This document shows, piece by piece, positions 1 through 64,000 of a stretch of DNA of 64,000 nt. The stretch covers positions 496,001-560,000 of the forward strand of contig CAUYUJ010000292.1 of the NCBI GenBank assembly GCA_963575745.1, in the 5' to 3' direction. The first letter of the stretch is position 1; each line of letters starts with the position of its first letter. Under the pieces are notes generated by a model. That model saw only the letters and a program-made list of their open reading frames with translations. It ran no database searches and was not told where the DNA came from. The position numbers were made by a program, and so were the translations under genes. This DNA is from Prorocentrum cordatum (lineage: Eukaryota).

Positions 1-352
1 AACTGCAGCAATTTCAAAGATGGAGGGCAGCGCCTTTTCAAAATGTGGCACTCGCCCTCGCGCCGCGCACATCCGTCTTCCACGTTTGCGGCGCTGTCAA
101 TGGATCGTATGCTTGACGTCCCAGGATCGGCGTTCTGGCACGATCGAGAAGTGTCGCGACGCAAAAAGTTGTTTCCATCCGCTGTAGAAATCCAAGGAAT
201 GGTGTTCTGACGCGAATTAAGGTTGCCAGGACGCAAGAATAAAGTTGATCCGCGACACGTAACTCCCCCAACTTGTGTTTTGATGCGGTTGAGGATTCTC
301 AATTGGTTTTCTTCGAGTGCGGCATCCCCCACAATGAAAACAAACTTCTGTA
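1..352 (-). pseudogene. Degenerate APE/EEP-type endonuclease fragment of a non-LTR retrotransposon (tentative)
   Basis: Manual minus-strand translation gives QKFVFIVGDAALEENQLRILN (from 350 leftwards). After a frameshift it gives WGSYVSRINFILAS followed by a stop. These resemble, in the right order, the 'i.GDfN', 'L..lN' and 'SRIDY' motifs of LINE endonucleases. No database check. Confidence 0.35.
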
Positions 353-392
353 GGGATCCATTAAAAAAAAACTTGGACAGAGGTGCGCTGAT

Positions 393-490
393 CCTCCTCC
401 TCCTCCTCCTCCTCGCTCCTCCTCGCTCCTCGCTCCTCGCTCCTCCTCCTCCTCCTCCTCCTCCTCCTCCTCCTCCTCCTCCTCCTCCTC
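393..490. repeat. (CCT)n microsatellite
   Basis: Directly visible; source of spurious poly-P/L/S/E ORFs. Confidence 0.95.
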
Positions 491-824
491 GTCGCTCATC
501 ACGACGACCACGAGCGGCGCGCGCAGCGGCCCAGCGAACGCAAGTCGACAGGGAACGCGGGGGGGGGGCAGCCGGAGCGCGCGGGAATGGTCCTGCAACG
601 GTGGCCCCGAACGCTGCTTTTCATGGGGAACAGCAAGCGGGGGGCAGGGGAAGCAAACAACCACCTTGCGTGCACCATCGAGGCCCCAAGGGAGCTCCTG
701 ATGGGCCCCCTCCCTGAGAGCCTCGACCCCTCCCTCCGCACTTACCGCCCCCCCACGAAGTTGGAACCGCCCAGCACTCTGCGGAGACGCGCCGGGAAAG
801 TGCCCCCCTCTTCACCCACCGCTC

Positions 825-990
825 CCCAGACATGCGACGTCCTGATTCTTTCAGGACGGCGTCCCTGGAAGTCCAGACCCTTTCCCCGGAGCCGGCTTTT
901 TCATCCTGCGTCGTTTCTTGACGGTCCCGGGCCCCCCAAGGGCCGAAAAGAATGAACAACCGCCCGTCCGGATTTTTTACGACGCGATCA
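825..990 (+). repeat. Dispersed repeat family R1 (GACGTCCTGATT...TCATCCTGAGTCGTTTTTTGACGGTCC...GGCCGAAAA)
   Basis: Similar copies at ~3392-3570, ~11750-11870 (reverse), ~18270-18430, ~27440-27550, ~41480-41640 (reverse), ~47090-47230. Confidence 0.8.
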
Positions 991-1026
991 TACCTTGGTC
1001 ACCGCCCCGAACTTCGTGGTTGCGAG

Positions 1027-1208
1027 TACAGTCGGAGCGTTGACCTAAGGAACCCTAAATAAGGAACGAGGCCCCTTTTTTTCCACGAGTCAAAGTTCGA
1101 TTTCCCATCGAAAACAGAAGGAAAACCTGAGGCAGGCTGCGAAACACGTGAGGAACGCGAAGCCCCTCCTCCAACCAAAAGGGTTCCTTCTTCGGGGCCC
1201 CGGCTGTA
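1027..1208. mobile_element. MITE family A (Tc1/mariner-like, TA|CAGTCGG...CCGRCTG|TA)
   Basis: Terminal inverted repeats tacagtcggagc / gccccggctgta with TA on both sides. Homologous copies at 28893-29072 and 57856-58035, partial at ~1850-2015. Confidence 0.85.
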
Positions 1209-1406
1209 GGAGTGCGGCACCGCGGGGCTAATCACGGCCGGAGCCCTATGGACTCCGCCCTCCCGCGGAGGCCTCGAGCGAACCCCTGGTGCCGCACGGC
1301 GACGGCCCCGGGGGCCCGGGTCTGGGCGGCAGCGCCCCGTGCGGAAGCAGCCGCCCTCCCCCGCGCTGCCGTTCCCTTCCCCCGGGGGCGTCCCAAGGAG
1401 GAGGGC

Positions 1407-1465
1407 TGAAGGGGCCCCAGGACACACAAATAAATACACACAACTAAACAGATGCCCCATATTTT

Positions 1466-1516
<51 letters not shown>

Positions 1517-1608
1517 TGGGTTTCTGTTTTCCCCCCCACTTCCCATATTTTCCCATACTTTCTGGGGAATCGAAGATGACTTGTGTCTATGTGTTTCTTT
1601 TCCTCCTG
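1407..1608. mobile_element. MITE-like family I copy containing a (TA)n expansion
   Basis: Homologous to 19414-19579 (ctgaaggggccc...acacacaaataaat...cccatattttc...cctcctg). The (TA)n at ~1468-1513 is absent from the other copy. Confidence 0.7.
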
Positions 1609-2038
1609 AAGGGCGTCCGCGCGGCACGAGATGTGCGCGCGCGCGCCTGCGGTGGGCACCCCCGCCGCGCTCTGCGACGCCGCACAAGCAGGTGTGGGCA
1701 ACGCAGAGAGGAGGGCGTCCAAGAGGGGGGCTCGCAGCTCACGGCCCGAGGCGCGTGCGCGGCCCCAGGGGGGGAGGGGGACACGGAACGCGCGGAAAGA
1801 GAAAGGCGAGGTGCCATGAGACCCAGGGAGGTAACAATCGAAACGATGCCATAAGGAGCCCTTTATAAGGAACGAGGCCCCTTTTCTCCATACGAAGTTA
1901 AACTTCGATTTCCCATGGGAAAGCCAAGAAACACTTGAGACTAACTGTAAAACAATTAAGGAACACTGGGCCCCTCCCCAAAGAACAGGGCTCCTTCTCC
2001 AGCGGCCCGACTGTATGAGCCTGCTCTTTGAGAGACGC

Positions 2039-2393
2039 CGGCAAGTTTACTGGCATAGAAGGGGGGGGAGGCTTGAACCTGATGTACAGTGGGGGCGCGA
2101 CCACAAGGAACCTTCTACAAGAAACCCAAAACTGCGACCCCAGGACGTTCATCGACTTTTGGTGTGGGAACGTCACGCTCTCCATCGCAAACCAATCGAA
2201 ACCATGGAAGCCCAGGGCACCCTGGAGGCAAGCAGGGTGCTTCTTGGCTTGGGTCTTCACTGTAAGCCGCAAGCGATTTGCACGTGCGGGCGCCAGGCAA
2301 GCCGAAAGGCACTTGCACGCCAGTGTTCGTCCGAAGAGGGGCGAGAGAGAGGGGGGGGGGGGGGGGCGAACGCCATGCAAGTAACCTTGCCCG
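2039..2393. mobile_element. MITE family H (TIR ~CGGCAAGTTTACTTGCATG) carrying a nested family-B MITE
   Basis: Ends cggcaagtttactggcat / atgcaagtaaccttgcccg are inverted. Uninterrupted copy at 28112-28279; another at 15828-16208. Confidence 0.75.
2085..2264. mobile_element. MITE family B (TA|CAGTG...CACTG|TA), nested
   Basis: Removing it restores gaacctgatgTAagccgcaa, matching gaacctgaagcaagccgcaa at ~28147. Relatives at ~2992-3170 and ~7634-7797. Confidence 0.8.
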
Positions 2394-2770
2394 AGCGAAA
2401 CACAAAAGCAGGCCCTATCATGGCCCCAGCCATGATAGCCACGCCCCCAAAAAAATTCGACGCCTGGCGGCTCTCGGGTCACAACTCGGGCCTCCGGCGG
2501 GCCATCGGGAAGATCCCGCCCCCCCCCCCTTGGAAGGCTCTCGACGAGGCGCGCTGGAGGGCACGCCGAGGAGAGAGCACCCCCAAAAACCAAACAGCAG
2601 CCTTGCCCCCTTGCCCCCTTCGACGACGAAGACGTCCCCCCCCCTCCCCCCCGCCGTCCCCCCCCCCCCCCTCCGGCGGCGCGCACGAGGGGGCGGCGCG
2701 AAGGGGGGGGGCGGGCTCCAGGAAGGCACGGGGCGGGCATCCTGGAAGGCAGGGGCCTTCTTCGAGTGAT

Positions 2771-2986
2771 GGGCAACGATGACAGGGGGGGACTGGAATG
2801 GGCGGGGGACATATTGACCCAGAGTCGGCGATGCATCGCCGATAGATCGGCGATAGGCCTCTGACAGCGAATCCGTACCTTCGTGGGCAGGTTGGGGCCA
2901 TCGGGCCCGTGTCGGGGATCAGTGGGCGACAAATTAGGGATCGATGCATCGCCCCCCTGTGCCTATCCCCCCTATCATTGTCCCTG
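2771..2986. mobile_element. MITE family C (TIR ~CAGGG(A/C)AACGATAGGGGGG)
   Basis: Inverted ends and a core atcgccgatagatcggcgat palindrome. Copies at 11132-11345 and ~41890-42074. Confidence 0.75.
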
Positions 2987-3213
2987 ATATAGTACAGGCC
3001 CGACCACAAGAAACCTTCCACAAGAAACCCAACCCTGAGACCCCAGGACGTCCATCGATTTTTGGCGTGGGAACATCACGCGTTCCAAATAGCAAAACCA
3101 TCGAAACCCAAGAAACCCGGCGCACCCTGGAGGCGAGCAGGGTTTCTCTTGGCATGGGCCTCCAGTGTGGAAGCGCCCCGAGGCTTCCAGGAAGCCTCCA
3201 GCACAAAAAGCTG

Positions 3214-3388
3214 TTGGCGGTGCGCAGAAGGGGTGGAGGGAGGCGGGAGGGCGTCTTAGAAGTGCCCCTGCTTCTTAGAAGGCGCCGGCCTCACATCTCT
3301 GGACAAGGCCCGCGCCTTCTGAGAAGCAGGGCCACTTCTATAAGAAGCCCTCCCCCCTCCCCCCCGCCCCCCGCTCTGCGCGTGGCAG
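3214..3388. mobile_element. Foldback MITE family D, degenerate copy
   Basis: Same CTTCTTAGAAG/CTTCTGAGAAG palindromic layout as 8764-8934. Confidence 0.65.
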
Positions 3389-3794
3389 ATTCCCAGACAT
3401 GCGACGTCCTGATTTTTTCAGGACGGCGCCCCTGGAAATCTAGACCCTTTCCCTGGGGCCAGTTTTTCGTCCTGAGTCGTTTTTTGCAGGTCCCGAGGCC
3501 CGGCGAGGGCCCCCAGGGGCCGAAAATAGTGAAAAACCTCCCGTCCTGATTTTTTTACGACGCCATCATGTCTGGGTTCTGGGCGGCCGCCGTCGACCTC
3601 CCCCCCCGAGCGGCCCCCCGGGCGGTCCCTGGCCCCGGGCCCGCGGAACGGCGCGCGGACGCTGCGCTCGACGACGTCCGCGTCGCGCGCGGCCAGGAGC
3701 ACCTCTGGAGGGCCCCGCGCGCGCCGCCTCGGCCGCGCCGCCTCCTCCAAGAGGGAGGCGCGCTCGGCCAGGACCTTTTTCGGACGGCGTGTCG

Positions 3795-3982
3795 TCCTCC
3801 TCCTCCTCCTCCTTCTCCTCCTTCTCCTCCTCCTCCTCCTCCTCCTCCTCCTCCTCCTCTCCTCCTCTCCTCCTCCCTCCTCCTCCTCCTCCTCCCCCTC
3901 CCCCTCCTCTCCTCCCTCCTCCTCCTCCTCCTCCTCCTCCTCCTCCTCCTCCTCCTCCTCCTCCTCCTCCCCCTCCTCCTCC
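3795..3982. repeat. (CCT)n low-complexity tract
   Basis: Directly visible. Confidence 0.95.
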
Positions 3983-4320
3983 ACGGCGGTCGCCCCGCGG
4001 CGACACGCCGCCCCCTGGCCAGGCAGATCGCGCGCCGCGCCGCTCCGCGGGGGTGGGGGGCTCTCGGGAACGCTCGGGGCGTGGACGCCTGGGGACCGGC
4101 AAGCGGACGGCGCGTCGCGCCGAGGCGTGGTGGGCCAGAACCGGAGGAACGACGAGCTGTCCACCATTTTTTGACCATGACATCAGGATGCGTAGATCTG
4201 TGGCAGAATGCAGAGGTAGTCTGACACAGTTTGAAAGCAAGTCGAGACAGGGCCCCTCCCAGCTCTTGGCCCTTCGCCTCGTCGTCCTCCTGCTCCTGCT
4301 CCTGCTGCTGCCCCTCGCCT

Positions 4321-4448
4321 GCCATCACTCGGACGTGCGCTCCGCGCCCAGAGCTTTCGGCCTCGTGCGTCTACTGTTTCGCAAGATGGCCCAAGACTCT
4401 CCTCGATGGCCCCTCGCCGAGAAGCAGTGCGCGCGTCCGAGCGATGCC
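4321..4448. mobile_element. MITE family G (TIR ~GCATCGCTCGGACGT)
   Basis: gccatcactcggacgtg ... cgcgtccgagcgatgcc. Copies at 19093-19216, ~42232-42352, ~46328-46453, half copy ~40290-40310. Confidence 0.75.
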
Positions 4449-5014
4449 AAGCTCATCCTCGGCGCAGTCCTCCCCCACCCTCCCTCGTCTCCCTCCTCTC
4501 GCTGGCTCTCGCACCTGCCCCCTCCTCCGCCTTATCTCCCGCCTCCCCCATAATGCCCCTCCACATCCCTTTTCCTTTGCCCCGTCTTCCGACTGCGTGT
4601 ACTCCTGGTCCCCAAGCCTGTCGACCTGCTCTTCGTCTTCTCCTTCGGCCACCTTCCCGGATGTCTCATAATTTTCTCTCTGCTCCCCTTACTCCTCCTC
4701 CGCCTCCTCCTCCTCCTCCCTTCCTCTTCCTCCTCCCCGCTTCCTCCCTGTTCCCCTCCCTCTCCCTTTTCTATCCTTCTCCCACTTCGCTCCTCGAGGG
4801 GTTGGAACCTGCAATCGGGGAAGCTGTAAAGCCACGGCGTCGCGGAGGCACTACCTGCCTCCTCTTCCTCAGTGGGGCCCTCGGATCTGCGAAGTTCCCC
4901 CTTTTCCTCCTCAGCCCTGCACGCCTCCCACCCCTCCTCCTTCCCGCCTCCCTCCACCTCTCTCCTTCCCCGTCCTGTTCTCTTCTCCTCCCCCTCGCTC
5001 CTTCCTTCCTATCC

Positions 5015-5510
5015 CCCTCCTCCTCCTCCTCCTCCTCTTCCTCCTCCTCCTCCTGCTCCTGCTCCTGTTCCTGCTCCTGCTCTTGCTTCTGCTTCTCCTC
5101 CTCCTCCTCCTCCTCCTCCTCCTCCTCCTCCTCCTCCTGCTCCTGCTTCTCTTCTTCCTCCTCCTCCTCGTTGTCGTCGTGCTTCTCGTCATTCTGCTGC
5201 GGCTGCTGCTGAAGCTGCTGCTGCTGCTCCTTCTCCTCCTCCTCCTCCTCCACATCCTGCTCCTCCTCGTCCTCTTCTTCTAGCTTCTCCTCCTCCTCCT
5301 CCTCCTGTATCCTCAGTCTGCGAGCTCCCTTCACGCGCTTCTCTGCATTGTGAGTAGGTCCCTGCCTCGCTGGGATATCAAATCGCTTGGCGCCGTCGCC
5401 GCAGGTGGAGCAGGAGGAGAGGAGGCAAAGGAGGAGGAGAAGGAGGAGGAGCAGGAGGAGGAGGATGAGGAGCAGGAGGAGGAGGAGGCGGAGGAGGCAA
5501 AGGAGGACAC
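5015..5510. repeat. (CCT)n tract followed by a (GGA)n tract
   Basis: CCT/CTG-rich 5015-5307 and GGA-rich ~5410-5510. Confidence 0.9.
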
Positions 5511-6259
5511 AACTGCCACCCCCCCACAGCGGTTGTTCAACCTCGGAGGTCCCAGAGATATGGACGACAGCGGCCCTGTGGCATAACTTCTCGGTGGTTC
5601 CAACTCTGGGAGACTCAAGTGCGATCGATGCCTGCGGGATCGCGACGATCATGGGATCCCGCGAAAGAGACGCGCGTGTCCCACCAGCACGGGCGTTCGA
5701 CCTGAGACATCCGACCAAATCTGGGCGCGAACGGGCCCGTGATAACAACCATACTAGAGGAGGAGCAGCAGCAGCATCAGGAGGAGGCCTCCCTCACCCT
5801 CCTCCTCCCTCCTTCAGTCCAGCTCACTGCGGAAGCATGTGTCAATGCCACCCGCTCCAACCAACTGAAATGCTCAGGCCTCAATCTCCAAATGGCTCTG
5901 ATCCGCCCAATTCACGCCGAATCTGGTGAGGAGCCAGGCATGGTGCCACTTCTCCTCCCGCAAGCCATTAACACATTCAGAGAGCTCATCTGGCTCCGCT
6001 CCCCCTGATATCTGAACCTCGTGGACGATGCACGGATGAGAGCCAGCAGATCAGAGGGGGAAGGCGAACGGTGGCATTTGACCGTCCAAGCTCGGTATTG
6101 TCAAGCCCAGGAGGTCCCTGCGGGTCCCAGAAACATCCAGAAGGCTCCAGGAGATCCGGAGATGCCACAAGATGTCCCAGGTCCCAAGGAGGCGAGGCTC
6201 CAGGAAGCCCCAGTAGGCCCATATGCCCTAGGAGGCCGAAGCAGTTACAAGATTGCCAC

Positions 6260-7170
6260 CACTCGTGCTCAGACTCACTCATACGCAATTGCACTTTGTG
6301 CCCGCTCGAACTCAGATTCGGTCGTCCCAGGTCTCGCATCTCCAGGCGGACTGCCACTCATACACATTGATCTTTAATCGCTCACATCTGGGCGCACTCA
6401 TACTCAGACTTATTCGAATTAAGGTTCACTCATACTGAGGGCCCATACTCAAGTTCAAACGCACCCACACCACCCTGACCCAAGTACTCATTGTTCATAC
6501 TCAGACTCACTCATACTCAGACGCGCTAACACCCATACCCACTCATGCCAAGACATTTTCATACTCAGACCCAGCCGTGCTGGTAGGCATTCACACCCAA
6601 TTCTCCGTACTCAGCTCCAATCCTGCCCAGACCCACTCTCTTTCGTGCTCAATCTCTCAATGCTACTTGTGTCGGGCCCACTCATCTCCATCATACGTAA
6701 TCGCACGCAGACTCGATCAAGTGAGGCCGATCAGACTGAGAAGTGATCATATCAGATCCAGTTACACTCAGACTCGGTGTTAGTCAGACCAATTCACATC
6801 CAGACCCACCCATGCAATATTCACTCATACCGATCCGCTCAGACCCATGCGTGCACACACGCACTCAGACTCACCCGCTCATACCTGTTCACTGTCAAAC
6901 TCACTCGTACCCAACCTCTCATGTTGAGTGGGACATATCCAATGGCACTCGTCCTCTGCCCCGCTCATTTTTGGACGCACTCGCTTAAACACCCCCTGCA
7001 CACTCTAGACATTTATATTGACGTGCACCTAGACCCAATCATACTCGGACCGACTCGTACTGGTACACGCTCACACCTGGTCCCACATACCCCGACGCAC
7101 CCGGAACCAGACTCATCTGTACCCAGCCGCTCATACGCACTATCACTTGCACTCAGACTCGTCCGTACAT
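6260..7170. repeat. Degenerate minisatellite (CTCATACTCAGACTCA-like)
   Basis: Recurrent ctcagact / ctcatac motifs throughout. Confidence 0.7.
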
Positions 7171-8763
7171 TCTTATGCGCGCTCAACAACAACACAAACA
7201 AGAACGATAGCTAGACATAGATATAGAGAGAGAGAGAGAGAGCGAGCGAGAGAAATAAGTATGCACATGTTTTGATCTCCGCTCCGAGGAGGTGGGGGGA
7301 GGAGGAGGAGGAGGAGGAGGAGGAGGAGGAGGAGGAGGAGGAGGAGGAGGAGGAGGAGGGGGAGGGGGAGGAGGAGGAGGAGGGGGAGGAGGAGGAGGAG
7401 GAGGGGGAGGAGGTGGGCTCGTGCCTCCGAGACGCGATCCTCCCGCTCATTTTTGGAAGCCTCCGGTCCTGCGCGGCTGCTTCTGGCCCCGGCACGGGTG
7501 CAGGCGGCCAGACACCGAACACCACCATTTTTTTTTGAGCTCCACGCTCTGTCCGCCACGTGTAGCGAGGCACCCTGCGGCGGGGGGAGGGCGCCAGCAG
7601 GCGGAACAAATCCGCCACGGCACGCACCAGGGCCACAGGGGGCCTACCACCAAGGAGCCCAGCCCTGAGACCCCAGGAGGTCCATTGATGTTTGGTGTGG
7701 GAGCGTCGCGCTTTCCACAGCCAGACCCTCGAAACACAGGCAACCCAGGGCATCCCGGAGGCAAGCTGGGCGTTTCTCGGCGAGGGCCCCCCACTGTTCG
7801 CTGAACACTAGGGCATGACCTGGCACTTTTTCTCCGTCGGCGGCGAGCAGAGGCAGTCCGCTCCAGCGTGGGGCTAATCGGGGCAACCGACATGCGAATT
7901 GTCCGCGCGGGGGGGTGGGGGGGGGGCATGAGCTAGAACATGGTGCACTGGAGCTCAGCCCCCCAACAACAGTTCGGCATGGACGGCTTGCGCAGGCTTG
8001 CTCTGACATGTCTCCCACGGCTTGCAGGCTTGAGGCTTGCTCGCGCCTTTGCTTTCTGGACAGCAAGTCTTGTGCAGACGGCGTCAAACTACTGATATGA
8101 CATTCCTCCAACGTGGGAGTCGGGAGATCCACCCGAGTCGCCTGGCTACGGCAGGTGCACCGAATTTGCTGCAAGCGGCTCAGGCAGCCGAGCGCTTTGT
8201 AGCACCACCGCCTTGCATTGAGAGCCTGCACATAATAACGCCGAGGGCGCCACGATCGGAGTGAATAGATCTGCTGCCGCCACGACGTCCCATGATGCAC
8301 TACGCGAGGCAGTCTAATTACATGCACTTGGACACGTTCACGTACACATCGATGCGTGAACGAGTTCCAAACTGAGATGCCAGGAGGACAGGCGAAGTTG
8401 CACTGGAGTGCGCGGGCGCCTGGTACACATTGGATTACCAGGGCATGGCCCGAGTTGAATCTAGCTACAGCCTCGGTCGCATGATCACCCCGCGGGCCCA
8501 AGGAGCTGAGGGACAACCGAACCATATCGCCCCTGGGCGAGGAAACTCCGTACCCCCTCCTTCCCACTTCCCCCTCTTTTTGTGGATGGCCGAGCTTGGC
8601 ACGGAGCAAGATCGGTACGCTGCCCAACGACCAATGCTGTCCAAAACCGACAGCGGCCGCTGTGAGGCATGCGGCCCCCTGTCTTAAGTGGACAGCGTTG
8701 CAGCGACGCCGACAGCTAACCATGTTCAACATGGACAAAAACTGCTGTCGGTCCCGTGCCCAT

Positions 8764-8934
8764 TTGGTGGCGCGCACAAAGGGGGTAGGGGGAGGGGGAA
8801 GGCTTCTTAGAAGGAGGCTGCTTCTTGCAAGGCGCGGGCCCTCTTGATAGATGCAGGGCCGGCGCCTTCTGAGAAGCAGCCTCCTTCTAAGAAGCCCTCC
8901 CCCCTCCCCCTACCCCCTTTGTGCGCGCCGCCAA
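8764..8934. mobile_element. Foldback MITE family D with 5-bp TSD CCCAT
   Basis: Arms of ~60 nt are near-perfect inverted repeats (ttggtggcgcgcacaaagggggtaggggg... / ...ccccctaccccctttgtgcgcgccgccaa). CCCAT at 8759-8763 and 8935-8939. Looser relatives at ~10830-11020, ~12325-12476, ~30410-30595, ~60925-61080. Confidence 0.85.
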
Positions 8935-8957
8935 CCCATTCTTTCCGTACCCATTTC

Positions 8958-9158
8958 TGCGGGCAATAGTTATATCCACATCCAGTGCGTCTTGGATTCT
9001 TGGGCTCTCTTCCCCAGAAACCGTAGACGCACTGGATGCGGTTAAAAATCTGGCCCCAAGAGGCTTGCTTTTATCCATATCCAGTGCGCCTCGGCGTTGC
9101 GGCACCTCTTCCCAAAAAGTCCACGACGCTCTGGATATGGATGTAAGTACTGCCCGCA
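8958..9158. mobile_element. MITE family E (TG...CA ends, ~34-nt TIR, 5-bp TSD ATTTC)
   Basis: tgcgggcaatagttatatccacatccagtgcgtc / gacgctctggatatggatgtaagtactgcccgca. ATTTC at 8953-8957 and 9159-9163. Reverse-oriented copy at 31781-31983. Confidence 0.85.
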
Positions 9159-11131
9159 ATTTCGACACCCCACGTTGTTGTCCCTCCTGGTGTGCGGGTC
9201 ACAGCGTCGCTCTCTGGCGGCCGTGCGGGACGCGCCAGGCACCCGCGGACCGCCCTCGGCACGAGGCGCGGCTGCCGGCAAGCCTCCCGAGGCCGGGAAG
9301 CCGAGCGCAGCCCACGAGAGACGGCGGGCCGCCCCCACCCTGAGGGCGTCGTGCCCCCGCGCTCCGCACCCACGCCTCGATGCTGCCGACCTCTCGCCCC
9401 ATGACACAAACACGACACCCCGGACGTCCGCGCGGATTGCTCGGATCGGCCGGCGCTGGACCCCTCTCCCTGGCGCGCGGCGGCCATGTATCGAGGAATG
9501 GGCCCCTCGGTGAGGCCGAAACCAGCTGCATGCAGCAAATTTCGTAACCCCTCCTTTCCCAATCCCCCCCTTTCGTCCGGCCCGAAGGGAGGCCCAGCGC
9601 GGATCCGAGAAATCCGCGCGGACCTCTGAGTTTTTTGTTTGTATAATTCGCTCACCTACCGGGGCATGGGGGGCGGCCATGCGACCGTGGAGCTCGAGGC
9701 CCGACCTCCGCCGGGAAGGCAGGGCGCGGTCTCTGACGGCGGCGCGCAGAGGGGGGGGGGTGCGGCGCCACGGCGGCGACGGCCACGACGACGCGACGCC
9801 CGAAACAGGGCTCGAACTAGACAGTGCTTTCCGTCTCGTGATCGCTTTCGTATGCGGCGTTTCGACATCGGGCGGAAGCGCATGGGGGGGGCAGGGGGGG
9901 GGTCTGGCTCCGGACCTCTCCTTAGCGCGACTGTTTGCAACAGTCCGTCCTATGGTGAAGACTCTACCTGCTTGAAACAGGCGCCCCAAAACAGCCAAGA
10001 TCCACTCCATGGGTTATGCTATGCCCATCATACTTAAGAACCACATCCCAAAAATAATTTCTAGCACTCAGAAAAGTGTCGAAGCAGTGTCGAACGAGTA
10101 TCGCCTCCCAGGGCCCGACATGTGAAAACCCTCCAGTTTCGGTAATTTCTCGGTGCTCGAAAGTCTTTCTGGTGATCACGGCTAAAAATAAGTTGGAACA
10201 TCATAATCCATGGGGGGAGGGGGTGTACGAGGGTTCGCGCCGATCGGCAAAACAATGGATAAGAAAACGATCACCTTCGGTTCCTCGTTCCGTCTCCGCT
10301 CCACCCTTGATGCAAAAAACGGCATCAACACGAGCACGGCCCACGAGATAGCCCAAACGTCGGTTAGCTCGAGCCATGCGGCGACAAGGGGACGTACGCA
10401 AGATGGCATAGCGAACTCACGCCACGGCTTACGCGGGCGGCCAGCGTAGCACACCGCTTGGAGAAGAGGGCACTTACGCGCGGCCTTACGTGGGAAGCTT
10501 GCGCGCCAGTGTCGGCGCAATGGAACCCGTGTTTCTGCGTAGCTCACGTGTCGACCAGGGCCCCGCCAACGGGGACTTTTTGATAAACCATGCCAGGTGG
10601 AAGTTCATATACGCCCACTGCCTGGTGCATCGATCTTCGGGGACCTCGCCAGGCGGTGGATACGAATAGATTTGGCCTCCCCCGAACCCGAATATGTCCC
10701 GATCCACCGCCTGCCGATGTCCCCCAAGAACGACCCCGGCGGTGCAGGAGGCGCCGCTGGGGAGCTCCACCGCAGATCCGAGAAATCCGCGCGGACCTCC
10801 GACTGTTTCTGTTCATGCAATTACAGGCAGCGAGCGAGGGGGGGATGTGAGAAGGAAAGGGCCTTCTCAGAAGGCGGCGGGGCTTCTCAGAAACTCTCGC
10901 AGCTTCTGAAAGGGCTTTTTGTTGCGTCTTCGGGGGAGGCTCAGAAGACTTCTTAGCAGGCCAAGGGACTTCCGAGCCTTCTGAGAAGGCCTCCTCCTTC
11001 TCCCTTCCCCCCCTACGCTCGCCGCCGAAGGTCGTCGTCCTGGCCCTCGGCGTCGTCTTCGTCGTCAGTCGTCAGGTCGTCGTCGTGGTCCTCGACGTCG
11101 CCGCCGCTGGCGCCGCCTCCGTCGCCACTAA

Positions 11132-11345
11132 CAGGGACAACGATAGGGGGGGACTGGCACAGGGGGGGATGCATCGACCTGCAATCGGCGATACATCGCC
11201 GATAGATCGGCGTTAAGCCTCCGATCGTGAATCCGCACCTTCCTGGGCAGGTTGAGGCTATTGGGCCCCTATCGGCGATCAATGGGCGATTGTGGGTCGA
11301 TGCATCCCCCCCATCTGCCCATCCCTCCCCCCTCGTTGCCCCCGA
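11132..11345. mobile_element. MITE family C copy
   Basis: Homologous to 2771-2986; begins cagggacaacgatagggggg. Confidence 0.75.
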
Positions 11346-12149
11346 TATTGCCACCCCATCTGCGCGCCACCCGCGCCCGGGGCGGTGGACGCGGGTGCCG
11401 CGAGGCGCGCGAGCGCGTGCAGAGCCGGGCATGCACGGGGGGCGCCCTCTGGTCAAGACCGCCGGGCGCTGCCAAAGGTGTCCCCATATCCGAACCTGGA
11501 CAAAAATCACGGCGCGGAGGGTTGCCGCTACGTTCGGCCTCGGGGGGGGGGGGGGGGGCGTACCTAGAAGAAGAAAAGAACTGCATAAACACAGACTTTT
11601 GGCGCTCCGCGCGGATTTCTTGGATCCCGCTGGGCCGCCCTCCCTGGCGCGCAGCGCCAGAGGCGCCGCCCAGGGTGGGTCCATCGCGGATCCCAGAAGT
11701 CCGCGCGGAGCGCCAAAAGTCGGTGTTGATGCCGTCTTTTCTTCTTCGATTACCGGGCCTCGGGACCAGCCGTCAAAAAACGACTCGGAATGTAAAACCG
11801 GTCCCGGGGAATGGGTCCCGACTTCTGCGGTCGACATTGCGAACAAATCATGACGTCGGGAGCCGGGGTCTCTGGCCCAGGGTGTCCCCAGCTTTCCGCC
11901 CCCTGGAGGGCCTCTCTTGGCCTCGAGAGGGGTGCTCTGGAGGCCATGGGGGGGTGCTTGGAAATCCATGGGGCGCCTATGGAGGAACAGACCACGCCAT
12001 AAATATGATTTCTCGGAGGTCCGCACGGACTTCTGAGGAGTTATGCTTATGCCGTTGAAAGCAGCTTCGGCCTTATCCCGATCCCTGATTGACAAGCCCA
12101 AGTGCGATGACCATTAGGGGTGCGCCCTCAGAAACTGAGGGACTCCCAA

Positions 12150-12262
12150 ATATCGGCATCGAGATAAGGTGACGCCAATCAGAAAAACTTAAGGATCGGC
12201 ATCGAGATCAGGTGACGCCAATCCTAGAAATATTGGCGTCGAGATACTGTGGCGCCAATCAG
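12150..12262. repeat. Short tandem repeat, ~3 units (ATCGGCATCGAGAT.AGGTGACGCCAATC)
   Basis: Three similar units of ~38-45 nt, preceded by hairpin ccctcag-aaa-ctgaggg (12125-12141). Confidence 0.75.
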
Positions 12263-12489
12263 AACGATGGGGATGTTTAGGCTGGTGGCCTTGGGCCAGA
12301 GACGCCCCTGGCAGCACTCGTTAGCCAGCGGCGAGCCCAAGGGGGGAGTGAAGGGGGGCGGGCCCTCTCAGAAGGCTCGGAAAGCCTCGGGCTTCCCCGA
12401 AAAGGCAGGAAGCTTCTCAAAGGCACGAAAGCTTCTGAGCAAAGGCCCGCCACCTCTGAGAAGGCCTTCTTCGGGGTAGATCACAATCC

Positions 12490-14260
12490 GCTATGCGTAG
12501 CCTGTGCACAGGCCTGTCATAGGCTTGCGCATAGCCTATGCATAAGCCTATGACGGACGAGGCGCACAGGCCCTGAGAAGGCCTATCGATAGGCCTATGA
12601 TGGGCCTGCCGATAAGCTATGCATAGCCCTGTCGTAGGCCTACCGACAGGCTGTGCATAGGCCTATGACAGGCCTATCGACAGGCTGTGCACAACCCACC
12701 ATCGACCTGTACATAGGCCGATGCACAGGTGTGCACAGGCCTCTACTCTGTCTGAGCACAGCGCGCGAGTATACTCGAACACGCGGCGAACAACCTATGC
12801 ACAGCCTATGCGCAGGCCTATCACAGGCCTGTGGACAGGCGGTGCATATGCCTAATGCGGAGCCTGTGTAAGGCCTGTAGAGGGTGCGACGTTCCCGTAT
12901 GTATAGCCTACGTGCAGGCCCGAACCCAAGGCCCGCGACAGGCCTATGCATAGTCTGTGCATAGGCCTGTGGTACACCAGCGCACAGGCTGCGCACTGAT
13001 CTGCAGGCTGTGAGCACTGGGACAGCGTGAACCAGATCTTCCAGGCAGCCCCAGGACAAGTCCAAGATGACATCCCATAACCTCTAGACATTCAAATGCG
13101 AGCCCAGAAGCGGAGGAAAGAAGGAAGAAAAGGATGACAGGCATCCCAGAGAGGGCTGGAAAGGTCACCCTTAGACGGGGCGGATTTTAGGGTGACCCTC
13201 TGGGAAGCGCGAGGGCCTTCCCAGAAGATCCCGAAAGGCCACCCTAAAACGGAGCAGATGTTAGAGTTGTTCCTTGGGAGGCCTATGGGCAGGCCTGTGG
13301 ACAGGCTGTGCACAGACCTGCTATGCACAGGCCTGTTGCGGGGTGTCGACAGCCTGTCCACAGGCCTGTGACAGGCCTGTGCACAGGCTATGCACAGGCC
13401 TGTCGCGGGGTGTCGCCCCTCGCCCAGGCCCACCACAGGCCTGTGTACAGCCTGTTCACAGGCCAGGCCTGGAACAGGCCAGTGCACAGGCTATGCACAG
13501 GCCTGTCGCGAGGTGTCGGCCCTCGCACAGGCCCACCATGGGCCAGTCCACAGGCCTGTCACAGGCCTGTCGACAGGCTGTGCACAGGCCTGTCGCGAGA
13601 CGTTGGCCCTCTCCCAGGCCCACCACAGGCCTGTGCACAGACTGTCCACAGACCTGTGGTAGGCCTGTGCACAGGCTTTGCACAGGCCTGTCGCGGGGTG
13701 TAGACCATCGCACAGGCCCACCACAGGCTTGTGCATAGCCTGTACACAGACCTGTGACAGCCCCGTGCACAGGCAATACACAGGCCTGTCCTGGAGTGTC
13801 GGCCCTCGCCCAGGCGCATCACAGGTCTATGCACAGCCTGTTCACAGGCCTGTCACAGGCCTACGCATAGGGTGCGCACAGACCTAAGCACAGGCCTATG
13901 CAGAGGCTGTGCACAGGCATGTGTTTCGTGAGCACACAGGCCTCGAGGCAGCCTATCAATTGTCCTATCGATAGGCCTATGGGCAGGCTGTGCATAGGCT
14001 TGTCGATAGGCCCATCGATAGGCCTATGGGCAGGCTGTGCATAGGCCTGACACAAGCCTGTGGACAGACTGTGCACAGGCCAATGTTAGCCCTGTGCACA
14101 GTCTGTGCATAGGCCCTACGACGGAGGTTCCCACAGGCCTGTATAGACCCTATGCACAGGCCTACGATAGGCCTGTGCACATCCTACGCGTAGGCCTGTG
14201 ACAGACCTATACATAGCCTGTGAACAGGCCCACAGGGGACCTATCATAGGCTATGCAGAG
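12490..14260. repeat. Palindrome-rich minisatellite (CACAGGCCTGTG / TGTGCACA units)
   Basis: Dozens of acaggcctgt and tgcaca motifs; interrupted by unrelated sequence at ~13020-13275. Confidence 0.9.
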
Positions 14261-14779
14261 GCGATCGTCAGGATTGTTGATTGCTTCGGGGACGCACCGA
14301 CCCGGGTCAATGTACATCCGGGCCAGCTGGGCTTTGCAAGATCGGGCAACATCCTGCAGGATCCTCAAGGATCCTGCACGCTGACCCTGGTCAATGCAAT
14401 CTCGGCCCTGCAGGATGCTGCAAGATCAGGCGCTCTGGCCGACCCCCGCTTGCATTGACCCCCGTCTCAAAACTCCCGACTGCTCCCGGGGAACTCACAA
14501 CCTCCTATTCCTCCTCCTCCTCCTCCCCCTCGTCCTCCTCCTCCTCCTCCTCCTCCTCCTCCCTCCTCCTCCTCCTCCTCCTTCCGATACCGGTTCGTGG
14601 GCGGCAAAGAGGGGGGCGTCCAAGAGGGTGGGGTGCAAATCATGGCCGGCGGCATGTGCGCGGCGCAGGGGGGGCCGGGGACGTAATGAAATGAGAAGAG
14701 GCGCCATGAAATCTGGGGAAAAATCATGGCCCACGCCATGATATCCACCCCCCCTAATCATCACCCCCCTCTTTGCCGC

Positions 14780-14920
14780 CCCCGACCGGTACTCCCCAGA
14801 CCTCTCCCGGGGTGCGTTCTGACCAGGATTCCGGGGCGAATCCAGCGGTGTCGACGACGAGGGCCCCCCCAGGAGGGCGAACAAATGGGAAAACGGGCGA
14901 AGGTGTGGCAGTATGGGTTC
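14780..14920 (+). repeat. Dispersed repeat family R2 (TTCTGACCAGGAT...GGCGAATCCAGCGGTG.CGACGAGGG...AAAAGGGAAAA)
   Basis: Copies at ~27630-27760 and ~28550-28690, partial at ~28310-28360. Confidence 0.75.
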
Positions 14921-15403
14921 TCCTGATCCCATAACAAAGTGGGAGGGGCCATATTTTTTGGGGGTCTGATTTGAGCTGCGCTGCGTTGGAGGTTTCGGGG
15001 GTGGGTGGGTGGGGGGTGGGGGCAAAAGGCCGCTGTTGCATAGCTGGTCTGGGGAGGGGGGTCGACATGGCTCGTCTGGAAGGCTCGTGACCTCTACCAC
15101 TTCCATGTGAATTCCATACCTTTTCCTCCTCCGAGCTCCTTCTTAACAGGGGATCTTTGACCCCCACCTATCTCAAGCTTCGGGAAGCTTTCGAGTGGAC
15201 CTACATTTTTTTGGCCCCTTGGGGTGTATCCCAGGGTTCCCTCCCCCCCTACTCTCAGCAGACAAACGTCTCGGGCGGAACTCGGGACTCAAGGGAAACA
15301 AACATCGCCCGCGACTTCTCTCGCCTCCCCATGTGTGTGGAAGATGTTGATCGAACAAGAAACAACCCGGGAATTATCATCTCCCCTCCTTTCCTACTTC
15401 TCC

Positions 15404-16232
15404 ACCTCCTCCTCCTCCTCCTCCTCGTCCTTCTCGTCCTTCTCCTCCTCCTCCTCCTCCTCCTCCTCCTCCTCACTCCTCACTCCTCACTCCTCACTCC
15501 TCCTCCTCCTCCTCCTCCTCCTCCTCCTCCTCCTCCTTCTCCTGTTCCTAGTGCTCCTCCTCCTCCTCCTCCTCATCCTCCTCCCCCTCCTCGTCCTCCT
15601 CCTCCTCCTCCCTCCTCCTCCTCGTCCTCCTCGTCCATCCTCGTCCTCGTCCTCCTCGTCCTCCGTCCTCCTCGTCCTCTTCCTCCTCCTCCTCCTCCTC
15701 CCCTCCTCCTCCTCCTCTCCTCCTCCCTCCTCCTCCTCCTCCTCCTCCTCCCCCTTCCCTCCTCCACCCCGGGCGCGTCGCCGAAGCAGGAAGAGGAGGG
15801 CGGGAGCCCGCTTTTTGTTTCAGACCCCGGCAGGTTCACTTGCATGTGGACGGGGGGCGGGGTGCACGGTTTCCCCCCGGGCCGCAGGCGACCCGAGGAG
15901 GGGGAGGAGGACGAGGAGGAGGAGGCGGAGGAGGAGGAGGAGAGAGAGGAGAGAAGGAGAGGAGGAGGAGAAGGGGAGGAGGAGGAGGAGGAGGAGGAGG
16001 AGGAGGACGACGACGAGTCGCCTGAGGCCTTCGGAGAAACCGTCCAGGGCAAGGGCGGCCTGAGCCTGAAGCACGCCGCAGAGGACCTGCGCGTGCGGGA
16101 ACCACGCAAGTCGAAAGGCAACCTGCACGCCATCATTCGCCAGACGAGGGGCGGGGAGGGTGGGTGGGTGGGTGGGGGGGCGAATGCCATGCAAGCAAAC
16201 TTGGCTGGTGTTGCTTGTTGCTCGAATGATCA

Positions 16233-16264
<32 letters not shown>

Positions 16265-17087
16265 GTATATACACATGTGTGTGTGGTGTGTATGTGTGTG
16301 GTGTGTGTTTGTTGTTTCCTGTTAAACAACCGCCCTGGACATCTCACCTCCCCTTCTCCTTCCCCCCCCCTCCTCCTCCTCCTCCTCCTCCTCCTCCTCC
16401 TCCTCCTCCTCCTCCTCCTCCTCCTCCTCCTCCTCCTCCTCCTCCTCCTCCGCCTTCCTCCTCCGCCGCCTCCTCCTCCTCCTCCTCCTCCTCCCTTCCT
16501 CCTCCTCCTCCATCCTCCTCCACCTTACTCTTCCTCCTCCTCCTCTCCTCCTCTCCTCCTCCTCCTCCTCCTCCCTCCCTCCTCCTCCCCCTCCTCCTCC
16601 TCCTCCTCCTCCTCCTCCTCCTCCTCCTCCTGCTCCTGCTCCTCCTCCTCCTCCTCCTCCTCCTCCTCCTCCTCCTCCCATCCTCATTCGCCTTCCCCCC
16701 TGCTTCCTCCTCCTCCTCCTCCTCCTCCTCCTCCCGCCTCCTCCTCCTCCTGCTCCTCATCCTTCGCCTCCGCCTTCTCCTCCTCCTCCTCCTCCTCCTC
16801 CTCCTCCTCCTCCTCCTCCTCCTCCTCCTCCTCCCCTCCTCCCCTCCTCCTCCTCCTCCTCCTCCTCCATTTCCTCCTCCATTTCCTCCTCCATTTCCTC
16901 CTCCATTTCCTCCTCCATGTCCTCCTCCTCCTCCTCCTCCTCTTCCTCCTCCTCCTGCTCCCTCCTCTCTCCTTTTCCTCCTCCACCTCCTCCTCCTCCT
17001 CCTCCTCCTCCGCCGCCTTCCTCATCCTCCTCCCTCCTCCTCCTCCTCATCCTGCTCCTCCTCCTCCTTCTCCTTCCTCCTCCTCCT
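15404..17087. repeat. Large (CCT)n/(GGA)n low-complexity block with an embedded family-H MITE (15828-16208) and (CA)/(TA)/(GT) repeats
   Basis: Directly visible; explains the 694-aa and 450-aa pseudo-ORFs. Confidence 0.9.
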
Positions 17088-17163
17088 CACTCACTCACTC
17101 ACTCACTCACTCACTCACTCACTCACTCACTCACTCACTCACTCACTCACTCACTCACTCACC
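17087..17163. repeat. (TCAC)n / (GTGA)n microsatellite
   Basis: About 19 perfect units. Confidence 0.95.
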
Positions 17164-18901
17164 CCATGGCGCACGCCGCGGTGTCCAGCACCTCCACAAG
17201 CGCGGCCGCGCCGCCGCGTCGCGCGACGCCGCGCCCGCTGAACCGCAACAGGGCGGGGCACCAAGGGACCCCGCAGGAAAGGGGACAGGGCTCCAAGGCC
17301 CTGGAGTAAGGGAAGGCGGGGACCCAAGGCCCAAGACACCCACCAGCAAAGCGAGCCCAAGAGGGGCCGAGGCAGGGCCCACCGCCAGAGGAAGGGAGGG
17401 ACGCCTCAGAGGGCGTGGGGAAAGAGAGGCGGGGGGCCCAAGGGCCCACGAGGACGAGGGGGGGTGGAGGGGCCGCAAGGGCCAGGGAAAGGGAAAGTGG
17501 CGCAAGGCCTGAATCTACGCTCCATGCCGCTGCCACGTCGCGCCACCGCCCGGATAGCCAGCCGCCGTCCAGCCGCCAGGCGATCTCTCCTCCTCCTCCT
17601 CCTCCTCCTCCTCCTCCTCCTCCTCCTCCTCATCCTCCTCTTCCTCTTCCTCTTCCTCTTCCTCCTCCTCCTCTCCCCCACCCCGGGCGCGCCGCCGAGG
17701 CAGGAAGGGGAGGAGGGCGCGGGGCGGCAAGGCGCACGGCCCCGCGCGCTCACGCCGCGCGCTCACGCCGGCGAGGGGCCCGCCTCTGCCTCCGGGGCCT
17801 CCGGGGGCTCGCACAGCCGGAGCTTCAGCAGCTGCTCCAGGCTCCTCTGTTCCGAAGGAGGAGGAGGAGGAGGAGGAGGAGGAGGAGGAGGAGGGAGGAG
17901 GAGAAGGAGGGGAGGAGGAGTGGGGTGGAGAGGAGGAGAGGAGGAGGAGGAGGAGGAGGAGGAGGAGGAGGAGGAGGAGGAGGAGGAGGGAGGAGGAGGA
18001 CGAGGAGGAGGAGGAGGAGGAGGAAGAGGAGGAGGAGGAGGAGGAGGAGGAGGCCTCTAAGGTTGCCAGCGATGCGTGGCACCGGGGCCTCTGGGGGCTC
18101 GCGCAGCCGGAGCTTCAGCAGCTGCTCCAGGCTCCTCTGCTGCGTTGCATCTTCGGGGGGGCTCGTCCCCAGACCACCTAGGGGTCATGAAAGCATCACG
18201 ACGCAAGGATTTTCCAAAGTTTAGGCCTCTGGGGGCCCTCGCTTGGCCCCGGACCGTCAAAAAAAACACTCAGGACCCAGACCCCCGACGTCATGATTTT
18301 TTTACTGCGTCGACCCTGGAGGTCTCGACCCATTCCCCTGGACCAGCTTTCATCCTGAGTCGTTTTTTGACGGTCCGGAGGGCCGGACAGGGCCTCCAGA
18401 GGCCGAACACAACCAAAAAACCTTTCGCCATGATTTCTGCGTTGCCCGAGGGGGTCCTGGGGACGAAAGAAGGCGGCCCCGGGGAACGGGCCCAGACCTC
18501 TTGAGGTCGACGCCAAGAACGAATCCTGGCCTCGGGGGTCTGGGTCCGGCCCCTCTCGCCCGCCGCCGATTTGGACGCCCGAAATGGGTACGGAAAGAAT
18601 GGGCACAATGCCCAACAACAAATGTTGTCCCAAACCAACAGCGGCCGCTGTTGGGCAGGCGGCCTTCTGTCGTGAATGGACACAAGCCGCGGCGGCGTGG
18701 ACAACGAGTCCTGTTCAAGATGAACCAGATCCGCTGTTGGGCATTGTACCCACTCTTTCCGTGCCCACTTCGTTCGTGCAGAGCCGAGGGAGGCGATCCG
18801 CGCGATGCGCGGCGCTCGCTCGAGCCCGGAGCCCCGCCCCGGGCGGTCGGGGCCCTCGCCCTCCTCTCGGCGGCCCTCGCCGCGCCGCCCCCTCGGCTGC
18901 A

Positions 18902-19084
18902 GTTGGGCCTGTCCCCCTACAGGGGGATCTTGGCTGTGCCCCCACAAGGGGGTCTTGGGCGACAAAAGAAAAAAGTACTCGGAAGATGCTGCAAAAGTGT
19001 CAAAGAATACAACAAAATAGTCCCCAGACTATGTTTAAACCTATTTTGGAGTATTCCTCCTGTAGAGGAACAGGCCCGACTCAT
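18902..19084. mobile_element. MITE family F (TIR ~TAGGTCGGGCCTGTCCCCTACA)
   Basis: Inverted ends with an AT-rich core. Copies at 30775-30932, ~38373-38520, 40117-40267. Confidence 0.75.
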
Positions 19085-19413
19085 AAGCCCTCGCCATCGC
19101 TCGGACGTCCATTCCCCGTTTTTTTTCGGTTTCGTGCGTGGCTTTTTCGCCAAATGATCAAGGATGCTCCTCGATGGTCCTCGCCGAAGGAAACATGCAC
19201 ACGTCCGAGCGATGCCAGGAGCCTCGGCCCCTCTCCCAGGGCCCCCTCGGGCACTGCAGAGATCACGGCGGGAGGTCTCTTGCACGGTCTTCGGCCTCGG
19301 GGGGCCCTCGCTGGGGCCTCGGGAGCGTCCAGCCAGAAACGACTCGGGACGAAGAGCCGGTCCAGGGGAAGATCTCGAGACCTCCAGGGGTCGACGGAGT
19401 GCACTCATAATTA

Positions 19414-19579
19414 CTGAAGGGGCCCTGGGACACACAAATAAATGCACACAAATAAAAGGATTCCCTATATTTTCCCATATTTTCTGGGTTTTTGTCTCCC
19501 CCCCCACACTTCCCATATTTTCTCATAATTTTCTTGGGAATCGACGATTAATTGTGTCTGTGTGTTTTTCCCCCTCCTG
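19414..19579. mobile_element. MITE-like family I with putative 5-bp TSD AATTA
   Basis: AATTA at 19409-19413 and 19580-19584; imperfect inverted ends ctgaagggg / cccctcctg. Confidence 0.65.
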
Positions 19580-20628
19580 AATTACATCGGGGGTCTGGGC
19601 TGGTGGTGCGGGCACGGGGAGGGAAGGCGCGAGGGAGGGCGGCTCGCTGCTGTGTTGCAGCTTCGGGGGGGGGGGGGGCTCGTCTGCCTCGTCGCGTCCA
19701 GATCCGTGTCGGATCCGTGTCGGATCCATGTCGGGCTCGCCGAGTACGCGTCGACTCCGTTTCGAATCCGCGTCGAATCCAAGCCAAATCCGCCACGTCG
19801 GATCCGCCTCGGGCGCAAGAAAATACCCCGATGCTGGGGGCACGCGATGTCCCCCGAAGAGCAACGTAACCTTTGGCGGCGCGCACTGCCCAGAGATCCG
19901 ACGTTCCGAACAAACAGTATATAAGCGCGCTCCACTGCTCGCACTCTTCCTAGTCATATGTTTTTATTGCCCGGACCCCCCCCAAAAAAACACCACCCCC
20001 AAACCAGACCCCCCTCCAAGGATGCCCCGGACATCCTTTCGGACGTCTCGGCGGCCCCCGGGACGCCCTTGGAAAGGGCCGCTGGCCCTTCCGAGCCTCC
20101 CAGGGCGCCTTGACGGGCCGTGCGAGCAGATTCGAAGCGATCAGAGGGGTCATCGGAGAGGAGCAAAGAGAGACCCAAGGCAGCACAAGAGCGCTCCAAG
20201 AGGAACCTCGATGGTCCGAAGACGGCCCACGACGCCCCCAAGACAGCAAATGCGCTGTTTTGGTCTTCGCAGCGTCCAAGACGGCCCGATGAGCCCCCGA
20301 TATCGCCCCAAGACGGCCCAAGAGGCCCCCCAGAGGGCTTGAAGACGGCCCCAAGTCTGCCCCAGAGAGACCCGAGACTGCCCACAAGAAGCTTGAGATG
20401 CCCCCAGAAGGCTCCCAAGAGAGGCGCACGAAAGCCATGGGAGACCCCCAAGAAGGCCACTGGAGGCACCCAAGAGGGCCCTAAATAGTTTCAGAAGACA
20501 CCTGGAGAGCCCTAGTTCCCAAAGACGGCCCAAGAAGTCCCCTGGACGGCCCAGGAGGGCCCCAGGACGGCCCAAAAGAGCCACAAAAACGCCCAGACGG
20601 CGTTGTCCGTACGCTCGTTGTCTCTCTC

Positions 20629-20699
<71 letters not shown>

Positions 20700-21179
20700 T
20701 CCCCCCTGTGACTTTTCGTCGACCTCCACGTTCGTGGCATCCGATGGCCATCCTCATTCGCCCGCTCCTTCCTCTGGGCCTTCTCCCCGTTTCTCCCCCC
20801 CTCCCCGCCCCTTCCGCCTCTTCAGTCCCCCCTTCATCCCTGCTCCCTTCCCGTTCCCCGTTCATGGACAGGTGCCATCGCAACAGTTTGATGCTTCGTC
20901 GTTTGCCAGCACCTTCGCGCGTGACAACAAAACAACATAGTTCCTTCCCCACTCCTGCGCACATGCGTGCAAGCGCATCGGGCCAGCGCGGTCTCAGCAA
21001 GCACCAGAGATATCAGAGCCGATCGCCCGTCCAGGCCTCGAGGAGCCCCCTGCTGAAACAAGCGATGATTTATTGTCTTGCCGGGGTAGCGCCCAGAACA
21101 AGGCGCATGGCGCGAAGCGCCAATGCAGTATTGTGTATATATATACATACATATACATATATATATACACACATACACG

Positions 21180-21216
<37 letters not shown>

Positions 21217-21924
21217 CATTGCTCGCAGATATGGCCTGAATCCGCCGCGGGGGATTTGCGAGGCTTGAAACTGAGGAAAGCCTGTGTTTGTGTGAGGACA
21301 TTTGCGGATAGGCGGTTTGCGAATAGAGGAACGCGCTCGGTTAACATTGGAGCAAGCGGTTTTCGGCCGTGTTCGGCCTCCGGGGTCCCTCGCCTGGCCG
21401 CGGGAGCGTCAACAAAACAATTCAGGACGAAAAACCGGCCATATTGGGAAGTGGCCCTATTGGGAAGTGCATCGACAGAAATTGAAGCAGCCAGATAGGG
21501 TCGGAGTAGATGGGGTCGGAGAGTCACGCCGCATCGGCGATACATCGGCGATGCATCGGCGACGCCCGCGTGAAGAAAATCAGGCTCCGCGTCAAGCCGC
21601 ACCGGCGATGCATCGGCGATGCGGCGCGATCCTCCGACCCTTCTGTTGCGACCCTATCTAGGAGGCCTAAATCCTCCTCCTCCTCCTCCTCCTCCTCTTC
21701 CTCCTCCTCCTCCTCCTCTTCCTCCTCCTCCTTTTCGTCTTAGATAGCTCTTTCGGGCTATTTTTCGTTCCCGTCGAGTTGCGTATGCTCGTCCTTTCTT
21801 CCACACCATCATGTGGTGTTGGGTCCTCGTTTTGAAAAGACGGTCCCCGCGTTCCTTTCCTCTTCTCCTCTTCTCCTCCTCCTCCCCCTCCTCCCCTCCC
21901 TCGTCCTTCTTCCATGCGTTTCGC

Positions 21925-22192
21925 CCACCCAGCACAGCGCTTCGTGGCCCCATAGGGAGCTCCACCGAACAACCCAGTGGGACCGCCCGCATGCGTCCCC
22001 CACGCCCAATTTGGCATTTTCACCCACTCACTACAGCGTTCCGTGGCCTCATAGGGAGCTCCACCGAAGCCCCCAGTGGGACCGCCCGCATGCGTCCCCA
22101 CACCCAATTTGGCATTTCCACCCACCCATCACAGCGCTTCGTGGCCCCATAGGGAGCTCCACCGAAACCCCCAGCGGGACCGCCCGCATGCG
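21925..22192. repeat. ~102-nt satellite, left block
   Basis: Unit cagcgcttcgtggccccatagggagctccaccgaagcccccagtgggaccgcccgcatgcgtccccacacccaatttggcattttcacccaccc; ~2.6 copies. Confidence 0.9.
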
Positions 22193-22544
22193 CTCTCCCC
22201 CCCCCATCCCCCCCCTCCCCCCCCCTTCACAATTACACAATATGAAAATACTCTCCCACTTCCCCTGATGGCGTCCGGAAGATATTCGGCACCCCCCCGC
22301 GTACTGTTTTTTTACACACAGGATTCCCCGGAGTTGGGTTTTCGCTTGTGTTTGTTTCAAAAATGCTGCTCTCGCTGAGGCGCCGGCCTCATTTCTGCTC
22401 CCGAATCGTTCCGAATCGTGCTCCCGCTGCAGCGTGGGCCTCATTTTCGGATCGGTGTTTGGCCTCCGTCGTTCAGGATGGCGTTCTCGCCCCAGCGCGG
22501 GCCTCTTTCTCGCGCGCCCATCCGCCCGCCACCACCGCGCCGCA

Positions 22545-22802
22545 CCAGCACCACCACCACCACCAGCACCAGCACCAGCACCAGCACCAGCACCAGCACC
22601 AGCACCAGCACCAGCACCAGCACCAGCACCAGCACCAGCACCAGCACCAGCACCAGCACCAGCACCAGCACCAGCACCAGCACCAGCACCAGCACCAGCA
22701 CCAGCACCAGCACCAGCACCAGCACCAGCACCAGCACCAGCACCAGCACCAGCACCAGCACCAGCACCAGCACCAGCACCAGCACCAGCACCACCACCAC
22801 CA
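22545..22802. repeat. (ACCAGC)n hexanucleotide microsatellite
   Basis: About 40 near-perfect units. Confidence 0.95.
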
Positions 22803-22966
22803 CGCACACACGCACGCACGCACGCACGCGCACCACCACCCACTACGCACGCGCGCGCGGAGCCACAGGTCCGCTACGACACGCGTCCGCGGATAGAGAA
22901 AATCAGCGCCATGGTAAGGGATGGGAGGGAGGGGTAGGACGTCAGATATGACGCGAGCGCACCTAG

Positions 22967-23740
<774 letters not shown>

Positions 23741-23749
23741 TACTTGCTG

Positions 23750-25220
23750 GCATTTTCACTAATCCAGTACAGCGCTTCGTGGCCCCATAGGAAGCTCCAC
23801 CGAAGCCCTCAGTGGGACCGCCCGCATGCGTCCCCCACGCCCAATTTGGCATGTTAACTAATCTGTTACAGCGCTTCGAGGCCCCACAAGGAGCTTCACC
23901 GAAGCCTCCAGTGGAACCGCCCGCATGCGTCCCCCACACCCCATTTTACATTTTCACTCACCCAGTGCACCGCTTCGTGGCCCCATAGGGAGCTCCACCG
24001 AAGCCCCCCGTGGGACCGCCCGCATGCGTCCCCCACGCCCAAGTTGGCAGTTTCACTAACCCAGTACAGCGCTTCGTGACCCCATAGCTCCACCGAAGCC
24101 CCCAGTGGTACCGCCCACATGCGTCCCCCACATCGAATTGGGCATTTACACCTAACCACTACAGCGCTTCGTGGCCCAATGGGGAGCCCCACCAAAGCCC
24201 CCAGTGGGACCGCCCGCATGCGTCCCCCACACCGAATTTGGCATTTTCACCCACCCACTACAGCGTCTCGTGGCCCCATAGGGAGCTGCACCGAAGCCCC
24301 CCGTGGGACCGCCCGCATGCGGCCCCCACGCCCAATTTGGAAATTTCACTAACCCTGTACAGCGCTTCGTGACCCCATAGCTCCACCGAAGCCGCCAGCG
24401 GTACCGCCCACATGCGTCCCCGACATCGCATTGGGCATTTTCACCCACCCACTACAGCGCTTCGTGGCCCAATGGGGAGCCCCACCAAAGCCCACAGTGG
24501 GACCGCCCGCATGCGTCCCCCACACCCAAGTTGGCATTGCCACCCACCCAGTACAGCGCTTCGTGGCACCATACGGAACCCCACCGAAACCCCCAATGGG
24601 ACCGTCCGCATGCGCCCCCCACACCCGACTTGGCATTGCCACCCACCCAGTACAGCGCTCCGTGGCCCCATAGGGAGCTCCACCGAAGCCCCCAATGGGA
24701 CCGCCCCACATGCGTCCACCATGCCCAAGTTGGCAGTTTCGCTCGCCCAGTACAGCGCTTCGTGGCCCCATAAGGAGCTCCACCGAACCCCCCAGTGGGA
24801 CCGCCCGCGTGCGTCCCCCACAGGGAGCTCCACCGAAGCATCCAGTGGAACCGCCCGCATGCGTCCCCCACACCCAATTTGGCATTCCCACCGGCCCAAT
24901 ACAGCGCTCCGTGGTCCCATAGGGAGCCCCACGGAAGCCCCCAGTGGGACCGCCCGCATGCATGCGCCCCCCACACCGAATCTGGCATTTCCACATACTC
25001 TTTACAACGCTTCGCGGCCCCATGGGGAGCCCCACCGAAGCCCCCAGTGGGACCGCCCGCATGCGCCCCACACGCCAAATTTGGTAGTTTCACCCACCCA
25101 GTGCTGCGCTTCGTGGCCTCATGGGGAGTTTCACCGACGGCCCCAGTGCTACCGCCCGCATGCGTTCCCCCCCAGCCCAGCGCAGCGCTTCGTGGCCCCA
25201 TAGGGAACGTCACCGAAGGA
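23750..25220. repeat. ~102-nt satellite, right block (~14 units)
   Basis: Tandem diverged copies of the same unit as 21925-22192. Confidence 0.92.
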
Positions 25221-25344
25221 GACATGCACAATTGCGGTACCCACAGCTTCATATGGTTGGGTCCTTCGCCAGGACAAGGTTCCTGCTCGTTCTCTGTCTC
25301 TGCTGCTGCTCTGCGCGCTCGTTTCGGTCTGGTGGTGCGTCCCC

Positions 25345-26472
25345 CTCCTCCTCCCCGTCCTCCTCCTCCTCCTCCTCTTCCCCTCCTCCGCCTCCTCCTC
25401 CTCCTCCTCCTCCTCCCTCCTCCTCCTCCTCCTCCTCCTCCTCCTCCCTCCTCCTCCTCCTCCTCCTCTTCCTCCTCCTCCTCCTCCTCCTCCTCCTCCT
25501 CCTCCTGCTCCTCCTGCTGCTCCTCCTCCTCCTCCTCCTCCTGCTCCTCCTCTTTTCTCCTCCTCCTCCTGCTCCTCCTGCTCCTCCTGCTCCTCCTGCT
25601 CCTCCTCCTGCTCCTCCCTGCTCCTGCTCCTCCTGCTCCTCCTGCTGCTCCTCACTCCTCCTCCTCCTCCTCCTCCTCCTGCTCCTCCTGCTCCTCCTGC
25701 TCCTCCTCCGCCCTCCTCCTCCTCCTCCGCCTGCTCCTCCTGCTCCTCCCTGCTCCTCCTTCTCCTCCTCCTCCCTCCTCCTCCTCCTCCTCCTCCTCCT
25801 CCTCCTCCTGCTCCTCCTCCTCCGCCTCCTCCTCCTCCTGCTCTCCTGCCTCTCCCTCCTCCTCCTCCCTCCTCCCCCTCCTCTCCTCCTCCTCCTCCTC
25901 CTCTCGCTCCTCCTTCCTCCTCCTCCTCTCCTACCTCCTCCTCCTGCTCCTGCTCCTGCTCCTCCTGCTGCTCCTCCTGCTGCTCCTCCTCCTCCTCCTC
26001 CTGCTCTCCTGCTCCTCCTGCTCCTCCTGCTCCTCCTGCTCCTCTGCTCCTCGCTCCTCCTCCTCCTCCTCCTCTCTCCTCCTACCTCCTCCCCTCCTCA
26101 TCTCCTCCTGCGGCTCCTCCTCCCCTCCTCCTCCTCCTCCTCCTCCTCCTCCTCCTCCTCTCCTCCTCCTCCTCCTCCTCCTCCTCCTCCTCCTCCTCCT
26201 ACTCCCCTCTCCTCCCCCCCCTCCTCTTCTTCTTCTTCCTCCTCCTCCTCCTCCTCCTCTTCCTCCTCCTCCTCCTCCTCCCTCCTCCTCTCTCCTGCTC
26301 CTCCTCCTCCTCCTCCTCCTCCTCCTCCTCCTCCTCCTGCTCCTGCTCCTCCTGCTGCTCCTCCTCCTCCTCCTCTTTCTCCTCCTCCTCCTCCTCCTGC
26401 TCCTCCTCTTCTTTCTCCTCCTCCTCCTGCTCCTCCTGCTCCTCCTGCTCCTGCTCCTGCTCCTCCTTCTCC
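25345..26472. repeat. (CCT)n/(CCTGCT)n low-complexity block
   Basis: Directly visible; explains the 556/560-aa pseudo-ORFs. Confidence 0.95.
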
Positions 26473-26639
26473 TCTAGGAGGCCTTTCTTCAAGGGTTGCC
26501 CCGCTGATAGGGAGGTGGGGGGGGCGTCCTCTGCAGCCCCTCGCTGGGCGCGGGCTCGCTCGCCGCCCCCCTCCAGGGCTTGGACGCGGGGCAGTCCCAC
26601 TCGCCGGGCGCCTCCGGGAGGCGCAGGGTCGCCGCCTTC

Positions 26640-26676
26640 CTCGTCGTCGCCGCCGCCGCCGCCGCCACTGCCACCG

Positions 26677-26742
<66 letters not shown>

Positions 26743-26782
26743 TCGTCGTCGTGGTCGCTCGCTGCTGGCGTCGTCGTCGTCG
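26640..26782. repeat. (GCC)n/(GTC)n microsatellite
   Basis: Directly visible. Confidence 0.9.
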
Positions 26783-27900
26783 GTGGGGTAAGAGGGAAGG
26801 GGGGGAGGAGGGACGAGAGAGGGACGAGGGGGAGATCGAAACGAGGGACGGGAGAGGACGAGGGAGCGACGAGGGACGGAGGAACGAGGGACGAGATAGG
26901 AACGAGGGACGAGGGAGGAACAAGGGACGAGGGAGGGACGAGGGAGGTACGAGGGAAAAGCGACACCATCACCGCCAGGGACCACCAGCGGGAGGAGCCA
27001 GGGGGGGTCCCTCCTGGTGGTGTGACCCCCCCCCCCCCTTGCTCGAGACCGCCCAGGTCCCCGGCTCGGAGAGGCATCGTGGAAGTCGGCGCTGGAGGTG
27101 GCCCCCCTGGTGGTAGGGGGGAGGGGCAGTCGTCGGGCTATGGGTTTCTTAGAATTCAAATTGTGGGAAACCCATGGCTGGACGACTGCTGGGAACCACT
27201 CGGAGCGTCGAATTATTTGTTGTGATGCCAGGCTTCCCAGAATATTCGGAATTCTGGGGAATCTGAAATCGCTACAAGAAATATGTTTTCGTAATGATGC
27301 CCTCTTTCAGGTACTTCGAACCCTTCATTTGGGGAAACGGGGTGGCAATTTCCCATAATGCGGAAGGTTTGCCGTAATTCGAATTCCGAATTTCGGAAAA
27401 CCTACGGGGAGAGGCCGCTGGGGGCGACGGAAAGAAACGACACCAGGAATTAGATTCCCATTCCCCGGGACCGGCTTTTTATCCTGAGTAGTTGTTTGAC
27501 GGCCCCGAGGCCCCGTGAGGGCCTCCAGAGGCCAAAACTGGCGGACAACCTCCGGCTGCGATCTCTTCATGGCCTGAAGGGTCTGGGCTCATCGTCTTGG
27601 CAATGCCCCCCCTGGCATGGGGAAACCATCAGGTACCGATACCGCTACTCCCTGGATCTCTCCTGGGGTGTGTTCTGACCAGGATTTCGAGGCGAATCCA
27701 GTGGTGGCGACGAAGGCCGCCCTGGAGGCCAAAAAAAGGGAAAACGGCCGAATGGTAGCGGTATGGAGCTTGCTTTTTTCCTTACCTAGGCTCTGCCTAG
27801 AAGGGTTCTTACTCTCTTTGCTTAAAGGGGCGGGGCAGTGTTCCCCGCCCCGGGCGGTTGCCCAAGGATCCGCCCCGCGGTTCCCCCAGTCCCCTGGGAG

Positions 27901-28040
27901 CTGTAGCTTTAGCTTTAGCTTTAGTTGTAGCTTAGCTTTAACTTAGCTTTAACTTAGCTTTAGCTTAGCTTTAGCTTAGCTTTTGCTTAGCTTTAGCTTA
28001 GCTTTAGCTTAGCTTTAGCGTAGCTTTAACTTAGCTTTAC
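27901..28040. repeat. (TTAGC/TTTAGC)n microsatellite
   Basis: Alternating ttagc and tttagc units. Confidence 0.9.
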
Positions 28041-28111
28041 TGTTACTACTAATGCTGTTTTCCTAGGGGCTCCAACTCCTAGGTAGGGTCGCACTGGGAT
28101 CATTACATACT

Positions 28112-28279
28112 CCAGCAAATTTGCTTGCATGGACGGGGGGGGGCCTGAACCTGAAGCAAGCCGCAAACGACTTGCACGTGCGGAAATAACGCAAGTCGAA
28201 AGGCACTTGCACGCTAGTATTCGTTCGAAGAGGGTCGAGGGAGGGGGGGTGCGAGCGCCATGCAAGTAAGCCTGCCCGA
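28112..28279. mobile_element. MITE family H, uninterrupted copy
   Basis: ccagcaaatttgcttgcatg ... catgcaagtaagcctgcccg inverted ends. Confidence 0.75.
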
Positions 28280-28892
28280 ATCCCCCAAAAAGCATATGGC
28301 GAACTCAACAGTAGCGACGAGGGCCGCCCTGGTGGCCCCCCCAAAAGGGAAAACGGCCGGCAAAATCGTGTCGTGTCGAACCCGGCGTTGATTTCTGACA
28401 CCTTTCCGAAACTTCCGATCGCTCAACATCGCCCGACTCTGGGTCGCTGGCGGCGCTCAACGTGGAACGCCTGCGGCGGGGTCGCCGCCGGTCGACACGA
28501 CGCGAACCTACCGAACCTTTTCCTCCTCTGATGGGGGAAACCAGAACGGTACCGATGCCGCTGCTCCCCGGACCTCTCCTGGGGGGCGTTCTGACCAGGA
28601 TCTCGAGGCGAATCCAGCGGTGGCGACGAGGGTCTCCCAGGAGGCCCCCCAAAAGGGAAAAAGGGCGAAGGGGAGAGGTATGGGTACCTTTTCCTCCTCT
28701 GGGCCCAGGGACTGAAGCAAGGGCTGCAGTGCACGAAGTGGCAGAGGCACACAGTACCGAGATAGCTGAGCAGGGCCCACCAGTCCCCGATTCAGAGCCC
28801 GAAATGTTCTCAGAGCGAGAGCACGTGTAAACAAGACAGTCCCAGGAACAGAAGCCCGATGTACTATGCACTAAGACATAGACCCGATGTGC

Positions 28893-29072
28893 TACAGTCG
28901 GGGCGTTGACCTAAGGAACCCTGAATAAGGAACGAGGCCCCTTTTTTCAATAAGTTCAACCTCGATGTTCCATGGAAAACCTCAGGAAAACCCGAGACAA
29001 ACTGTGAAATATTCAAGGAACACCGAGCCCCTCCCCAACGAAAAGGGTTCCTTCTTCAGGGCCCCGACTGTA
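28893..29072. mobile_element. MITE family A copy
   Basis: Perfect inverted ends tacagtcggggc / gccccgactgta. Confidence 0.9.
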
Positions 29073-31780
29073 AGACATAGACCCGATGTGCTGATACGGA
29101 CCGGCGCGAGCGCCTCCGGGTCGTGCAGGTCGGGGCCGAGCGAGTGGAGCGCCCAGGGCGCCGCGGCGGCGTGGAGGCACGGCCACGGCACGGCCGCCAC
29201 GCCGCCGCCGGAGGGGTCCCACGCCATCCTCGGGGGAGCGTTTCCCGCCCTCCTCAGAGGGCCGTCGTCGCCGCCGTCCTCAAGCTCGTGCACGCGCTCC
29301 TCTGCCGCCGCCTCCTTCTCGTGTCTGAGCCCTTCCTTCCTCCTCCTCCTCCTCGTCTCCGTCCTCGTCCTCGTCCTCGTCCTCGCCGTTCTCCTCCTCA
29401 TCCTCCTCCTCCTCCTCCTCGTCTCCGTCCTCGTCCTCGCCGTCCTCCTCCTCGCCGTCCTCCTCCTCCTCTTTCTCATCCCCCCGCCCTCCTCCTCCAG
29501 ACCTCTCCTTCTGGATAAGTCCGCCTGGACACACGCGGCCCGTTCTTCAACCAGCAATTGCTCCCGCACTCAGCCCTGAGCACCGCGCACGTTCGTCTCA
29601 CGAAACTTCCACCTGTTACAGTGATATGGCGACGCCTGCTTTCAAACTGAAGCTCCCGCCTTTTGGATCTGCGCATATTGCCAAGCGTGTCCAACAATTT
29701 TACGGATGGAGACGGCTCCTCGTCAAACGTTGCCTCTGGCTGGAATATCCTCGAACGCCTGCAACAGTTCCGCGGAGGAAGGATGGCTCCTTCACAGAAT
29801 TGGTCTCGCGCGTTGGGAACTTTCCCCTTATCAATGAAGGCACGCTGCAACCTGCGCAACAAATACACGGATGAGTCGCGTATTGTTTCTCCCTTGACGG
29901 ACTCATGGCTGGACACTTCCTAACCCTCTTGATCCTACTTGGTATCTCTTATAACTAGAATATGGGCTGACGGCTCTACTTAATGAGGCGCTTCCCGCAA
30001 TGAGAAAGAATACTTGGAAGGACTAGCGCAGAGGGGGACTTATGACAGGAAGATGTGTTGTAGCATCCCTGACGCATCCTGGATTTCCTTTGGTCCTCCC
30101 CATGCTGCTCCTCTTCCTCCTCCGCCTCCTCCTTCTCCTCCTCCTCCTCCTTCTCCTACTCCTCATCCTTCTCCCCGTGCTCCTCCTCCTCCTCCTCCTC
30201 CTCCTCCTCCACCTTCTCCTTCCCTTGCGGTGGTCCTCTTCCTAGTGCCCCTAGTCCCCCTGGCTCGAACAATGGTTCATGGGGGGGGGCATAGCGTGTC
30301 TGCGCCGCAGAGGATCGCTGACGCTGCGATGGACCTTGAATGATGGACGCTTGACACAACGAGCAATTGGTTTTGATCTGATGCCGGTGAGTGGAGTGAG
30401 AATCGGCGGCGAGCGAGGAGAGGAACTGAGAAGGAGAAGGCCTTCTCAGAAGGCGGCGGAACTTCTCAGGAGCCCTCGCGCCTTCTGAGAGGTTTCTGCA
30501 TCTTCGGGGAAGGATAAAACACCGGTCAGAAGGCCCGAGGACTTCCGAGCCTTCTGAGAAGGCCCGTCCCTTCTCACTTCCCCCCGGGCTCGCCGCGGGC
30601 TGATGTGGGTGAGTGGAATAAGAGTGCAAGACGTACACGTTCAGACTTGACTGTGTGATGTAGTGCTGCTGGCAGGCGCACATGCAGCTCGCAGATGTGG
30701 CAGAGGGGTTCTACGCCCTCGAATGCGTGACCGTAGAATTTTGGAGGCAGTGTACCAATATGGTCGACAACCTTTAGGTCGGACAGGTCCTCCTAGACGC
30801 GGATTTTGGAAGACAAATAAAACATAGTCCAAAAGTATATCAAAAAGTCAGCAGAGCACGAACAATCGTCACGAGACTATTTTGGTTGACTATTCTTGCA
30901 TATTCCTTCTGTAGAGGGACATGCCCGACTTAAAGCTAACTGCGACGGCGGCAGGGTGCGCGGTGGTCCTTCGCGCGGGCCTCTCAGACAGACACACCAG
31001 GCAGGGGCCCCCCCCGCCGTCTCCGGCGGGACGTGATTGGCAGCTCGTGCTCAAAAAAGACATCTGGAGATCGCGTACGGAATCCTCTGCTACCCACCAC
31101 AGCCGAAGACCCACCACGAGAACAGGATTTACCACGAGACGGTGAAGGCACTGGCTCAATGATGGGGGACGACCGTTTCCGAACTGCATTGCCGTACAAT
31201 GCCGATGTGTTATTCGGACATCAGTAACGGCATAAGGGGACACAAACGAGAAGGAGTTTGGCACGAACGTCAATGCGCGGAACTCGGCGACACCCGCACG
31301 CGAGAACGACGACGAATGAAGCAACCGATATCAAACGGGCCTCTCTGGTGGAACGAACACTGATATTCCCCACGACGTTCACAAGGTGCATGGACACCAG
31401 TTACTCGACCATGAATCAGTGATGGACATCATGATCGACCATTCGTTTCTCCCTCGAGGCTGCAAGATGAGTCTTGCCCTGGAGGGAGTAGCCAATGCCA
31501 ACGGGGGAGGACACGAAATCTATAGGGGGAGGAACCAATGCCAATGGGGGAGGCGCCACTGCCAATGGGGCAGGTGACCGGGGGGGACCCACTGCTCCCT
31601 GGCCAGGCCCATCCTGGACCCAGCAGCGGTTTGCACGCACCCAGAAGGCTCGGAAGTCCCCCGGTCATCTGAGAAGTCGACTGAGGCTTCCCCGGAGACG
31701 CAAACAAAAAACAACCAAAACAAACCTCTCAGAAGGCTGGAGGCCACGCCCTCCTGACCAGGCCAGGAGGGCGTGTACAC

Positions 31781-31983
31781 TGAGGGCAATACTGATATCC
31801 ACATCCAGTGCGTCTTGGACATTCTTGGAAGGGGCGCCGCAAGGACGAAGCGCACTGGATATGGATAAACAATTACCCTTTCGGGGGCCAGATTTTAATC
31901 CATATCCAGTGCGCCTCATGTTTCTGGGGAAGAGAGCCCGACACTCCAAGACGCACTGGATGTGGATATAGACATTGCCCGCG
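31781..31983. mobile_element. MITE family E copy (reverse)
   Basis: Long TIRs with atatccacatccagtgcgtcttgga; homologous to 8958-9158. Confidence 0.8.
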
Positions 31984-32499
31984 CACGCAGCTCCTGGCTT
32001 CAGGGTGGGCCTGGCCAGGCAGCAGTGCACTCTGGGTTTCTTGATAAGCGTGGGGGGGTACCCCCCCGACAGGGGGTCAACCTCGCCTCGTCGTCGCGCC
32101 GCGACGGGGGTCGGAGCGTCTTCGGCGCGCGGTGGCTGCCCGCGACGGGGGTCGATGCGGGGCTGTCGGCGGGGCTGACGCCCCCTCGACGCTTACTAAA
32201 AAACTCGGAGCGCGCATCACCTCGCCGCCCGAGACGAGCGGCGGGGGAGGAGCCTGGCCCCGCGAGGGCGCAAGTTCCCGCGGCGGCCCGCAGGCCCCCT
32301 TGGAAGCACAGCGAGCAGTGCACACACTTTTTTTCGCCGGCGGCTGGGCAGAGGGACTGCTCCGGCGATGTGGCACTATTTGGTGGGTCGCGCGAAACGC
32401 GAATTAAGCCGCAGGGCACGCGGGAGGAGAGGAGGCCCGGCGCGGGCGGGAGGGAGAGGAAGCCGGGCCCGCTCAGAGCAGGGCCAAGCCGCGGCCAAT

Positions 32500-32725
32500 A
32501 CACAAACACATGAACAACGGCAAGTTCGTGCGACGTCGGCGAGCGCCCAAGCGTTTGGCAACGCGTCTACCGTTCAACCTCGAATCGATCGCGGCCCCGA
32601 TCGTTCCAGTCGGGTCCAGCGGCGTTACCGTGTCCATCGGTGCTTCCGCGTCGCAGGATTCAACCTTGAACACCGTCGCTGGCGTCGCCGGCGCGCCAAC
32701 GCCGCATGAACCTACGGTATGTGGA
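32500..32725 (+). repeat. Dispersed repeat family R3
   Basis: Homologous to ~58360-58605 (ttcaacct.gaa.cgatcgcggcccc ... cgtcgccggcgcgccaacgccgc.tgaacctac). Confidence 0.75.
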
Positions 32726-34425
32726 GCCACTAGCTTCTCGGGATCTAGGAGGACATCACTGAGAGCTCCTGGGAGGTGTCATGAGTAGGTTTGATCCCAG
32801 GATCCTAAGAACCGAATCGACCCTGCAATAAGAGATGCTGTCACTCGGATAACCCGTGACGCACTGCATGGTGGTCCCAGCATCCCTTCTCAAGCGAGCG
32901 GAGCGCGCCCCGAGCGTTGAAGCTATTTAGCTTGTCGTATCGCCTCTTCGCATCAGAGCGACGATCGCACGGCCGTAGCTGGCTGCATTCGGAGCCAGCT
33001 TCGCCTCTTACACTTCGCTCCGCAGCACCAGAGCCCGCTGCCAGTGCTCGCCCTTTTGGCACGCGCGGATCCCAACATTGTAGCTGACCAAGGCTGACCC
33101 GTGGCCTACCAACCACGAATGTGTTCGATACGGCGCGTGGGGCCAAGGCAGATATGCTGCTCAAAGACTTCTGTGATGACGTTGGGCCCGATCTTCGCAT
33201 CTGCTGTTGCTGCCTGCAGCTGCAGGGTGCTGCTGCCTGCGGCATGTTGCTGATGCTTACTGTTGCTGTGCGCTGCCGTTGCTTGCTGCGGACTGATGCT
33301 ATTGCTGTTGCTGAATGAGGTAACCTGCAGCTCGTGAGTGGACCAGGGAGCAAGGAGCGAGGAGTCAGGGCGAGGGGGGGAGGGAGCGAGAAGCGATCAG
33401 CGAGGAGCAAGGAGCGAGAACTGAGCAGCAACGGTCAAGGAGAGAGAGTGAGAGAGAGAGAGAGAGAGAGAAAGAAGCAAGGAGGAATGGGAGAGAGAGA
33501 GAGAGAGAGAGAGCCGAAGGAGGGGGGAGGCAGACGCCAATAGACAAGATGGAGAAGATCGGGGCCAGGAGAGAGGTGTGAGGAGCGAGGAGGAGTAAGA
33601 AGAGAGAATCCAGGAGCGAGGAGAGAGAGAGAGAGAGAGAGGCGGAGAGCGACGAGAGAGTCAGGAGCGTGGAGCAGGGGGCGAGAAGGGAGGCACGAGA
33701 AGAGGCCAGCGCACGACTGTCTCAGCAGCCTCGGCGCGCGTGTGGCCGAACATCGTGTCTCCTCTGGGGCCGCCCGTGGGGCTCTCCTGGGCTCTCGAGA
33801 AGGATCATTCCCTCGGAAGCCTCCTGGAGGCTGTTTTGGGGGTGTGTCTTGGGGCCTCTCAGGGGGCCTGTGCTGGCCCTCTTCGGGGCCTCCCGGGGCT
33901 CCTAGGGGGGCCTCTTGGGGGCATGCTGGCGGTCTCGGGTGTCATATTGGACGGAGGGTGCGAGATGCCAGCTCCAAGTCCCCCCTTGGAACCGTCATAG
34001 GCCGTCTTGGGGGCCTCTTGGGCCGTCTTGGGGCCCTCTTGGGCTGCCTGGGGGCCTTCTGGGGGGCCTGTTGCGCCGCGGGGCGATATTGGGGGCCTCT
34101 TGGGCTGTCTTGGAGCATCGGAAGCTCGAAAAGGTGAGAAAATAGCATTGTTTGAAAAACGTATGGGGGATCACTGATGATGACTTCTCCGCGTCCTCTT
34201 GGAGCTCTCTTGGGCCGTCTTGGGGCCCTGTTGGGCCGTCCTGCGGCACCTTTCGGGTCATCTGGAACCGTTTTGAAACAATCTTGGGCCATCCTGGGGC
34301 CATCTGGGGCTCTCTGGAGCCTTTCCGGACGCGTCCTGAAACCCTCCGATTGCGGCACGAGGCTCCCAAATCCAGTGGGCCCCAGGCCCTTTTCGCAGGC
34401 ACTGGTTCCGGCATTGCAGAAGAGA

Positions 34426-34530
34426 TGACGTCGAGCTCAAGCTTCGCCTCCCACATCTCGCTGAGCAACGCCAACGACCGCAGCCACTGCTCGTCCTTCT
34501 CGCACATGTTGATTCCAGACGTGTAGCTGA
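34426..34530 (-). pseudogene. PPR motif block (1 motif, 105 nt)
   Basis: SYTSGINMCEKDEQWLRSLALLSEMWEAKLELDV; exactly 35 codons between element ends. Confidence 0.85.
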
Positions 34531-34782
34531 CCCGGGCTGACCCGTGGACCCCGTCCACAAAATCTGCTCGAACTGGCACGGATTGTGGACATGCTGCCGA
34601 CAGGCTAAAATTACCGCGTGGGGCTCGACCCTCGCACTCAGCGCATGCTACTGCGTGCTGCTGGCTGCTGGTTGCTGGCGTTGTTGCCTGCTGGTGGTAG
34701 TGCTTGCCGCTGCTGCGTGTTGTTGTTGCTTGTGGCTGCAGGGTGCGTATGCTTGGTGCGCGCTGCTGACCGCTGTCTGCTG

Positions 34783-34831
<49 letters not shown>

Positions 34832-36061
34832 GCTGTTGCTGCGTGCTGCCGCTGCTGCCTGCCTGCTTTGTGCTTCGTGCTGCTGCCATTCGGGACATGG
34901 GAGCTTGGGGCCGCCCGACCATGATTTTGAGCCTCCTTGAGGCCGTAATACGGCCAAGGCTGGAAATTAAGAAGCAACAGTGGGCCTTAGTTTCCAACGA
35001 TGTTCCATGGTGGCTGTGGCCGCCCGAGGAGGTCGGAGGATGCGCGCGGGCTGCGTGGGCTCGGGAGAAGACTGAAAGCACTCCAGAGCACTCTCAGAGA
35101 GAACTCCCCGACGAGTCGCCCATTCAGACCGCAGCCTTAGCAAAGAAGAAGAGAAACTGAGAGGCGCATGGGTGCATGATTCTTCGGCGTGGCCGGCGCG
35201 GTCTCAGAGCTCTCTCAGGGGCCTTCCCCTGGAAGCCTCCTGGAGACGAACTTGGGGCTGCCTGAGGGCCTCTCGGGAGCCTCTGGGGACCTGATTTGAG
35301 TTGTGGATGCCACGACAATGGACACCCTAATAGTCCTATCATCGAACTTCTAACATTTGTTTAAACTGTCGGAGGAATGTCCTGAAAATGCTTGAAACAT
35401 GTTTGTTACACGTTTGAGATATGTTTGACACATGCTTTAGACATCTGGAAAGTAAGTATTTGGCAACGTGCTTCCTCTCCATTGATCGTCCTCCACAAGA
35501 GTTGAGCCTCTTGGGGCTCCTGGCAGGCCTCATCTTGGAGGCCTGCCGTCTGCCGTCGGCTTCTGGAGCGGAGGGCGCGACATGTCAGCTCGAGTTTCCC
35601 CATCGCGGGGCCTTTCTTGGGGCCGTCTTGGAGGCCTCTTGGGTGGTCTTGGGGCCCTCGCAGGTCGTCTGGGAGCTCCACTGGGGACCTCTCCTGCCGT
35701 CTTGGAGCCAACTTGGGGGCATCTGGGGCCGTCTTGGAGCATCGAGACTCCGAAGAGGTGAGAAAACTTAAGCCCGTCGAAAAGAACACAAGAGACGCAC
35801 ATGATTGTGACCCACGAGGTCCTTGAGGGGGGCTTATTGGAGCCCTCTTGGGCCGACTTGCGGCCCTGTGGGGTTGTCTATTATTGGCCGCCTCTTTCCG
35901 TCCCCGGCGCCTCGGACCATCTTGGACCGTCTTGGGGTCCTCTTGTGCCGCCTTGGCTGGCCCCTGCGCGCTCCAGGCTCCCCTCCGGGGGGGGCCGCTT
36001 GCCAGCCTGTTGAATAATTGTTCCTCCTGTCGCGCGGATCCCCCTTGCGTTGTAGGGTCGA
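34531..36061 (-). mobile_element. Helitron-like non-autonomous element between PPR motifs
   Basis: 5' TCGACCCTACAACGC at 36061. 3' hairpin gtggac-ccc-gtccac (34544-34558) then GGTCAGCCCGGG on the minus strand (variant terminus). Confidence 0.65.
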
Positions 36062-36169
36062 TGACGTCGTGCTCCAGCTTCGCCTCCCACATCTCGCTGA
36101 GCAGCACCACGCCCCGCTACCACTGCTCACCACCCGTCTCGCACGCGTTGATCCCAGCGTTGTAGCTGA
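36062..36169 (-). pseudogene. PPR motif block (1 motif, internal stop)
   Basis: SYNAGINACETGGEQW*RGVVLLSEMWEAKLEHDV; 108 nt. Confidence 0.85.
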
Positions 36170-36413
36170 CTGGCTCAGAGCTTCCCTGGGGCCATCAGGG
36201 TGGCCTCTGGAGCGGCTCGGAGCCGTCTTAGGTTCGTGGGGGCGCCCTCTTGATCGGTTCGGCGCCGTCTGTGGGCCGTCGGGGCGGCCTCTGGAGCGTC
36301 TCGGAGCCGTCGTGGGGCCGTCGGGGCGCCCTCTTTAGCGGCTCGGAGCCGCCTTCTACCACTCTTTCCAGAAACCCTTCTCGCACGCACAGTCCCTGGC
36401 ATTGTGGGAAAGA

Positions 36414-37329
36414 CTAGGGCTGACCCGTGGACTCCGTCCACGACACCTGGCCGAGCGTATTCTCAGGGGAGCGGCGGGAATGCGGCCGAAAAGCTATCCA
36501 CATGGCGGTCAGCCCCTCGGCTTCCAGTGGGCCTCTGAAGGCCCTCTTGGGCTCTCGTCGGTGCCGCTTGGGCCGTCTCGGAACCGTCTTGGGCCGTCTT
36601 GGGCGCCTCTTGGGCCGTCTGGGGGCCGTCATGGGCGGCTCTTAAGGCTGTCTTGGGTGCCTTCTGGGCCATCTTGGGGCCGTCGTGGGCCGTCTTGGGC
36701 GCCTATTGGGCCGTCTTCGGGCCGTATTGGGCCGTCTTTGGGGCTGTCTTGGGCGCCTCTTGGGCAGTCTTGGGCGCCTGTTGGGCCGTCCTGGGCCCGT
36801 CTTGGTGCCCTGGGGCATCTTGGGTCGATCTTGGGGGTCTCTGTGGCCGTCGTGGACGCGTCGGAAACGAGAAGCACGAGAATGCCAAAAATGAGAGCTT
36901 CCCGACGGGAATGGGACGACTTTTGCGTCTCGGGGCCGTCCTGGGGAATCCTCGAGGGCCGTCCTCGGAGGCTCCTGACCAGCAATGGGGGCCCTCGGGG
37001 CCGTCGCAGCGGCCTCTCGAGCGGCTGGGAGCGCCCCTGTGGCCGTCGGGGGCGCCCTCTTGAGCGGCTCGGAGCCATCTTGGGGTCGTCGGGGCGGCCT
37101 CTGGAGCGGCTCGGGGCCGACGTGGGGCCGCCGGGGCGCCCGCTTCGGCGGCTCGGAGCCGCCGGACCCCCCTCCCTCGCGCGGAGCGCGCCAGGGGCGG
37201 CGCCGGAGGCGACGCCGGGGGGCCCAGCGCGGATCCAAGAAGTCCGCGCGGAGCGCCACAAGCTTATGTTTATGCCGCGTTTTCGTCTTCGATTCTCGCA
37301 CGCACTGTTCCCGGTATAGTTGGAGGAGA
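36414..37329 (-). mobile_element. Helitron-like element, joined head-to-tail to a short copy (36170-36413)
   Basis: 3' CTAG at 36414-36417 with hairpin cgtggac-tcc-gtccacg (36426-36442). 5' TCTCCTCCAAC...GTGCGTGCGAGAA at 37329. Body rich in CGGCCCAAGA repeats. Confidence 0.7.
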
Positions 37330-37400
37330 AACAACGCCAGCCTCCAATTCCGCCTCCCGCACATCGCCGATCAGCACCAAAAAGCTCGCTGCCACTGCCC
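37330..37400 (-). pseudogene. Degenerate partial PPR motif
   Basis: GQWQRA/(frameshift)/LVLIGDVREAELEAGVV. Confidence 0.6.
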
Positions 37401-39241
37401 GCCTTGCTGCTGGTTCTGTTTGTGTGGCTGTTAACCTGCGGTCCGACGTATTGCTGGCATGCCTGCCTGCTTGTATGCCGGCCTGCTGGATTGATTTCTT
37501 AGGTGCTAGCTTCTTGCGATTCGCTTGCTCCCACTTGCTGCGGGTTGTTATTGCTCAGTGTTGATTGCTGCTGCTTGCTACTGTTAGCTGTTTCTCGTTT
37601 CTGCTGTTGCCAACTGTTGACTGGTGCTGGCACCTGCTTGCCGTAGTTTGGTGCTGCTGATTGCTGTTGCTTGGTGCTGGCTGTTGCTGCTTGATGCGTG
37701 CTTGCTTGGCGCAGGTGATATGAACGCGTGTTGGTGCTGCTGCGTTTCTACTGCTCGGCGAGGCTAACTTCTGCTAAGGCTTGCGTCTGCTAAGGCTTGC
37801 GTCTGCTCGGCGAGGCTGCTTATGATGCAGTCTGCTGCTGCCTGTTAGTGCTGACTTCTGCTAAGGCTTGCGTCTGCTAACTGCTCATGGCGCCGCTGCT
37901 GGCTCTGCTGGTGCTGGATCTGGGGGTTGTGTCGGGGCTCGCTGGGCCCGTCTCACGGCTCTCCGTGGGGCCTCCTGCGTCATCGTGGTGCCCTCTGGAG
38001 GCCCCCTCGGGCTCCGTGGAGGGCCTTCTGGGCGCATCCTGGGGCTCTCTTGGGGCCGCCTCGGGAGCTGTATGGAGCGCTCGGGTGCCGTCCTGGGACT
38101 GTCCGGGGGCTATGCCCTCTTGGAAACGCGTCGGGGCACTCCGAGGCCGTGTCGGGCACTGCCGGACTTGGGTGGAGGCGAGCCAGGAGGCATCTGGGCG
38201 TCGAGGACGGCGTCGCCCCCCGAGCGGAGCCGCCGAGGCAACGCAGCCCAGGGCTGGCCTAGGGAAACAAGCTGCCCTTCTCGCACGCCCGTGCCATACC
38301 AACACGGAGCCTGATGAGTGTACCATCCACGGGCCTTCCTCAAACTCATCTTGGAGTCCTCCAGGCCAGCCTTAGGTCGGGCATGTTCTCCTACAGGCGG
38401 GCTTTGGACGTGTCAACAAAAATACCCCCCAAATAATCAAACATGGTCAAAGCGTCGTCCCCAGATAATCTCTTAAACTATTTTGGAAGACTCCTCCTTT
38501 GGAGGGACGTGCCCTGCTTGCTGTTACCATCCTCGGGCCCTCCTCGAACGCATCCTGGAGTCCTCCGGGCCCGCCTCGCGGGGGCCGCTTTGGGAGCCTC
38601 CGGGAGCCTCCTCTCGGCCTCACCTGGGAGCCTCCCTGGGCCCGGGCCGGCCGGGTGGCCTCCATCGTGCCGCCCTGGGCTCTCGGGGCCGCGCCTGGGT
38701 GCCTCTTGGGTCGTCCGTGGCGCCTCCTGGGCTGCCTGGGGCCGCCTGGGTGCCGGCCGAGGGGGCACGTCGTAGCGTGTTGGGGCGATCTTGGGGGCCC
38801 GTGTGGTGGTGCTGGGCGCTTCGAGGACGAGGAGCACGAGAATAACGGCGCTGTGCGTCGAGCAAGAGACGAAACGCACGAGCACGAAGAGCGAGGAGAG
38901 CACGAGCGAGTGACGGAGAGCACGAGCACGAAGGAACTTGAGAACGATCTGCGTTTCTTGGGGCTGTCTGGGGACTCCGCTCGGAGCCCTCTTGAAACGT
39001 CTCGGGGGCCTCGGGGATGCCGTCTCGGACGTCTTCGGGCACTCTCGGACCGTCTCGGAGTCCACTCGGCCCATCTCGGAGGACTCTTTGGACCCCCCTT
39101 GGCCGTCACAGGCGCAGCGGCACGGGCGTGTGGGGAGCACCTGGGAGCTCTGCAGGCGCCTCTGGGGGCCTTCCAGACGCTGGATGAGCTATCTGGACAG
39201 CGCTCCTCCCGCACGAGCGGGGCCCAGCCATGTAGGAGAAA

Positions 39242-39499
39242 TGACGTTGGGCTCCAGCTTCGCCTCCCCAGTGATGCGCGATCTGCTGAGCAAGATCATC
39301 TCGCTGCTGAGCGAGATGATCTCGCTGAGCAGCGCCAGTGTCCGCTGCCACTGCTTGCCCTTCTCGCACGCGCTGATCCCAGCGTTATAGCTAATGACGT
39401 TGGGTTTCAGCTTCGCCTCCTGCATCTCGCTCAGCAGCGCCAGCGCCCGCTGCCACTGCTCGCTCTTTTCGCACGCGCTGATCCCAGCACTGTAGCTGA
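39242..39499 (-). pseudogene. PPR motif block (2 motifs plus an internal 48-nt expansion)
   Basis: SYSAGISACEKSEQWQRALALLSEMQEAKLKPNVISYNAGISACEKGKQWQRTLALLSEIISLSSEMILLS...EAKLEPNV. Confidence 0.88.
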
Positions 39500-40631
39500 C
39501 TAGGGCTGACCCACGGACGACGCCCACGAAATCTGCACGAACTGGCACGCTATTGTGCACATGCCGCCGGAAGGATGAGATGAATAACGTTGGGCTCGAC
39601 ACTAGCAGTCCGCACGTTTCCCTGCGTGTTGCTGCGTGCTGCCGCTGTTTCGGTCATGTTGGTGATGCTTGCCGCTGCTACATTTGTTGCTGCTTGTGGC
39701 TCCAGAGTATTGATGATGGCCAGTTGTGCTTGGTGCGTGCCGCTGCCCGCTGCCTGCTGGTGCTTGCGGTTGCTGTATGCTGCCGCCGCTGCTGCCTGCT
39801 TCGTGCTGCTGCCGTTCGCTGCTGCTGACTGGTGCTGCAGGATGCTGCCGCTCGCTGCCTGCTTCGTGCTGCCTGCCTACGGTTGGTGCCCGCCGGAACA
39901 AATACTTGTCTGCTCCGTCGGCGGCGAGGCAGAGGCAGCCCGCTCCAGCGTGTGGCCACTCGAGGCAACCCAAAGGCGACTCGTCCGCCGTGCATGAGGG
40001 GGAGAGAAAGCGAGGGCGGCCGCGCGGGGGGAGTCGCAAGGAGGAGAGCGCTCACACGTGGAAGACTTCCGCGTCGGGCGGGCCAGGGCAGCCAACCGAG
40101 GCAGCGGTAACCTTCTTAGGTCGGGCCTGTCCCCCTACAAGGGGATTTTGGATGAAAAAAGAATAGTCGAACAATACCCCCCGAATCATCAAGAATAGTC
40201 TAAACGTCCCCAGACTATTTTTTGCCATTTTGGAATATTCCTTCTGTGGAGGGACAGGCCCGACTTACCGGTAACCGTGGCCGGAAAATACACACGTCCG
40301 AGCGATGCCGAGGCTCTGTGATCGCACCCGCGGCACCAATCGGGGGCGGCCAAGATGGGGGTGTCCAAGAGGGGGGGGGGGGCGCAAATCATGGCCGGCG
40401 ACATGTGCGCGGCCCTAGAGGGGGGGAGGCCCGGGGACGTAACGAGATAAGAGGCGCCATGACATCTGGGGAACTATCACGGTCCACGCAATGATATCCA
40501 CAACACCTATAGTAACCACTCTCTTCTCGGGCGCCCCCCGGACCAAGAGAGCGCGCACGCCGCCGCGAGGAGCGCCCGAGGCCCCTCGGGCGACAAAACA
40601 GGGACGGCGAGAGGGGGGGGAGGGGGGGGAG

Positions 40632-40731
40632 NNNNNNNNNNNNNNNNNNNNNNNNNNNNNNNNNNNNNNNNNNNNNNNNNNNNNNNNNNNNNNNNNNNNN
40701 NNNNNNNNNNNNNNNNNNNNNNNNNNNNNNN
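40632..40731. other. Assembly gap (100 N)
   Basis: Run of n; true length unknown. Confidence 0.99.
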
Positions 40732-43301
40732 CCCCCCACTAGAAATCACCACGAAATGTTCTTAGAACCCGAAAATGTTCGAAGAACAAAAACAATGTTC
40801 GTAGAACAGAAACCCGACGTGATAAAACAAGACAGGCTCCACCAGAAAAGTTCTGAGAACACTTCGTGGAAACCACAAAAGGCTCTTAGAACAGTGTTTG
40901 GTACGGCTATAGGCAAGCCAGGACGCTTCGCCACTGCTTGAAGGGCCCTGGGCCGCCCGCGGAGCTCCTGGAACCATCTCGTGGGGCGGACCGGGGCCGC
41001 CTCGGGACCGGCTCGGGGGCCCGGCAGGGCCCCCGGGGGCCACCCTGGGAGCGTCACTCCCTTCCTCCTCCACTCCCCTTCCTCCATCCTCCTCTCTCTC
41101 CCCTCCTCCCCTCCCCTCCTCACTCCTCTCCTCTCTTCCTCTCCTCCTCCTTCCTCCTCTCCTCCCCCCCTTCCCCTTCCCCCCTTTCCCCATCCTCCCC
41201 CTCCTCCTCCTTCCTCCTTTCTCCTCCTCCTCCTGCTCTCCGTCCTCTCCTCCTCCTCCTCCTCCTCCTCCTCCTCCTCCTCCTCCTCCTATCCCTCCTC
41301 CTATCTCTCCTCCTATCCCTCCTCCTATCCCTCCTCCTCCTCCGGGAGCGTCTGGAGCCTCGTGGCGCGTGTCGAGGGCCTCATCGTTGCTGTCGGGGAG
41401 CCTTTGGGCCCATTGTGGCGACGTTCCTGTTGAGAAAGCACGGCGGCTGCCACCCCAGACCCCCCCGGGCAATGTCAAAATCATGACGGGAGGTTGTTCC
41501 TAATTTTCGGCCACTGGACGCCCACGCCAGCCCTCGGGACCGTCAATAGAACGATTCAGAATGGAAAACCGGCCCACGGGAACGGGTCGAGACGTCTGAG
41601 GGTCGACGTTGTGAACAAATTCATGACGTCGGGGGTCTGGGTCAGTGCTGTCGGAAGCCTCTGTGTCCAATATGGTGGCGTTCGTTGAAGGAAAAATGGC
41701 GGCTGCCACAAGAACCGCAACGCAACTACAGGATTTCCGCTCCTTGGAGGCGCTCCGCGCACCATCTTGGCACATGGCCCCTAAAGAACCCCGGGGAAGA
41801 CGACGGTGCCTGGCACATCGGAAGCTCGGCGCAGACAGTGTGAGCGCCGTTTGGGAGCGCTCTGCAGGCACCACTCCACTGCCATCTCTGGACAGGGGGA
41901 CACATCGACCTGGAATCTGCGATATACAACGCCCACAGATCGGCGACAGGGCCCCGATAGTGAATCCGCACGTTGCTGGGCAGGTCGGGGCTATCGGGCA
42001 CCTATCGGCGATCAGTGGGCGATCGGGGGTCAAAGCATCTCCCCCTATACCTATCCCCCCCTATCGTTGCCCTGACTGCTGGTTGCCAGCGTGAGGCCGT
42101 CTTTGGATCTCTTCGGGCCCTCGTGTGCCCTCTCGAAGCTCTAAGCGTCACTTGGGGCCTCTGCCCGATGGTCACTCGAGGCGTCTGGGTGACCTTGGGC
42201 TTGGATGTGTCGGGGTGGCAGCACTGTCTCACCATGGCTCGGACGTCCATTCCTCCTGCATTTCTCGGTTTCGTGCGTGCATTCTTGCCAAGTGATCCAA
42301 GATGCTCCCCAGTTGTCCCCGCCGAGAAAAATTCACACGTCCGAGCGATGCCGTCTGTTACGTCAAGAACAACGTTTCCAAGCACGCGCGGGTGCGATCA
42401 TTGGAATCCCAACGGAGCTCGGCATCCTGAGAATCCGGCGGACTTCCCTATATACCCATCGCCGCGATCCATACACAGAGCAGGAAGAAAACGCTAAGGG
42501 CCCATGAAACACGGCTGCGCAGCAACGGCCGCGGGGGGGCAGCAGACGCCACGGGCCACGCACGACCGCACCGCCGGATTTCCTGGAGACTGCCTACTGG
42601 TTCGTCGAAAGGGGGCCACGGGCTACGGTGGTCCGCGGGCCGCAGCGGCGTTGCAATGAACGTGACACGTAGGTTTTACGGTTGATCGATTTGCGAAGCG
42701 ACCCTTGACTGACAATGGGGCTGTTAATCTTTGCTCTTGCCCTACAGAGCATTACTCCCTCCTCCGTCGCCTCATTGACAGAGATCGCCTCAGCTGCCCT
42801 TCAGCGAACTTCAACCTTGGGCCTTGGGCCATCCTATAGCCGCCTGGGTACCGGCTTGGACGCAATCCCGGGCAATCCTGGACCATCTGGGAGGCCCTTC
42901 GATGCTGTCGGGAACCTGCGGGGCCCACCTGGAACGCACTGGCCAGGGAAGACAAGGAATGACAGAGATGGTGAACTACAACTAACGGATGTAGAAGATT
43001 TTGAACTTCATGGAGGGCCACTGTGGCTCTTAGGACCTTGTGGAGGTCTCTGGAGGCCATCTTGAGGCCTCTCGGACGTAGGCGGGCCATCTTCGAAGCC
43101 AACTAGGAAATACTGGAGCCCTCATCTTGTGGAGCACCTGTACCACGTGAGAGCGCTCCCATGGGTGTCTTCGGGGTATCTTCGGGTCCAGTGGGTCTCT
43201 CCGGGGCCGTCTGTGGGCCGGCCACGCCGATCTGGCTCCCTCGAAGCTAGTGGTACTGCTTGCCCAAGCCGGGCTCGCTGCACACGGTCCCGTAAAAGAG
43301 A

Positions 43302-43625
43302 TGAGGCGGGGCTCCAGCTTCGATCTCCGCATCTCGTTGAGCAGCGCCAAACCCAACTATCACTGCTCGCACATCTCGGATACGTTAAACCCGGCGCTAT
43401 AACAAATGACGATGGGCTTCAGTTTCAGCTCCAACATCCCGCCGAGAAGGGCAAAGGACCACTATTAATACTCGCACTTCTCGCTCCTCTCGCACGCGCT
43501 GATCCCGGCACTGTAGCTGATCACGTCGGGAACTAGCTTGGTCTTCCACATCTCGCTGAGAAGCGCCCAAGCTCGCTGCCACTGCAAACCCTTCTCGCAC
43601 GCGCTGATGCCGACGTTGTAGCTGA
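43302..43625 (-). pseudogene. PPR motif block (~3 motifs, last two frameshifted/degenerate)
   Basis: SYNVGISACEKGLQWQRAWALLSEMWKTKLVPDVISYSAGISACERSEKCEY*, later LALLNEMRRSKLEPRL. Confidence 0.85.
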
Positions 43626-45350
43626 CCAGGGCGAACCCGTGGACTACGTCCACGAAGGCTATTCGAAACAGCTCGCGGGGTCCAGGCGGGGATCTCGACG
43701 AAATGCTTTCATGATGACGGTCGGCGGCGTGCCTTTCGGAACCTGGCACCCTTGGGGGGCACAGACGTTTCCCTAAGCCCTCTGGGGTGTGCATAACCGC
43801 AATAAGCCATCGAGGACCCCCCACGGGTTATCATTCGCACAGCACCGTAATCAAATAATTATGGGGGGCGGTTTTCGTCGAACGATATGATTAGCACCGC
43901 GCAAACGAAAATAAACAATTCCCGCGCCCCGGCTCGGGTGACATCCCAATTGAAATTGGAATGATATTGAAAATAATGATGACAATGGTGAAACACGAGT
44001 AGTCATAATAATAATGATAACATGGGTAATGATATCAAATAGATAAGAGTAAGAGTAAGGCCATATTTCGTGAATGTCTCAGGCGGTTTGCTTGTTTCGG
44101 CGAGCAGACTCGTCTGCGTTCACATAAAAGTGCGAGGTGCCCTGGTAACGCTTCTGGGGTGCCAGGTGCGTGATACTTTCGCCGGAGAGGGGGGGTGTCA
44201 TAATTGCTTCTGGCGTTTATGGGGGCTTCTCGGGTTTGAAACCTCTGGGGCCCTCTTCTCCAAGTCACCCTTCGCTAGTTATTGGGAGCCCTGGTGTGCA
44301 GAACTTTGAACGTCATCCGAATCCTCTTGGGGCCCTCTGCGGAGGGCCCAGCATGCCCCTCGGGGAATTCTGAAGGCTCGCTTGGATTACTTGCGGCTCT
44401 CTCGGGCCACCTTGGGTGCCTCCTGGACCGTCTGCGGATGACGTCGGGCGTCTTGGGCCGTCTTGGAGCTCTCTGTGAGCCCCCTGGGCCCCTTCTGCGG
44501 TCCTGGGGCGTTCTGGGCGGTCCCCTGCGTCGTCCTGGCCCGTTCTGGGTCCCGGCATGGCGACAACCAGAGAATCCTGCCGGAGATGAGAAAAGCTGTG
44601 CGTTCGCGGCCTCGGGCTGTCGTGGAGGAGCCTCCGCTGTTGTCTCTTTAGGGAGCCTCCCGTGGTTCGTGGTTCGGGAAACACAGCAGCGCGCGTCTGG
44701 GAGCCGTCGGGGGGACGTCTTGGGACGTCTTGGGGCCATCACAGGAAGGAAGAAAACCGACACCAACACCACCAGGGACAATTTCCTGGGCGATGCAAGA
44801 CCGAAGACTGGGAAAGACGGACAGACCCGAAGGCGGCGCAGCCGGTGAGCATAGGCAGGGGACGGATCGGGGGAGGGGAGGCGACGCAAACAGAGCGGTT
44901 GCTCACAGAACGGAGGGGGGACGCATGCGGGACAAGCAACGCTACCCCAAACCGTCGGGGCTACAGAACACCCCACCCCTCGGGATCCCATCGGCGACTC
45001 CCCTGCCCTACCCATCGTGGGAGCCGAGCCCGATTGCGAGGATGTCCTGAGCGAAGGGGGGGACCAGCACCACCAGGGACCCTCCCGCCGGGCAGAGCGA
45101 TCGGGTCCCCGAGACCCTAGGTGCCGCGACCCTCCCGATTCGTATGCGGGCCATTTGGGCGCGCGACTGCGTGGTCGTTTATTGTTCCTGCTCCTGTGGG
45201 CTCTCTGAAAGCGCTCCTATCAGTGCGCAGGAGAGGCCGGGGGTCGCGCGAGGGCCCGCCAGGGAGGGCTGCGAGGGCCCGCGGGGGGGATTTTGGATAC
45301 TTGATCGCCCACCCTTCAGGCACGCACCGCTTCGGGCCACATAGGGTACA
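43626..45350 (-). mobile_element. Helitron-like element between PPR blocks
   Basis: 3' CTGG with hairpin cgtggac-tac-gtccacg (43638-43654). 5' TGTACCCTATGTGGCC...GTGCGTGCCTGAAGGG at 45350. Confidence 0.65.
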
Positions 45351-45770
45351 TGATGGTGGGCTCCAGCTCCACCTCCCCCATCTCGCTCAGCAACACTAGA
45401 GCCCGCTGCCACTGCTCGCCCTTCTCGCACGCGCTGATCCCAGCGCAGTAGCTGATCACGTCGGGCTCCAACTGCGCCTCCCTCATGTCGCTTAGAAGCG
45501 CCAAAGCCCGCAGCCACTGCACGCCCTTCTCGCACGCGCTGATCCCAGCGTTGTAGCTGTTCACGTTCGGTTTCAGCTTCGCCTCCCACATCTCGCTTAG
45601 CAGCGCCAGACCCCGCTGCCACTGCTCGCCCTTCTCGCACGCGCTGATCCCAGCGCAGTAGCTGATCACGTCGGGCTCCAGCTGCGCCTCCCGCATCTCG
45701 CTGAGAAGCGCCACAGCCCGCTGCCACTGCTCGCCCTTCTCGCACGCGCTGACCCCTGCGCTGTAGCTGA
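45351..45770 (-). CDS. Four intact tandem PPR motifs (exon or gene fragment of a PPR protein)
   Basis: 420 nt = 4 x 105, open frame; four copies of SYxAGxSACEKGxQWxRxxxLLSxMxExxLxPxx, matching the 35-aa P-type PPR pattern. Confidence 0.85.
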
Positions 45771-47879
45771 ACCGGGCTGACCCGTGGTACCCAATGCTGC
45801 TTGCTGCTATCGTGGTGTTCGTGGGTGCTACCGTCGACTGCATGCTGCTGCCTCTGTTTGCTGCTGCAGTGTGCTGCCGCTGCTGCTGCTGCTGGTTTCG
45901 TGCTGCGTGCTGGTGCTGCTGCTGCTCTTTGCTGCTGCTGCTGCTGCTGCTGCTTGGTGCTCCAGTGTGCTGCTAGGCTAGTCGTGCTACTTGGCGCAGC
46001 CTTCTAGTGGTGAGTGAACCAAGGGGTGAGGGGTCCGATCGAGGAGGCAGGAGAGAGGAGTGACGAGCTACCAGCGAGGAGCGATGGCCGAGGAGAACGG
46101 AATGAGAATGGTTAGGCGCGAGTAGCAAAGAGGGAGGCGTACAGGGGTTGGGAGATGGGGGCGAGGGATGAAGAGGAATACTAATAGAGGAGCAGGGTGC
46201 GAGAGGGGAGGGGGCCACGAGGGAGCAGCGGTGGGTGGGGAACGAGTTCTGCGAGGGGCGTGGATCCGGGAGAGCGGCTTGAGAAGCGGCGGGCCCCGTC
46301 CTTTCCCCTGGCCTGCCACCCTCATTCGCCATCACTCGGACGTCCGTTCCCTGTGCATGGTTCGGTCTCGTGCGTGCCCCCTTCACCAGGTGAACAAGCA
46401 TCTCCCTCGATGGCCCTCGCCGCGAAAAGATGGGCACACGCCCGAGCGATGCCAAGCTCAGACCATGGCCACCTCGCCCCTGGCCCAGGGCCGCGCCACG
46501 CCCACCTGCCCCCTCCTGGCCCCGCTGCCCCTGGCCTGTCTCCCAGATGCCCGCCCGACCCTCGCTGGTCCTCTGCCACCAACCCCTGCCCATGGCCGTG
46601 CCTCCCCCGCAGGCCCTCGAAACCCTTCTTTCTTCGCGACCGGCTCTTTCGCTGGTGCGTCACGGTCCTCCTTCCCTGGTGTAGCCCCAGTCCTCCTCCA
46701 GACCCCCTCGCCGGTAGCCTTGTGGATGCCATGAGAATGGACACTCTAGCCGTTGTATCATGGAATTTGGAATGTCTTCTGTATGCTCTCTGCATGGTGT
46801 AAACAACACGTCGAGACATAATTCAAACAGGTTCTATGATTTTGGACGCACGTTTAAAATACATGCTGAGAAGGTTTTTGACGTCTGGGAACTGTTTGGC
46901 AATATGCCTCCTCTCCCTGGGTCATCTTCCACAACACCAGCCCCTCTCCCCCAGGCCCCCCCCCCAACGGAGCTCCGGGCCCCTTTACGTATGTGGCTCG
47001 CTGCTTCGCCTTCCCTCCCTGGCTCCGCCCTGGCCCTCTACCAGGCCCTCACCCCTGGCGCCGCGCCGGTCCTCCCCCAGGCCCTGCCCTCAGAGCCCCG
47101 ACGTCGCGACTTCCACTCATAACTTCGACAGCCATGGAGGTCCCGACACATTCCCCAAGGACGGGCTTTTCATCCCGAGTCGTTGCTTGACGGCTGAGAA
47201 TAGAGAAACCTTCCGTCGCGATCTCTTTTTCCATGGCTCGAGGAAGTCTGGGCCTCTGGCTCCGCAGCTCGTGGTCGTTCGCTCGTGGCTCGTCCCTGGC
47301 CTCCCCCTCCTCCTCCTCCTCCTCCTCCTCCTCCTCCTCCTCCTCCTCCTCCTCCTCCTTGTCCTCCTCCTCCTTGTCCTCCTCCTCCTTGTCCCTCTGC
47401 TTTGTCTCCTCTCCTACTTGTGCTCTCCTCTCCCCTCCACCTGTCCTCTCCTCCTCCTTGTCTCCTCCTCCTCATTCTTCCTCCTCCTCCTGATTCTTTC
47501 CCTCCTCCCTCTCTCCCTCTCTTATTCCCTCCCTCCTCCTCCGCGTCTCGTCTCCTCCTTTTCCTCCTCCTCTCTCCTTCCTCTCCTCCTCCTCCTCCTC
47601 CTCCTCCTCCTCCTCTTGTTCTTAATATTATTATTCGTATGTGTCTTCTTCTTCGTATTACTATCACTAATACTAGTATTCGTATTATTCGAATTATTAA
47701 TTCTATTACCATTATGATTGTTTCTGTCATTACTATGCATATTCCTCTTCTGATCAAAGTGAGGGGGCGAACGGTCATTAATTGTCCCTGCTGCGTGGCT
47801 GAATAAGAAATTCGTGGTGACAATTCTGCGTGTTGTTGTTGGTGTTGTTGTTGCTTGTTGTCATCGTCCCACCAACGAC

Positions 47880-48115
47880 GCACCCGCGACCCACCCCACG
47901 ACCAACCCCGCGACCCACCCCACGACCCACCCCGCGACCCACCCGTGACCCAACCCGCGACCCACCCGCGACCAACCCCGCGACCACCCCGCGACCCACC
48001 CGCGACCAACCCCGCGACCCACCCCGCGACCCACCCGCGACCCACCCCGCGACCCATCCGCGACCCATCCGCGACCCACCCCCGACCCACCCCGCGACCC
48101 ACCCCGCGGCCCACC
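47880..48115. repeat. ~12-nt minisatellite (CCCGCGACCCAC)
   Basis: About 19 units, with a remnant at ~48280-48345. Confidence 0.9.
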
Positions 48116-50894
48116 CTCAAGGGAGGAAAAACCACCCAGACCCGACGATTGACGTTTGGAACGGCCCTGGGCATTGACTAAACAGCCCTGCCGTGTTCGA
48201 ATCATTCCGTGTGTGCGTTTACTGAACGGCTTCGCTTGCCGGGGCGATGATTATGGGGTGGGTTTTCTGCCCTCTACACCCGCGAGCTACCCGCGACCAA
48301 ACAGCGACCCACCCGCGACCCATTTGCGACCCACCCGCGACCTACCCACATGGGTTTAACGAAAAATCCGGCGCCTGTGGCGGGCTCTTTGTATAATTTG
48401 TAAAACTTTGGCGCCTGCGGCGGGCTTCTCCAGAGTCTCGCAAACTCCCGACGTCCCCACCGCCCCCCTCTTGTATCCGCATCTGCGGGGCGCTACGTTT
48501 TTCCTCCTCCTCCTGCTCCTCCTCCTCCTCCTCCGCTCCGGCGCACGCAGCCGCGCGTCGCCTTGGCATTCCAGCGCCGCCTCGTCCTCCTCCTCGTCCT
48601 CCCGCGCCGCAGCGTGTGCCTTTCTCTCATCCGCCGCCGCAAGGAGGCCCCGCCCCTCCGTCCTGCCTCATCCTCCGTCTCCTGCGGCGCGGTCCGTCGT
48701 CGGTCCGCCGTGAGTCCGCGTCTCGTGCCTGCGCCTCGGCTGCGTCCGTCGTCCGCGTCCTCGGCCTCGGCCTCGGTGCAGCCTCCTCAGCTCCTCCTAC
48801 CGTCCGCCGCCGCCTCCGCCGTCGCCTCGTAGGTCCCAATCCAGTGCACCCATCCGCCTCCGCAGCTGCTAGCCGCTCAGGCGGAGGTGGAGGAGGCTGG
48901 TGTGGGGGGCGGCGGCGGCTCTGTGTTGGTAGTTGTTGCCCGATGACCTATGAGGAGGGTGTGTGCAGTGGTGGGGCGGCCGCTGCTACGCCGGGCGGGG
49001 ACGCGACGCGGAGGGGCCCCGCCGCGGCTTAGGCTCCGCCATTCCTCCCTGTAGGTTTGCCGCGGGGGCAGGCGGCACGCCGCGCAGCTCCGCCGCCGCC
49101 GCAGGAATCTACCGCCCTCCTGCCTCCGCAGCAGCATGTCTGCGTGCAGCATCGTCATCCTCGATTTTTTCCTCCTCGCAGCCCTTTGGTGTATGGACGT
49201 GCTTCCCCTCCCCTCCTCTCTCGCTTCCTCCTCCTCCTTTCCTCCTCGTCCTCGTCCTGTCTCGTGCTCGTGCTCGTCCTCCTCCTATCCTTCTCTCCTC
49301 ATTCCTCCCTCTTTTTTCCTCCCCCATCCCCTTCCCCGGCCTCATCTCCTCTCCTCCTTCTCCTCCTCTTCTTCTTCTTCTTCCTCCTCCTCCTCCTCCT
49401 CCTTGTCCTCCTCCTCTTCTCCTTTTCTCCTTCTCCTCCTTCTTCTCCCTCTGTTTTTCTTCCTCCGCTTCTTCTTCTTATTATTATTCTTCTTCCTCCT
49501 CCTCCTCCTCCTTCTCCTCCTCCCCCTTTGGACCCTGTGCGCCTCGGCCTGCCCGCCCCCCGGGGCCCAGGGGTCTGCCCCGCGCCAGGGCTGGAGGCAC
49601 GCTGGCTTCTGCCCGGGCGTGAGCGCGGGTGTGGGCGTTGGCCTGGGCCTGGGCGCGTGCCCGGGAGTGGGCGTGGACGTGGCTGGAATGGAGGGAGGGC
49701 GGGCCCCTGAGCGGGGCGGCGCCTCTCCCCTCCGGAGCGCCGGCGGGAGGGGCGGGAGGCGCGGTCTGTGAGCACTCGGGTGATAACCTGTGGGCCATCT
49801 TGGGTTGGCCTTCGGCGGTCTTGAGGCCGTCCTGGGCCCGTCCTGGAGGGCGGCATGGCCAATCTTCAGAGCGTCTTGGGCCCTACTGGAAGCTCTTGCG
49901 GGCGGCCTCAGGGGCCCTACTGGAGCGTGCGCAAGAGCTTCCTCGCATGCAAGTCTGCAAAACGATTGCCTGCAGCACTGCTTGCGTGCTGTCCCCGTTG
50001 TGTGGCTGCTAGCCTTCTGTATTTGCACTGTCTTGCACGCAGTCCTGCTTGTGCGCTGCCCCTGGCACATATTTCCGTTTGATTGCTGGGTTGCGAATTT
50101 CACCGCTGGCACGTTCGCTCGCTGCCGCTTGCTGCGACTCGGTGGTGCTGCCTGCTCTTTGCTGGTGCTACTTTTTATTGTGGTTCGGCGCTGTTGCTTG
50201 GTGATGTCTAGAGCCAGCCCTTACTGCTTGCCTGCTGCTGATTGAAACTGCTTGCTGCTGGTCGTGGTCCTTACTTGCTGCAACTGATTGCTGATGCTTG
50301 CTGCTGCTCGCCAGTGCTGTTTACTGCTGTCAGCTGTTACTTGGTAGTTACGTGTGCTGATGCTGCCTCCTGCTGTTGATTGTTGCTGATGGCTGCTGCC
50401 GCCATTGCTGCACCTGGATCTGTGAGACGCGCTGGGGCTCTCTTGCGCCGTAGTGGGGGCGTGCACACCCCTATGGGAGCCCTTCAAGGGTCTCGCAGGC
50501 CGTCTTGGCGCCCTCTGGAGGCCCAGTCGGGCCGTCCGGGTGCTCTCCAGGAGCGCTCTGTGGCCGTCCTGGGGCCCTCTTGGGGCTGGCTGAGGACCGT
50601 AATGGAGGCGCGTCGGGGGTATCAGACACTGCTGGGGTAAGGTGGACGCGAAAAGGTCAAGAAACCAACACACGTTGGGAAATGTAACGTATTTTGCAGA
50701 TTTGTTGGGTCTGCAGACCTCTTGGCGCCTCTGGGGGTCCCTCGGGTGCAGGCCCACAGCCTCGGAAATCCGTTGGGGGCCTGGTCCCAACGACCCCGAG
50801 CTTCTCGGAACGCCCAGATCGGCGACGCGGCCTGACACCAACGTGCCTCCAATATGTCACCCTCGCGCGCGCTGGCCCAGAACAACCGCATGGG

Positions 50895-50999
50895 TAACGT
50901 CGGGCTGCAGATTCGCTCCCCGCATCTCGCTGAGAAGCACCAGAGCCCGCTGCCACTGCTCGCCCTTCTCGCACGCGCTGACCGCAGCGTTGTAGCTGA
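50895..50999 (-). pseudogene. PPR motif block (1 motif, 105 nt)
   Basis: SYNAAVSACEKGEQWQRALVLLSEMRGANLQPDV. Confidence 0.85.
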
Positions 51000-51812
51000 C
51001 TAGGGCAGACCTGTGGACTCCGTCCACGACATCAGCTCGACGTGGCGAGGGGTCTCTGGGCAAGCGCGGCGTGCCTGTCGCCTCTCGTCCGCTCCCCCGC
51101 TCCTGGAGGGAATTCTGAAGCCACTGAAGGCTTCGTGGGGGCCGTTTCGGAGCCTCTTCGGCCTTCTTTTGGGCCTCCCGGGGGGGCTCTTAGGGCCCTC
51201 TCGGGCCGCCTTGGGTGCCTCTTGGGCCTTCTTGGGGCCGTCTGAGGCCCGCTTCGGCGCCTCTTGGGCTGTCTTGGGCCGTCTTGGGCCGCTCCTGGGG
51301 CCGTCTTGGGTGCCTCTTGGGCCGTCTTGGGCGCCTCCTGGGCCGTCCTGGGGCCGTCCTGCGGCGTCTTGGGACCGTCTGGGGGCCCTCCTGGCCCGTC
51401 TTGGGGCTCTCTTGGGTCCTCTTCGGCCGTCTTGGAGCGGTCGGGGGGACTTCTTGGGCCGTCTTGGAGCGTCGGGAAGCCGAAGAGGCGAGGAGGCCGA
51501 AAACATCGAAAAACACAATAGAAATCGATGATTTCTGTCGCTCGGGGCCCTCTTGGGAGGCCTCTTGGGAGGCCTCTTCGGGCGTCTTGGACGCCTCTTG
51601 GGCCGTCTGGGGCGAATCTCGGGCGTCGTGGGCCCATCTTTAAGCGTGCCGGGGCTCTCCGGGGCCGTCTTGGGGGCTTCTGGGGGCCCTCTCGACATGT
51701 CCTGGAGCCTGCCTGGGCGGCCCGGGGCGGCCCGGGGCCAGCCCGGGGCGGTTTGGGTGCATTGGGGCCTGCGCCCTTCTGGCACGCACTGGGCCCTGCA
51801 ATGTAGTAGAGA
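51000..51812 (-). mobile_element. Complete 813-nt Helitron-like non-autonomous element
   Basis: 5' TCTCTACTACATTGCAGGG at 51812. 3' hairpin gtggac-tcc-gtccac (51013-51027) then CTAG (51000-51003) followed by the target T. Near-duplicate of ~54065-54809. Confidence 0.8.
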
Positions 51813-54809
51813 CTAGGGCTGACCCGTGGACTCCGTCCACGACATCTTTATGGAATGGTTCTCGGAGGAACGGCGCAGATTGTACCGAAAATCTACAAAC
51901 ACGGCGGCGGCTCGGGCGGCGGCAGCGAGACCGCGCCTTCGTGTCCGAGCTCTTGCAGCGCTCCAGCAGCTTGGCCCAGCGCACTGCTCGTTCACCCCCC
52001 TCCTATTGAGGGCAGTTTCGAAGTCTCTCGGGGATGTGCGTCGAAGTCGAGGCCCATCTGAGGCGTCTCAGGAGCGCCCAGGGAAGGGCTCGGGAGGCCA
52101 TCGGGGAAAGCCACCGAAAGCGCCGGGGAGGCTCGCAAGGATCTACAGGGAGGGCCCAAGAGAGCTTCAAGAAAATATGAAATCCAGTGAACTCTTAAGA
52201 GAAACCGCTGTTGGGTCGGCCATCACCTCCGGGCGCGCCTTGATGGTGCGATCCAGTCGCATCACCGCCAACGGGAGGGTTTGTTCGCCATGTCCCATTC
52301 TGTTCGCCCAGAGGGTCTGTGGAGGCCTTCGGGCGAACAGAACGGGACAGGGCAAGGAATGGGGAAGCCATGTCCGAATCTCCTGGGCCCCCCAGATGCT
52401 CGTCCGAAGAATGCGGAGAGGTCCCAGGGTCATATCAATTGGCTGCTGTCCCAGGGGTCCGGTCTGCTTGGCCCGAAGAGTTTGCCAAGGCCCCTGGGGG
52501 AACAGAATGGCACAGCGTATCGGGCAAAGGGGGGCGGTAGCTGGCCTGTCAGACCCGGCGTTCGTCTTCTGCCCAAGCGGCGCAGGGCCCACGGGCCCCA
52601 GGGTTGGCGTCCCGCTGGGATTCCTCTTGTTCGCCCACAGGGTTGGAGGAGGCCTCCAGGCGAACAGAATGGGGCAGGACAATGAAGGTGGGAGACTCGT
52701 CGCAAGCTCCCAGCCCCCCCAAGTGTGCGCCCGAAGGGTGTGGGGCCGCGTTGGCTCCCTCAAAGGGCCGTCTTGGAGCCGTCTAGGCCCGTCTTGAGGG
52801 CGCCGTTTGCCCTGATGGGGCCGTCTTGGTTCGTCGTGGGCCCCTCATGGGCGCGTCCGTAGGCCGTCCTGGGCCATCGGGGTCCTCGTGGGGCTGTCTT
52901 GGAGCCGTCTGGGACCGTGAGGAGGCCGCCTTGGAGTCGTCTTGGGCCCCTCCTGTGCGCCTCCTTGGGCCGTCCTGGGCCAGCAGGGGCCGTGTTGGCA
53001 CCCTGTTGGGGCTGTCTCGGAGCCGTCCTGAGCCGTCGCAGCGCGCCTTGGGTTGTGTTGGGTCCGTCTTGGCCCGTCTTGGGGCCTTCCTGGGCGGTTC
53101 CTCGGACCCTCCTGGGACTTTCTGGGGCCTCTTGGTGCATCGGACCGCCGAAACGGCGGGAAACGCAAAGGGTGTAACAGTAAACAATGGACAATTAACG
53201 ATTTTTGCCAGCTGGGACTCTCTTGCCATCTTGCCCCGAACGGGCGCGTCCTTGGGCCGTCCTGGGCGCACCCTCCTGGGACCGTCTTGGAATCGTCTTG
53301 GGCCGTCTTGAGCGCGCCTTGGGCCGTCCTGGGCCGGTCTGGGGCCGTGTTGGCACCCTCGCGGCGAGGAAGCTCGGAGGCGGGCTCGAGGCCTCTTCGG
53401 AGCCATTTTGGAAGCTGTTGGGGCCTCTGTAGGGGCCTCGTTTGGGCTCCTTGGGAGCCTCCTGGGGCCTCTTCGGGGGATTCTTGGCGGCCCCTTGGGG
53501 CCTCTTGGGGGCCTGTTTGGGCCTCCTGGCGCCCTCTTGGGGCGGAAGGCTCGGATTTTCTGTGGGGCCCCCTCTTGGGCTGTCTTCGGGCGTCGTCTCT
53601 TGGAAACCTCTTGGGCCGTTCTGGGGCGCTCTTGGAGGCCTCTTGGGCCGTCTTCGAGCGTCGGAAAGCGGAAAAGGCGAGAAGGCCAAAATCCTTCCAA
53701 AACCGTCGTAAAGCGGACGATTTTGAGGCCCAAAACCGTCCAAAACCTCCTGAGGCGGTCCCCTCGTCCGCCCCCCTCGCTTCGAAGCAGTTTTTAAGCC
53801 CCGTGGCACCTCTTGGGGATCTCTTTTGGGCTCCTGGGGGCCTCTTGGGCCTCCACTGGATTCGCTGCCCTCGGTCGGCAATCGTCGATCCTACGACGAC
53901 TCTCCCCAACGGAGAAACATCGAAGGCCCTCGGAGCGTTGTTCTTTTGTGCCTTCGATATGCCAGTCGCCTCTCGTCCGCTCCCCCCCTCCTGGAAGCAA
54001 TTCTGAAGCCACTCAGGGCTTCGTGGGGGCCGTTTGGGGATCTCTTGGGGCGTTTTTGCCTGCGATATGCCTGTCGCCTCTCGTCCGCTTCCCCGCTCCT
54101 GGAGGGAATGCTGAAGGCACTGAAGGCTTCGTGGGGGCCGTTTCGGAGCCTCTTCGGCCTTCGTTTGGGCCTCCCGGGGGGGCTCTTAGGGCCCTCTCGG
54201 GCCGTCTTGGGTGCCTCTTGGGCCGTCTTGGGGCCGTCTGAGACCCGCCTCGGCGCCTCTTGGGCTGTCGTGGGCCGTCTTGGGCCGCTCCTGGGGTCGT
54301 CTTGGGTGCCTCTTGGGCCGTCTTGGGCGCCTCCTGGGCCGTCCTGGGGCCGTCCTGGGGCGTCTTGGGACCGTCTGGGGGCCCTCCTGGCCCGTCTTGG
54401 GGCTCTCTTGGGGTCCTCTTCGGCCGTCTTGGAGCGGTCGGGGGGGCTTCTTGGGCCGTCTTGGAGCGTCGGGAAGCCGACGAGGCGAGGAGGCCGAAAA
54501 CATCGAAAAACACAATAGAAATCGACGATTTCTGTCGCTCGGGGCCCTCTTGGGAGGCCTCTTGGGAGGCCTCTTCGGGCGTCTTGGACGCCTCTTGGGC
54601 CGCCTGGGGCGAATCTCGGGCATCTTGGGCCCATCTTTAAGCGTGCCGGGGCTCTCCGGGGCCGTCTTGGGGGCTTCTGGGGGCCCTCTCGACATGTCCT
54701 GGGGCCTGCCTGAGCGGCCCGGGGCGGCCCGGGGCCAGCCCGGGGCGGTTTTGAGACATTTGAGCCTGCACCCTTCCCGCACGCACGTGCCCCTGCAATG
54801 TAGTAGAGA
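51813..54809 (-). mobile_element. Composite ~3-kb Helitron-like element
   Basis: 3' CTAG at 51813-51816 with hairpin 51825-51841. 5' TCTCTACTACATTGCAGGG at 54809. First ~750 nt nearly identical to the 813-nt element. Confidence 0.72.
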
Positions 54810-56115
54810 CTAGGGCTGACCCGCGGCCTTCCGGCCGCGGAGTCTGCCCGCCATGGTGTGGACGTGGAAAGGGAGTGTCTCCGGGGCCTCGCGGGGGGGG
54901 AGGTTGAAGGGGACGGTGTGGATGGGGGAAGTGGCCGCTGAAGGGGGAGGTGGGCGAGGGATGCAGGCAAGCAGGCCTGAAGGCAGGAACGCATGTAGGC
55001 ACAACGTGGTGTGGACAGAAGCTGTTTCTCACGCCGCGCTTTGTGTTCATCATAGCCTTTGCGGGGCGGGGCGCCGTTATCATTTTATCTGCTCTTAGCT
55101 GGGGCCGCGTGATATACGACCCAAGAGGCCCACAAGAGGGCGCCGAGACGGCCCGCACAGGGGCCGCTCAGGCGCCCGGTGCACGGGAGAATCACCGATT
55201 GGACGCTGGAGAAACTGTCAATTAACTGTCGATTTGGTTTACTTGGGCTGCGCGATAGGAGCCTTCTCGGGTTGTCTGGACACTCTTGGGGCCTTCTTCG
55301 GGGCATGCTCAGGGCATCCCTGTGGCTCCTCCCTCCTCGTCCTCCCCTGGATCGGTCATCCAGTCGATCTTCTTTAGGAGCCATCTCGGTGTGTCTGGAC
55401 CGTCTTGGGGCCTCCTTCGGATCATGCTCGGGACATCTCAGTGGCTCCTCCTCCTCCTCCCCTCGATCCTTCATCCCGTCGATCTTCTCGTCAGTCGTCG
55501 ACGCTCCCCAAGAGACAAGCATTCAATGCCTCATGGGTCCGTTTGGAAGCCTCTTTTCGTCCTCCTGGGGGTCTCTCGGGCCCTTTTGGGCCGTCTTGGG
55601 TACATCTTGGGCCGCCTTGGAGCGATTTGGGGCCGTCTTGGGCGCCTCTGGGGCTATCTTGTGGCCGTCTTGGTTGCCTCTGCGGCCGTCTAGGGCGTCT
55701 CTGGAGCCGTGGCGGGGCCGCCTCGGGCCGTTTGGGGGCCCTCCTGGAGTGCTCTGGGGGCGTCTTGTGGCGATCGGGACGGCCTGTGTAGCCGTCTTGG
55801 ACGCGCTGAAGACGAAAAGAGCAAACATATAAAAAATGCACGTTTTCCGTAGGGAATGGGGCAAATGTTTGCCTCTTGGGTCCCTCCTGGGGGTCCTCCT
55901 GGGCCGCCTTGGGAGCCTCCTGGCCTGCCTTGGGGGCCGAAGGGGCCGACCTGGGGCTCGGTTGGGTCCCTCTTGGTCTGTCCGGGCGCCCTTGTGGGCG
56001 TCTCTGAGCCGTCTCGGAGCGGCCCGGGGGCTCGCAGGGCGGCCTGGAGAGCCCAGCGGACCTTTCAAGACAGAGGACCTTCTTGCACGCAAAGATCGCT
56101 ACATTGTAGAAGAGA
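54810..56115 (-). mobile_element. Helitron-like element with an alternative hairpin
   Basis: 3' CTAG at 54810-54813, spacer GGTCAGCC, hairpin ccgcggcc-ttcc-ggccgcgg (54821-54840). 5' TCTCTTCTACAATG at 56115. Confidence 0.75.
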
Positions 56116-56220
56116 TGACGTCGGGCTCCAGCTTCCCCTCCCACATCTCGCTGAGCAGCGCCAGCGCCAGCTGCCACTGCTCGACTTTTTCGCACGCGCT
56201 GATCCCAGCATTGTAGCTGA
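56116..56220 (-). pseudogene. PPR motif block (1 motif, 105 nt)
   Basis: SYNAGISACEKVEQWQLALALLSEMWEGKLEPDV. Confidence 0.85.
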
Positions 56221-56959
56221 CCAGTGTCTGACCAGGGTTCTGCGGTAACTCCTGGGAGCCTACTATACCATCTTGCTATCTTGCTCGCTCTTGCGAACCG
56301 ACGCTGTTTGACGCCAAGTCGAATCAACCCGAATCGACGCTGGTTCGGCGCTTCCGGATCGGTGCCCAAGCGCTGGCGCACGCCGATTCCGTCTGACAAG
56401 GGAACTCCGAGGACCTGCAAGGCTCCCGTGCCTTCCTGCCGAGCCGATATGTGCACACCTGGAGCACATGCGCTCAGGCGAGTCTGCAGGGGAGCCGTGC
56501 GGCCCTGCCTCGCCGGTGACAGCCCCTTAGGAGCCGTCACGGGCGCCTCCTCCTCCTCCTCCTCCTCCTCCTCTTCCTCCTCCTCCTCGTCCTCCTCCTC
56601 CTCCTCCTCCTCCTCCTGGGCAGGGGTGGGGCCTCCTTGGCGTCGTCCTGTGGGCCTCTGCGGCCACCGCGGCCCATCTTTTCGAGGCCGCCGAGGCCGT
56701 CTTGGGCCGTCGGAGGCGCGAGAAGCCGAGAAAGCTGAAACGTCAGCCAGCGTTGGCCCAAAAGAGTGAGTTCTTGCAGTCTATGCGTCGCAATCTGAGC
56801 GGTGCAGTCCGTGCGGTGCATTATGCTGCTCCCGTCGTACTGGAGAGCCAAATCCCCCCATACATAGTCTCGGGCCCACGGAAAAAAATGTCGAAACGGG
56901 GTCGAACGAGCATCGCCTCCCGGAACCCGACACGTGAAAACCTCCCAGTCCCGGTACTC

Positions 56960-57150
56960 TACAGTCATCGGCCTGACCTAAGGAACGATAAATAAGGAAC
57001 GAAGCCCCTTTCTTCCAAGGAATAACGCATAGGGAACGATAAACAAGTAATACAGAACGCACAGGGAACGACAAATGACGCATGCAGGCCTAAGGAACGA
57101 CCGAGCCCCTTTTGAAAAGCAAGCGTTCCTTATTCAAGCCGCTCACTGTA
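56960..57150. mobile_element. MITE related to family A (TA|CAGT...ACTG|TA)
   Basis: tacagtcatcggc / gccgctcactgta inverted ends; internal tgacctaaggaac...aaataaggaacga shared with family A. Confidence 0.7.
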
Positions 57151-57182
57151 TGGTGCTCGCATTGTTTCCTCGTGCTCTTCTC

Positions 57183-57364
57183 GGGCCGGGCGAAAGGGGG
57201 GGATTGGGAAAGGGGGGGTTACGAAATCTGCTGCATGCAGCTGGTTTCGGCCTCACCGAAGGGCCCATTCCTCGATACATAGGCGCCAGGAGGCGCCGGG
57301 AAAATCAGCTACGTGAGCTGATTCTCAAACCCCCCCTTTGCTATCCCCCCCTTTCGCCCGACCC
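57183..57364. mobile_element. MITE family J (TIR ~GGGCCGGGCGAAAGGGGGGGAT)
   Basis: Inverted ends; its left half occurs reversed at ~9488-9583. Confidence 0.72.
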
Positions 57365-57855
57365 GATCTTCTGCGGCGCGCAGTCCCTGCGATGGGCCGG
57401 GCGGCGGCGGCGGGCGGCGGCGACGGGCGGCCCCACGAGTCTGTTGCGCCGACCCGGCGGGGGCTCCAAGCGCAGGGGCGGCGGCGGCGGCGGCGGCGCA
57501 CGGCCGCAGCCTGAGGCCGCACGGGCTGGGCCCTGGAATCGACAGGGCCGTTTTTCTTACCGGTTCCGTTTTGCCGTTTTCGTTGCCGGTTCCGACGCCG
57601 TCCTTTTACCGGTTAGCCGTCGCAGTTTTTTGACCGGTTCCGGCTCCGGCTCCAATCCTGGAGCCGTTTCTGTTACCGTTTCCAGTCGCCGTTTTTGTTT
57701 GCCGCTTCCACGTTCAAGGGGCATTTTTATTGGACACGGTGAAAAAACGGCCCTGCCGTTTCCGGGGCCCACAAAGGCCATGCACCACCACTGAGCCGAG
57801 CGTCCGGAGGGACGTGTGGGCAGCAGAGTGCGCGAGTGGCAACGCTTCAGACAAG

Positions 57856-58035
57856 TACAGTCGGGGCGTTGACCTAAGGAACCCTAAATAAGGAACGGGG
57901 CCCCTTTCTCCCATACGCTGAGCTTCGATTTCCCATGGAAAGCCTCAGGAAAATTGCAGGCAAACTGCAGAACAATCAAGGAACGCCGAGCCCCTCTCCA
58001 ACGAAAAGGGTTCCTTCTTCAGGGCCCCGACTGTA
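57856..58035. mobile_element. MITE family A copy
   Basis: tacagtcggggc / gccccgactgta. Confidence 0.88.
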
Positions 58036-61000
58036 TGACTGGAAAGACATTACGGAGCGGCCGCGTGCACGCACAGGCTCGACTGGGAGGGAGAAGCGGA
58101 AATGCCTCACGACGGGCACCGGGCCAGAAGAGAGGCAAGAACCCTTATAAAGTCGGGGGACGGGCAGAGCCCCCTGGAGTAAAACACGTGGTTCAGCGAA
58201 GACGGCCTCGTGCCCAGACCTGGCGGGTGCAAGCCTGGAGAATGACGGCCGCGGCGCCCTCTCGAGAACTGAAAAGGGACGATTCACAAATCGACGTGTC
58301 AGGGTGGGGGTTCCGTCCACCCCCGACTTAAGTGCAAGAACAGCTGTCTAGGGAGTCGTTCGACAACCAATGGGAAGTCTGCGGAAGGGTCGTGCGGTGT
58401 CGGCGCGCGCAAGAGTTTTTGTCACCGCGTCGATCGTTCAACCTTGAACCGATCGCGGCCCCAATAGTTCAAACTAAAATCAGTCGGATCCCTCCGGCGT
58501 TACCATGTCCCTCGGCGCTTCTGCGTCGTTCTATCATGCGGAATTCTGCACTGAACGCCTTCGCCAGCGTCGCCGGCGCGCCAACGCCGCGTGAACCTAC
58601 TGTATGCTCTGGGGCTCCAGGGGCTCTCGAGGAGGAGGAGGAGGAGTAGAAGGAGGAGGAGGGGGAGGAGGAGGAGGAGGAGGAGGAGGAGAGGAGGAGG
58701 AGGAGGAGGAGGGGGAGGGGGAGGAGGAGGAGGAGGAGGAGGAGGAGGAGGAGGAGGGGCAGAAGGAAGGGGAGGGTCGAGTCTGTTACCCGCCGAAAGA
58801 GACAGGAGGGGGGAAAGATCAAAACGAGAGACGCTTCCAGGCTCTTAAGGGTGACCTACATAGGGGGGGGGAGAAAAAGGGTCCTGGAGGGGCACCTTCC
58901 TTCACCCCCCCATGTAGGTCACCCCCCATCATTGCACCCCGCCCGCTCCAGGAGGCCTCGCGGAGGCCCCCAGGGCCGCCTCGAGGCACCCCGAGGCCGC
59001 CTCGCGGCCATCTTTGGCCCATGTGGGAGGCGTCTGGGCGAACTCGGGGGCCTCTCGGGCCCTCTGGGGCGGTCTCAGGGACGGTCTCGAAAGTTACTCC
59101 AGATTTCGTAATAGAGGGAGGGGGGTCTCGTTTCGGGGGGGGTCTCTTCCAGGCTATCTTGGAGGGCCTGGGGGGGTCTGGGGACGATGTTTTGGAGGGT
59201 TTCTCCCACGGGGGGGTCTAAAACTCATCGTCTGGGGCGGTTGTGACTCCCTCCCTTTTATTGCGAAATCTGGGGTATGTTGCTCCCTTCGTACTTCAAG
59301 ACCACATCCCAGCAAGAAGTTCGAGCCCCCGGAAAAGTGTCGAAAAAAAACCATGTCGGAAAACGGTGTCGAACGCGCGTCTCCCACGGCCCGACGCGCG
59401 AAGGCCCTCGAGCCTCGGTGCTCTCTTGGTGCTCGAAATCCTTTCTGCTATGGTCCAGGCTCATCGGGGATGGACTGACCCCCCTTTCGTAAAACGCGGT
59501 TTAGTGAAAACGACCTGAGGCCCAAACCTGGCGGGCGCAAGCCTGGAAACGACGGCCACGGCACCCTCTCTCGGACCGAAAACAACGGACGATTCACGAA
59601 TCGACGTGTCCCTGTTGGGGGCTCTGTCCACCCCCGAGCTCAAAAAGGAGGCCGGAACATCACGACCCGAAGGCCATCTCGGGCAACACTCTCTCGGGCC
59701 CGCTGGGCCACTCCGCGGTCCTCTCGAGGGCGCCCTGCGGGGCCACCCGCTATGGAGGCCTCCCGGGGCTGCGCTGTGGGGCGTCGGGGGCGCGGCGCGG
59801 CGTGCAGGCCGAGGCCGAGGCCCCGGAAGACACTCCGAGATCCACGGCGGCTCTCGGCGGCTTCCCGGCGGTCGGCGTGGAGGCTCCTCCTCCTCCTCCT
59901 CCTCCTCCTCCTCCTCCTCCCCCTCCCCCTCCTCCTCCTCCTCCTCCTCTCCTCCTCCTCCTCCTCCTCCTCCTCCTCCTCCCTCCCCCTCAGCCGGTCT
60001 TCGGGCAGTGCTGGGCCCGACTGCCTACCAGACCACCCCAACCCGACCCAAAAGACCCGCATTTCGGGTGTGGTGGGGGGGTTACGGGTTCCATGTAGTT
60101 TGTCAGTGTTCCCCGACCCCTCCCCGCCCCTGGAAGTGGAGGGCAACTTGAGGCCTTCGGGTTGGGTTGGGGTGGTTTGGTGGGTGGTGAGTGCCGCCTC
60201 GGGGCCATTTTTTGGCCCGTCTTGGGGGCGAGCCTGGGGATCTCTCGGGCCCTCCTGGGCAGCCTCGGAAGCCTCTTTGTGCCCAGTGTTGGCCCGTCTG
60301 GAGATCAGCAACGGGCGGTCGAGAAACGCGTTCAGGAAGTTACCCGACACTGTGGCCGGCGAGGACAAGACGGTATTCCCTTCAGGAACGAGCAGAGCGG
60401 AGCAGAACTTTGCTCAGCAAGCAGAACTGAGCAAGAAGCTGGGCCCGTCTCAGAGGTCCTACGCTGCAGAGGCAAGCCGCGTCGTGGGGGCGTCACGGGG
60501 GCCTCGTGGGCCCAGGGTGGGGCCGCTCAGAGGCCGGCTTGGGGTTTCTGTGGGCCACGCTGGAGGCCATCTTGGGCGTCGGAGGCGCGAAAGGGTGAGA
60601 CATCGGAATCCGTTGGAACCCTTAGGATCATCCATGCTTTGGGCCTCCTGGAGCCCTCCTGGCAAAGCTCTTGGAGCCCTCTTGGGCACACTCGGAAGCC
60701 TCCGGGGCCAGCTGAAGCATATTTGAGCCGTCTCGGGGCCATCTTGGACCGTGCAGGAGGCGTCTGGGGCGAACTTGACGCTCTCTCGCGCTCGCCAGGG
60801 CCGTCTTGAAGGTCATCCTGGGCCCTCTTGAGTGGTCTCAAAGGCCGCCCGCGGCGCGGCAGGCCGCGTCTGGGAGACGTCACAGAAGCCTCTTGGGCTC
60901 CGCTGGGGTATTGAATTTGACGGCGACTGCGAGGGGGAAGTGGTGAGAAGGGGCGGCCTTCTAACAGGCTCAGAAGCCCCCCGGCCTTCTGAGAAGTTTT

Positions 61001-61382
61001 CTACGCCTTCCCCGAAAACACAGAAGACTTCTCAGAAGGCGCGAGAAGCCATCGCGCCTTCTGAGAAGGCCTTCTCAGTCTCACTTCGAATCTTGGGGCC
61101 ATCCTGGAGGCCTCATGAAGCCTCCAGGGCCGTCTGCGAATCGGAGGCACCAAGAGGTGCAGAAACGACCACCCACTGAAAACCAAAGGGAAACCTCCCG
61201 GAAAGGCTCTTTGAGCCTGCCTGTTGGCGGACTCGGAGGCCTCCGTGGCTCTGGAGGCGATCCTAAACTACGGCTGGCCCTCGCACGGAACAGCAACCTT
61301 CCAAGAACATGAGATCCTCCGCCGGCCAAAACGCACAGAACCTCCAAGTGTACCCTTCCCAGGATGCACGTGTATCGGGTTG

Positions 61383-61623
61383 ACCCAAAAAGGGGTCCAG
61401 CGACACAGGGGTGGTGTAATAGATTCGGTGCGATAGATTTGTGGGGTTGTAATACATCTGGGGCGTGCAGTACATTCCCGGGCGCAAATGTATTGCTGTA
61501 TTTCTGCGTGCAATTCATTACTTGCGATACAATGCATTACAACTCTCCGGCGCAATACCTTTGCAATACACTTGCCCCGAATATATTGCACCACCCCCTT
61601 TCAGCTGGACCCCATTTTGGGTG
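61383..61623. mobile_element. MITE-like element (TIR ~ACCCAAAAwGGGGTCCAGC...GGGGTGGTGYAATA)
   Basis: ~38-nt imperfect inverted ends enclosing repeated gtaatacat/atgtattgc motifs; single copy in this window. Confidence 0.7.
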
Positions 61624-62709
61624 TGCTTGAGTGTATGCTCCGCGCGGGAAGGGGACTCCAGAAAGGCCCCCAGGGGCCAGGCTGGCCATTGCGGCGATCC
61701 TGAACTGAACTGCTCGGGGCCATCCAGGCCTCGGAAACAAATAGCGACCCCCCCCCCCTCCCATAAACCTCTGCCTCCACCTCCTCCTCCCCATCCTCCT
61801 CGCCCTCCTCCTCATCCTTCTCCTCCTCATGCGGCTCCTCCCCTGCTCGTCCTACTTCTCCTCCTTCTGCCTCGTCGTGGTCAGCGTCCTCATCTTCAGG
61901 GTCGGCGGCGCCGGCCGTAAGGCCTTCGCAAAAGCGAACACTCGTGCCACATTCATCTGTCAACGCCTCCCCCTCCCCCCAGTGTTCCAAGTTGGCGGCG
62001 GCGGGTCCGACAAGCTGCATTTCGACCGCAATCTCCTCCGCGCGTGCCACCTCTGAATTTTGAAGGGAAAGGGGTCTTCGGGAATTGTTTTCCCTCTACC
62101 GTCTTGGCCATGTTGGAGGCCTACCCAGACCCCCGACGTCGTGACTTTTTGACCTTGCGAATTTATAGCCGGGATGCCGTATCCCCAGACAAGGTGTTTA
62201 AACCCACTGCGGTTTCCAAGGTCGATCGCGTGCCCGTCCAGTGCGGGCTGGCATGGCATGCTAGGACATGCTAACATGATGTTTGCACATGAGATGTTTA
62301 TACGAAAACTTGTGTGATGCATGCCTTTTCAGGAAGCTAACGCTAGAGGGTGTCGTACTCTCTCGCACCTGGTCGACGAGTAAGCTGTCGGGTCGGCACT
62401 GTCAGAGGCTACACCACCATGCTTTGAACTCGGAAACAACTGTAAGAGGAAGCGGGGGAGGGCGCGGAAGCGGGGGGGCATGTCTCAAAAGAAAAATCGT
62501 GGCGTCGGATGTTTGGGAAGGGCGGAAGGCAGGGCGCGCATGACGGATGCTGAGGCGGCAGAAACGACGACGGCGGGGACGGGGAGGCGGAGGCAGAGGC
62601 GCAGCAGCGGGAGGCGGGAGGAGGGAGAAGGGAAGAGGAGCCAGGCGGGAAGCGGGAAGAGGGAGGCGGGAGAAGGAATGAGAGAGGTTGTGACTGGAGC
62701 CCCTGTGCT

Positions 62710-64000
62710 ACGAAACGTCTCAGGCAGAACGGGCCAGACCATCTCGCGCGCAACACCTTCGAGCATCGCATTGTGAGGATGGCTCAGGCGAAACGGGCTG
62801 GACCACCTCGCGAGCGACACCGGACAACCTCTCGCACACGTTCTGTCAAGTCCACGTCACACTCGCTTCCCGTTAGGTCCTCTCCTGCAACTCCTTTCCT
62901 TCTCCCTTCTCCTCCTCCTCCTCCTCCCTCTCCTCCTGCCTGCTTCCTCATCCACATCATCCTCCTCCTCCTTCTCCCTTCCATCTCCTCCTCCTTCTCC
63001 TCCTCCTCCTCCTCCTCCTCCTTCACCTCCTCTTCATCTCGAACGGCATCTCGGAACCCAGAGTTGCGAGGATGTCTCCAGCGTAGCGGGCTGGACCACC
63101 TCGCGCGCGGCATCTCGGACCCCAGAGTTGCGATGATATCTCAGGCGAAACGTGCTGCAAGGAAGTCTCAGGCGAAACGGGCCGGACCACCTCGATCGCG
63201 GCGTCTCAGAGCTCCGAGTTGCGGGGGCCTACTGGGGCCTCCTGGGGCCTCCTGAGGACCTCCTGGGGCTTCCTCCTGGGCCTCCTGTGGCCTCCTGGAC
63301 CCCACCTGGGGCTTCCTGAAGCCTCTTGGGGCTCCCAGGGGGGAATATCTAACATGTGGCCGTCTGGGACCCCCAAAACGGGGGGGGCCACAAGAGCAGG
63401 AAAAATCAACGAATCGACACCGGATGTGGATTGACACGTTCTGATAGGGGGCCTCCTGGGGCATCCTGGGAGCCTCCTGGGAATCTCCTGGGGACCCCTG
63501 GGGCCTGTCCTGGGCGTCCTGCGGCCTCCTGAAGCTCTCTGGGGCCTCCTGGGGCTCCAAGGGTCCCAGGGGGGATATGTAACATGTGGTCTTCTGGGCC
63601 CCCAGGCTGGACCACCTCTTGCGCGGCATCTGGGAGCTCAGAGTTGCGAGGATGTCTCAGGCGAAACGGGCTGGACCACGTCGCGCGTGGCATCTCCGAA
63701 TTCAGAGCTGCGAGGATGTCTCAGGCGAAATGGGCTGGACCACCTCTTGCGCGGCATCTCAGAATTCAGAGTTTCGAAGATGTCTGAGGCGAAACGGGCC
63801 AGACCACCTCGCGCGCGGCATCTCAGAGCTCAGAGTTTCGAGGACGTCTCAGACGGAACGGGCTGGACCACCTCTCGCGCGGCATCTCGGAATGCAAAAG
63901 TGCGAGGATGTCTCAAGTGGAACGGGCCGGACCACCTCTTGGGCCGCATGTCGGGGCTCAGAGTTTGGAGGACGTCTCAGGCGAAACGGGCCGGACCACC
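62710..64000. repeat. ~63-nt satellite (GAGTTGCGAGGATGTCTCAGGCGAAACGGGCTGGACCACCTCGCGCGCGGCATCTC...)
   Basis: Tandem at ~63605-64000 (~6 units) and in pieces at ~62710-62825 and ~63040-63225; interrupted by CCT and CCTCCTGGGG repeats; runs off the window end. Confidence 0.88.

What the first reader, a model, noticed from the sequence alone, without database searches (positions are those of the whole stretch)
34388..56256. Site-specific Helitron-like elements that split PPR-motif coding sequence at one fixed nucleotide
Seen: the minus-strand PPR blocks start at TC AGC TAC and end at ...GAC/AAC GTC A or an equivalent codon, i.e. they are cut at A^T inside the Ile codon of D-V-I-S-Y. Block lengths are 105 (34426-34530, 50895-50999, 56116-56220), 108 (36062-36169) and 420 = 4x105 nt (45351-45770). 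Upstream of most blocks is hairpin + GGTCAGCC + CTAG/CTGG (variants CGGG, CGGT). Downstream of most blocks a sequence begins with TC (or TT/TG). There is no target duplication and all inserts share the PPR orientation. Established: 5' TC, a GC-rich hairpin ~10 nt before a 3' CTRR, insertion between A and T, and no TSD define Helitrons, which are normally not specific beyond AT. Inference: a non-autonomous rolling-circle family repeatedly and specifically targeted PPR repeats, spreading ~14 motifs over 22 kb. I know of no description of a PPR-targeting Helitron, but I could not search the literature. The alternative is that PPR motifs are captured cargo that moves with the elements.
Basis: partly seen in the sequence, partly recalled or inferred. 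Interest (0 to 1): 0.92.

Follow-up and report, generated by a model that had tools for sequence, protein, structure and literature searches.

The report
Hairpin module joined to PPR repeats
A 23-kb stretch of a red-tide dinoflagellate genome is a decayed array of PPR-repeat cassettes, each headed by a small conserved hairpin module joined to the repeat at one fixed base; this looks more like a duplicated composite unit with intron-like spacers than like jumping Helitrons that aim at PPR genes.

Summary
The PPR blocks and the hairpin+GGTCAGCC+CTAG motif are real and far beyond chance (6 matches, 0 expected). The 3' junction (CTAG|TCAGCTAC) is fixed. The 5' "cut" is not a cut. After every run the sequence continues for about 38 nt as a variant PPR start (PPR', +2 nt), and homology breaks only after ...GAGAAGG. 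So the "TC 5' end" is the repeat's own TC.

The repeating order is PPR'(1-38), a variable spacer B, a decayed PPR'(41-105), an 81-89-nt module A that ends in the hairpin and CTAG, then n PPR motifs (n=0-4).

The window lies in Prorocentrum cordatum. A public gene model (P0122) treats the blocks as exons with G[TC]-AG introns, and two of its acceptors are the CTAG of module A.

No RepHel or other transposon domain was found in 256 ORFs. The only recent duplicate (95%) crosses the supposed element junction.

Module A joined to PPR recurs on other scaffolds and in environmental contigs, and its hairpin covaries.

Best reading: a composite SACEK-PPR cassette multiplied by segmental duplication. 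A Helitron-like origin of module A is not excluded. No transcript data could be laid. Earlier notes of this scan describe a hairpin-ended transposon elsewhere in this genome.

The parts
56116..56220 (-). PPR run, 1 motif (SYNAGISACEKVEQWQLALALLSEMWEGKLEPDV). Upstream at 56221-56250 only a degenerate GGTCAGACACTGG remnant of module A.
   Evidence: (profile 1-105, E 3.6e-30)
56076..56115 (-). PPR' : variant partial PPR start (+2 nt), ends ...AAGAAGG, then spacer B
   Evidence: profile 5-38, E 0.047
54810..54841 (-). Module A, 3' part, second hairpin type (CGCGGCC-GGAA-GGCCGCG) + GGGTCAGCC + CTAG
   Evidence: E 3.8e-05; DNA fold -12.6 kcal/mol, z -3.4
54769..54809 (-). PPR' directly after CTAG (unit with no full motif, n=0)
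51813..51901 (-). Module A (89 nt) with hairpin CGTGGAC-GGA-GTCCACG, GGGTCAGCC, CTAG
   Evidence: (E 1.9e-22)
51770..51812 (-). PPR' directly after CTAG (n=0). It is an exon of public gene model P0122 (aa 861-874).
51000..51088 (-). Module A (its 5' part diverged)
   Evidence: E 5.7e-14
50895..50999 (-). PPR run, 1 motif; exon of P0122 (aa 875-911, acceptor CTAG|TC)
45351..45770 (-). PPR run, 4 motifs. Upstream at 45771-45787 only the GGGTCAGCCCGGT remnant of module A. P0122 reads 45766-45524 in a non-PPR frame.
43626..43714 (-). Module A (89 nt), ends CTGG
   Evidence: (E 1.2e-21)
43305..43625 (-). PPR run, 3 motifs (2nd with TAA TAG, 3rd degenerate)
39500..39584 (-). Module A (85 nt); the hairpin is kept only through G-T wobbles
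39202..39499 (-). PPR run, 2 motifs (second with a 48-nt internal insert) plus PPR' (39202-39241); partly an exon of P0122
37293..37408 (-). Decayed second half of a PPR motif (profile 31-103) abutting a PPR' with no module A between them
   Evidence: (E 1.6e-07 and 0.057)
36373..36502 (-). Module A (36414-36502) followed directly by PPR' (36373-36413), n=0
36020..36169 (-). PPR run, 1 motif of 108 nt with an in-frame TAG, no module A upstream, then a PPR'-like piece; last exon of P0122 stops at the TAG
34531..34611 (-). Module A (about 81 nt), ends CGGG; a CAG-rich block lies upstream (34660-34890)
34383..34530 (-). PPR run, 1 motif (34426-34530) plus PPR' (34383-34425)
32927..33176 (-).

Best explanation
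The region is the decayed 3' part of a SACEK-type PPR locus of Prorocentrum cordatum, built from about ten copies of one composite cassette.

Read on the minus strand, each cassette has four parts in a fixed order:
- Module A, 81-89 nt here. It ends with a 7-bp hairpin, GGGTCAGCC and CTAG.
- n ordinary 105-nt PPR motifs, n = 0 to 4.
- PPR', the first ~38 nt of a variant motif that carries 2 extra bases.
- A variable spacer B of 0.2-5 kb, made of 10/21-nt GGGCCGTCTT-type satellites, CAG runs and unique DNA. The spacer ends in the decayed remainder of that variant motif, which abuts the next module A.

Shown: the order of the parts, the fixed A|PPR junction, the break after ...GAGAAGG, and the structural conservation of the hairpin.

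Inferred:
- Module A entered a PPR array once, or a few times, next to a PPR' motif.
- B lies inside PPR', as an intron or an insertion.
- The whole cassette was then multiplied by segmental or unequal-exchange duplication in the array, and spread to other scaffolds together with this large, highly homogeneous PPR family.
- The spacers behave as intron-like DNA. The break after AAGG leaves G|GY and module A ends in AG, which is how the public gene model splices them.

The PPR motifs here are largely pseudogenic.
For: Order and junctions.

All 8 significant copies of module A in 64 kb abut PPR (5) or PPR' (3).

PPR' plus the piece upstream of module A make one motif. The clearest cases are at 37293-37408 and upstream of 51812, 39499 and 33087.

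The only recent duplicate (95% over 772 nt, 51072-51841 vs 54068-54839) begins at GGGTCAGCCCTAG, crosses CTAG|TC and runs through PPR' and B into the next module region. It is a segmental event that ignores the supposed element ends.

Public gene model P0122 maps at 100% to six exons here. All 5 of its introns are G[TC]-AG, and 2 of the 5 acceptors are the CTAG of module A.

PPR motifs are 80% alike pairwise. Pooled pN/pS is 0.44, and differences by codon position are 37/33/49. Four runs carry stops or frame breaks.

No transposon protein domain was found in 106 ORFs of 186 aa or more over the whole window, nor in 150 ORFs of 90-185 aa in 32-59 kb. Only PPR matched.

The family is large and dispersed. 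233 proteins reached E<=1e-10 among 8000 scored candidates, mostly P. cordatum gene models. SACEK-PPRs are described as abundant in P. cordatum in passages of the review PMC12787238.
Against: Conserved ends with unrelated interiors is also what a non-autonomous Helitron family looks like. Here the ends are 38 nt at one side and the hairpin module at the other; the interiors do not align.

The hairpin keeps pairing through two double changes in a second stem type (54809, and protein P0177 from another contig). 91% of cells are paired, against 0 of 500 shuffles. That points to a function at the DNA or RNA level which simple duplication does not explain.

Only 6 of 11 DNA junctions end in AG, whereas 8 of 11 fit CTRR.

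G|GY after AAGG is partly just the PPR codon GGC, so it is weak evidence for a donor.

The +2 nt of PPR' breaks the frame of any simple splice product.

Trees of module A and of the adjacent PPR motif are not congruent: 39499 and 34530 are closest for A, 39499 and 56220 for PPR.

The gene model reads one exon in a non-PPR frame, and sister models read PPR in all three frames. So the annotation is weak support.

No transcript evidence was obtained.
Confidence: 0.5

Rival explanations
1. One reading: a non-autonomous Helitron-like (rolling-circle) family. Its 5' end would be TCTCTTCTACAATG... and its 3' end the hairpin-GGGTCAGCC-CTAG. It would integrate, in one orientation and without duplication, at the A|T of the D-V-I|S-Y codons of SACEK-PPR repeats. 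Head-to-tail copies would give the n=0 junctions.
For: The 3' end fits the Helitron1 pattern as I recall it: a 7-bp hairpin 9 nt before CTAG, followed by T. CTRR is met in 8 of 11 DNA copies. The hairpin covaries. The ends are conserved and the interiors are unrelated. All copies lie in one orientation. The module-to-PPR junction is found on at least 6 other P. cordatum scaffolds and in environmental contigs: 22 of 178 fetched proteins, although that search included PPR residues in the query. In a search with module A alone, 5 of 5 true hits are followed by PPR (4) or PPR' (1). A RepHel exists in a dinoflagellate (S. microadriaticum; passage read in PMC8788227). Helitron-derived introners are reported in a fungus (passages of PMC12130899).
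Against: The '5' end' is PPR sequence, and the rest of that same motif lies just before module A. So the 'element' is a PPR motif with something inside it plus an 81-89-nt add-on. TC is the PPR's own TC. Three junctions are G|T. At 37334/37333 the two motif halves of neighbouring units abut without module A. The one recent duplication is not bounded by TC...CTAG. No RepHel was found in the window. The dinoflagellate RepHel in print is Helitron2-like; as I recall, that group has different termini and targets.
Confidence: 0.2
2. PPR as cargo. The cassette itself (module A + n PPR + PPR', with a precise end after ...GAGAAGG and a ragged upstream end) is the mobile or copied unit. It could be a retroposed or transposon-borne PPR fragment. 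The spacers would then be the landing sites, or later site-specific insertions of satellite-tailed retroelements.
For: The right end is precise, within about 3 nt in 10 units. The left extent of the PPR remainder is ragged (profile positions about 37, 37, 41, 45, 80 and 95 in different units). The flanks are unrelated. The motifs are highly uniform and consensus-like, are read in all three frames by gene models, and carry stops, which is the behaviour of repeat DNA. In L001 a 124-nt satellite-type piece sits inside the hairpin between two copies of a 14-nt stretch. Earlier notes of this scan report LINEs aimed at a transposon hairpin in this genome (not checked by me).
Against: Ten of ten units in one orientation within 23 kb fits an array rather than independent landings. 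There is no poly(A) and no common tail after the precise end. No RT or endonuclease domain was found in the spacers. No spliced-leader relic was tested.
Confidence: 0.15
3. The annotation is right. This would be an expressed multi-exon PPR gene, the intervals ordinary G[TC]-AG introns, and the hairpin-GGGTCAGCC-CTAG a conserved signal at the 3' end of the intron.
For: P0122 maps exactly with 5 G[TC]-AG introns, two of which end at the CTAG of module A. P. cordatum has long introns and uses GC/GA donors (passages of PMC10666404 and PMC11453091). Splicing GAG AAG G | TC AGC TAC keeps the PPR frame, by my arithmetic.
Against: There are stops and frame breaks in 4 runs. The +2 nt in PPR' breaks the frame. 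One exon is read out of the PPR frame. Only 6 of 11 junctions keep AG. pN/pS is 0.44 with a weak third-position excess. No run held more than 14% of the sampled words of 43200-52000.
Confidence: 0.1

Closest known systems
SACEK-type P-class PPR proteins of dinoflagellates (abundant in P. cordatum, Polarella glacialis, Alexandrium; review PMC12787238, passages read)
   Same: 35-aa motifs with the S-A-C-E-K signature and a downstream Trp, in consecutive arrays. Pfam PPR_2/PPR_3 matches. Nearest proteins are P. cordatum gene models.
   Different: The copies here are broken and interrupted. Neither the hairpin module nor the frame-shifted PPR' at the end of each run appears in the passages I read.
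Canonical Helitrons
   Same: The 3' end pattern, the T after the end, one orientation, conserved ends with variable interior, and head-to-tail junctions.
   Different: The 5' end is PPR sequence. No RepHel was found. The recent duplicate is not bounded by the ends. Module A alone is only 81-105 nt. The only dinoflagellate RepHel I found in print is Helitron2-like (PMC8788227).
Introner elements / transposon-made introns of dinoflagellates (Roy et al., cited in PMC10666404 and PMC11453091; Gozashti et al. PMC12130899, which reports helitron-derived introners in the fungus Suillus)
   Same: Repeated DNA that sits in coding repeats and is delimited by splice-like ends. P. cordatum introns are reported as rich in such elements.
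   Different: Those of P. cordatum are defined by inverted repeats at both ends plus 3-5-nt direct repeats. Module A has a hairpin at one end only and no terminal inverted repeat. Splicing is unproven here.
Exon-intron unit duplication in tandem-repeat protein genes, and tandemly duplicated PPR gene blocks in dinoflagellates (stated in PMC12787238)
   Same: Repeat-phase boundaries, units of variable motif number, and one orientation.
   Different: The covarying hairpin immediately before the repeat is an extra, unexplained element.

Membership tests
Helitron (canonical, Helitron1) | 3' end CTRR preceded within about 10-12 nt by a GC-rich hairpin | tested here: met
   A 7-bp stem, 9 nt, then CTAG. 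CTRR is met in 8 of 11 DNA copies (10 in the window plus L001; exceptions CGGG, CGGT, TTGG; the 36169 run has no module)..
Helitron (canonical, Helitron1) | A 5' terminus TC that belongs to the element | tested here: inconclusive
   The TC (TT/TG/CC in four copies) is followed by about 36 nt homologous to the start of a PPR motif, so it can be the repeat's own TC. The left end of module A alone reads TC in 2 of 6 copies.
Helitron (canonical, Helitron1) | Insertion between A and T without target duplication | tested here: inconclusive
   A|T holds at PPR-flanked ends. Three junctions (36413, 51812, 54809) are G|T. A possible 3-nt TCA repeat flanks module A in 2 of 6 copies.
Helitron (canonical, Helitron1) | Autonomous copies with the same ends that encode RepHel | not testable with these tools
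   None found in the window: 256 ORFs scanned, only PPR matched. No genome is held. Pattern scans of the other collections gave one contig.
Helitron (canonical, Helitron1) | Copies are bounded by the two termini (the unit that moves is TC...CTRR) | tested here: not met
   The only young copy pair (95%) starts at GGGTCAGCCCTAG and crosses the junction. This is a single event, so it is weak.
Spliceosomal intron, dinoflagellate type (G[T/C/A]...AG) | GY/GA at the 5' end and AG at the 3' end | tested here: inconclusive
   GT or GC comes directly after ...GG in 6 of 10 units, but the PPR codon GGC supplies G and C. AG is present at 6 of 11 junctions.
Spliceosomal intron, dinoflagellate type (G[T/C/A]...AG) | Removed from transcripts at these boundaries | not testable with these tools
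No run holds the locus. There is only a public gene model, in which 2 of 5 acceptors are the CTAG of module A.
SACEK-type P-class PPR repeat | 35-aa PPR motif with S-A-C-E-K at positions 9-13 and a following Trp, in tandem | tested here: met
   family as described in PMC12787238.
Introner element as defined for P. cordatum / Amoebophrya | 8-20-nt inverted repeats at both ends plus 3-5-nt direct repeats | tested here: not met
   The consensus fold of 7 copies shows only the 3' hairpin and a GGG/CCC mini-stem, with no pairing between the two ends. The TCA direct repeat is seen in only 2 of 6 copies.

The most novel reading that the evidence does not exclude
The hairpin-GGGTCAGCC-CTAG module is the working end of a rolling-circle (HUH-nuclease, Helitron-like) element. 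The element integrates at a single nucleotide of the SACEK-PPR repeat, and its CTAG serves as a 3' splice site. That would make it a sequence-specific, Helitron-type introner that has colonised one gene family of a dinoflagellate. The variable-stem hairpin next to an invariant 13-mer would be the recognition and nick site.
Probability: 0.17. Interest if true: 0.85.

Novelty: new variant of a known kind. Interest (0 to 1): 0.42.

Why it matters
If the ordinary reading holds, the finding has three uses. It documents how a very large dinoflagellate PPR family grows, as composite cassettes with repeat-filled spacers. It warns that many P. cordatum PPR gene models are unreliable, because they read the repeat in all three frames. 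It also points to a small, structurally conserved hairpin tied to one nucleotide of the repeat, whose role is unknown; it could be a splice signal, a recombination site or a transposon end.

If the bold reading holds, it would be the first Helitron-like element with true sequence-specific targeting, and one that doubles as an intron end. I found no such report. No relevant title or abstract start appeared among the 12 papers listed (of 47 holding both terms) for Helitron + pentatricopeptide. The one paper for Prorocentrum + Helitron I saw only as title and start of abstract, and those do not concern this. The same held for the listings of dinoflagellate/Helitron/introner. Only PubMed Central CC papers and bioRxiv were searched.

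Tried and rejected
- **Transcript or read evidence.** The run search on 43200-52000 listed 22 runs, none above 0.14 of the sampled words. So there is no read evidence either way.
- **More DNA copies.** The hairpin pattern gave 1 metagenome contig (L001) and none in viral contigs or prokaryote genomes. A conserved PPR 23-mer gave none in either. No genome is held for the window.
- **Module A as a diverged PPR motif, either strand.** Rejected. Local alignment scores are no better than shuffles: of 14 tests the best was 12 of 200 shuffles as high.
- **Module A as a known RNA.** Rejected. No Rfam family at gathering score and no tRNA in the window.
- **Module A as a fixed 105-nt unit.** It is 35 aa, the same length as a PPR motif, in P0141/P0175. 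Rejected, because it is 22-30 aa in other proteins and 81-89 nt here.
- **Spacers as one LINE family inserted tail-first at PPR' position 38.** Considered because of the satellite tails and the earlier notes. The first 90 nt of 11 spacers do not align, except for the recent pair, and no RT domain was found.
- **Search with module A plus the preceding 12 residues of P0175.** Only P0175 itself and its sister model were returned.
- **Relic spliced leader inside module A.** A loose resemblance that I recalled. Not tested, because the leader sequence would have had to come from memory.
- **Earlier scan notes.** Searched by sequence twice with no look-alike.

Full report
**What the window is.** It is GC-rich (56-73%) repeat-laden DNA and no whole genome is held for it. 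The PPR blocks translate to the consensus SYNAGISACEKGEQWQRALALLSEMWEAKLEPDV(I). The 4x block matches Pfam PPR_2 at E=4.3e-18. A search with the ORF 45319-45972 gave 233 proteins at E<=1e-10 among 8000 scored candidates, and most of the 120 listed are gene models of Prorocentrum cordatum. One of them, P0122 (1082 aa, on a 662,579-nt scaffold), maps at 100% identity onto the window as six exons: 59719-59666, 51811-51770, 51000-50890, 45766-45524, 39461-39246 and 36173-36120. So the window is P. cordatum DNA, and the region is already annotated as the tail of a PPR gene. The motif type is the 'SACEK' PPR class, described as abundant in P. cordatum (passages of PMC12787238).

**Checking the observation.** That last run is followed by a C-terminal-type tail and a TAA stop. 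The hairpin motif has 6 matches at up to 3 mismatches against 0 in 100 shuffles. A profile of the module finds 8 significant copies in the 64 kb, all on the minus strand and none outside the array. Each abuts either TCAGCTAC (5 copies) or a PPR-like start (3 copies). The 3' junction is therefore real and fixed.

**The downstream 'cut' is not real.** After the last full motif of a run the sequence goes on for about 38 nt as a recognisable variant PPR start, TCTCTTCTACAATG...GCGTGCGAGAAGG. It is two bases longer than the normal start. The PPR profile detects it at seven places (positions 4-41; individually weak, E 0.0018-5.4), and I see it by eye at three more. I call this piece PPR'. Homology stops only after ...AAGG. 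At 36413, 51812 and 54809 the CTAG is followed directly by PPR' with no full motif.

**Anatomy.** Upstream of the hairpin module there is, in several units, a decayed second half of a PPR motif. The cases are 37334-37408 (profile 31-103, E 1.6e-07) and the units at 51812, 39499 and 33087 (positions about 37-45 to 105). Between this remainder and the next PPR lies module A. It is 89 nt in four copies, 85 nt in one and about 81 nt in one, and it is not PPR-like on either strand. The array therefore reads, on the minus strand:

... PPR'(1-38) | spacer B | PPR'(about 41-105, decayed) | A | n x PPR | PPR'(1-38) | B ...

with n = 1, 0, 0, 1, 4, 3, 2, 0, 1, 1, 1. One place (37334/37333) has the two motif halves of neighbouring units abutting with no A at all. 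Spacers are 0.2-5 kb of 10/21/42-nt GGGCCGTCTT-type satellites, CAG/CCT runs and unique DNA. Their first 90 nt do not align with one another, apart from one recent pair. They carry no recognisable protein domain: 106 ORFs of 186 aa or more across the window and 150 ORFs of 90-185 aa in 32-59 kb gave only PPR hits. There is no Rfam family and no tRNA in the window.

**The hairpin.** Aligning the 40 nt before the junction from 11 window sites and L001 shows a 7-bp stem (CGTGGAC/GTCCACG), a 3-4-nt loop, then GGGTCAGCC and CTAG.
- Across the 12 rows, 91% of cells pair. Three pairs show changes on both sides, and 0 of 500 shuffles reach the observed pairing or the observed number of pair types. Sliding the partner by 1-3 columns drops pairing to 29-42%.
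- These numbers carry caveats. The set is small, the copies are related, and the structure was derived from these same sequences.
- The copy at 54809 has a different stem (CGCGGCC-GGAA-GGCCGCG), with two compensatory pair changes, before the same 13-mer. An environmental protein, P0177 (an ENA contig), encodes that same second type.
- In 22 proteins that carry the junction the peptide reads V-D-x-V-H-G-S-A-L-V-S-Y in most. The loop codon varies (G/E/V/A/K) and the stem codons are mostly fixed.
- As single-stranded DNA the stems fold at -7 to -12.6 kcal/mol (z -2 to -3.4). The wobble-rich copy at 39500 does not fold.
- The consensus fold of 7 whole modules shows nothing beyond this hairpin and a GGG/CCC mini-stem.

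**Elsewhere.**
- The exact hairpin pattern hit one marine metagenome contig (L001). There it is again followed by TC + three PPR motifs and a tail motif, and it is preceded by a CAG-rich block and the same satellites.
- Of 178 proteins fetched, 22 carry the A|PPR junction. They come from at least 6 other P. cordatum scaffolds and from ENA contigs, but that query contained PPR residues.
- A profile of module A alone, run against 1.84 billion representatives, gave 8 hits at E<=0.001. Three are unrelated repeats. The 5 true hits are followed by PPR (4) or PPR' (1), and none by anything else.
- The frame-shifted PPR' ending (I-S-S/P-T/A-M/T...) occurs at 12 sites in the 178 proteins.
- The composite is thus a dispersed feature of this PPR family and not a peculiarity of this locus.

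**Transposition or duplication?** The Helitron reading has real points in its favour:
- a textbook-like 3' end;
- a structurally constrained hairpin;
- conserved ends with unrelated interiors;
- a single orientation;
- a constant junction.

Against it:
- The putative 5' end and the stretch before module A are the two parts of one PPR motif. The 'element' is therefore better described as a PPR motif with something inside it, plus module A.
- The three head-to-tail junctions are G|T, not A|T.
- No RepHel was found here.
- The one dinoflagellate RepHel I found in print is Helitron2-like (passage of PMC8788227).
- The only young duplication in the array (95% over 772 nt) begins at the 13-mer GGGTCAGCCCTAG. 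It crosses CTAG|TC, runs through PPR' and the whole spacer, and ends inside the next module region, with unrelated DNA upstream of the hairpin. That is a segmental event whose ends ignore TC...CTAG.

**How the annotators read the boundaries.** All five introns of P0122 in the window are G[TC]-AG, and two acceptors are exactly the CTAG of module A. Splicing GAG AAG G | TC AGC TAC would keep the PPR frame. But PPR' has two extra bases. P0122 reads exon 45766-45524 out of the PPR frame, and sister models read PPR in all three frames. The models are therefore weak evidence.

**State of the motifs.** They are 80% alike pairwise. Pooled pN/pS is 0.44 and the third-position excess is only mild (37/33/49). 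Four runs carry stops or frame breaks. The locus is largely pseudogenic.

**Verdict.** It mis-set the other boundary, and with it the identity of the 'elements'.
- Most likely (about 0.5): a composite SACEK-PPR cassette, consisting of hairpin module A, n motifs, a frame-shifted partial motif and an intron-like repeat-filled spacer, multiplied by segmental duplication and unequal exchange.
- A Helitron-like family aimed at PPR repeats remains possible (about 0.2).
- So does a mobile cassette that carries PPR as cargo (about 0.15).
- So does a truly expressed gene with these introns (about 0.1).

**What remains unexplained.** Module A itself: a short insert at one nucleotide of the repeat, whose hairpin is kept by compensatory change next to an invariant 13-mer.

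**Evidence that could not be obtained.** A genome-wide census was also out of reach. I did not open the supplements of the P. cordatum genome paper (repeat classes, introner tables); they may bear on whether Helitrons are annotated in this genome.

**Literature.** I read passages, not whole texts, of PMC12787238, PMC12130899, PMC10666404, PMC8788227 and PMC11453091. I found no report of a PPR-targeting Helitron in the listings.

Noticed in passing
L001:652-803: In the metagenome contig the 14-nt stretch GTGGACGGAGTCCA (left arm, loop and most of the right arm of the hairpin) occurs twice, 138 nt apart, with 124 nt of the GGCCCAAGACGG-type satellite DNA between the two copies. It looks like an insertion into the hairpin with a 14-nt target duplication. 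It recalls the earlier notes of this scan on LINEs that land in a transposon hairpin.
   Followed up: partly
window:51072-51841 and 54068-54839: A 772-nt pair at 95% identity, about 3.0 kb apart, is the only recent duplication in the array. A 108-nt tandem (1.8 copies) lies at 53945-54143, next to the point where the pair's homology ends (54068).
   Followed up: yes
window:39242-39394: The second PPR motif of this run carries a 48-nt internal insert that partly repeats its own ...CTCAGCGAGAT... segment, in part inverted. The profile also gives a weak plus-strand match at 39302-39319.
   Followed up: no
proteins P0002, P0033, P0063, P0121, P0122 (P. cordatum gene models): Public gene models translate this PPR repeat in all three frames (for example ...LQRWDQRVREGRAVAAG... 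and ...ATTLESALARSAGSGSGLWRC...). All three frames of the GC-rich repeat are open, so many PPR models of this genome are probably artefactual.
   Followed up: partly
window:22900-26500 and 15300-17100: Large tandem-repeat blocks with strong strand skew (GC up to 0.73, GC skew -0.62). The two regions are related to each other at about 83% identity. They are not part of the PPR array.
   Followed up: no
window:40632-40731: A run of 100 N (assembly gap) lies inside one spacer, so the length and content of that spacer are unknown.
   Followed up: no
window:43860-44045: A short AT-rich island of unique sequence sits in otherwise GC-rich DNA, just upstream of the module at 43626-43714.
   Followed up: no
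protein P0122, residues about 190-842: The middle of the gene model does not map to the window apart from chance 6-mers, and it is not PPR-like. The model probably fuses unrelated upstream sequence to the PPR tail.
   Followed up: no

What the first reader, a model, noticed from the sequence alone, without database searches (positions are those of the whole stretch)
34388..56115. The elements' 5' ends mimic their own PPR target with a constant +2 nt offset
Seen (minus strand): the target after the cut reads TCAG-CTAC AAC GCT GGG ATC AGC GCG TGC GAG AAG GG. Element starts read TCTCTT-CTGC AAT GCC GGA ACC AGT GCC TGC GAA AAG GG (34425), TCTTTC-CCAC AAT GCC AGG GAC TGT GCG TGC GAG AAG GG (36413), TTTCTC-CTAC ATG GCT GGG CCC CGC TCG TGC GGG AGG (39241), TGTACC-CTAT GTG GCC CGA AGC GGT GCG TGC CTG AAG GG (45350), TCTCTA-CTAC ATT GCA GGG CCC AGT GCG TGC CAG AAG GG (51812; similar at 54809) and TCTCTT-CTAC AAT GTA GCG ATC TTT GCG TGC AAG AAG G (56115). 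CTAC and GCGTGC...AAGGG are kept while the middle drifts, and similarity stops after ~39 nt. Inference: the transposase may recognise the same bipartite site as origin and as target, which would explain the PPR specificity. Alternatively the 5' end was recruited from a PPR motif.
Basis: partly seen in the sequence, partly recalled or inferred. Interest (0 to 1): 0.85.

Follow-up and report, generated by a model that had tools for sequence, protein, structure and literature searches.

The report
Helitron-like elements homing to PPR repeats
About eleven gene-less jumping elements with the end marks of rolling-circle (Helitron) transposons sit at exactly the same spot between the repeat units of a dinoflagellate PPR gene, and each begins with a worn copy of the sequence it lands next to, which may be how the family finds its target.

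Summary
Plus 2 nt is the best register for 8 of the 11 elements I delimit. The likeness is block-wise (TC, CTAC, GCGTGC, AAGG), shows no clear codon pattern, and stops sharply at unit position 38.

The elements carry every structural hallmark of classic Helitrons. These are a 5' TC, a subterminal hairpin followed by 8-9 nt and CTAG, host A|T flanks, no inverted repeats, and precise head-to-tail CTAG|TC joints. The cut is therefore at GTCA|TCAGCTAC, not after TCAG. The +2 is TC-TCTY-CTAC in the element against TC-AG-CTAC in the target.

One metagenome contig and dozens of predicted dinoflagellate proteins (closest named species: Prorocentrum cordatum) show the same ends beside PPR units.

No Rep-helicase gene lies in the window, and no genome or reads could be used. 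Recognition of one site as both origin and target stays an inference, and a locally amplified composite repeat is not excluded. Earlier scan notes report an abundant rolling-circle-like repeat elsewhere in this genome. Sequence look-ups did not link it to this family.

The parts
54810..56115 (-). Element E1 (1306 nt). Starts TCTCTTCTAC after host A. Ends in the hairpin CGCGGCC-GGAA-GGCCGCG, then GGTCAGCC and CTAG.
51813..54809 (-). Element E2 (2997 nt), head-to-tail behind E1 (CTAG|TCTCTACTAC). Its first ~740 nt are 95% identical to E3. It probably holds an older internal joint near 53880-53930.
51000..51812 (-). Element E3 (813 nt), the shortest complete copy. It runs from the PPR-like arm through the body with its AT-rich core to the hairpin and CTAG.
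45771..50894 (-). Element E4 (5124 nt), atypical. Its start is CCCATG and PPR likeness there is not convincing. It ends CGGT with a decayed hairpin and holds long low-complexity tracts.
43626..45350 (-). Element E5 (1725 nt). Starts TGTACC-CTAT. Ends in the hairpin GTGGAC-GTA-GTCCAC and CTGG.
39500..43301 (-). Element E6 (3802 nt, includes the N gap 40632-40731). Starts TCTCTT-TTAC, and PPR likeness runs to about unit position 55. Ends CTAG with the hairpin decayed.
37409..39241 (-). Element E7. Starts TTTCTC-CTAC after host A. No canonical 3' end; it runs into a 5'-truncated PPR unit.
36414..37329 (-). Element E8 (916 nt). Its pyrimidine spacer is longer (TCTCCTCCAA) and the arm has a 3-nt deletion. 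Its 3' end is canonical: GTGGAC-GGAG-GTCCAC, GGGTCAGCC, CTAG.
36170..36413 (-). Element E9 (244 nt), head-to-tail behind E8. Starts TCTTTC-CCAC. It lacks the canonical hairpin end, and its body resembles part of E8 (82%).
34531..36061 (-). Starts TCGACC-CTAC after host A. Ends with a hairpin and CGGG.
33088..34425 (-). Element E11 (1338 nt). Starts TCTCTT-CTGC. The stem GTGGTT/GGCCAC pairs only with G-T wobbles. Ends TTGG.
56116..56218 (-). One SACEK-type PPR unit upstream of E1
50895..50997 (-). One PPR unit between E3 and E4
45351..45768 (-). Four PPR units with three empty borders (..GTGATCAGCTAC..). Pfam PPR_2 E=3.8e-17.
43302..43623 (-). Three PPR units (the third decayed) with two empty borders
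39242..39497 (-). About 2.5 PPR units with an internal rearrangement. Pfam PPR_2 E=3.6e-8.
36062..36167 (-). One PPR unit (with an in-frame stop) between E9 and E10
34426..34528 (-). One PPR unit between E10 and E11
32985..33085 (-). Last SACEK unit. The gene then continues with divergent PPR-like units that carry no insertion.
51772..51812 (-). Example of the PPR-like left arm: TCTCTA, then CTAC, 17 nt that drift between copies, GCGTGC, 3 nt and AAGGG. It scores 28 of 36 at +2.
51813..51842 (-). Example of the right end: hairpin, spacer, CTAG. It is identical over 32 nt to the E8 end and over 29 nt to the end in metagenome contig L001.

Best explanation
The 'elements' are non-autonomous rolling-circle transposons of the classic Helitron type (HLE1-like).

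Shown:
- Eleven copies, 0.24-5.1 kb, fill 8 of 14 unit borders of one probably dead SACEK-type PPR gene. All lie in the same orientation.
- They are inserted between the A and T of ..GTC A|TC AGC TAC.., the border of the 105-nt repeat units.
- Each starts with TC-TCTY-CTAC, which is the usual Helitron 5' consensus.
- The next ~30 nt are a diverged copy of PPR unit positions 7-38 and travel with the element.
- Each canonical copy ends with a 6-8 bp hairpin, 8-9 nt and CTAG.
- The '+2 offset' is the difference between TC-TCTY-CTAC in the element and TC-AG-CTAC in the target.

Inferred:
- The Rep-helicase that moves the family must nick both its own left end and the target. It reads about 45 nt downstream of the nick, through two blocks: TC..CTAC and GCGTGC..AAGG.
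- Every PPR unit border offers the same two blocks, 21 instead of 23 nt from the nick. It is therefore bound and cut as a pseudo left end, which gives orientation-specific homing to PPR arrays and insertion directly next to resident copies.
- The look-alike arm most likely arose when a PPR border was once used as a new left end, and it has been kept since because it is the recognition site.
For: Ends (unless stated; for E7):
- 5' TC in 8 of 11 elements.
- 3' CTAG in 5 of 10 and CTGG in 1 of 10.
- 3' flank T in 10 of 10.
- 5' flank A in 7 of 8 elements that follow a PPR unit.
- Three precise CTAG|TC head-to-tail joints.
- No terminal inverted repeats in the 4 elements searched.

Hairpin:
- The stem is present in 6 of 10 window ends folded and in L001.
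- There are two stem sequences with paired changes, GTGGAC/GTCCAC and GCGGCC/GGCCGC.
- A possible third type lies inside E2.
- The peptides they encode differ completely (VDGVH against RPEGR).

Published hallmarks, from passages read:
- TC and CTAG ends, a 16-20 bp palindrome 10-15 bp from the 3' end, host A and T, and the maize 5' consensus TC[TC][CA]TA[CT]TA[CA].. . TCTCTACTAC fits that consensus.
- G/T head-to-tail joints (PMC2267711).
- Helraiser circles that join TC directly to CTAG (PMC5876387).
- HLE1 defined as TC, stem-loop plus CTRR, and an A-T site (PMC11417382).

Specificity:
- The unit consensus has 3 AT sites. One of them, at position 16, shares A|TCAGC with the border. All insertions are at the border site.

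Termini are better kept than bodies:
- 32 nt are identical between the E2 and E8 ends, and 29 nt with L001. The bodies are about 70-75% alike.
- E2 and E3 are 95% alike from the first base of the left end onward, but follow right ends with different hairpins.

Arm properties: as given in the observation check.

Other loci:
- L001 shows body, hairpin, CTAG|TC and at least 4 PPR units.
- The right-end peptide (..VH or ..GR, then G[SF]ALV) precedes a PPR unit in 14 distinct representatives.
- By my reading, a PPR end is followed by 7 residues, then [AV]RAxR, then non-PPR sequence in P0002, P0005, P0048, P0062, P0116 and P0140. In P0129 and P0139 the spacing is 8 residues.
- P0018 shows a head-to-tail joint.
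- P0002 and P0007 are 93% identical over 151 residues and part exactly at a unit border.
Against: - No Rep, helicase or any transposase domain was found among the 113 ORFs of 150 aa or more that passed a low-complexity filter, out of 204 such ORFs in the window. No genome was available to look for an autonomous copy.
- The one dinoflagellate RepHel I saw cited falls with Helentron/Helitron2, not HLE1 (PMC8788227, one passage).
- Every copy seen lies beside PPR units or another copy. Mobility therefore rests on indirect signs.
- All 11 window copies lie in one 23-kb cluster, so local duplication must have contributed. For example, the E6 and E10 3' parts plus the adjacent PPR unit are 71% alike over 530 nt.
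- A single PPR unit between two elements is the commonest state (5 of 9 window arrays, and most outside cases). This fits a composite repeat as well.
- Hairpin energies are modest (about -7 kcal/mol; z between -0.6 and -2.5, except for E1).
- Because TC stands at both joints, a 2-nt TC duplication cannot be told from no duplication.
- The PPR frame runs in phase into a conserved peptide-like core of the body in E2, E3, E10 and E11. A pure non-coding transposon model does not predict this.
- Outside the window, shifted PPR borders with variable offsets exist without an element body.
Confidence: 0.45

Rival explanations
1. The elements are the same Helitron-like family, but the PPR-like arm is only a relic. 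It would be a PPR unit start captured when a border happened to serve as a new left end, or a host fragment captured next to the true 10-nt end. The clustering in PPR arrays would then come from something else: recognition of the upstream flank (..GAGCCCGACGTCA), local re-insertion, or tandem amplification after a few hits.
For: - Helitrons are known for capturing host fragments (PMC2267711 and PMC11417382 passages).
- The conserved 5' flank ..GACGTCA is present at 7 of 8 PPR-flanked starts.
- Borders with +2, +5, +8 or -1 nt followed by whole PPR units exist elsewhere and could be the raw material.
- The E6 arm keeps likeness up to unit position ~55.
Against: - A neutral relic should decay evenly. 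Instead GCGTGC shows 2 changes in 42 cells and AAG 1 in 21, while the 17 nt between CTAC and GCGTGC and the GAG codon drift.
- The same [AV]RAxR block stands at fixed spacing in outside copies.
- Head-to-tail joints lack the upstream PPR flank yet were still used.
Confidence: 0.2
2. There is no site-specific transposition. The region would be a tandemly amplified composite repeat or pseudogene family. Its unit is spacer body, a 90-nt lead-in, PPR units, and a frame-shifted truncated last PPR unit. It would have spread by unequal crossing-over and segmental duplication. The 5' 'mimic' would then be an old decayed PPR piece inherited by descent.
For: - All copies are co-oriented in one cluster.
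- The number of PPR units per block varies from 0 to 4.
- The E6 and E10 blocks share the element 3' part plus a PPR unit.
- PPR genes of dinoflagellates are reported in tandemly duplicated blocks (PMC12787238, section 11 passages).
- The body core is in phase with the PPR frame in 4 of 4 testable elements, of which 3 are independent.
- PPR-end-like pieces lie about 90 nt upstream of the right end in E11 and, by eye, in E6 and E10.
Against: - The full set of Helitron hallmarks at the borders is hard to get by chance.
- Termini are better conserved than bodies and than the PPR units themselves: 29-32 nt identical, against 80-87% between PPR units.
- Stem changes are paired while the encoded peptide is not kept.
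- Element lengths range from 244 to 5124 nt.
- Joints with zero PPR units would need exact deletions between two TC dinucleotides.
- PPR likeness stops abruptly at position 38.
- The P0002/P0007 pair parts at a unit border.
- Copies occur on at least two long Prorocentrum cordatum contigs and on many short contigs.
Confidence: 0.22
3. The elements integrate as circles through a site-specific recombinase (Crypton-like tyrosine recombinase or similar). The joined ends (..CCCTAG-TC-TCTY-CTAC..) would act as an attP-like site resembling the attB-like PPR border (..GACGTCA-TC-AG-CTAC..), with TC as the crossover core.
For: - TC stands at both joints.
- The element 5' arm resembles the target's right side.
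- A faint likeness of the right end to the unit end (AGCCC..TC) can be seen by eye.
- The head-to-tail joints equal the predicted circle junction.
Against: - nhmmer finds no PPR likeness in the last 85-90 nt of any right end, so the mimicry is one-sided.
- There is no recombinase domain in the window.
- The asymmetric ends with a single 3' hairpin and TC/CTAG fit HUH elements better.
Confidence: 0.06
4. The elements are spliceosomal introns (introner-like) of a working PPR gene, removed from the RNA so that the PPR units join in frame.
For: - Exact removal would restore the repeat frame by construction.
- Dinoflagellates carry many introner families, and Helitron-derived introners are reported in other lineages (PMC12130899 passages).
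Against: - The three possible boundary readings are TC..AG, CT..GT and TC..TC. None starts with G, whereas dinoflagellate donors are GT, GC or GA (this rule is recalled, not tested).
- Several PPR units are themselves broken: a stop in the unit at 36167, and truncated units at 39392 and 37408.
- No RNA evidence could be obtained.
Confidence: 0.04

Closest known systems
Classic Helitrons (HLE1): maize HelA/HelB-type non-autonomous elements and bat Helibat/Helraiser
   Same: They share the 5' TC with a TCTCTACTAC-type start, a subterminal hairpin, 3' CTAG/CTRR and host A and T flanks. They also share the absence of inverted repeats, variable gene-less bodies, and head-to-tail CTAG|TC joints. Sources: PMC2267711, PMC5876387 and PMC11417382 passages, compared.
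   Different: - Known Helitrons need only an AT dinucleotide. Here one AT in a roughly 45-nt coding context is used, in one orientation.
- The left end carries a ~36-nt look-alike of the sequence downstream of the target nick.
- No RepHel was found.
- The host is a dinoflagellate.
IS200/IS605 (IS608) and IS91 HUH insertion sequences
   Same: These are single-strand HUH transposons in which the sequence cut at the element end and the sequence chosen as target are tied together, giving orientation-specific, site-specific insertion without duplications. Site specificity of IS608 and the IS91 tetranucleotide target appear in passages of PMC5876387 and of bioRxiv 10.1101/2022.12.15.520654. The guide-pairing detail is recalled.
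   Different: - They are prokaryotic.
- Their targets are 4 nt, not about 40.
- Recognition is by base pairing with a hairpin foot.
- The IS608 target lies upstream of the left end, whereas here the likeness is to the downstream side.
Target-specific elements in multicopy genes: R2 and other non-LTR retrotransposons, and Dada DNA transposons in small RNA genes
   Same: They show strict homing to one position of a repeated host sequence. For Dada I saw only the search listing and the start of the abstract (PMC3706591). The R2 details are recalled.
   Different: - Their enzymes and end structures differ.
- Their targets are RNA genes, not a protein-coding repeat.
- None of them is a Helitron.
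Helentron / Helitron2 (HLE2) and their HINE/DINE-1 derivatives
   Same: They are rolling-circle elements with a 3' stem-loop and internal tandem repeats. A dinoflagellate RepHel of this clade is on record (PMC8788227 passage). Earlier scan notes call an abundant repeat of this genome Helentron-like.
   Different: HLE2 have short terminal inverted repeats and insert between T and T (PMC11417382 passages). Neither is seen here.

Membership tests
Helitron, HLE1 type (non-autonomous) | 5' end starts with TC | tested here: met
   8 of 11 elements start TC. The other three start TG (E5), TT (E7) and CC (E4). E2 and E3 fit the maize 5' consensus at 12 of 13 places by my own count (consensus from PMC2267711).
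Helitron, HLE1 type (non-autonomous) | 3' end is CTRR | tested here: met
   CTAG in 5 of 10 window ends and in L001, and CTGG in 1. The other four read CGGT, CCAG, CGGG and TTGG, which look like decayed forms.
Helitron, HLE1 type (non-autonomous) | Short palindrome or hairpin about 10-15 nt before the 3' end | tested here: met
   A 5-8 bp stem with a 3-4 nt loop ends 12-13 nt before the terminus in 6 of 10 window ends folded and in L001. Two stem types differ by paired changes. The energies are modest.
Helitron, HLE1 type (non-autonomous) | Inserted between host A and T | tested here: met
   The 5' flank is A in 7 of 8 elements that follow a PPR unit, and G at the 3 head-to-tail joints. The 3' flank is T in 10 of 10.
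Helitron, HLE1 type (non-autonomous) | No target-site duplication | tested here: inconclusive
   There is no duplication if the element is read as TC..CTAG. Because TC follows both joints, a 2-nt TC duplication cannot be excluded.
Helitron, HLE1 type (non-autonomous) | No terminal inverted repeats | tested here: met
   No terminal pair appeared among the inverted repeats of E3, E5, E8 and E11, the 4 of 11 elements searched.
Helitron, HLE1 type (non-autonomous) | A RepHel (HUH nuclease plus Pif1-like helicase) copy with the same ends in the genome | not testable with these tools
   No such domain was found among the 113 of 204 ORFs of 150 aa or more that were scanned after a low-complexity filter. 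No genome is held. A search for longer proteins with the body found none.
Helitron, HLE1 type (non-autonomous) | Evidence of movement: filled against empty sites with the same flanks | tested here: inconclusive
   Six empty borders lie in the same arrays. P0002 and P0007 are 93% identical over 151 aa and diverge exactly at a unit border, but only at protein level.
Helentron / Helitron2 (HLE2) | Short terminal inverted repeats and insertion between T and T | tested here: not met
   No terminal inverted repeats were found. The flanks are A and T, or G and T.
Spliceosomal intron / introner | GT, GC or GA at the 5' boundary and AG at the 3' boundary | tested here: not met
   The possible boundary readings are TC..AG, CT..GT and TC..TC. 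The splice rule for dinoflagellates is recalled.
P-class PPR repeats of the SACEK type (the host units) | 35-residue PPR motif with Ser-Ala-Cys-Glu-Lys in helix a | tested here: met
   Pfam PPR_2, PPR_3 and PPR hits above cut-off for window 45319-45972 and 39192-39653. The units read SYNAGISACEKGEQW... The SACEK class is described in PMC12787238 section 11.

The most novel reading that the evidence does not exclude
The family's Rep-helicase treats every SACEK-PPR unit border as a weak copy of its own left end. This would give a eukaryotic HUH transposon a long (about 40 nt) sequence-defined target. It would also mean that rolling-circle initiation at PPR borders carries PPR units along to the next right end. 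The family would then have helped to multiply and scatter SACEK-PPR repeats, and their frame-shifted borders, through dinoflagellate genomes.
Probability: 0.12. Interest if true: 0.85.

Novelty: new variant of a known kind. Interest (0 to 1): 0.62.

Why it matters
Helitrons are regarded as needing only an AT dinucleotide, and how their enzyme picks targets is poorly known. A family that lands at one position of a coding repeat, in one orientation, and whose left end looks like its target would link end recognition to target choice in a eukaryotic HUH transposon. The link could be tested with simple oligonucleotide cleavage assays. It would also matter for reading dinoflagellate gene catalogues. 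Many 'PPR proteins' predicted from these genomes run through such elements or through frame-shifted unit borders, so counts of SACEK-PPR genes may be inflated by transposon-ridden arrays. My four literature searches listed no paper whose title or listed abstract start describes a PPR-targeting Helitron or a target-like Helitron left end. The library does not cover subscription journals.

Tried and rejected
- Whole genome: none is held.
There is therefore no read, RNA or polymorphism evidence of any kind.
- Metagenome scan: one hit only, L001.
- Viral contigs: no hit.
- Search for longer proteins carrying the body plus other domains: none.
- Rfam on 32.5-57 kb at E up to 1: two chance-level miRNA matches far below gathering score. 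No known ribozyme or RNA family lies at the ends.
- Earlier-findings look-ups by place, words and sequence: nothing on this family.
- Test of whether each arm was copied from its own neighbouring PPR unit, as a long target duplication or local conversion would give: no neighbour is a clearly better match (23-29 of 37 to all units). Rejected.
- Codon-level constraint on the arm: differences fall 18/19/28 by codon position, with 17 synonymous against 30 non-synonymous codon changes. This is similar to the full units (12 against 23). No clear signal.
- Terminal inverted repeats: none.
- Intron reading: the boundaries do not fit.
- ORF arguments are weak here. All three frames of this GC-rich, low-complexity DNA stay open for hundreds of codons.


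Full report
**Setting.** The window is GC-rich (about 60%). Earlier scan notes on other pieces of the same genome describe a dinoflagellate. The closest named proteins to the region are from Prorocentrum cordatum.

On the minus strand between 33 and 56.3 kb lie short arrays of a 105-nt repeat that reads SYNAGISACEKGEQWQRALALLSEMxEAxLEPDVI. Pfam calls these PPR. They belong to the SACEK class described for dinoflagellates (PMC12787238, passages of section 11). nhmmer with a unit model finds arrays of 1, 1, 4, 3, about 2.5, a 5'-truncated unit, 1, 1 and 1 units. After the last unit the gene runs on into divergent PPR-like units.

**The observation.** I scanned 17 offsets against the consensus of unit positions 3-38.
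- Plus 2 is the best register for all seven listed starts and for 43301, with 19-28 identities of 36.
- Normal borders give offset 0, with 32-35 of 36.
- Only 0.5% of 5000 random places reach 22 of 36 at any offset.
- At the +2 register, identity over eight elements is 100/160 for positions 3-22, 96/128 for 23-38, then 40/160 for 39-58.
- Gapped alignment beyond that point scores within the range of 200 shuffles for all 8, though for E5 only 13 of 200 shuffles reach its score.

So the likeness is real, about 36 nt long, and ends abruptly after AAGG(G). There are exceptions. E8 has a longer pyrimidine spacer. E6 keeps likeness to about position 55. E4 (50894) is not convincing.

**Is the arm part of the element, and how does it evolve?**
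- The arms share states that no full unit has. These are the pyrimidine hexamer and a T at the third place of the Ser codon (6 of 8 arms, 0 of 13 units).
- No arm is markedly closer to its neighbouring unit than to any other. The arms are therefore copied with the element and not made from the local target.
- Differences from the unit consensus fall 18, 19 and 28 on codon positions 1, 2 and 3, with 17 synonymous against 30 non-synonymous codon changes. This is much like the full units, so there is no clear codon-level constraint.
- Conservation is by block. GCGTGC has 2 changes in 42 cells and AAG has 1 in 21. The codons for Asn, Ile, Ser and Glu drift.

**The ends.** Upstream of every array, and at three places directly upstream of the next element, stands a conserved ~30-nt sequence. 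It consists of a stem-loop (GTGGAC-GGAG-GTCCAC), GGGTCAGCC, CTAG, then TC.
- Folding gives the stem in 6 of 10 window ends and in L001.
- E1 carries GCGGCC/GGCCGC instead, a change on both sides of the stem, and encodes a wholly different peptide.
- A possible third stem lies inside E2.

Read as TC....CTAG, the elements have these features (for E7):
- 5' TC in 8 of 11.
- CTAG in 5 of 10 and CTGG in 1 of 10.
- Host T after the end in 10 of 10.
- Host A before the start in 7 of 8 that follow a PPR unit.
- Three exact CTAG|TC head-to-tail joints.
- No terminal inverted repeats in the four elements searched.

These are the published hallmarks of classic Helitrons. The passages I read list TC and CTAG ends, a 16-20 bp palindrome 10-15 bp from the 3' end, host A and T, and G/T head-to-tail joints. 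The maize 5' consensus TC[TC][CA]TA[CT]TA[CA].. is matched by TCTCTACTAC (PMC2267711). Helraiser circles join TC directly to CTAG, and tandem Helitron arrays are known (PMC5876387 passages). HLE1 is defined by TC, a stem-loop plus CTRR, and an A-T site. HLE2 is defined by inverted repeats and a T-T site (PMC11417382 passages).

**Consequence for the finding.**
- The insertion point is the A|T of GTCA|TCAGCTAC, not TCAG|CTAC.
- Element and target both begin with TC.
- The +2 is TC-TCTY-CTAC against TC-AG-CTAC.
- CTAC belongs to the general Helitron left end as well as to the Ser-Tyr codons.
- The unit consensus has three AT sites, and the one at position 16 even shares A|TCAGC. Only the border site is used.
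- Eight borders are filled, by eleven elements, and six are empty.

**Signs of discrete, copied units.**
- Lengths run from 244 to 5124 nt.
- Bodies share only 70-75% identity, in short internal repeats and an AT-rich core. By contrast, 32 nt of the right end are identical between E2 and E8, and 29 nt with a metagenome contig.
- E2 and E3 are 95% identical from the first base of the left end for about 740 nt. They follow right ends with different hairpins.

**Copies elsewhere.**
- L001 (1259 nt) shows the same body repeats, a CAG/CAA-rich tract, the hairpin, CTAG|TC and at least four uninterrupted PPR units.
- A search of 1.84 billion representatives with the ORF spanning E10 end, one PPR unit and E11 start gave 545 proteins at E up to 0.001.
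- Among the 167 proteins held, the right-end peptide (..VH or ..GR, then G[SF]ALV) precedes a PPR unit in 14 distinct representatives. Once (P0018) it precedes a left end.
- By my reading, a PPR end is followed by 7 residues, then [AV]RAxR and non-PPR sequence in P0002, P0005, P0048, P0062, P0116 and P0140. The spacing is 8 residues in P0129 and P0139. This corresponds to 23 nt from the border to GCGTGC, which is +2 again.
- P0002 and P0007 are 93% identical over 151 residues and part exactly at a unit border. One continues with a PPR unit and the other with an element.

**Results that cut the other way.**
- No Rep, helicase or other transposase domain is in the window. One search scanned 113 ORFs. 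These were the ones that passed a low-complexity filter among the 204 ORFs of 150 aa or more.
- The only dinoflagellate RepHel I saw cited groups with HLE2 (PMC8788227, one passage).
- All copies seen touch PPR units or another copy. One PPR unit between two elements is the commonest state.
- The E6 and E10 3' parts plus the next PPR unit are alike over 530 nt.
- The PPR frame runs in phase into a conserved peptide-like core of the body in E2, E3, E10 and E11.
- PPR-end-like pieces lie about 90 nt before the right end in E11 and, by eye, in E6 and E10.
- Predicted proteins from other loci show borders shifted by +2, +5, +8 or -1 nt that are followed by a whole PPR unit, and frequent in-frame +3 borders. 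These may be footprints of lost elements, proto-left-ends, or plain decay.
- A composite repeat amplified by unequal crossing-over therefore remains a serious rival, and some local duplication surely happened.

**Mechanism.** I favour non-autonomous Helitron-like elements that home to the PPR unit border. The family's HUH enzyme must nick both its left end and the target. The two share TC..CTAC and GCGTGC..AAGG downstream of the nick, so the simplest reading is that the border is used as a pseudo left end. This also explains insertion right beside resident copies. That step is inference. The arm probably began as a PPR border that was taken as a new left end.

**What could not be done.**
- No genome was held.
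- There was no second metagenome scan, and viral contigs gave no hit.
- Rfam gave no family.
- Supplements of the cited papers were not opened.

**Literature searches.** My four searches listed no paper, by title or listed abstract start, on a PPR-targeting Helitron or a target-like Helitron left end.

Noticed in passing
window 33900-34200, 35700-35800, 51430-51560, 53620-53720, 54430-54560 (minus strand): Each element body holds an AT-rich core. In one frame it reads as a hydrophobic stretch followed by RRSKTAQEAPK.APRRPKR and PRGPQDG repeats. Dozens of predicted proteins from unnamed contigs share it at 45-57% identity (P0004, P0006, P0008-P0017, P0019). It is in phase with the upstream PPR frame in E2, E3, E10 and E11. 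Whether it codes for anything is unknown.
   Followed up: partly
proteins (other loci): PPR unit borders are an indel hot spot. An in-frame extra Phe (..DVI-F-SYS..) recurs in at least 9 proteins. Borders shifted by +1 or +2 mod 3 let gene callers read whole PPR units in the wrong frame (..TTLGSARARRASSGSG.. or ..LQRWDQRVREGRAV..). Some borders carry 9-nt pieces that look like the first bases of the left end or the last bases of the right end.
   Followed up: partly
window 53880-53930 (minus strand), inside E2: There is a third stem variant (TCTCC-GTTGG-GGAGA) followed by ..CGTAG and a TCGAC.. start like that of E10. E2 may be two or three elements joined head to tail, and it has three body cores.
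   Followed up: partly
window 33176-33201, and by eye about 90 nt upstream of the right ends of E6 and E10: A fragment resembling the last 26 nt of a PPR unit (..GCCCAACGTCATC) sits just upstream of the ~90-nt conserved right terminal region. The right end may therefore also have PPR ancestry.
   Followed up: partly
window 16340-17170, 22970-24830, 25340-26480: Long tandem-repeat arrays are present, with units mutually 82-95% alike. The 16.3-17.2 kb array matches the 25.3-26.5 kb array at about 83%. GC reaches 73% and GC skew is strongly negative around 22-26 kb.
   Followed up: no
window 40632-40731: An assembly gap of 100 N lies inside element E6. Long low-complexity tracts (poly-Glu/Gly/Pro-like, CT- and GGA-rich) run from 46 to 50 kb inside E4.
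   Followed up: no
window 45800-45990, 34600-34900, 37450-37700, 39550-39880; L001 360-620: A CAG/CAA-rich tract (poly-Gln when translated) lies just upstream of the right terminal region in several elements and in the metagenome copy. E3, E8 and E2 lack it.
   Followed up: no
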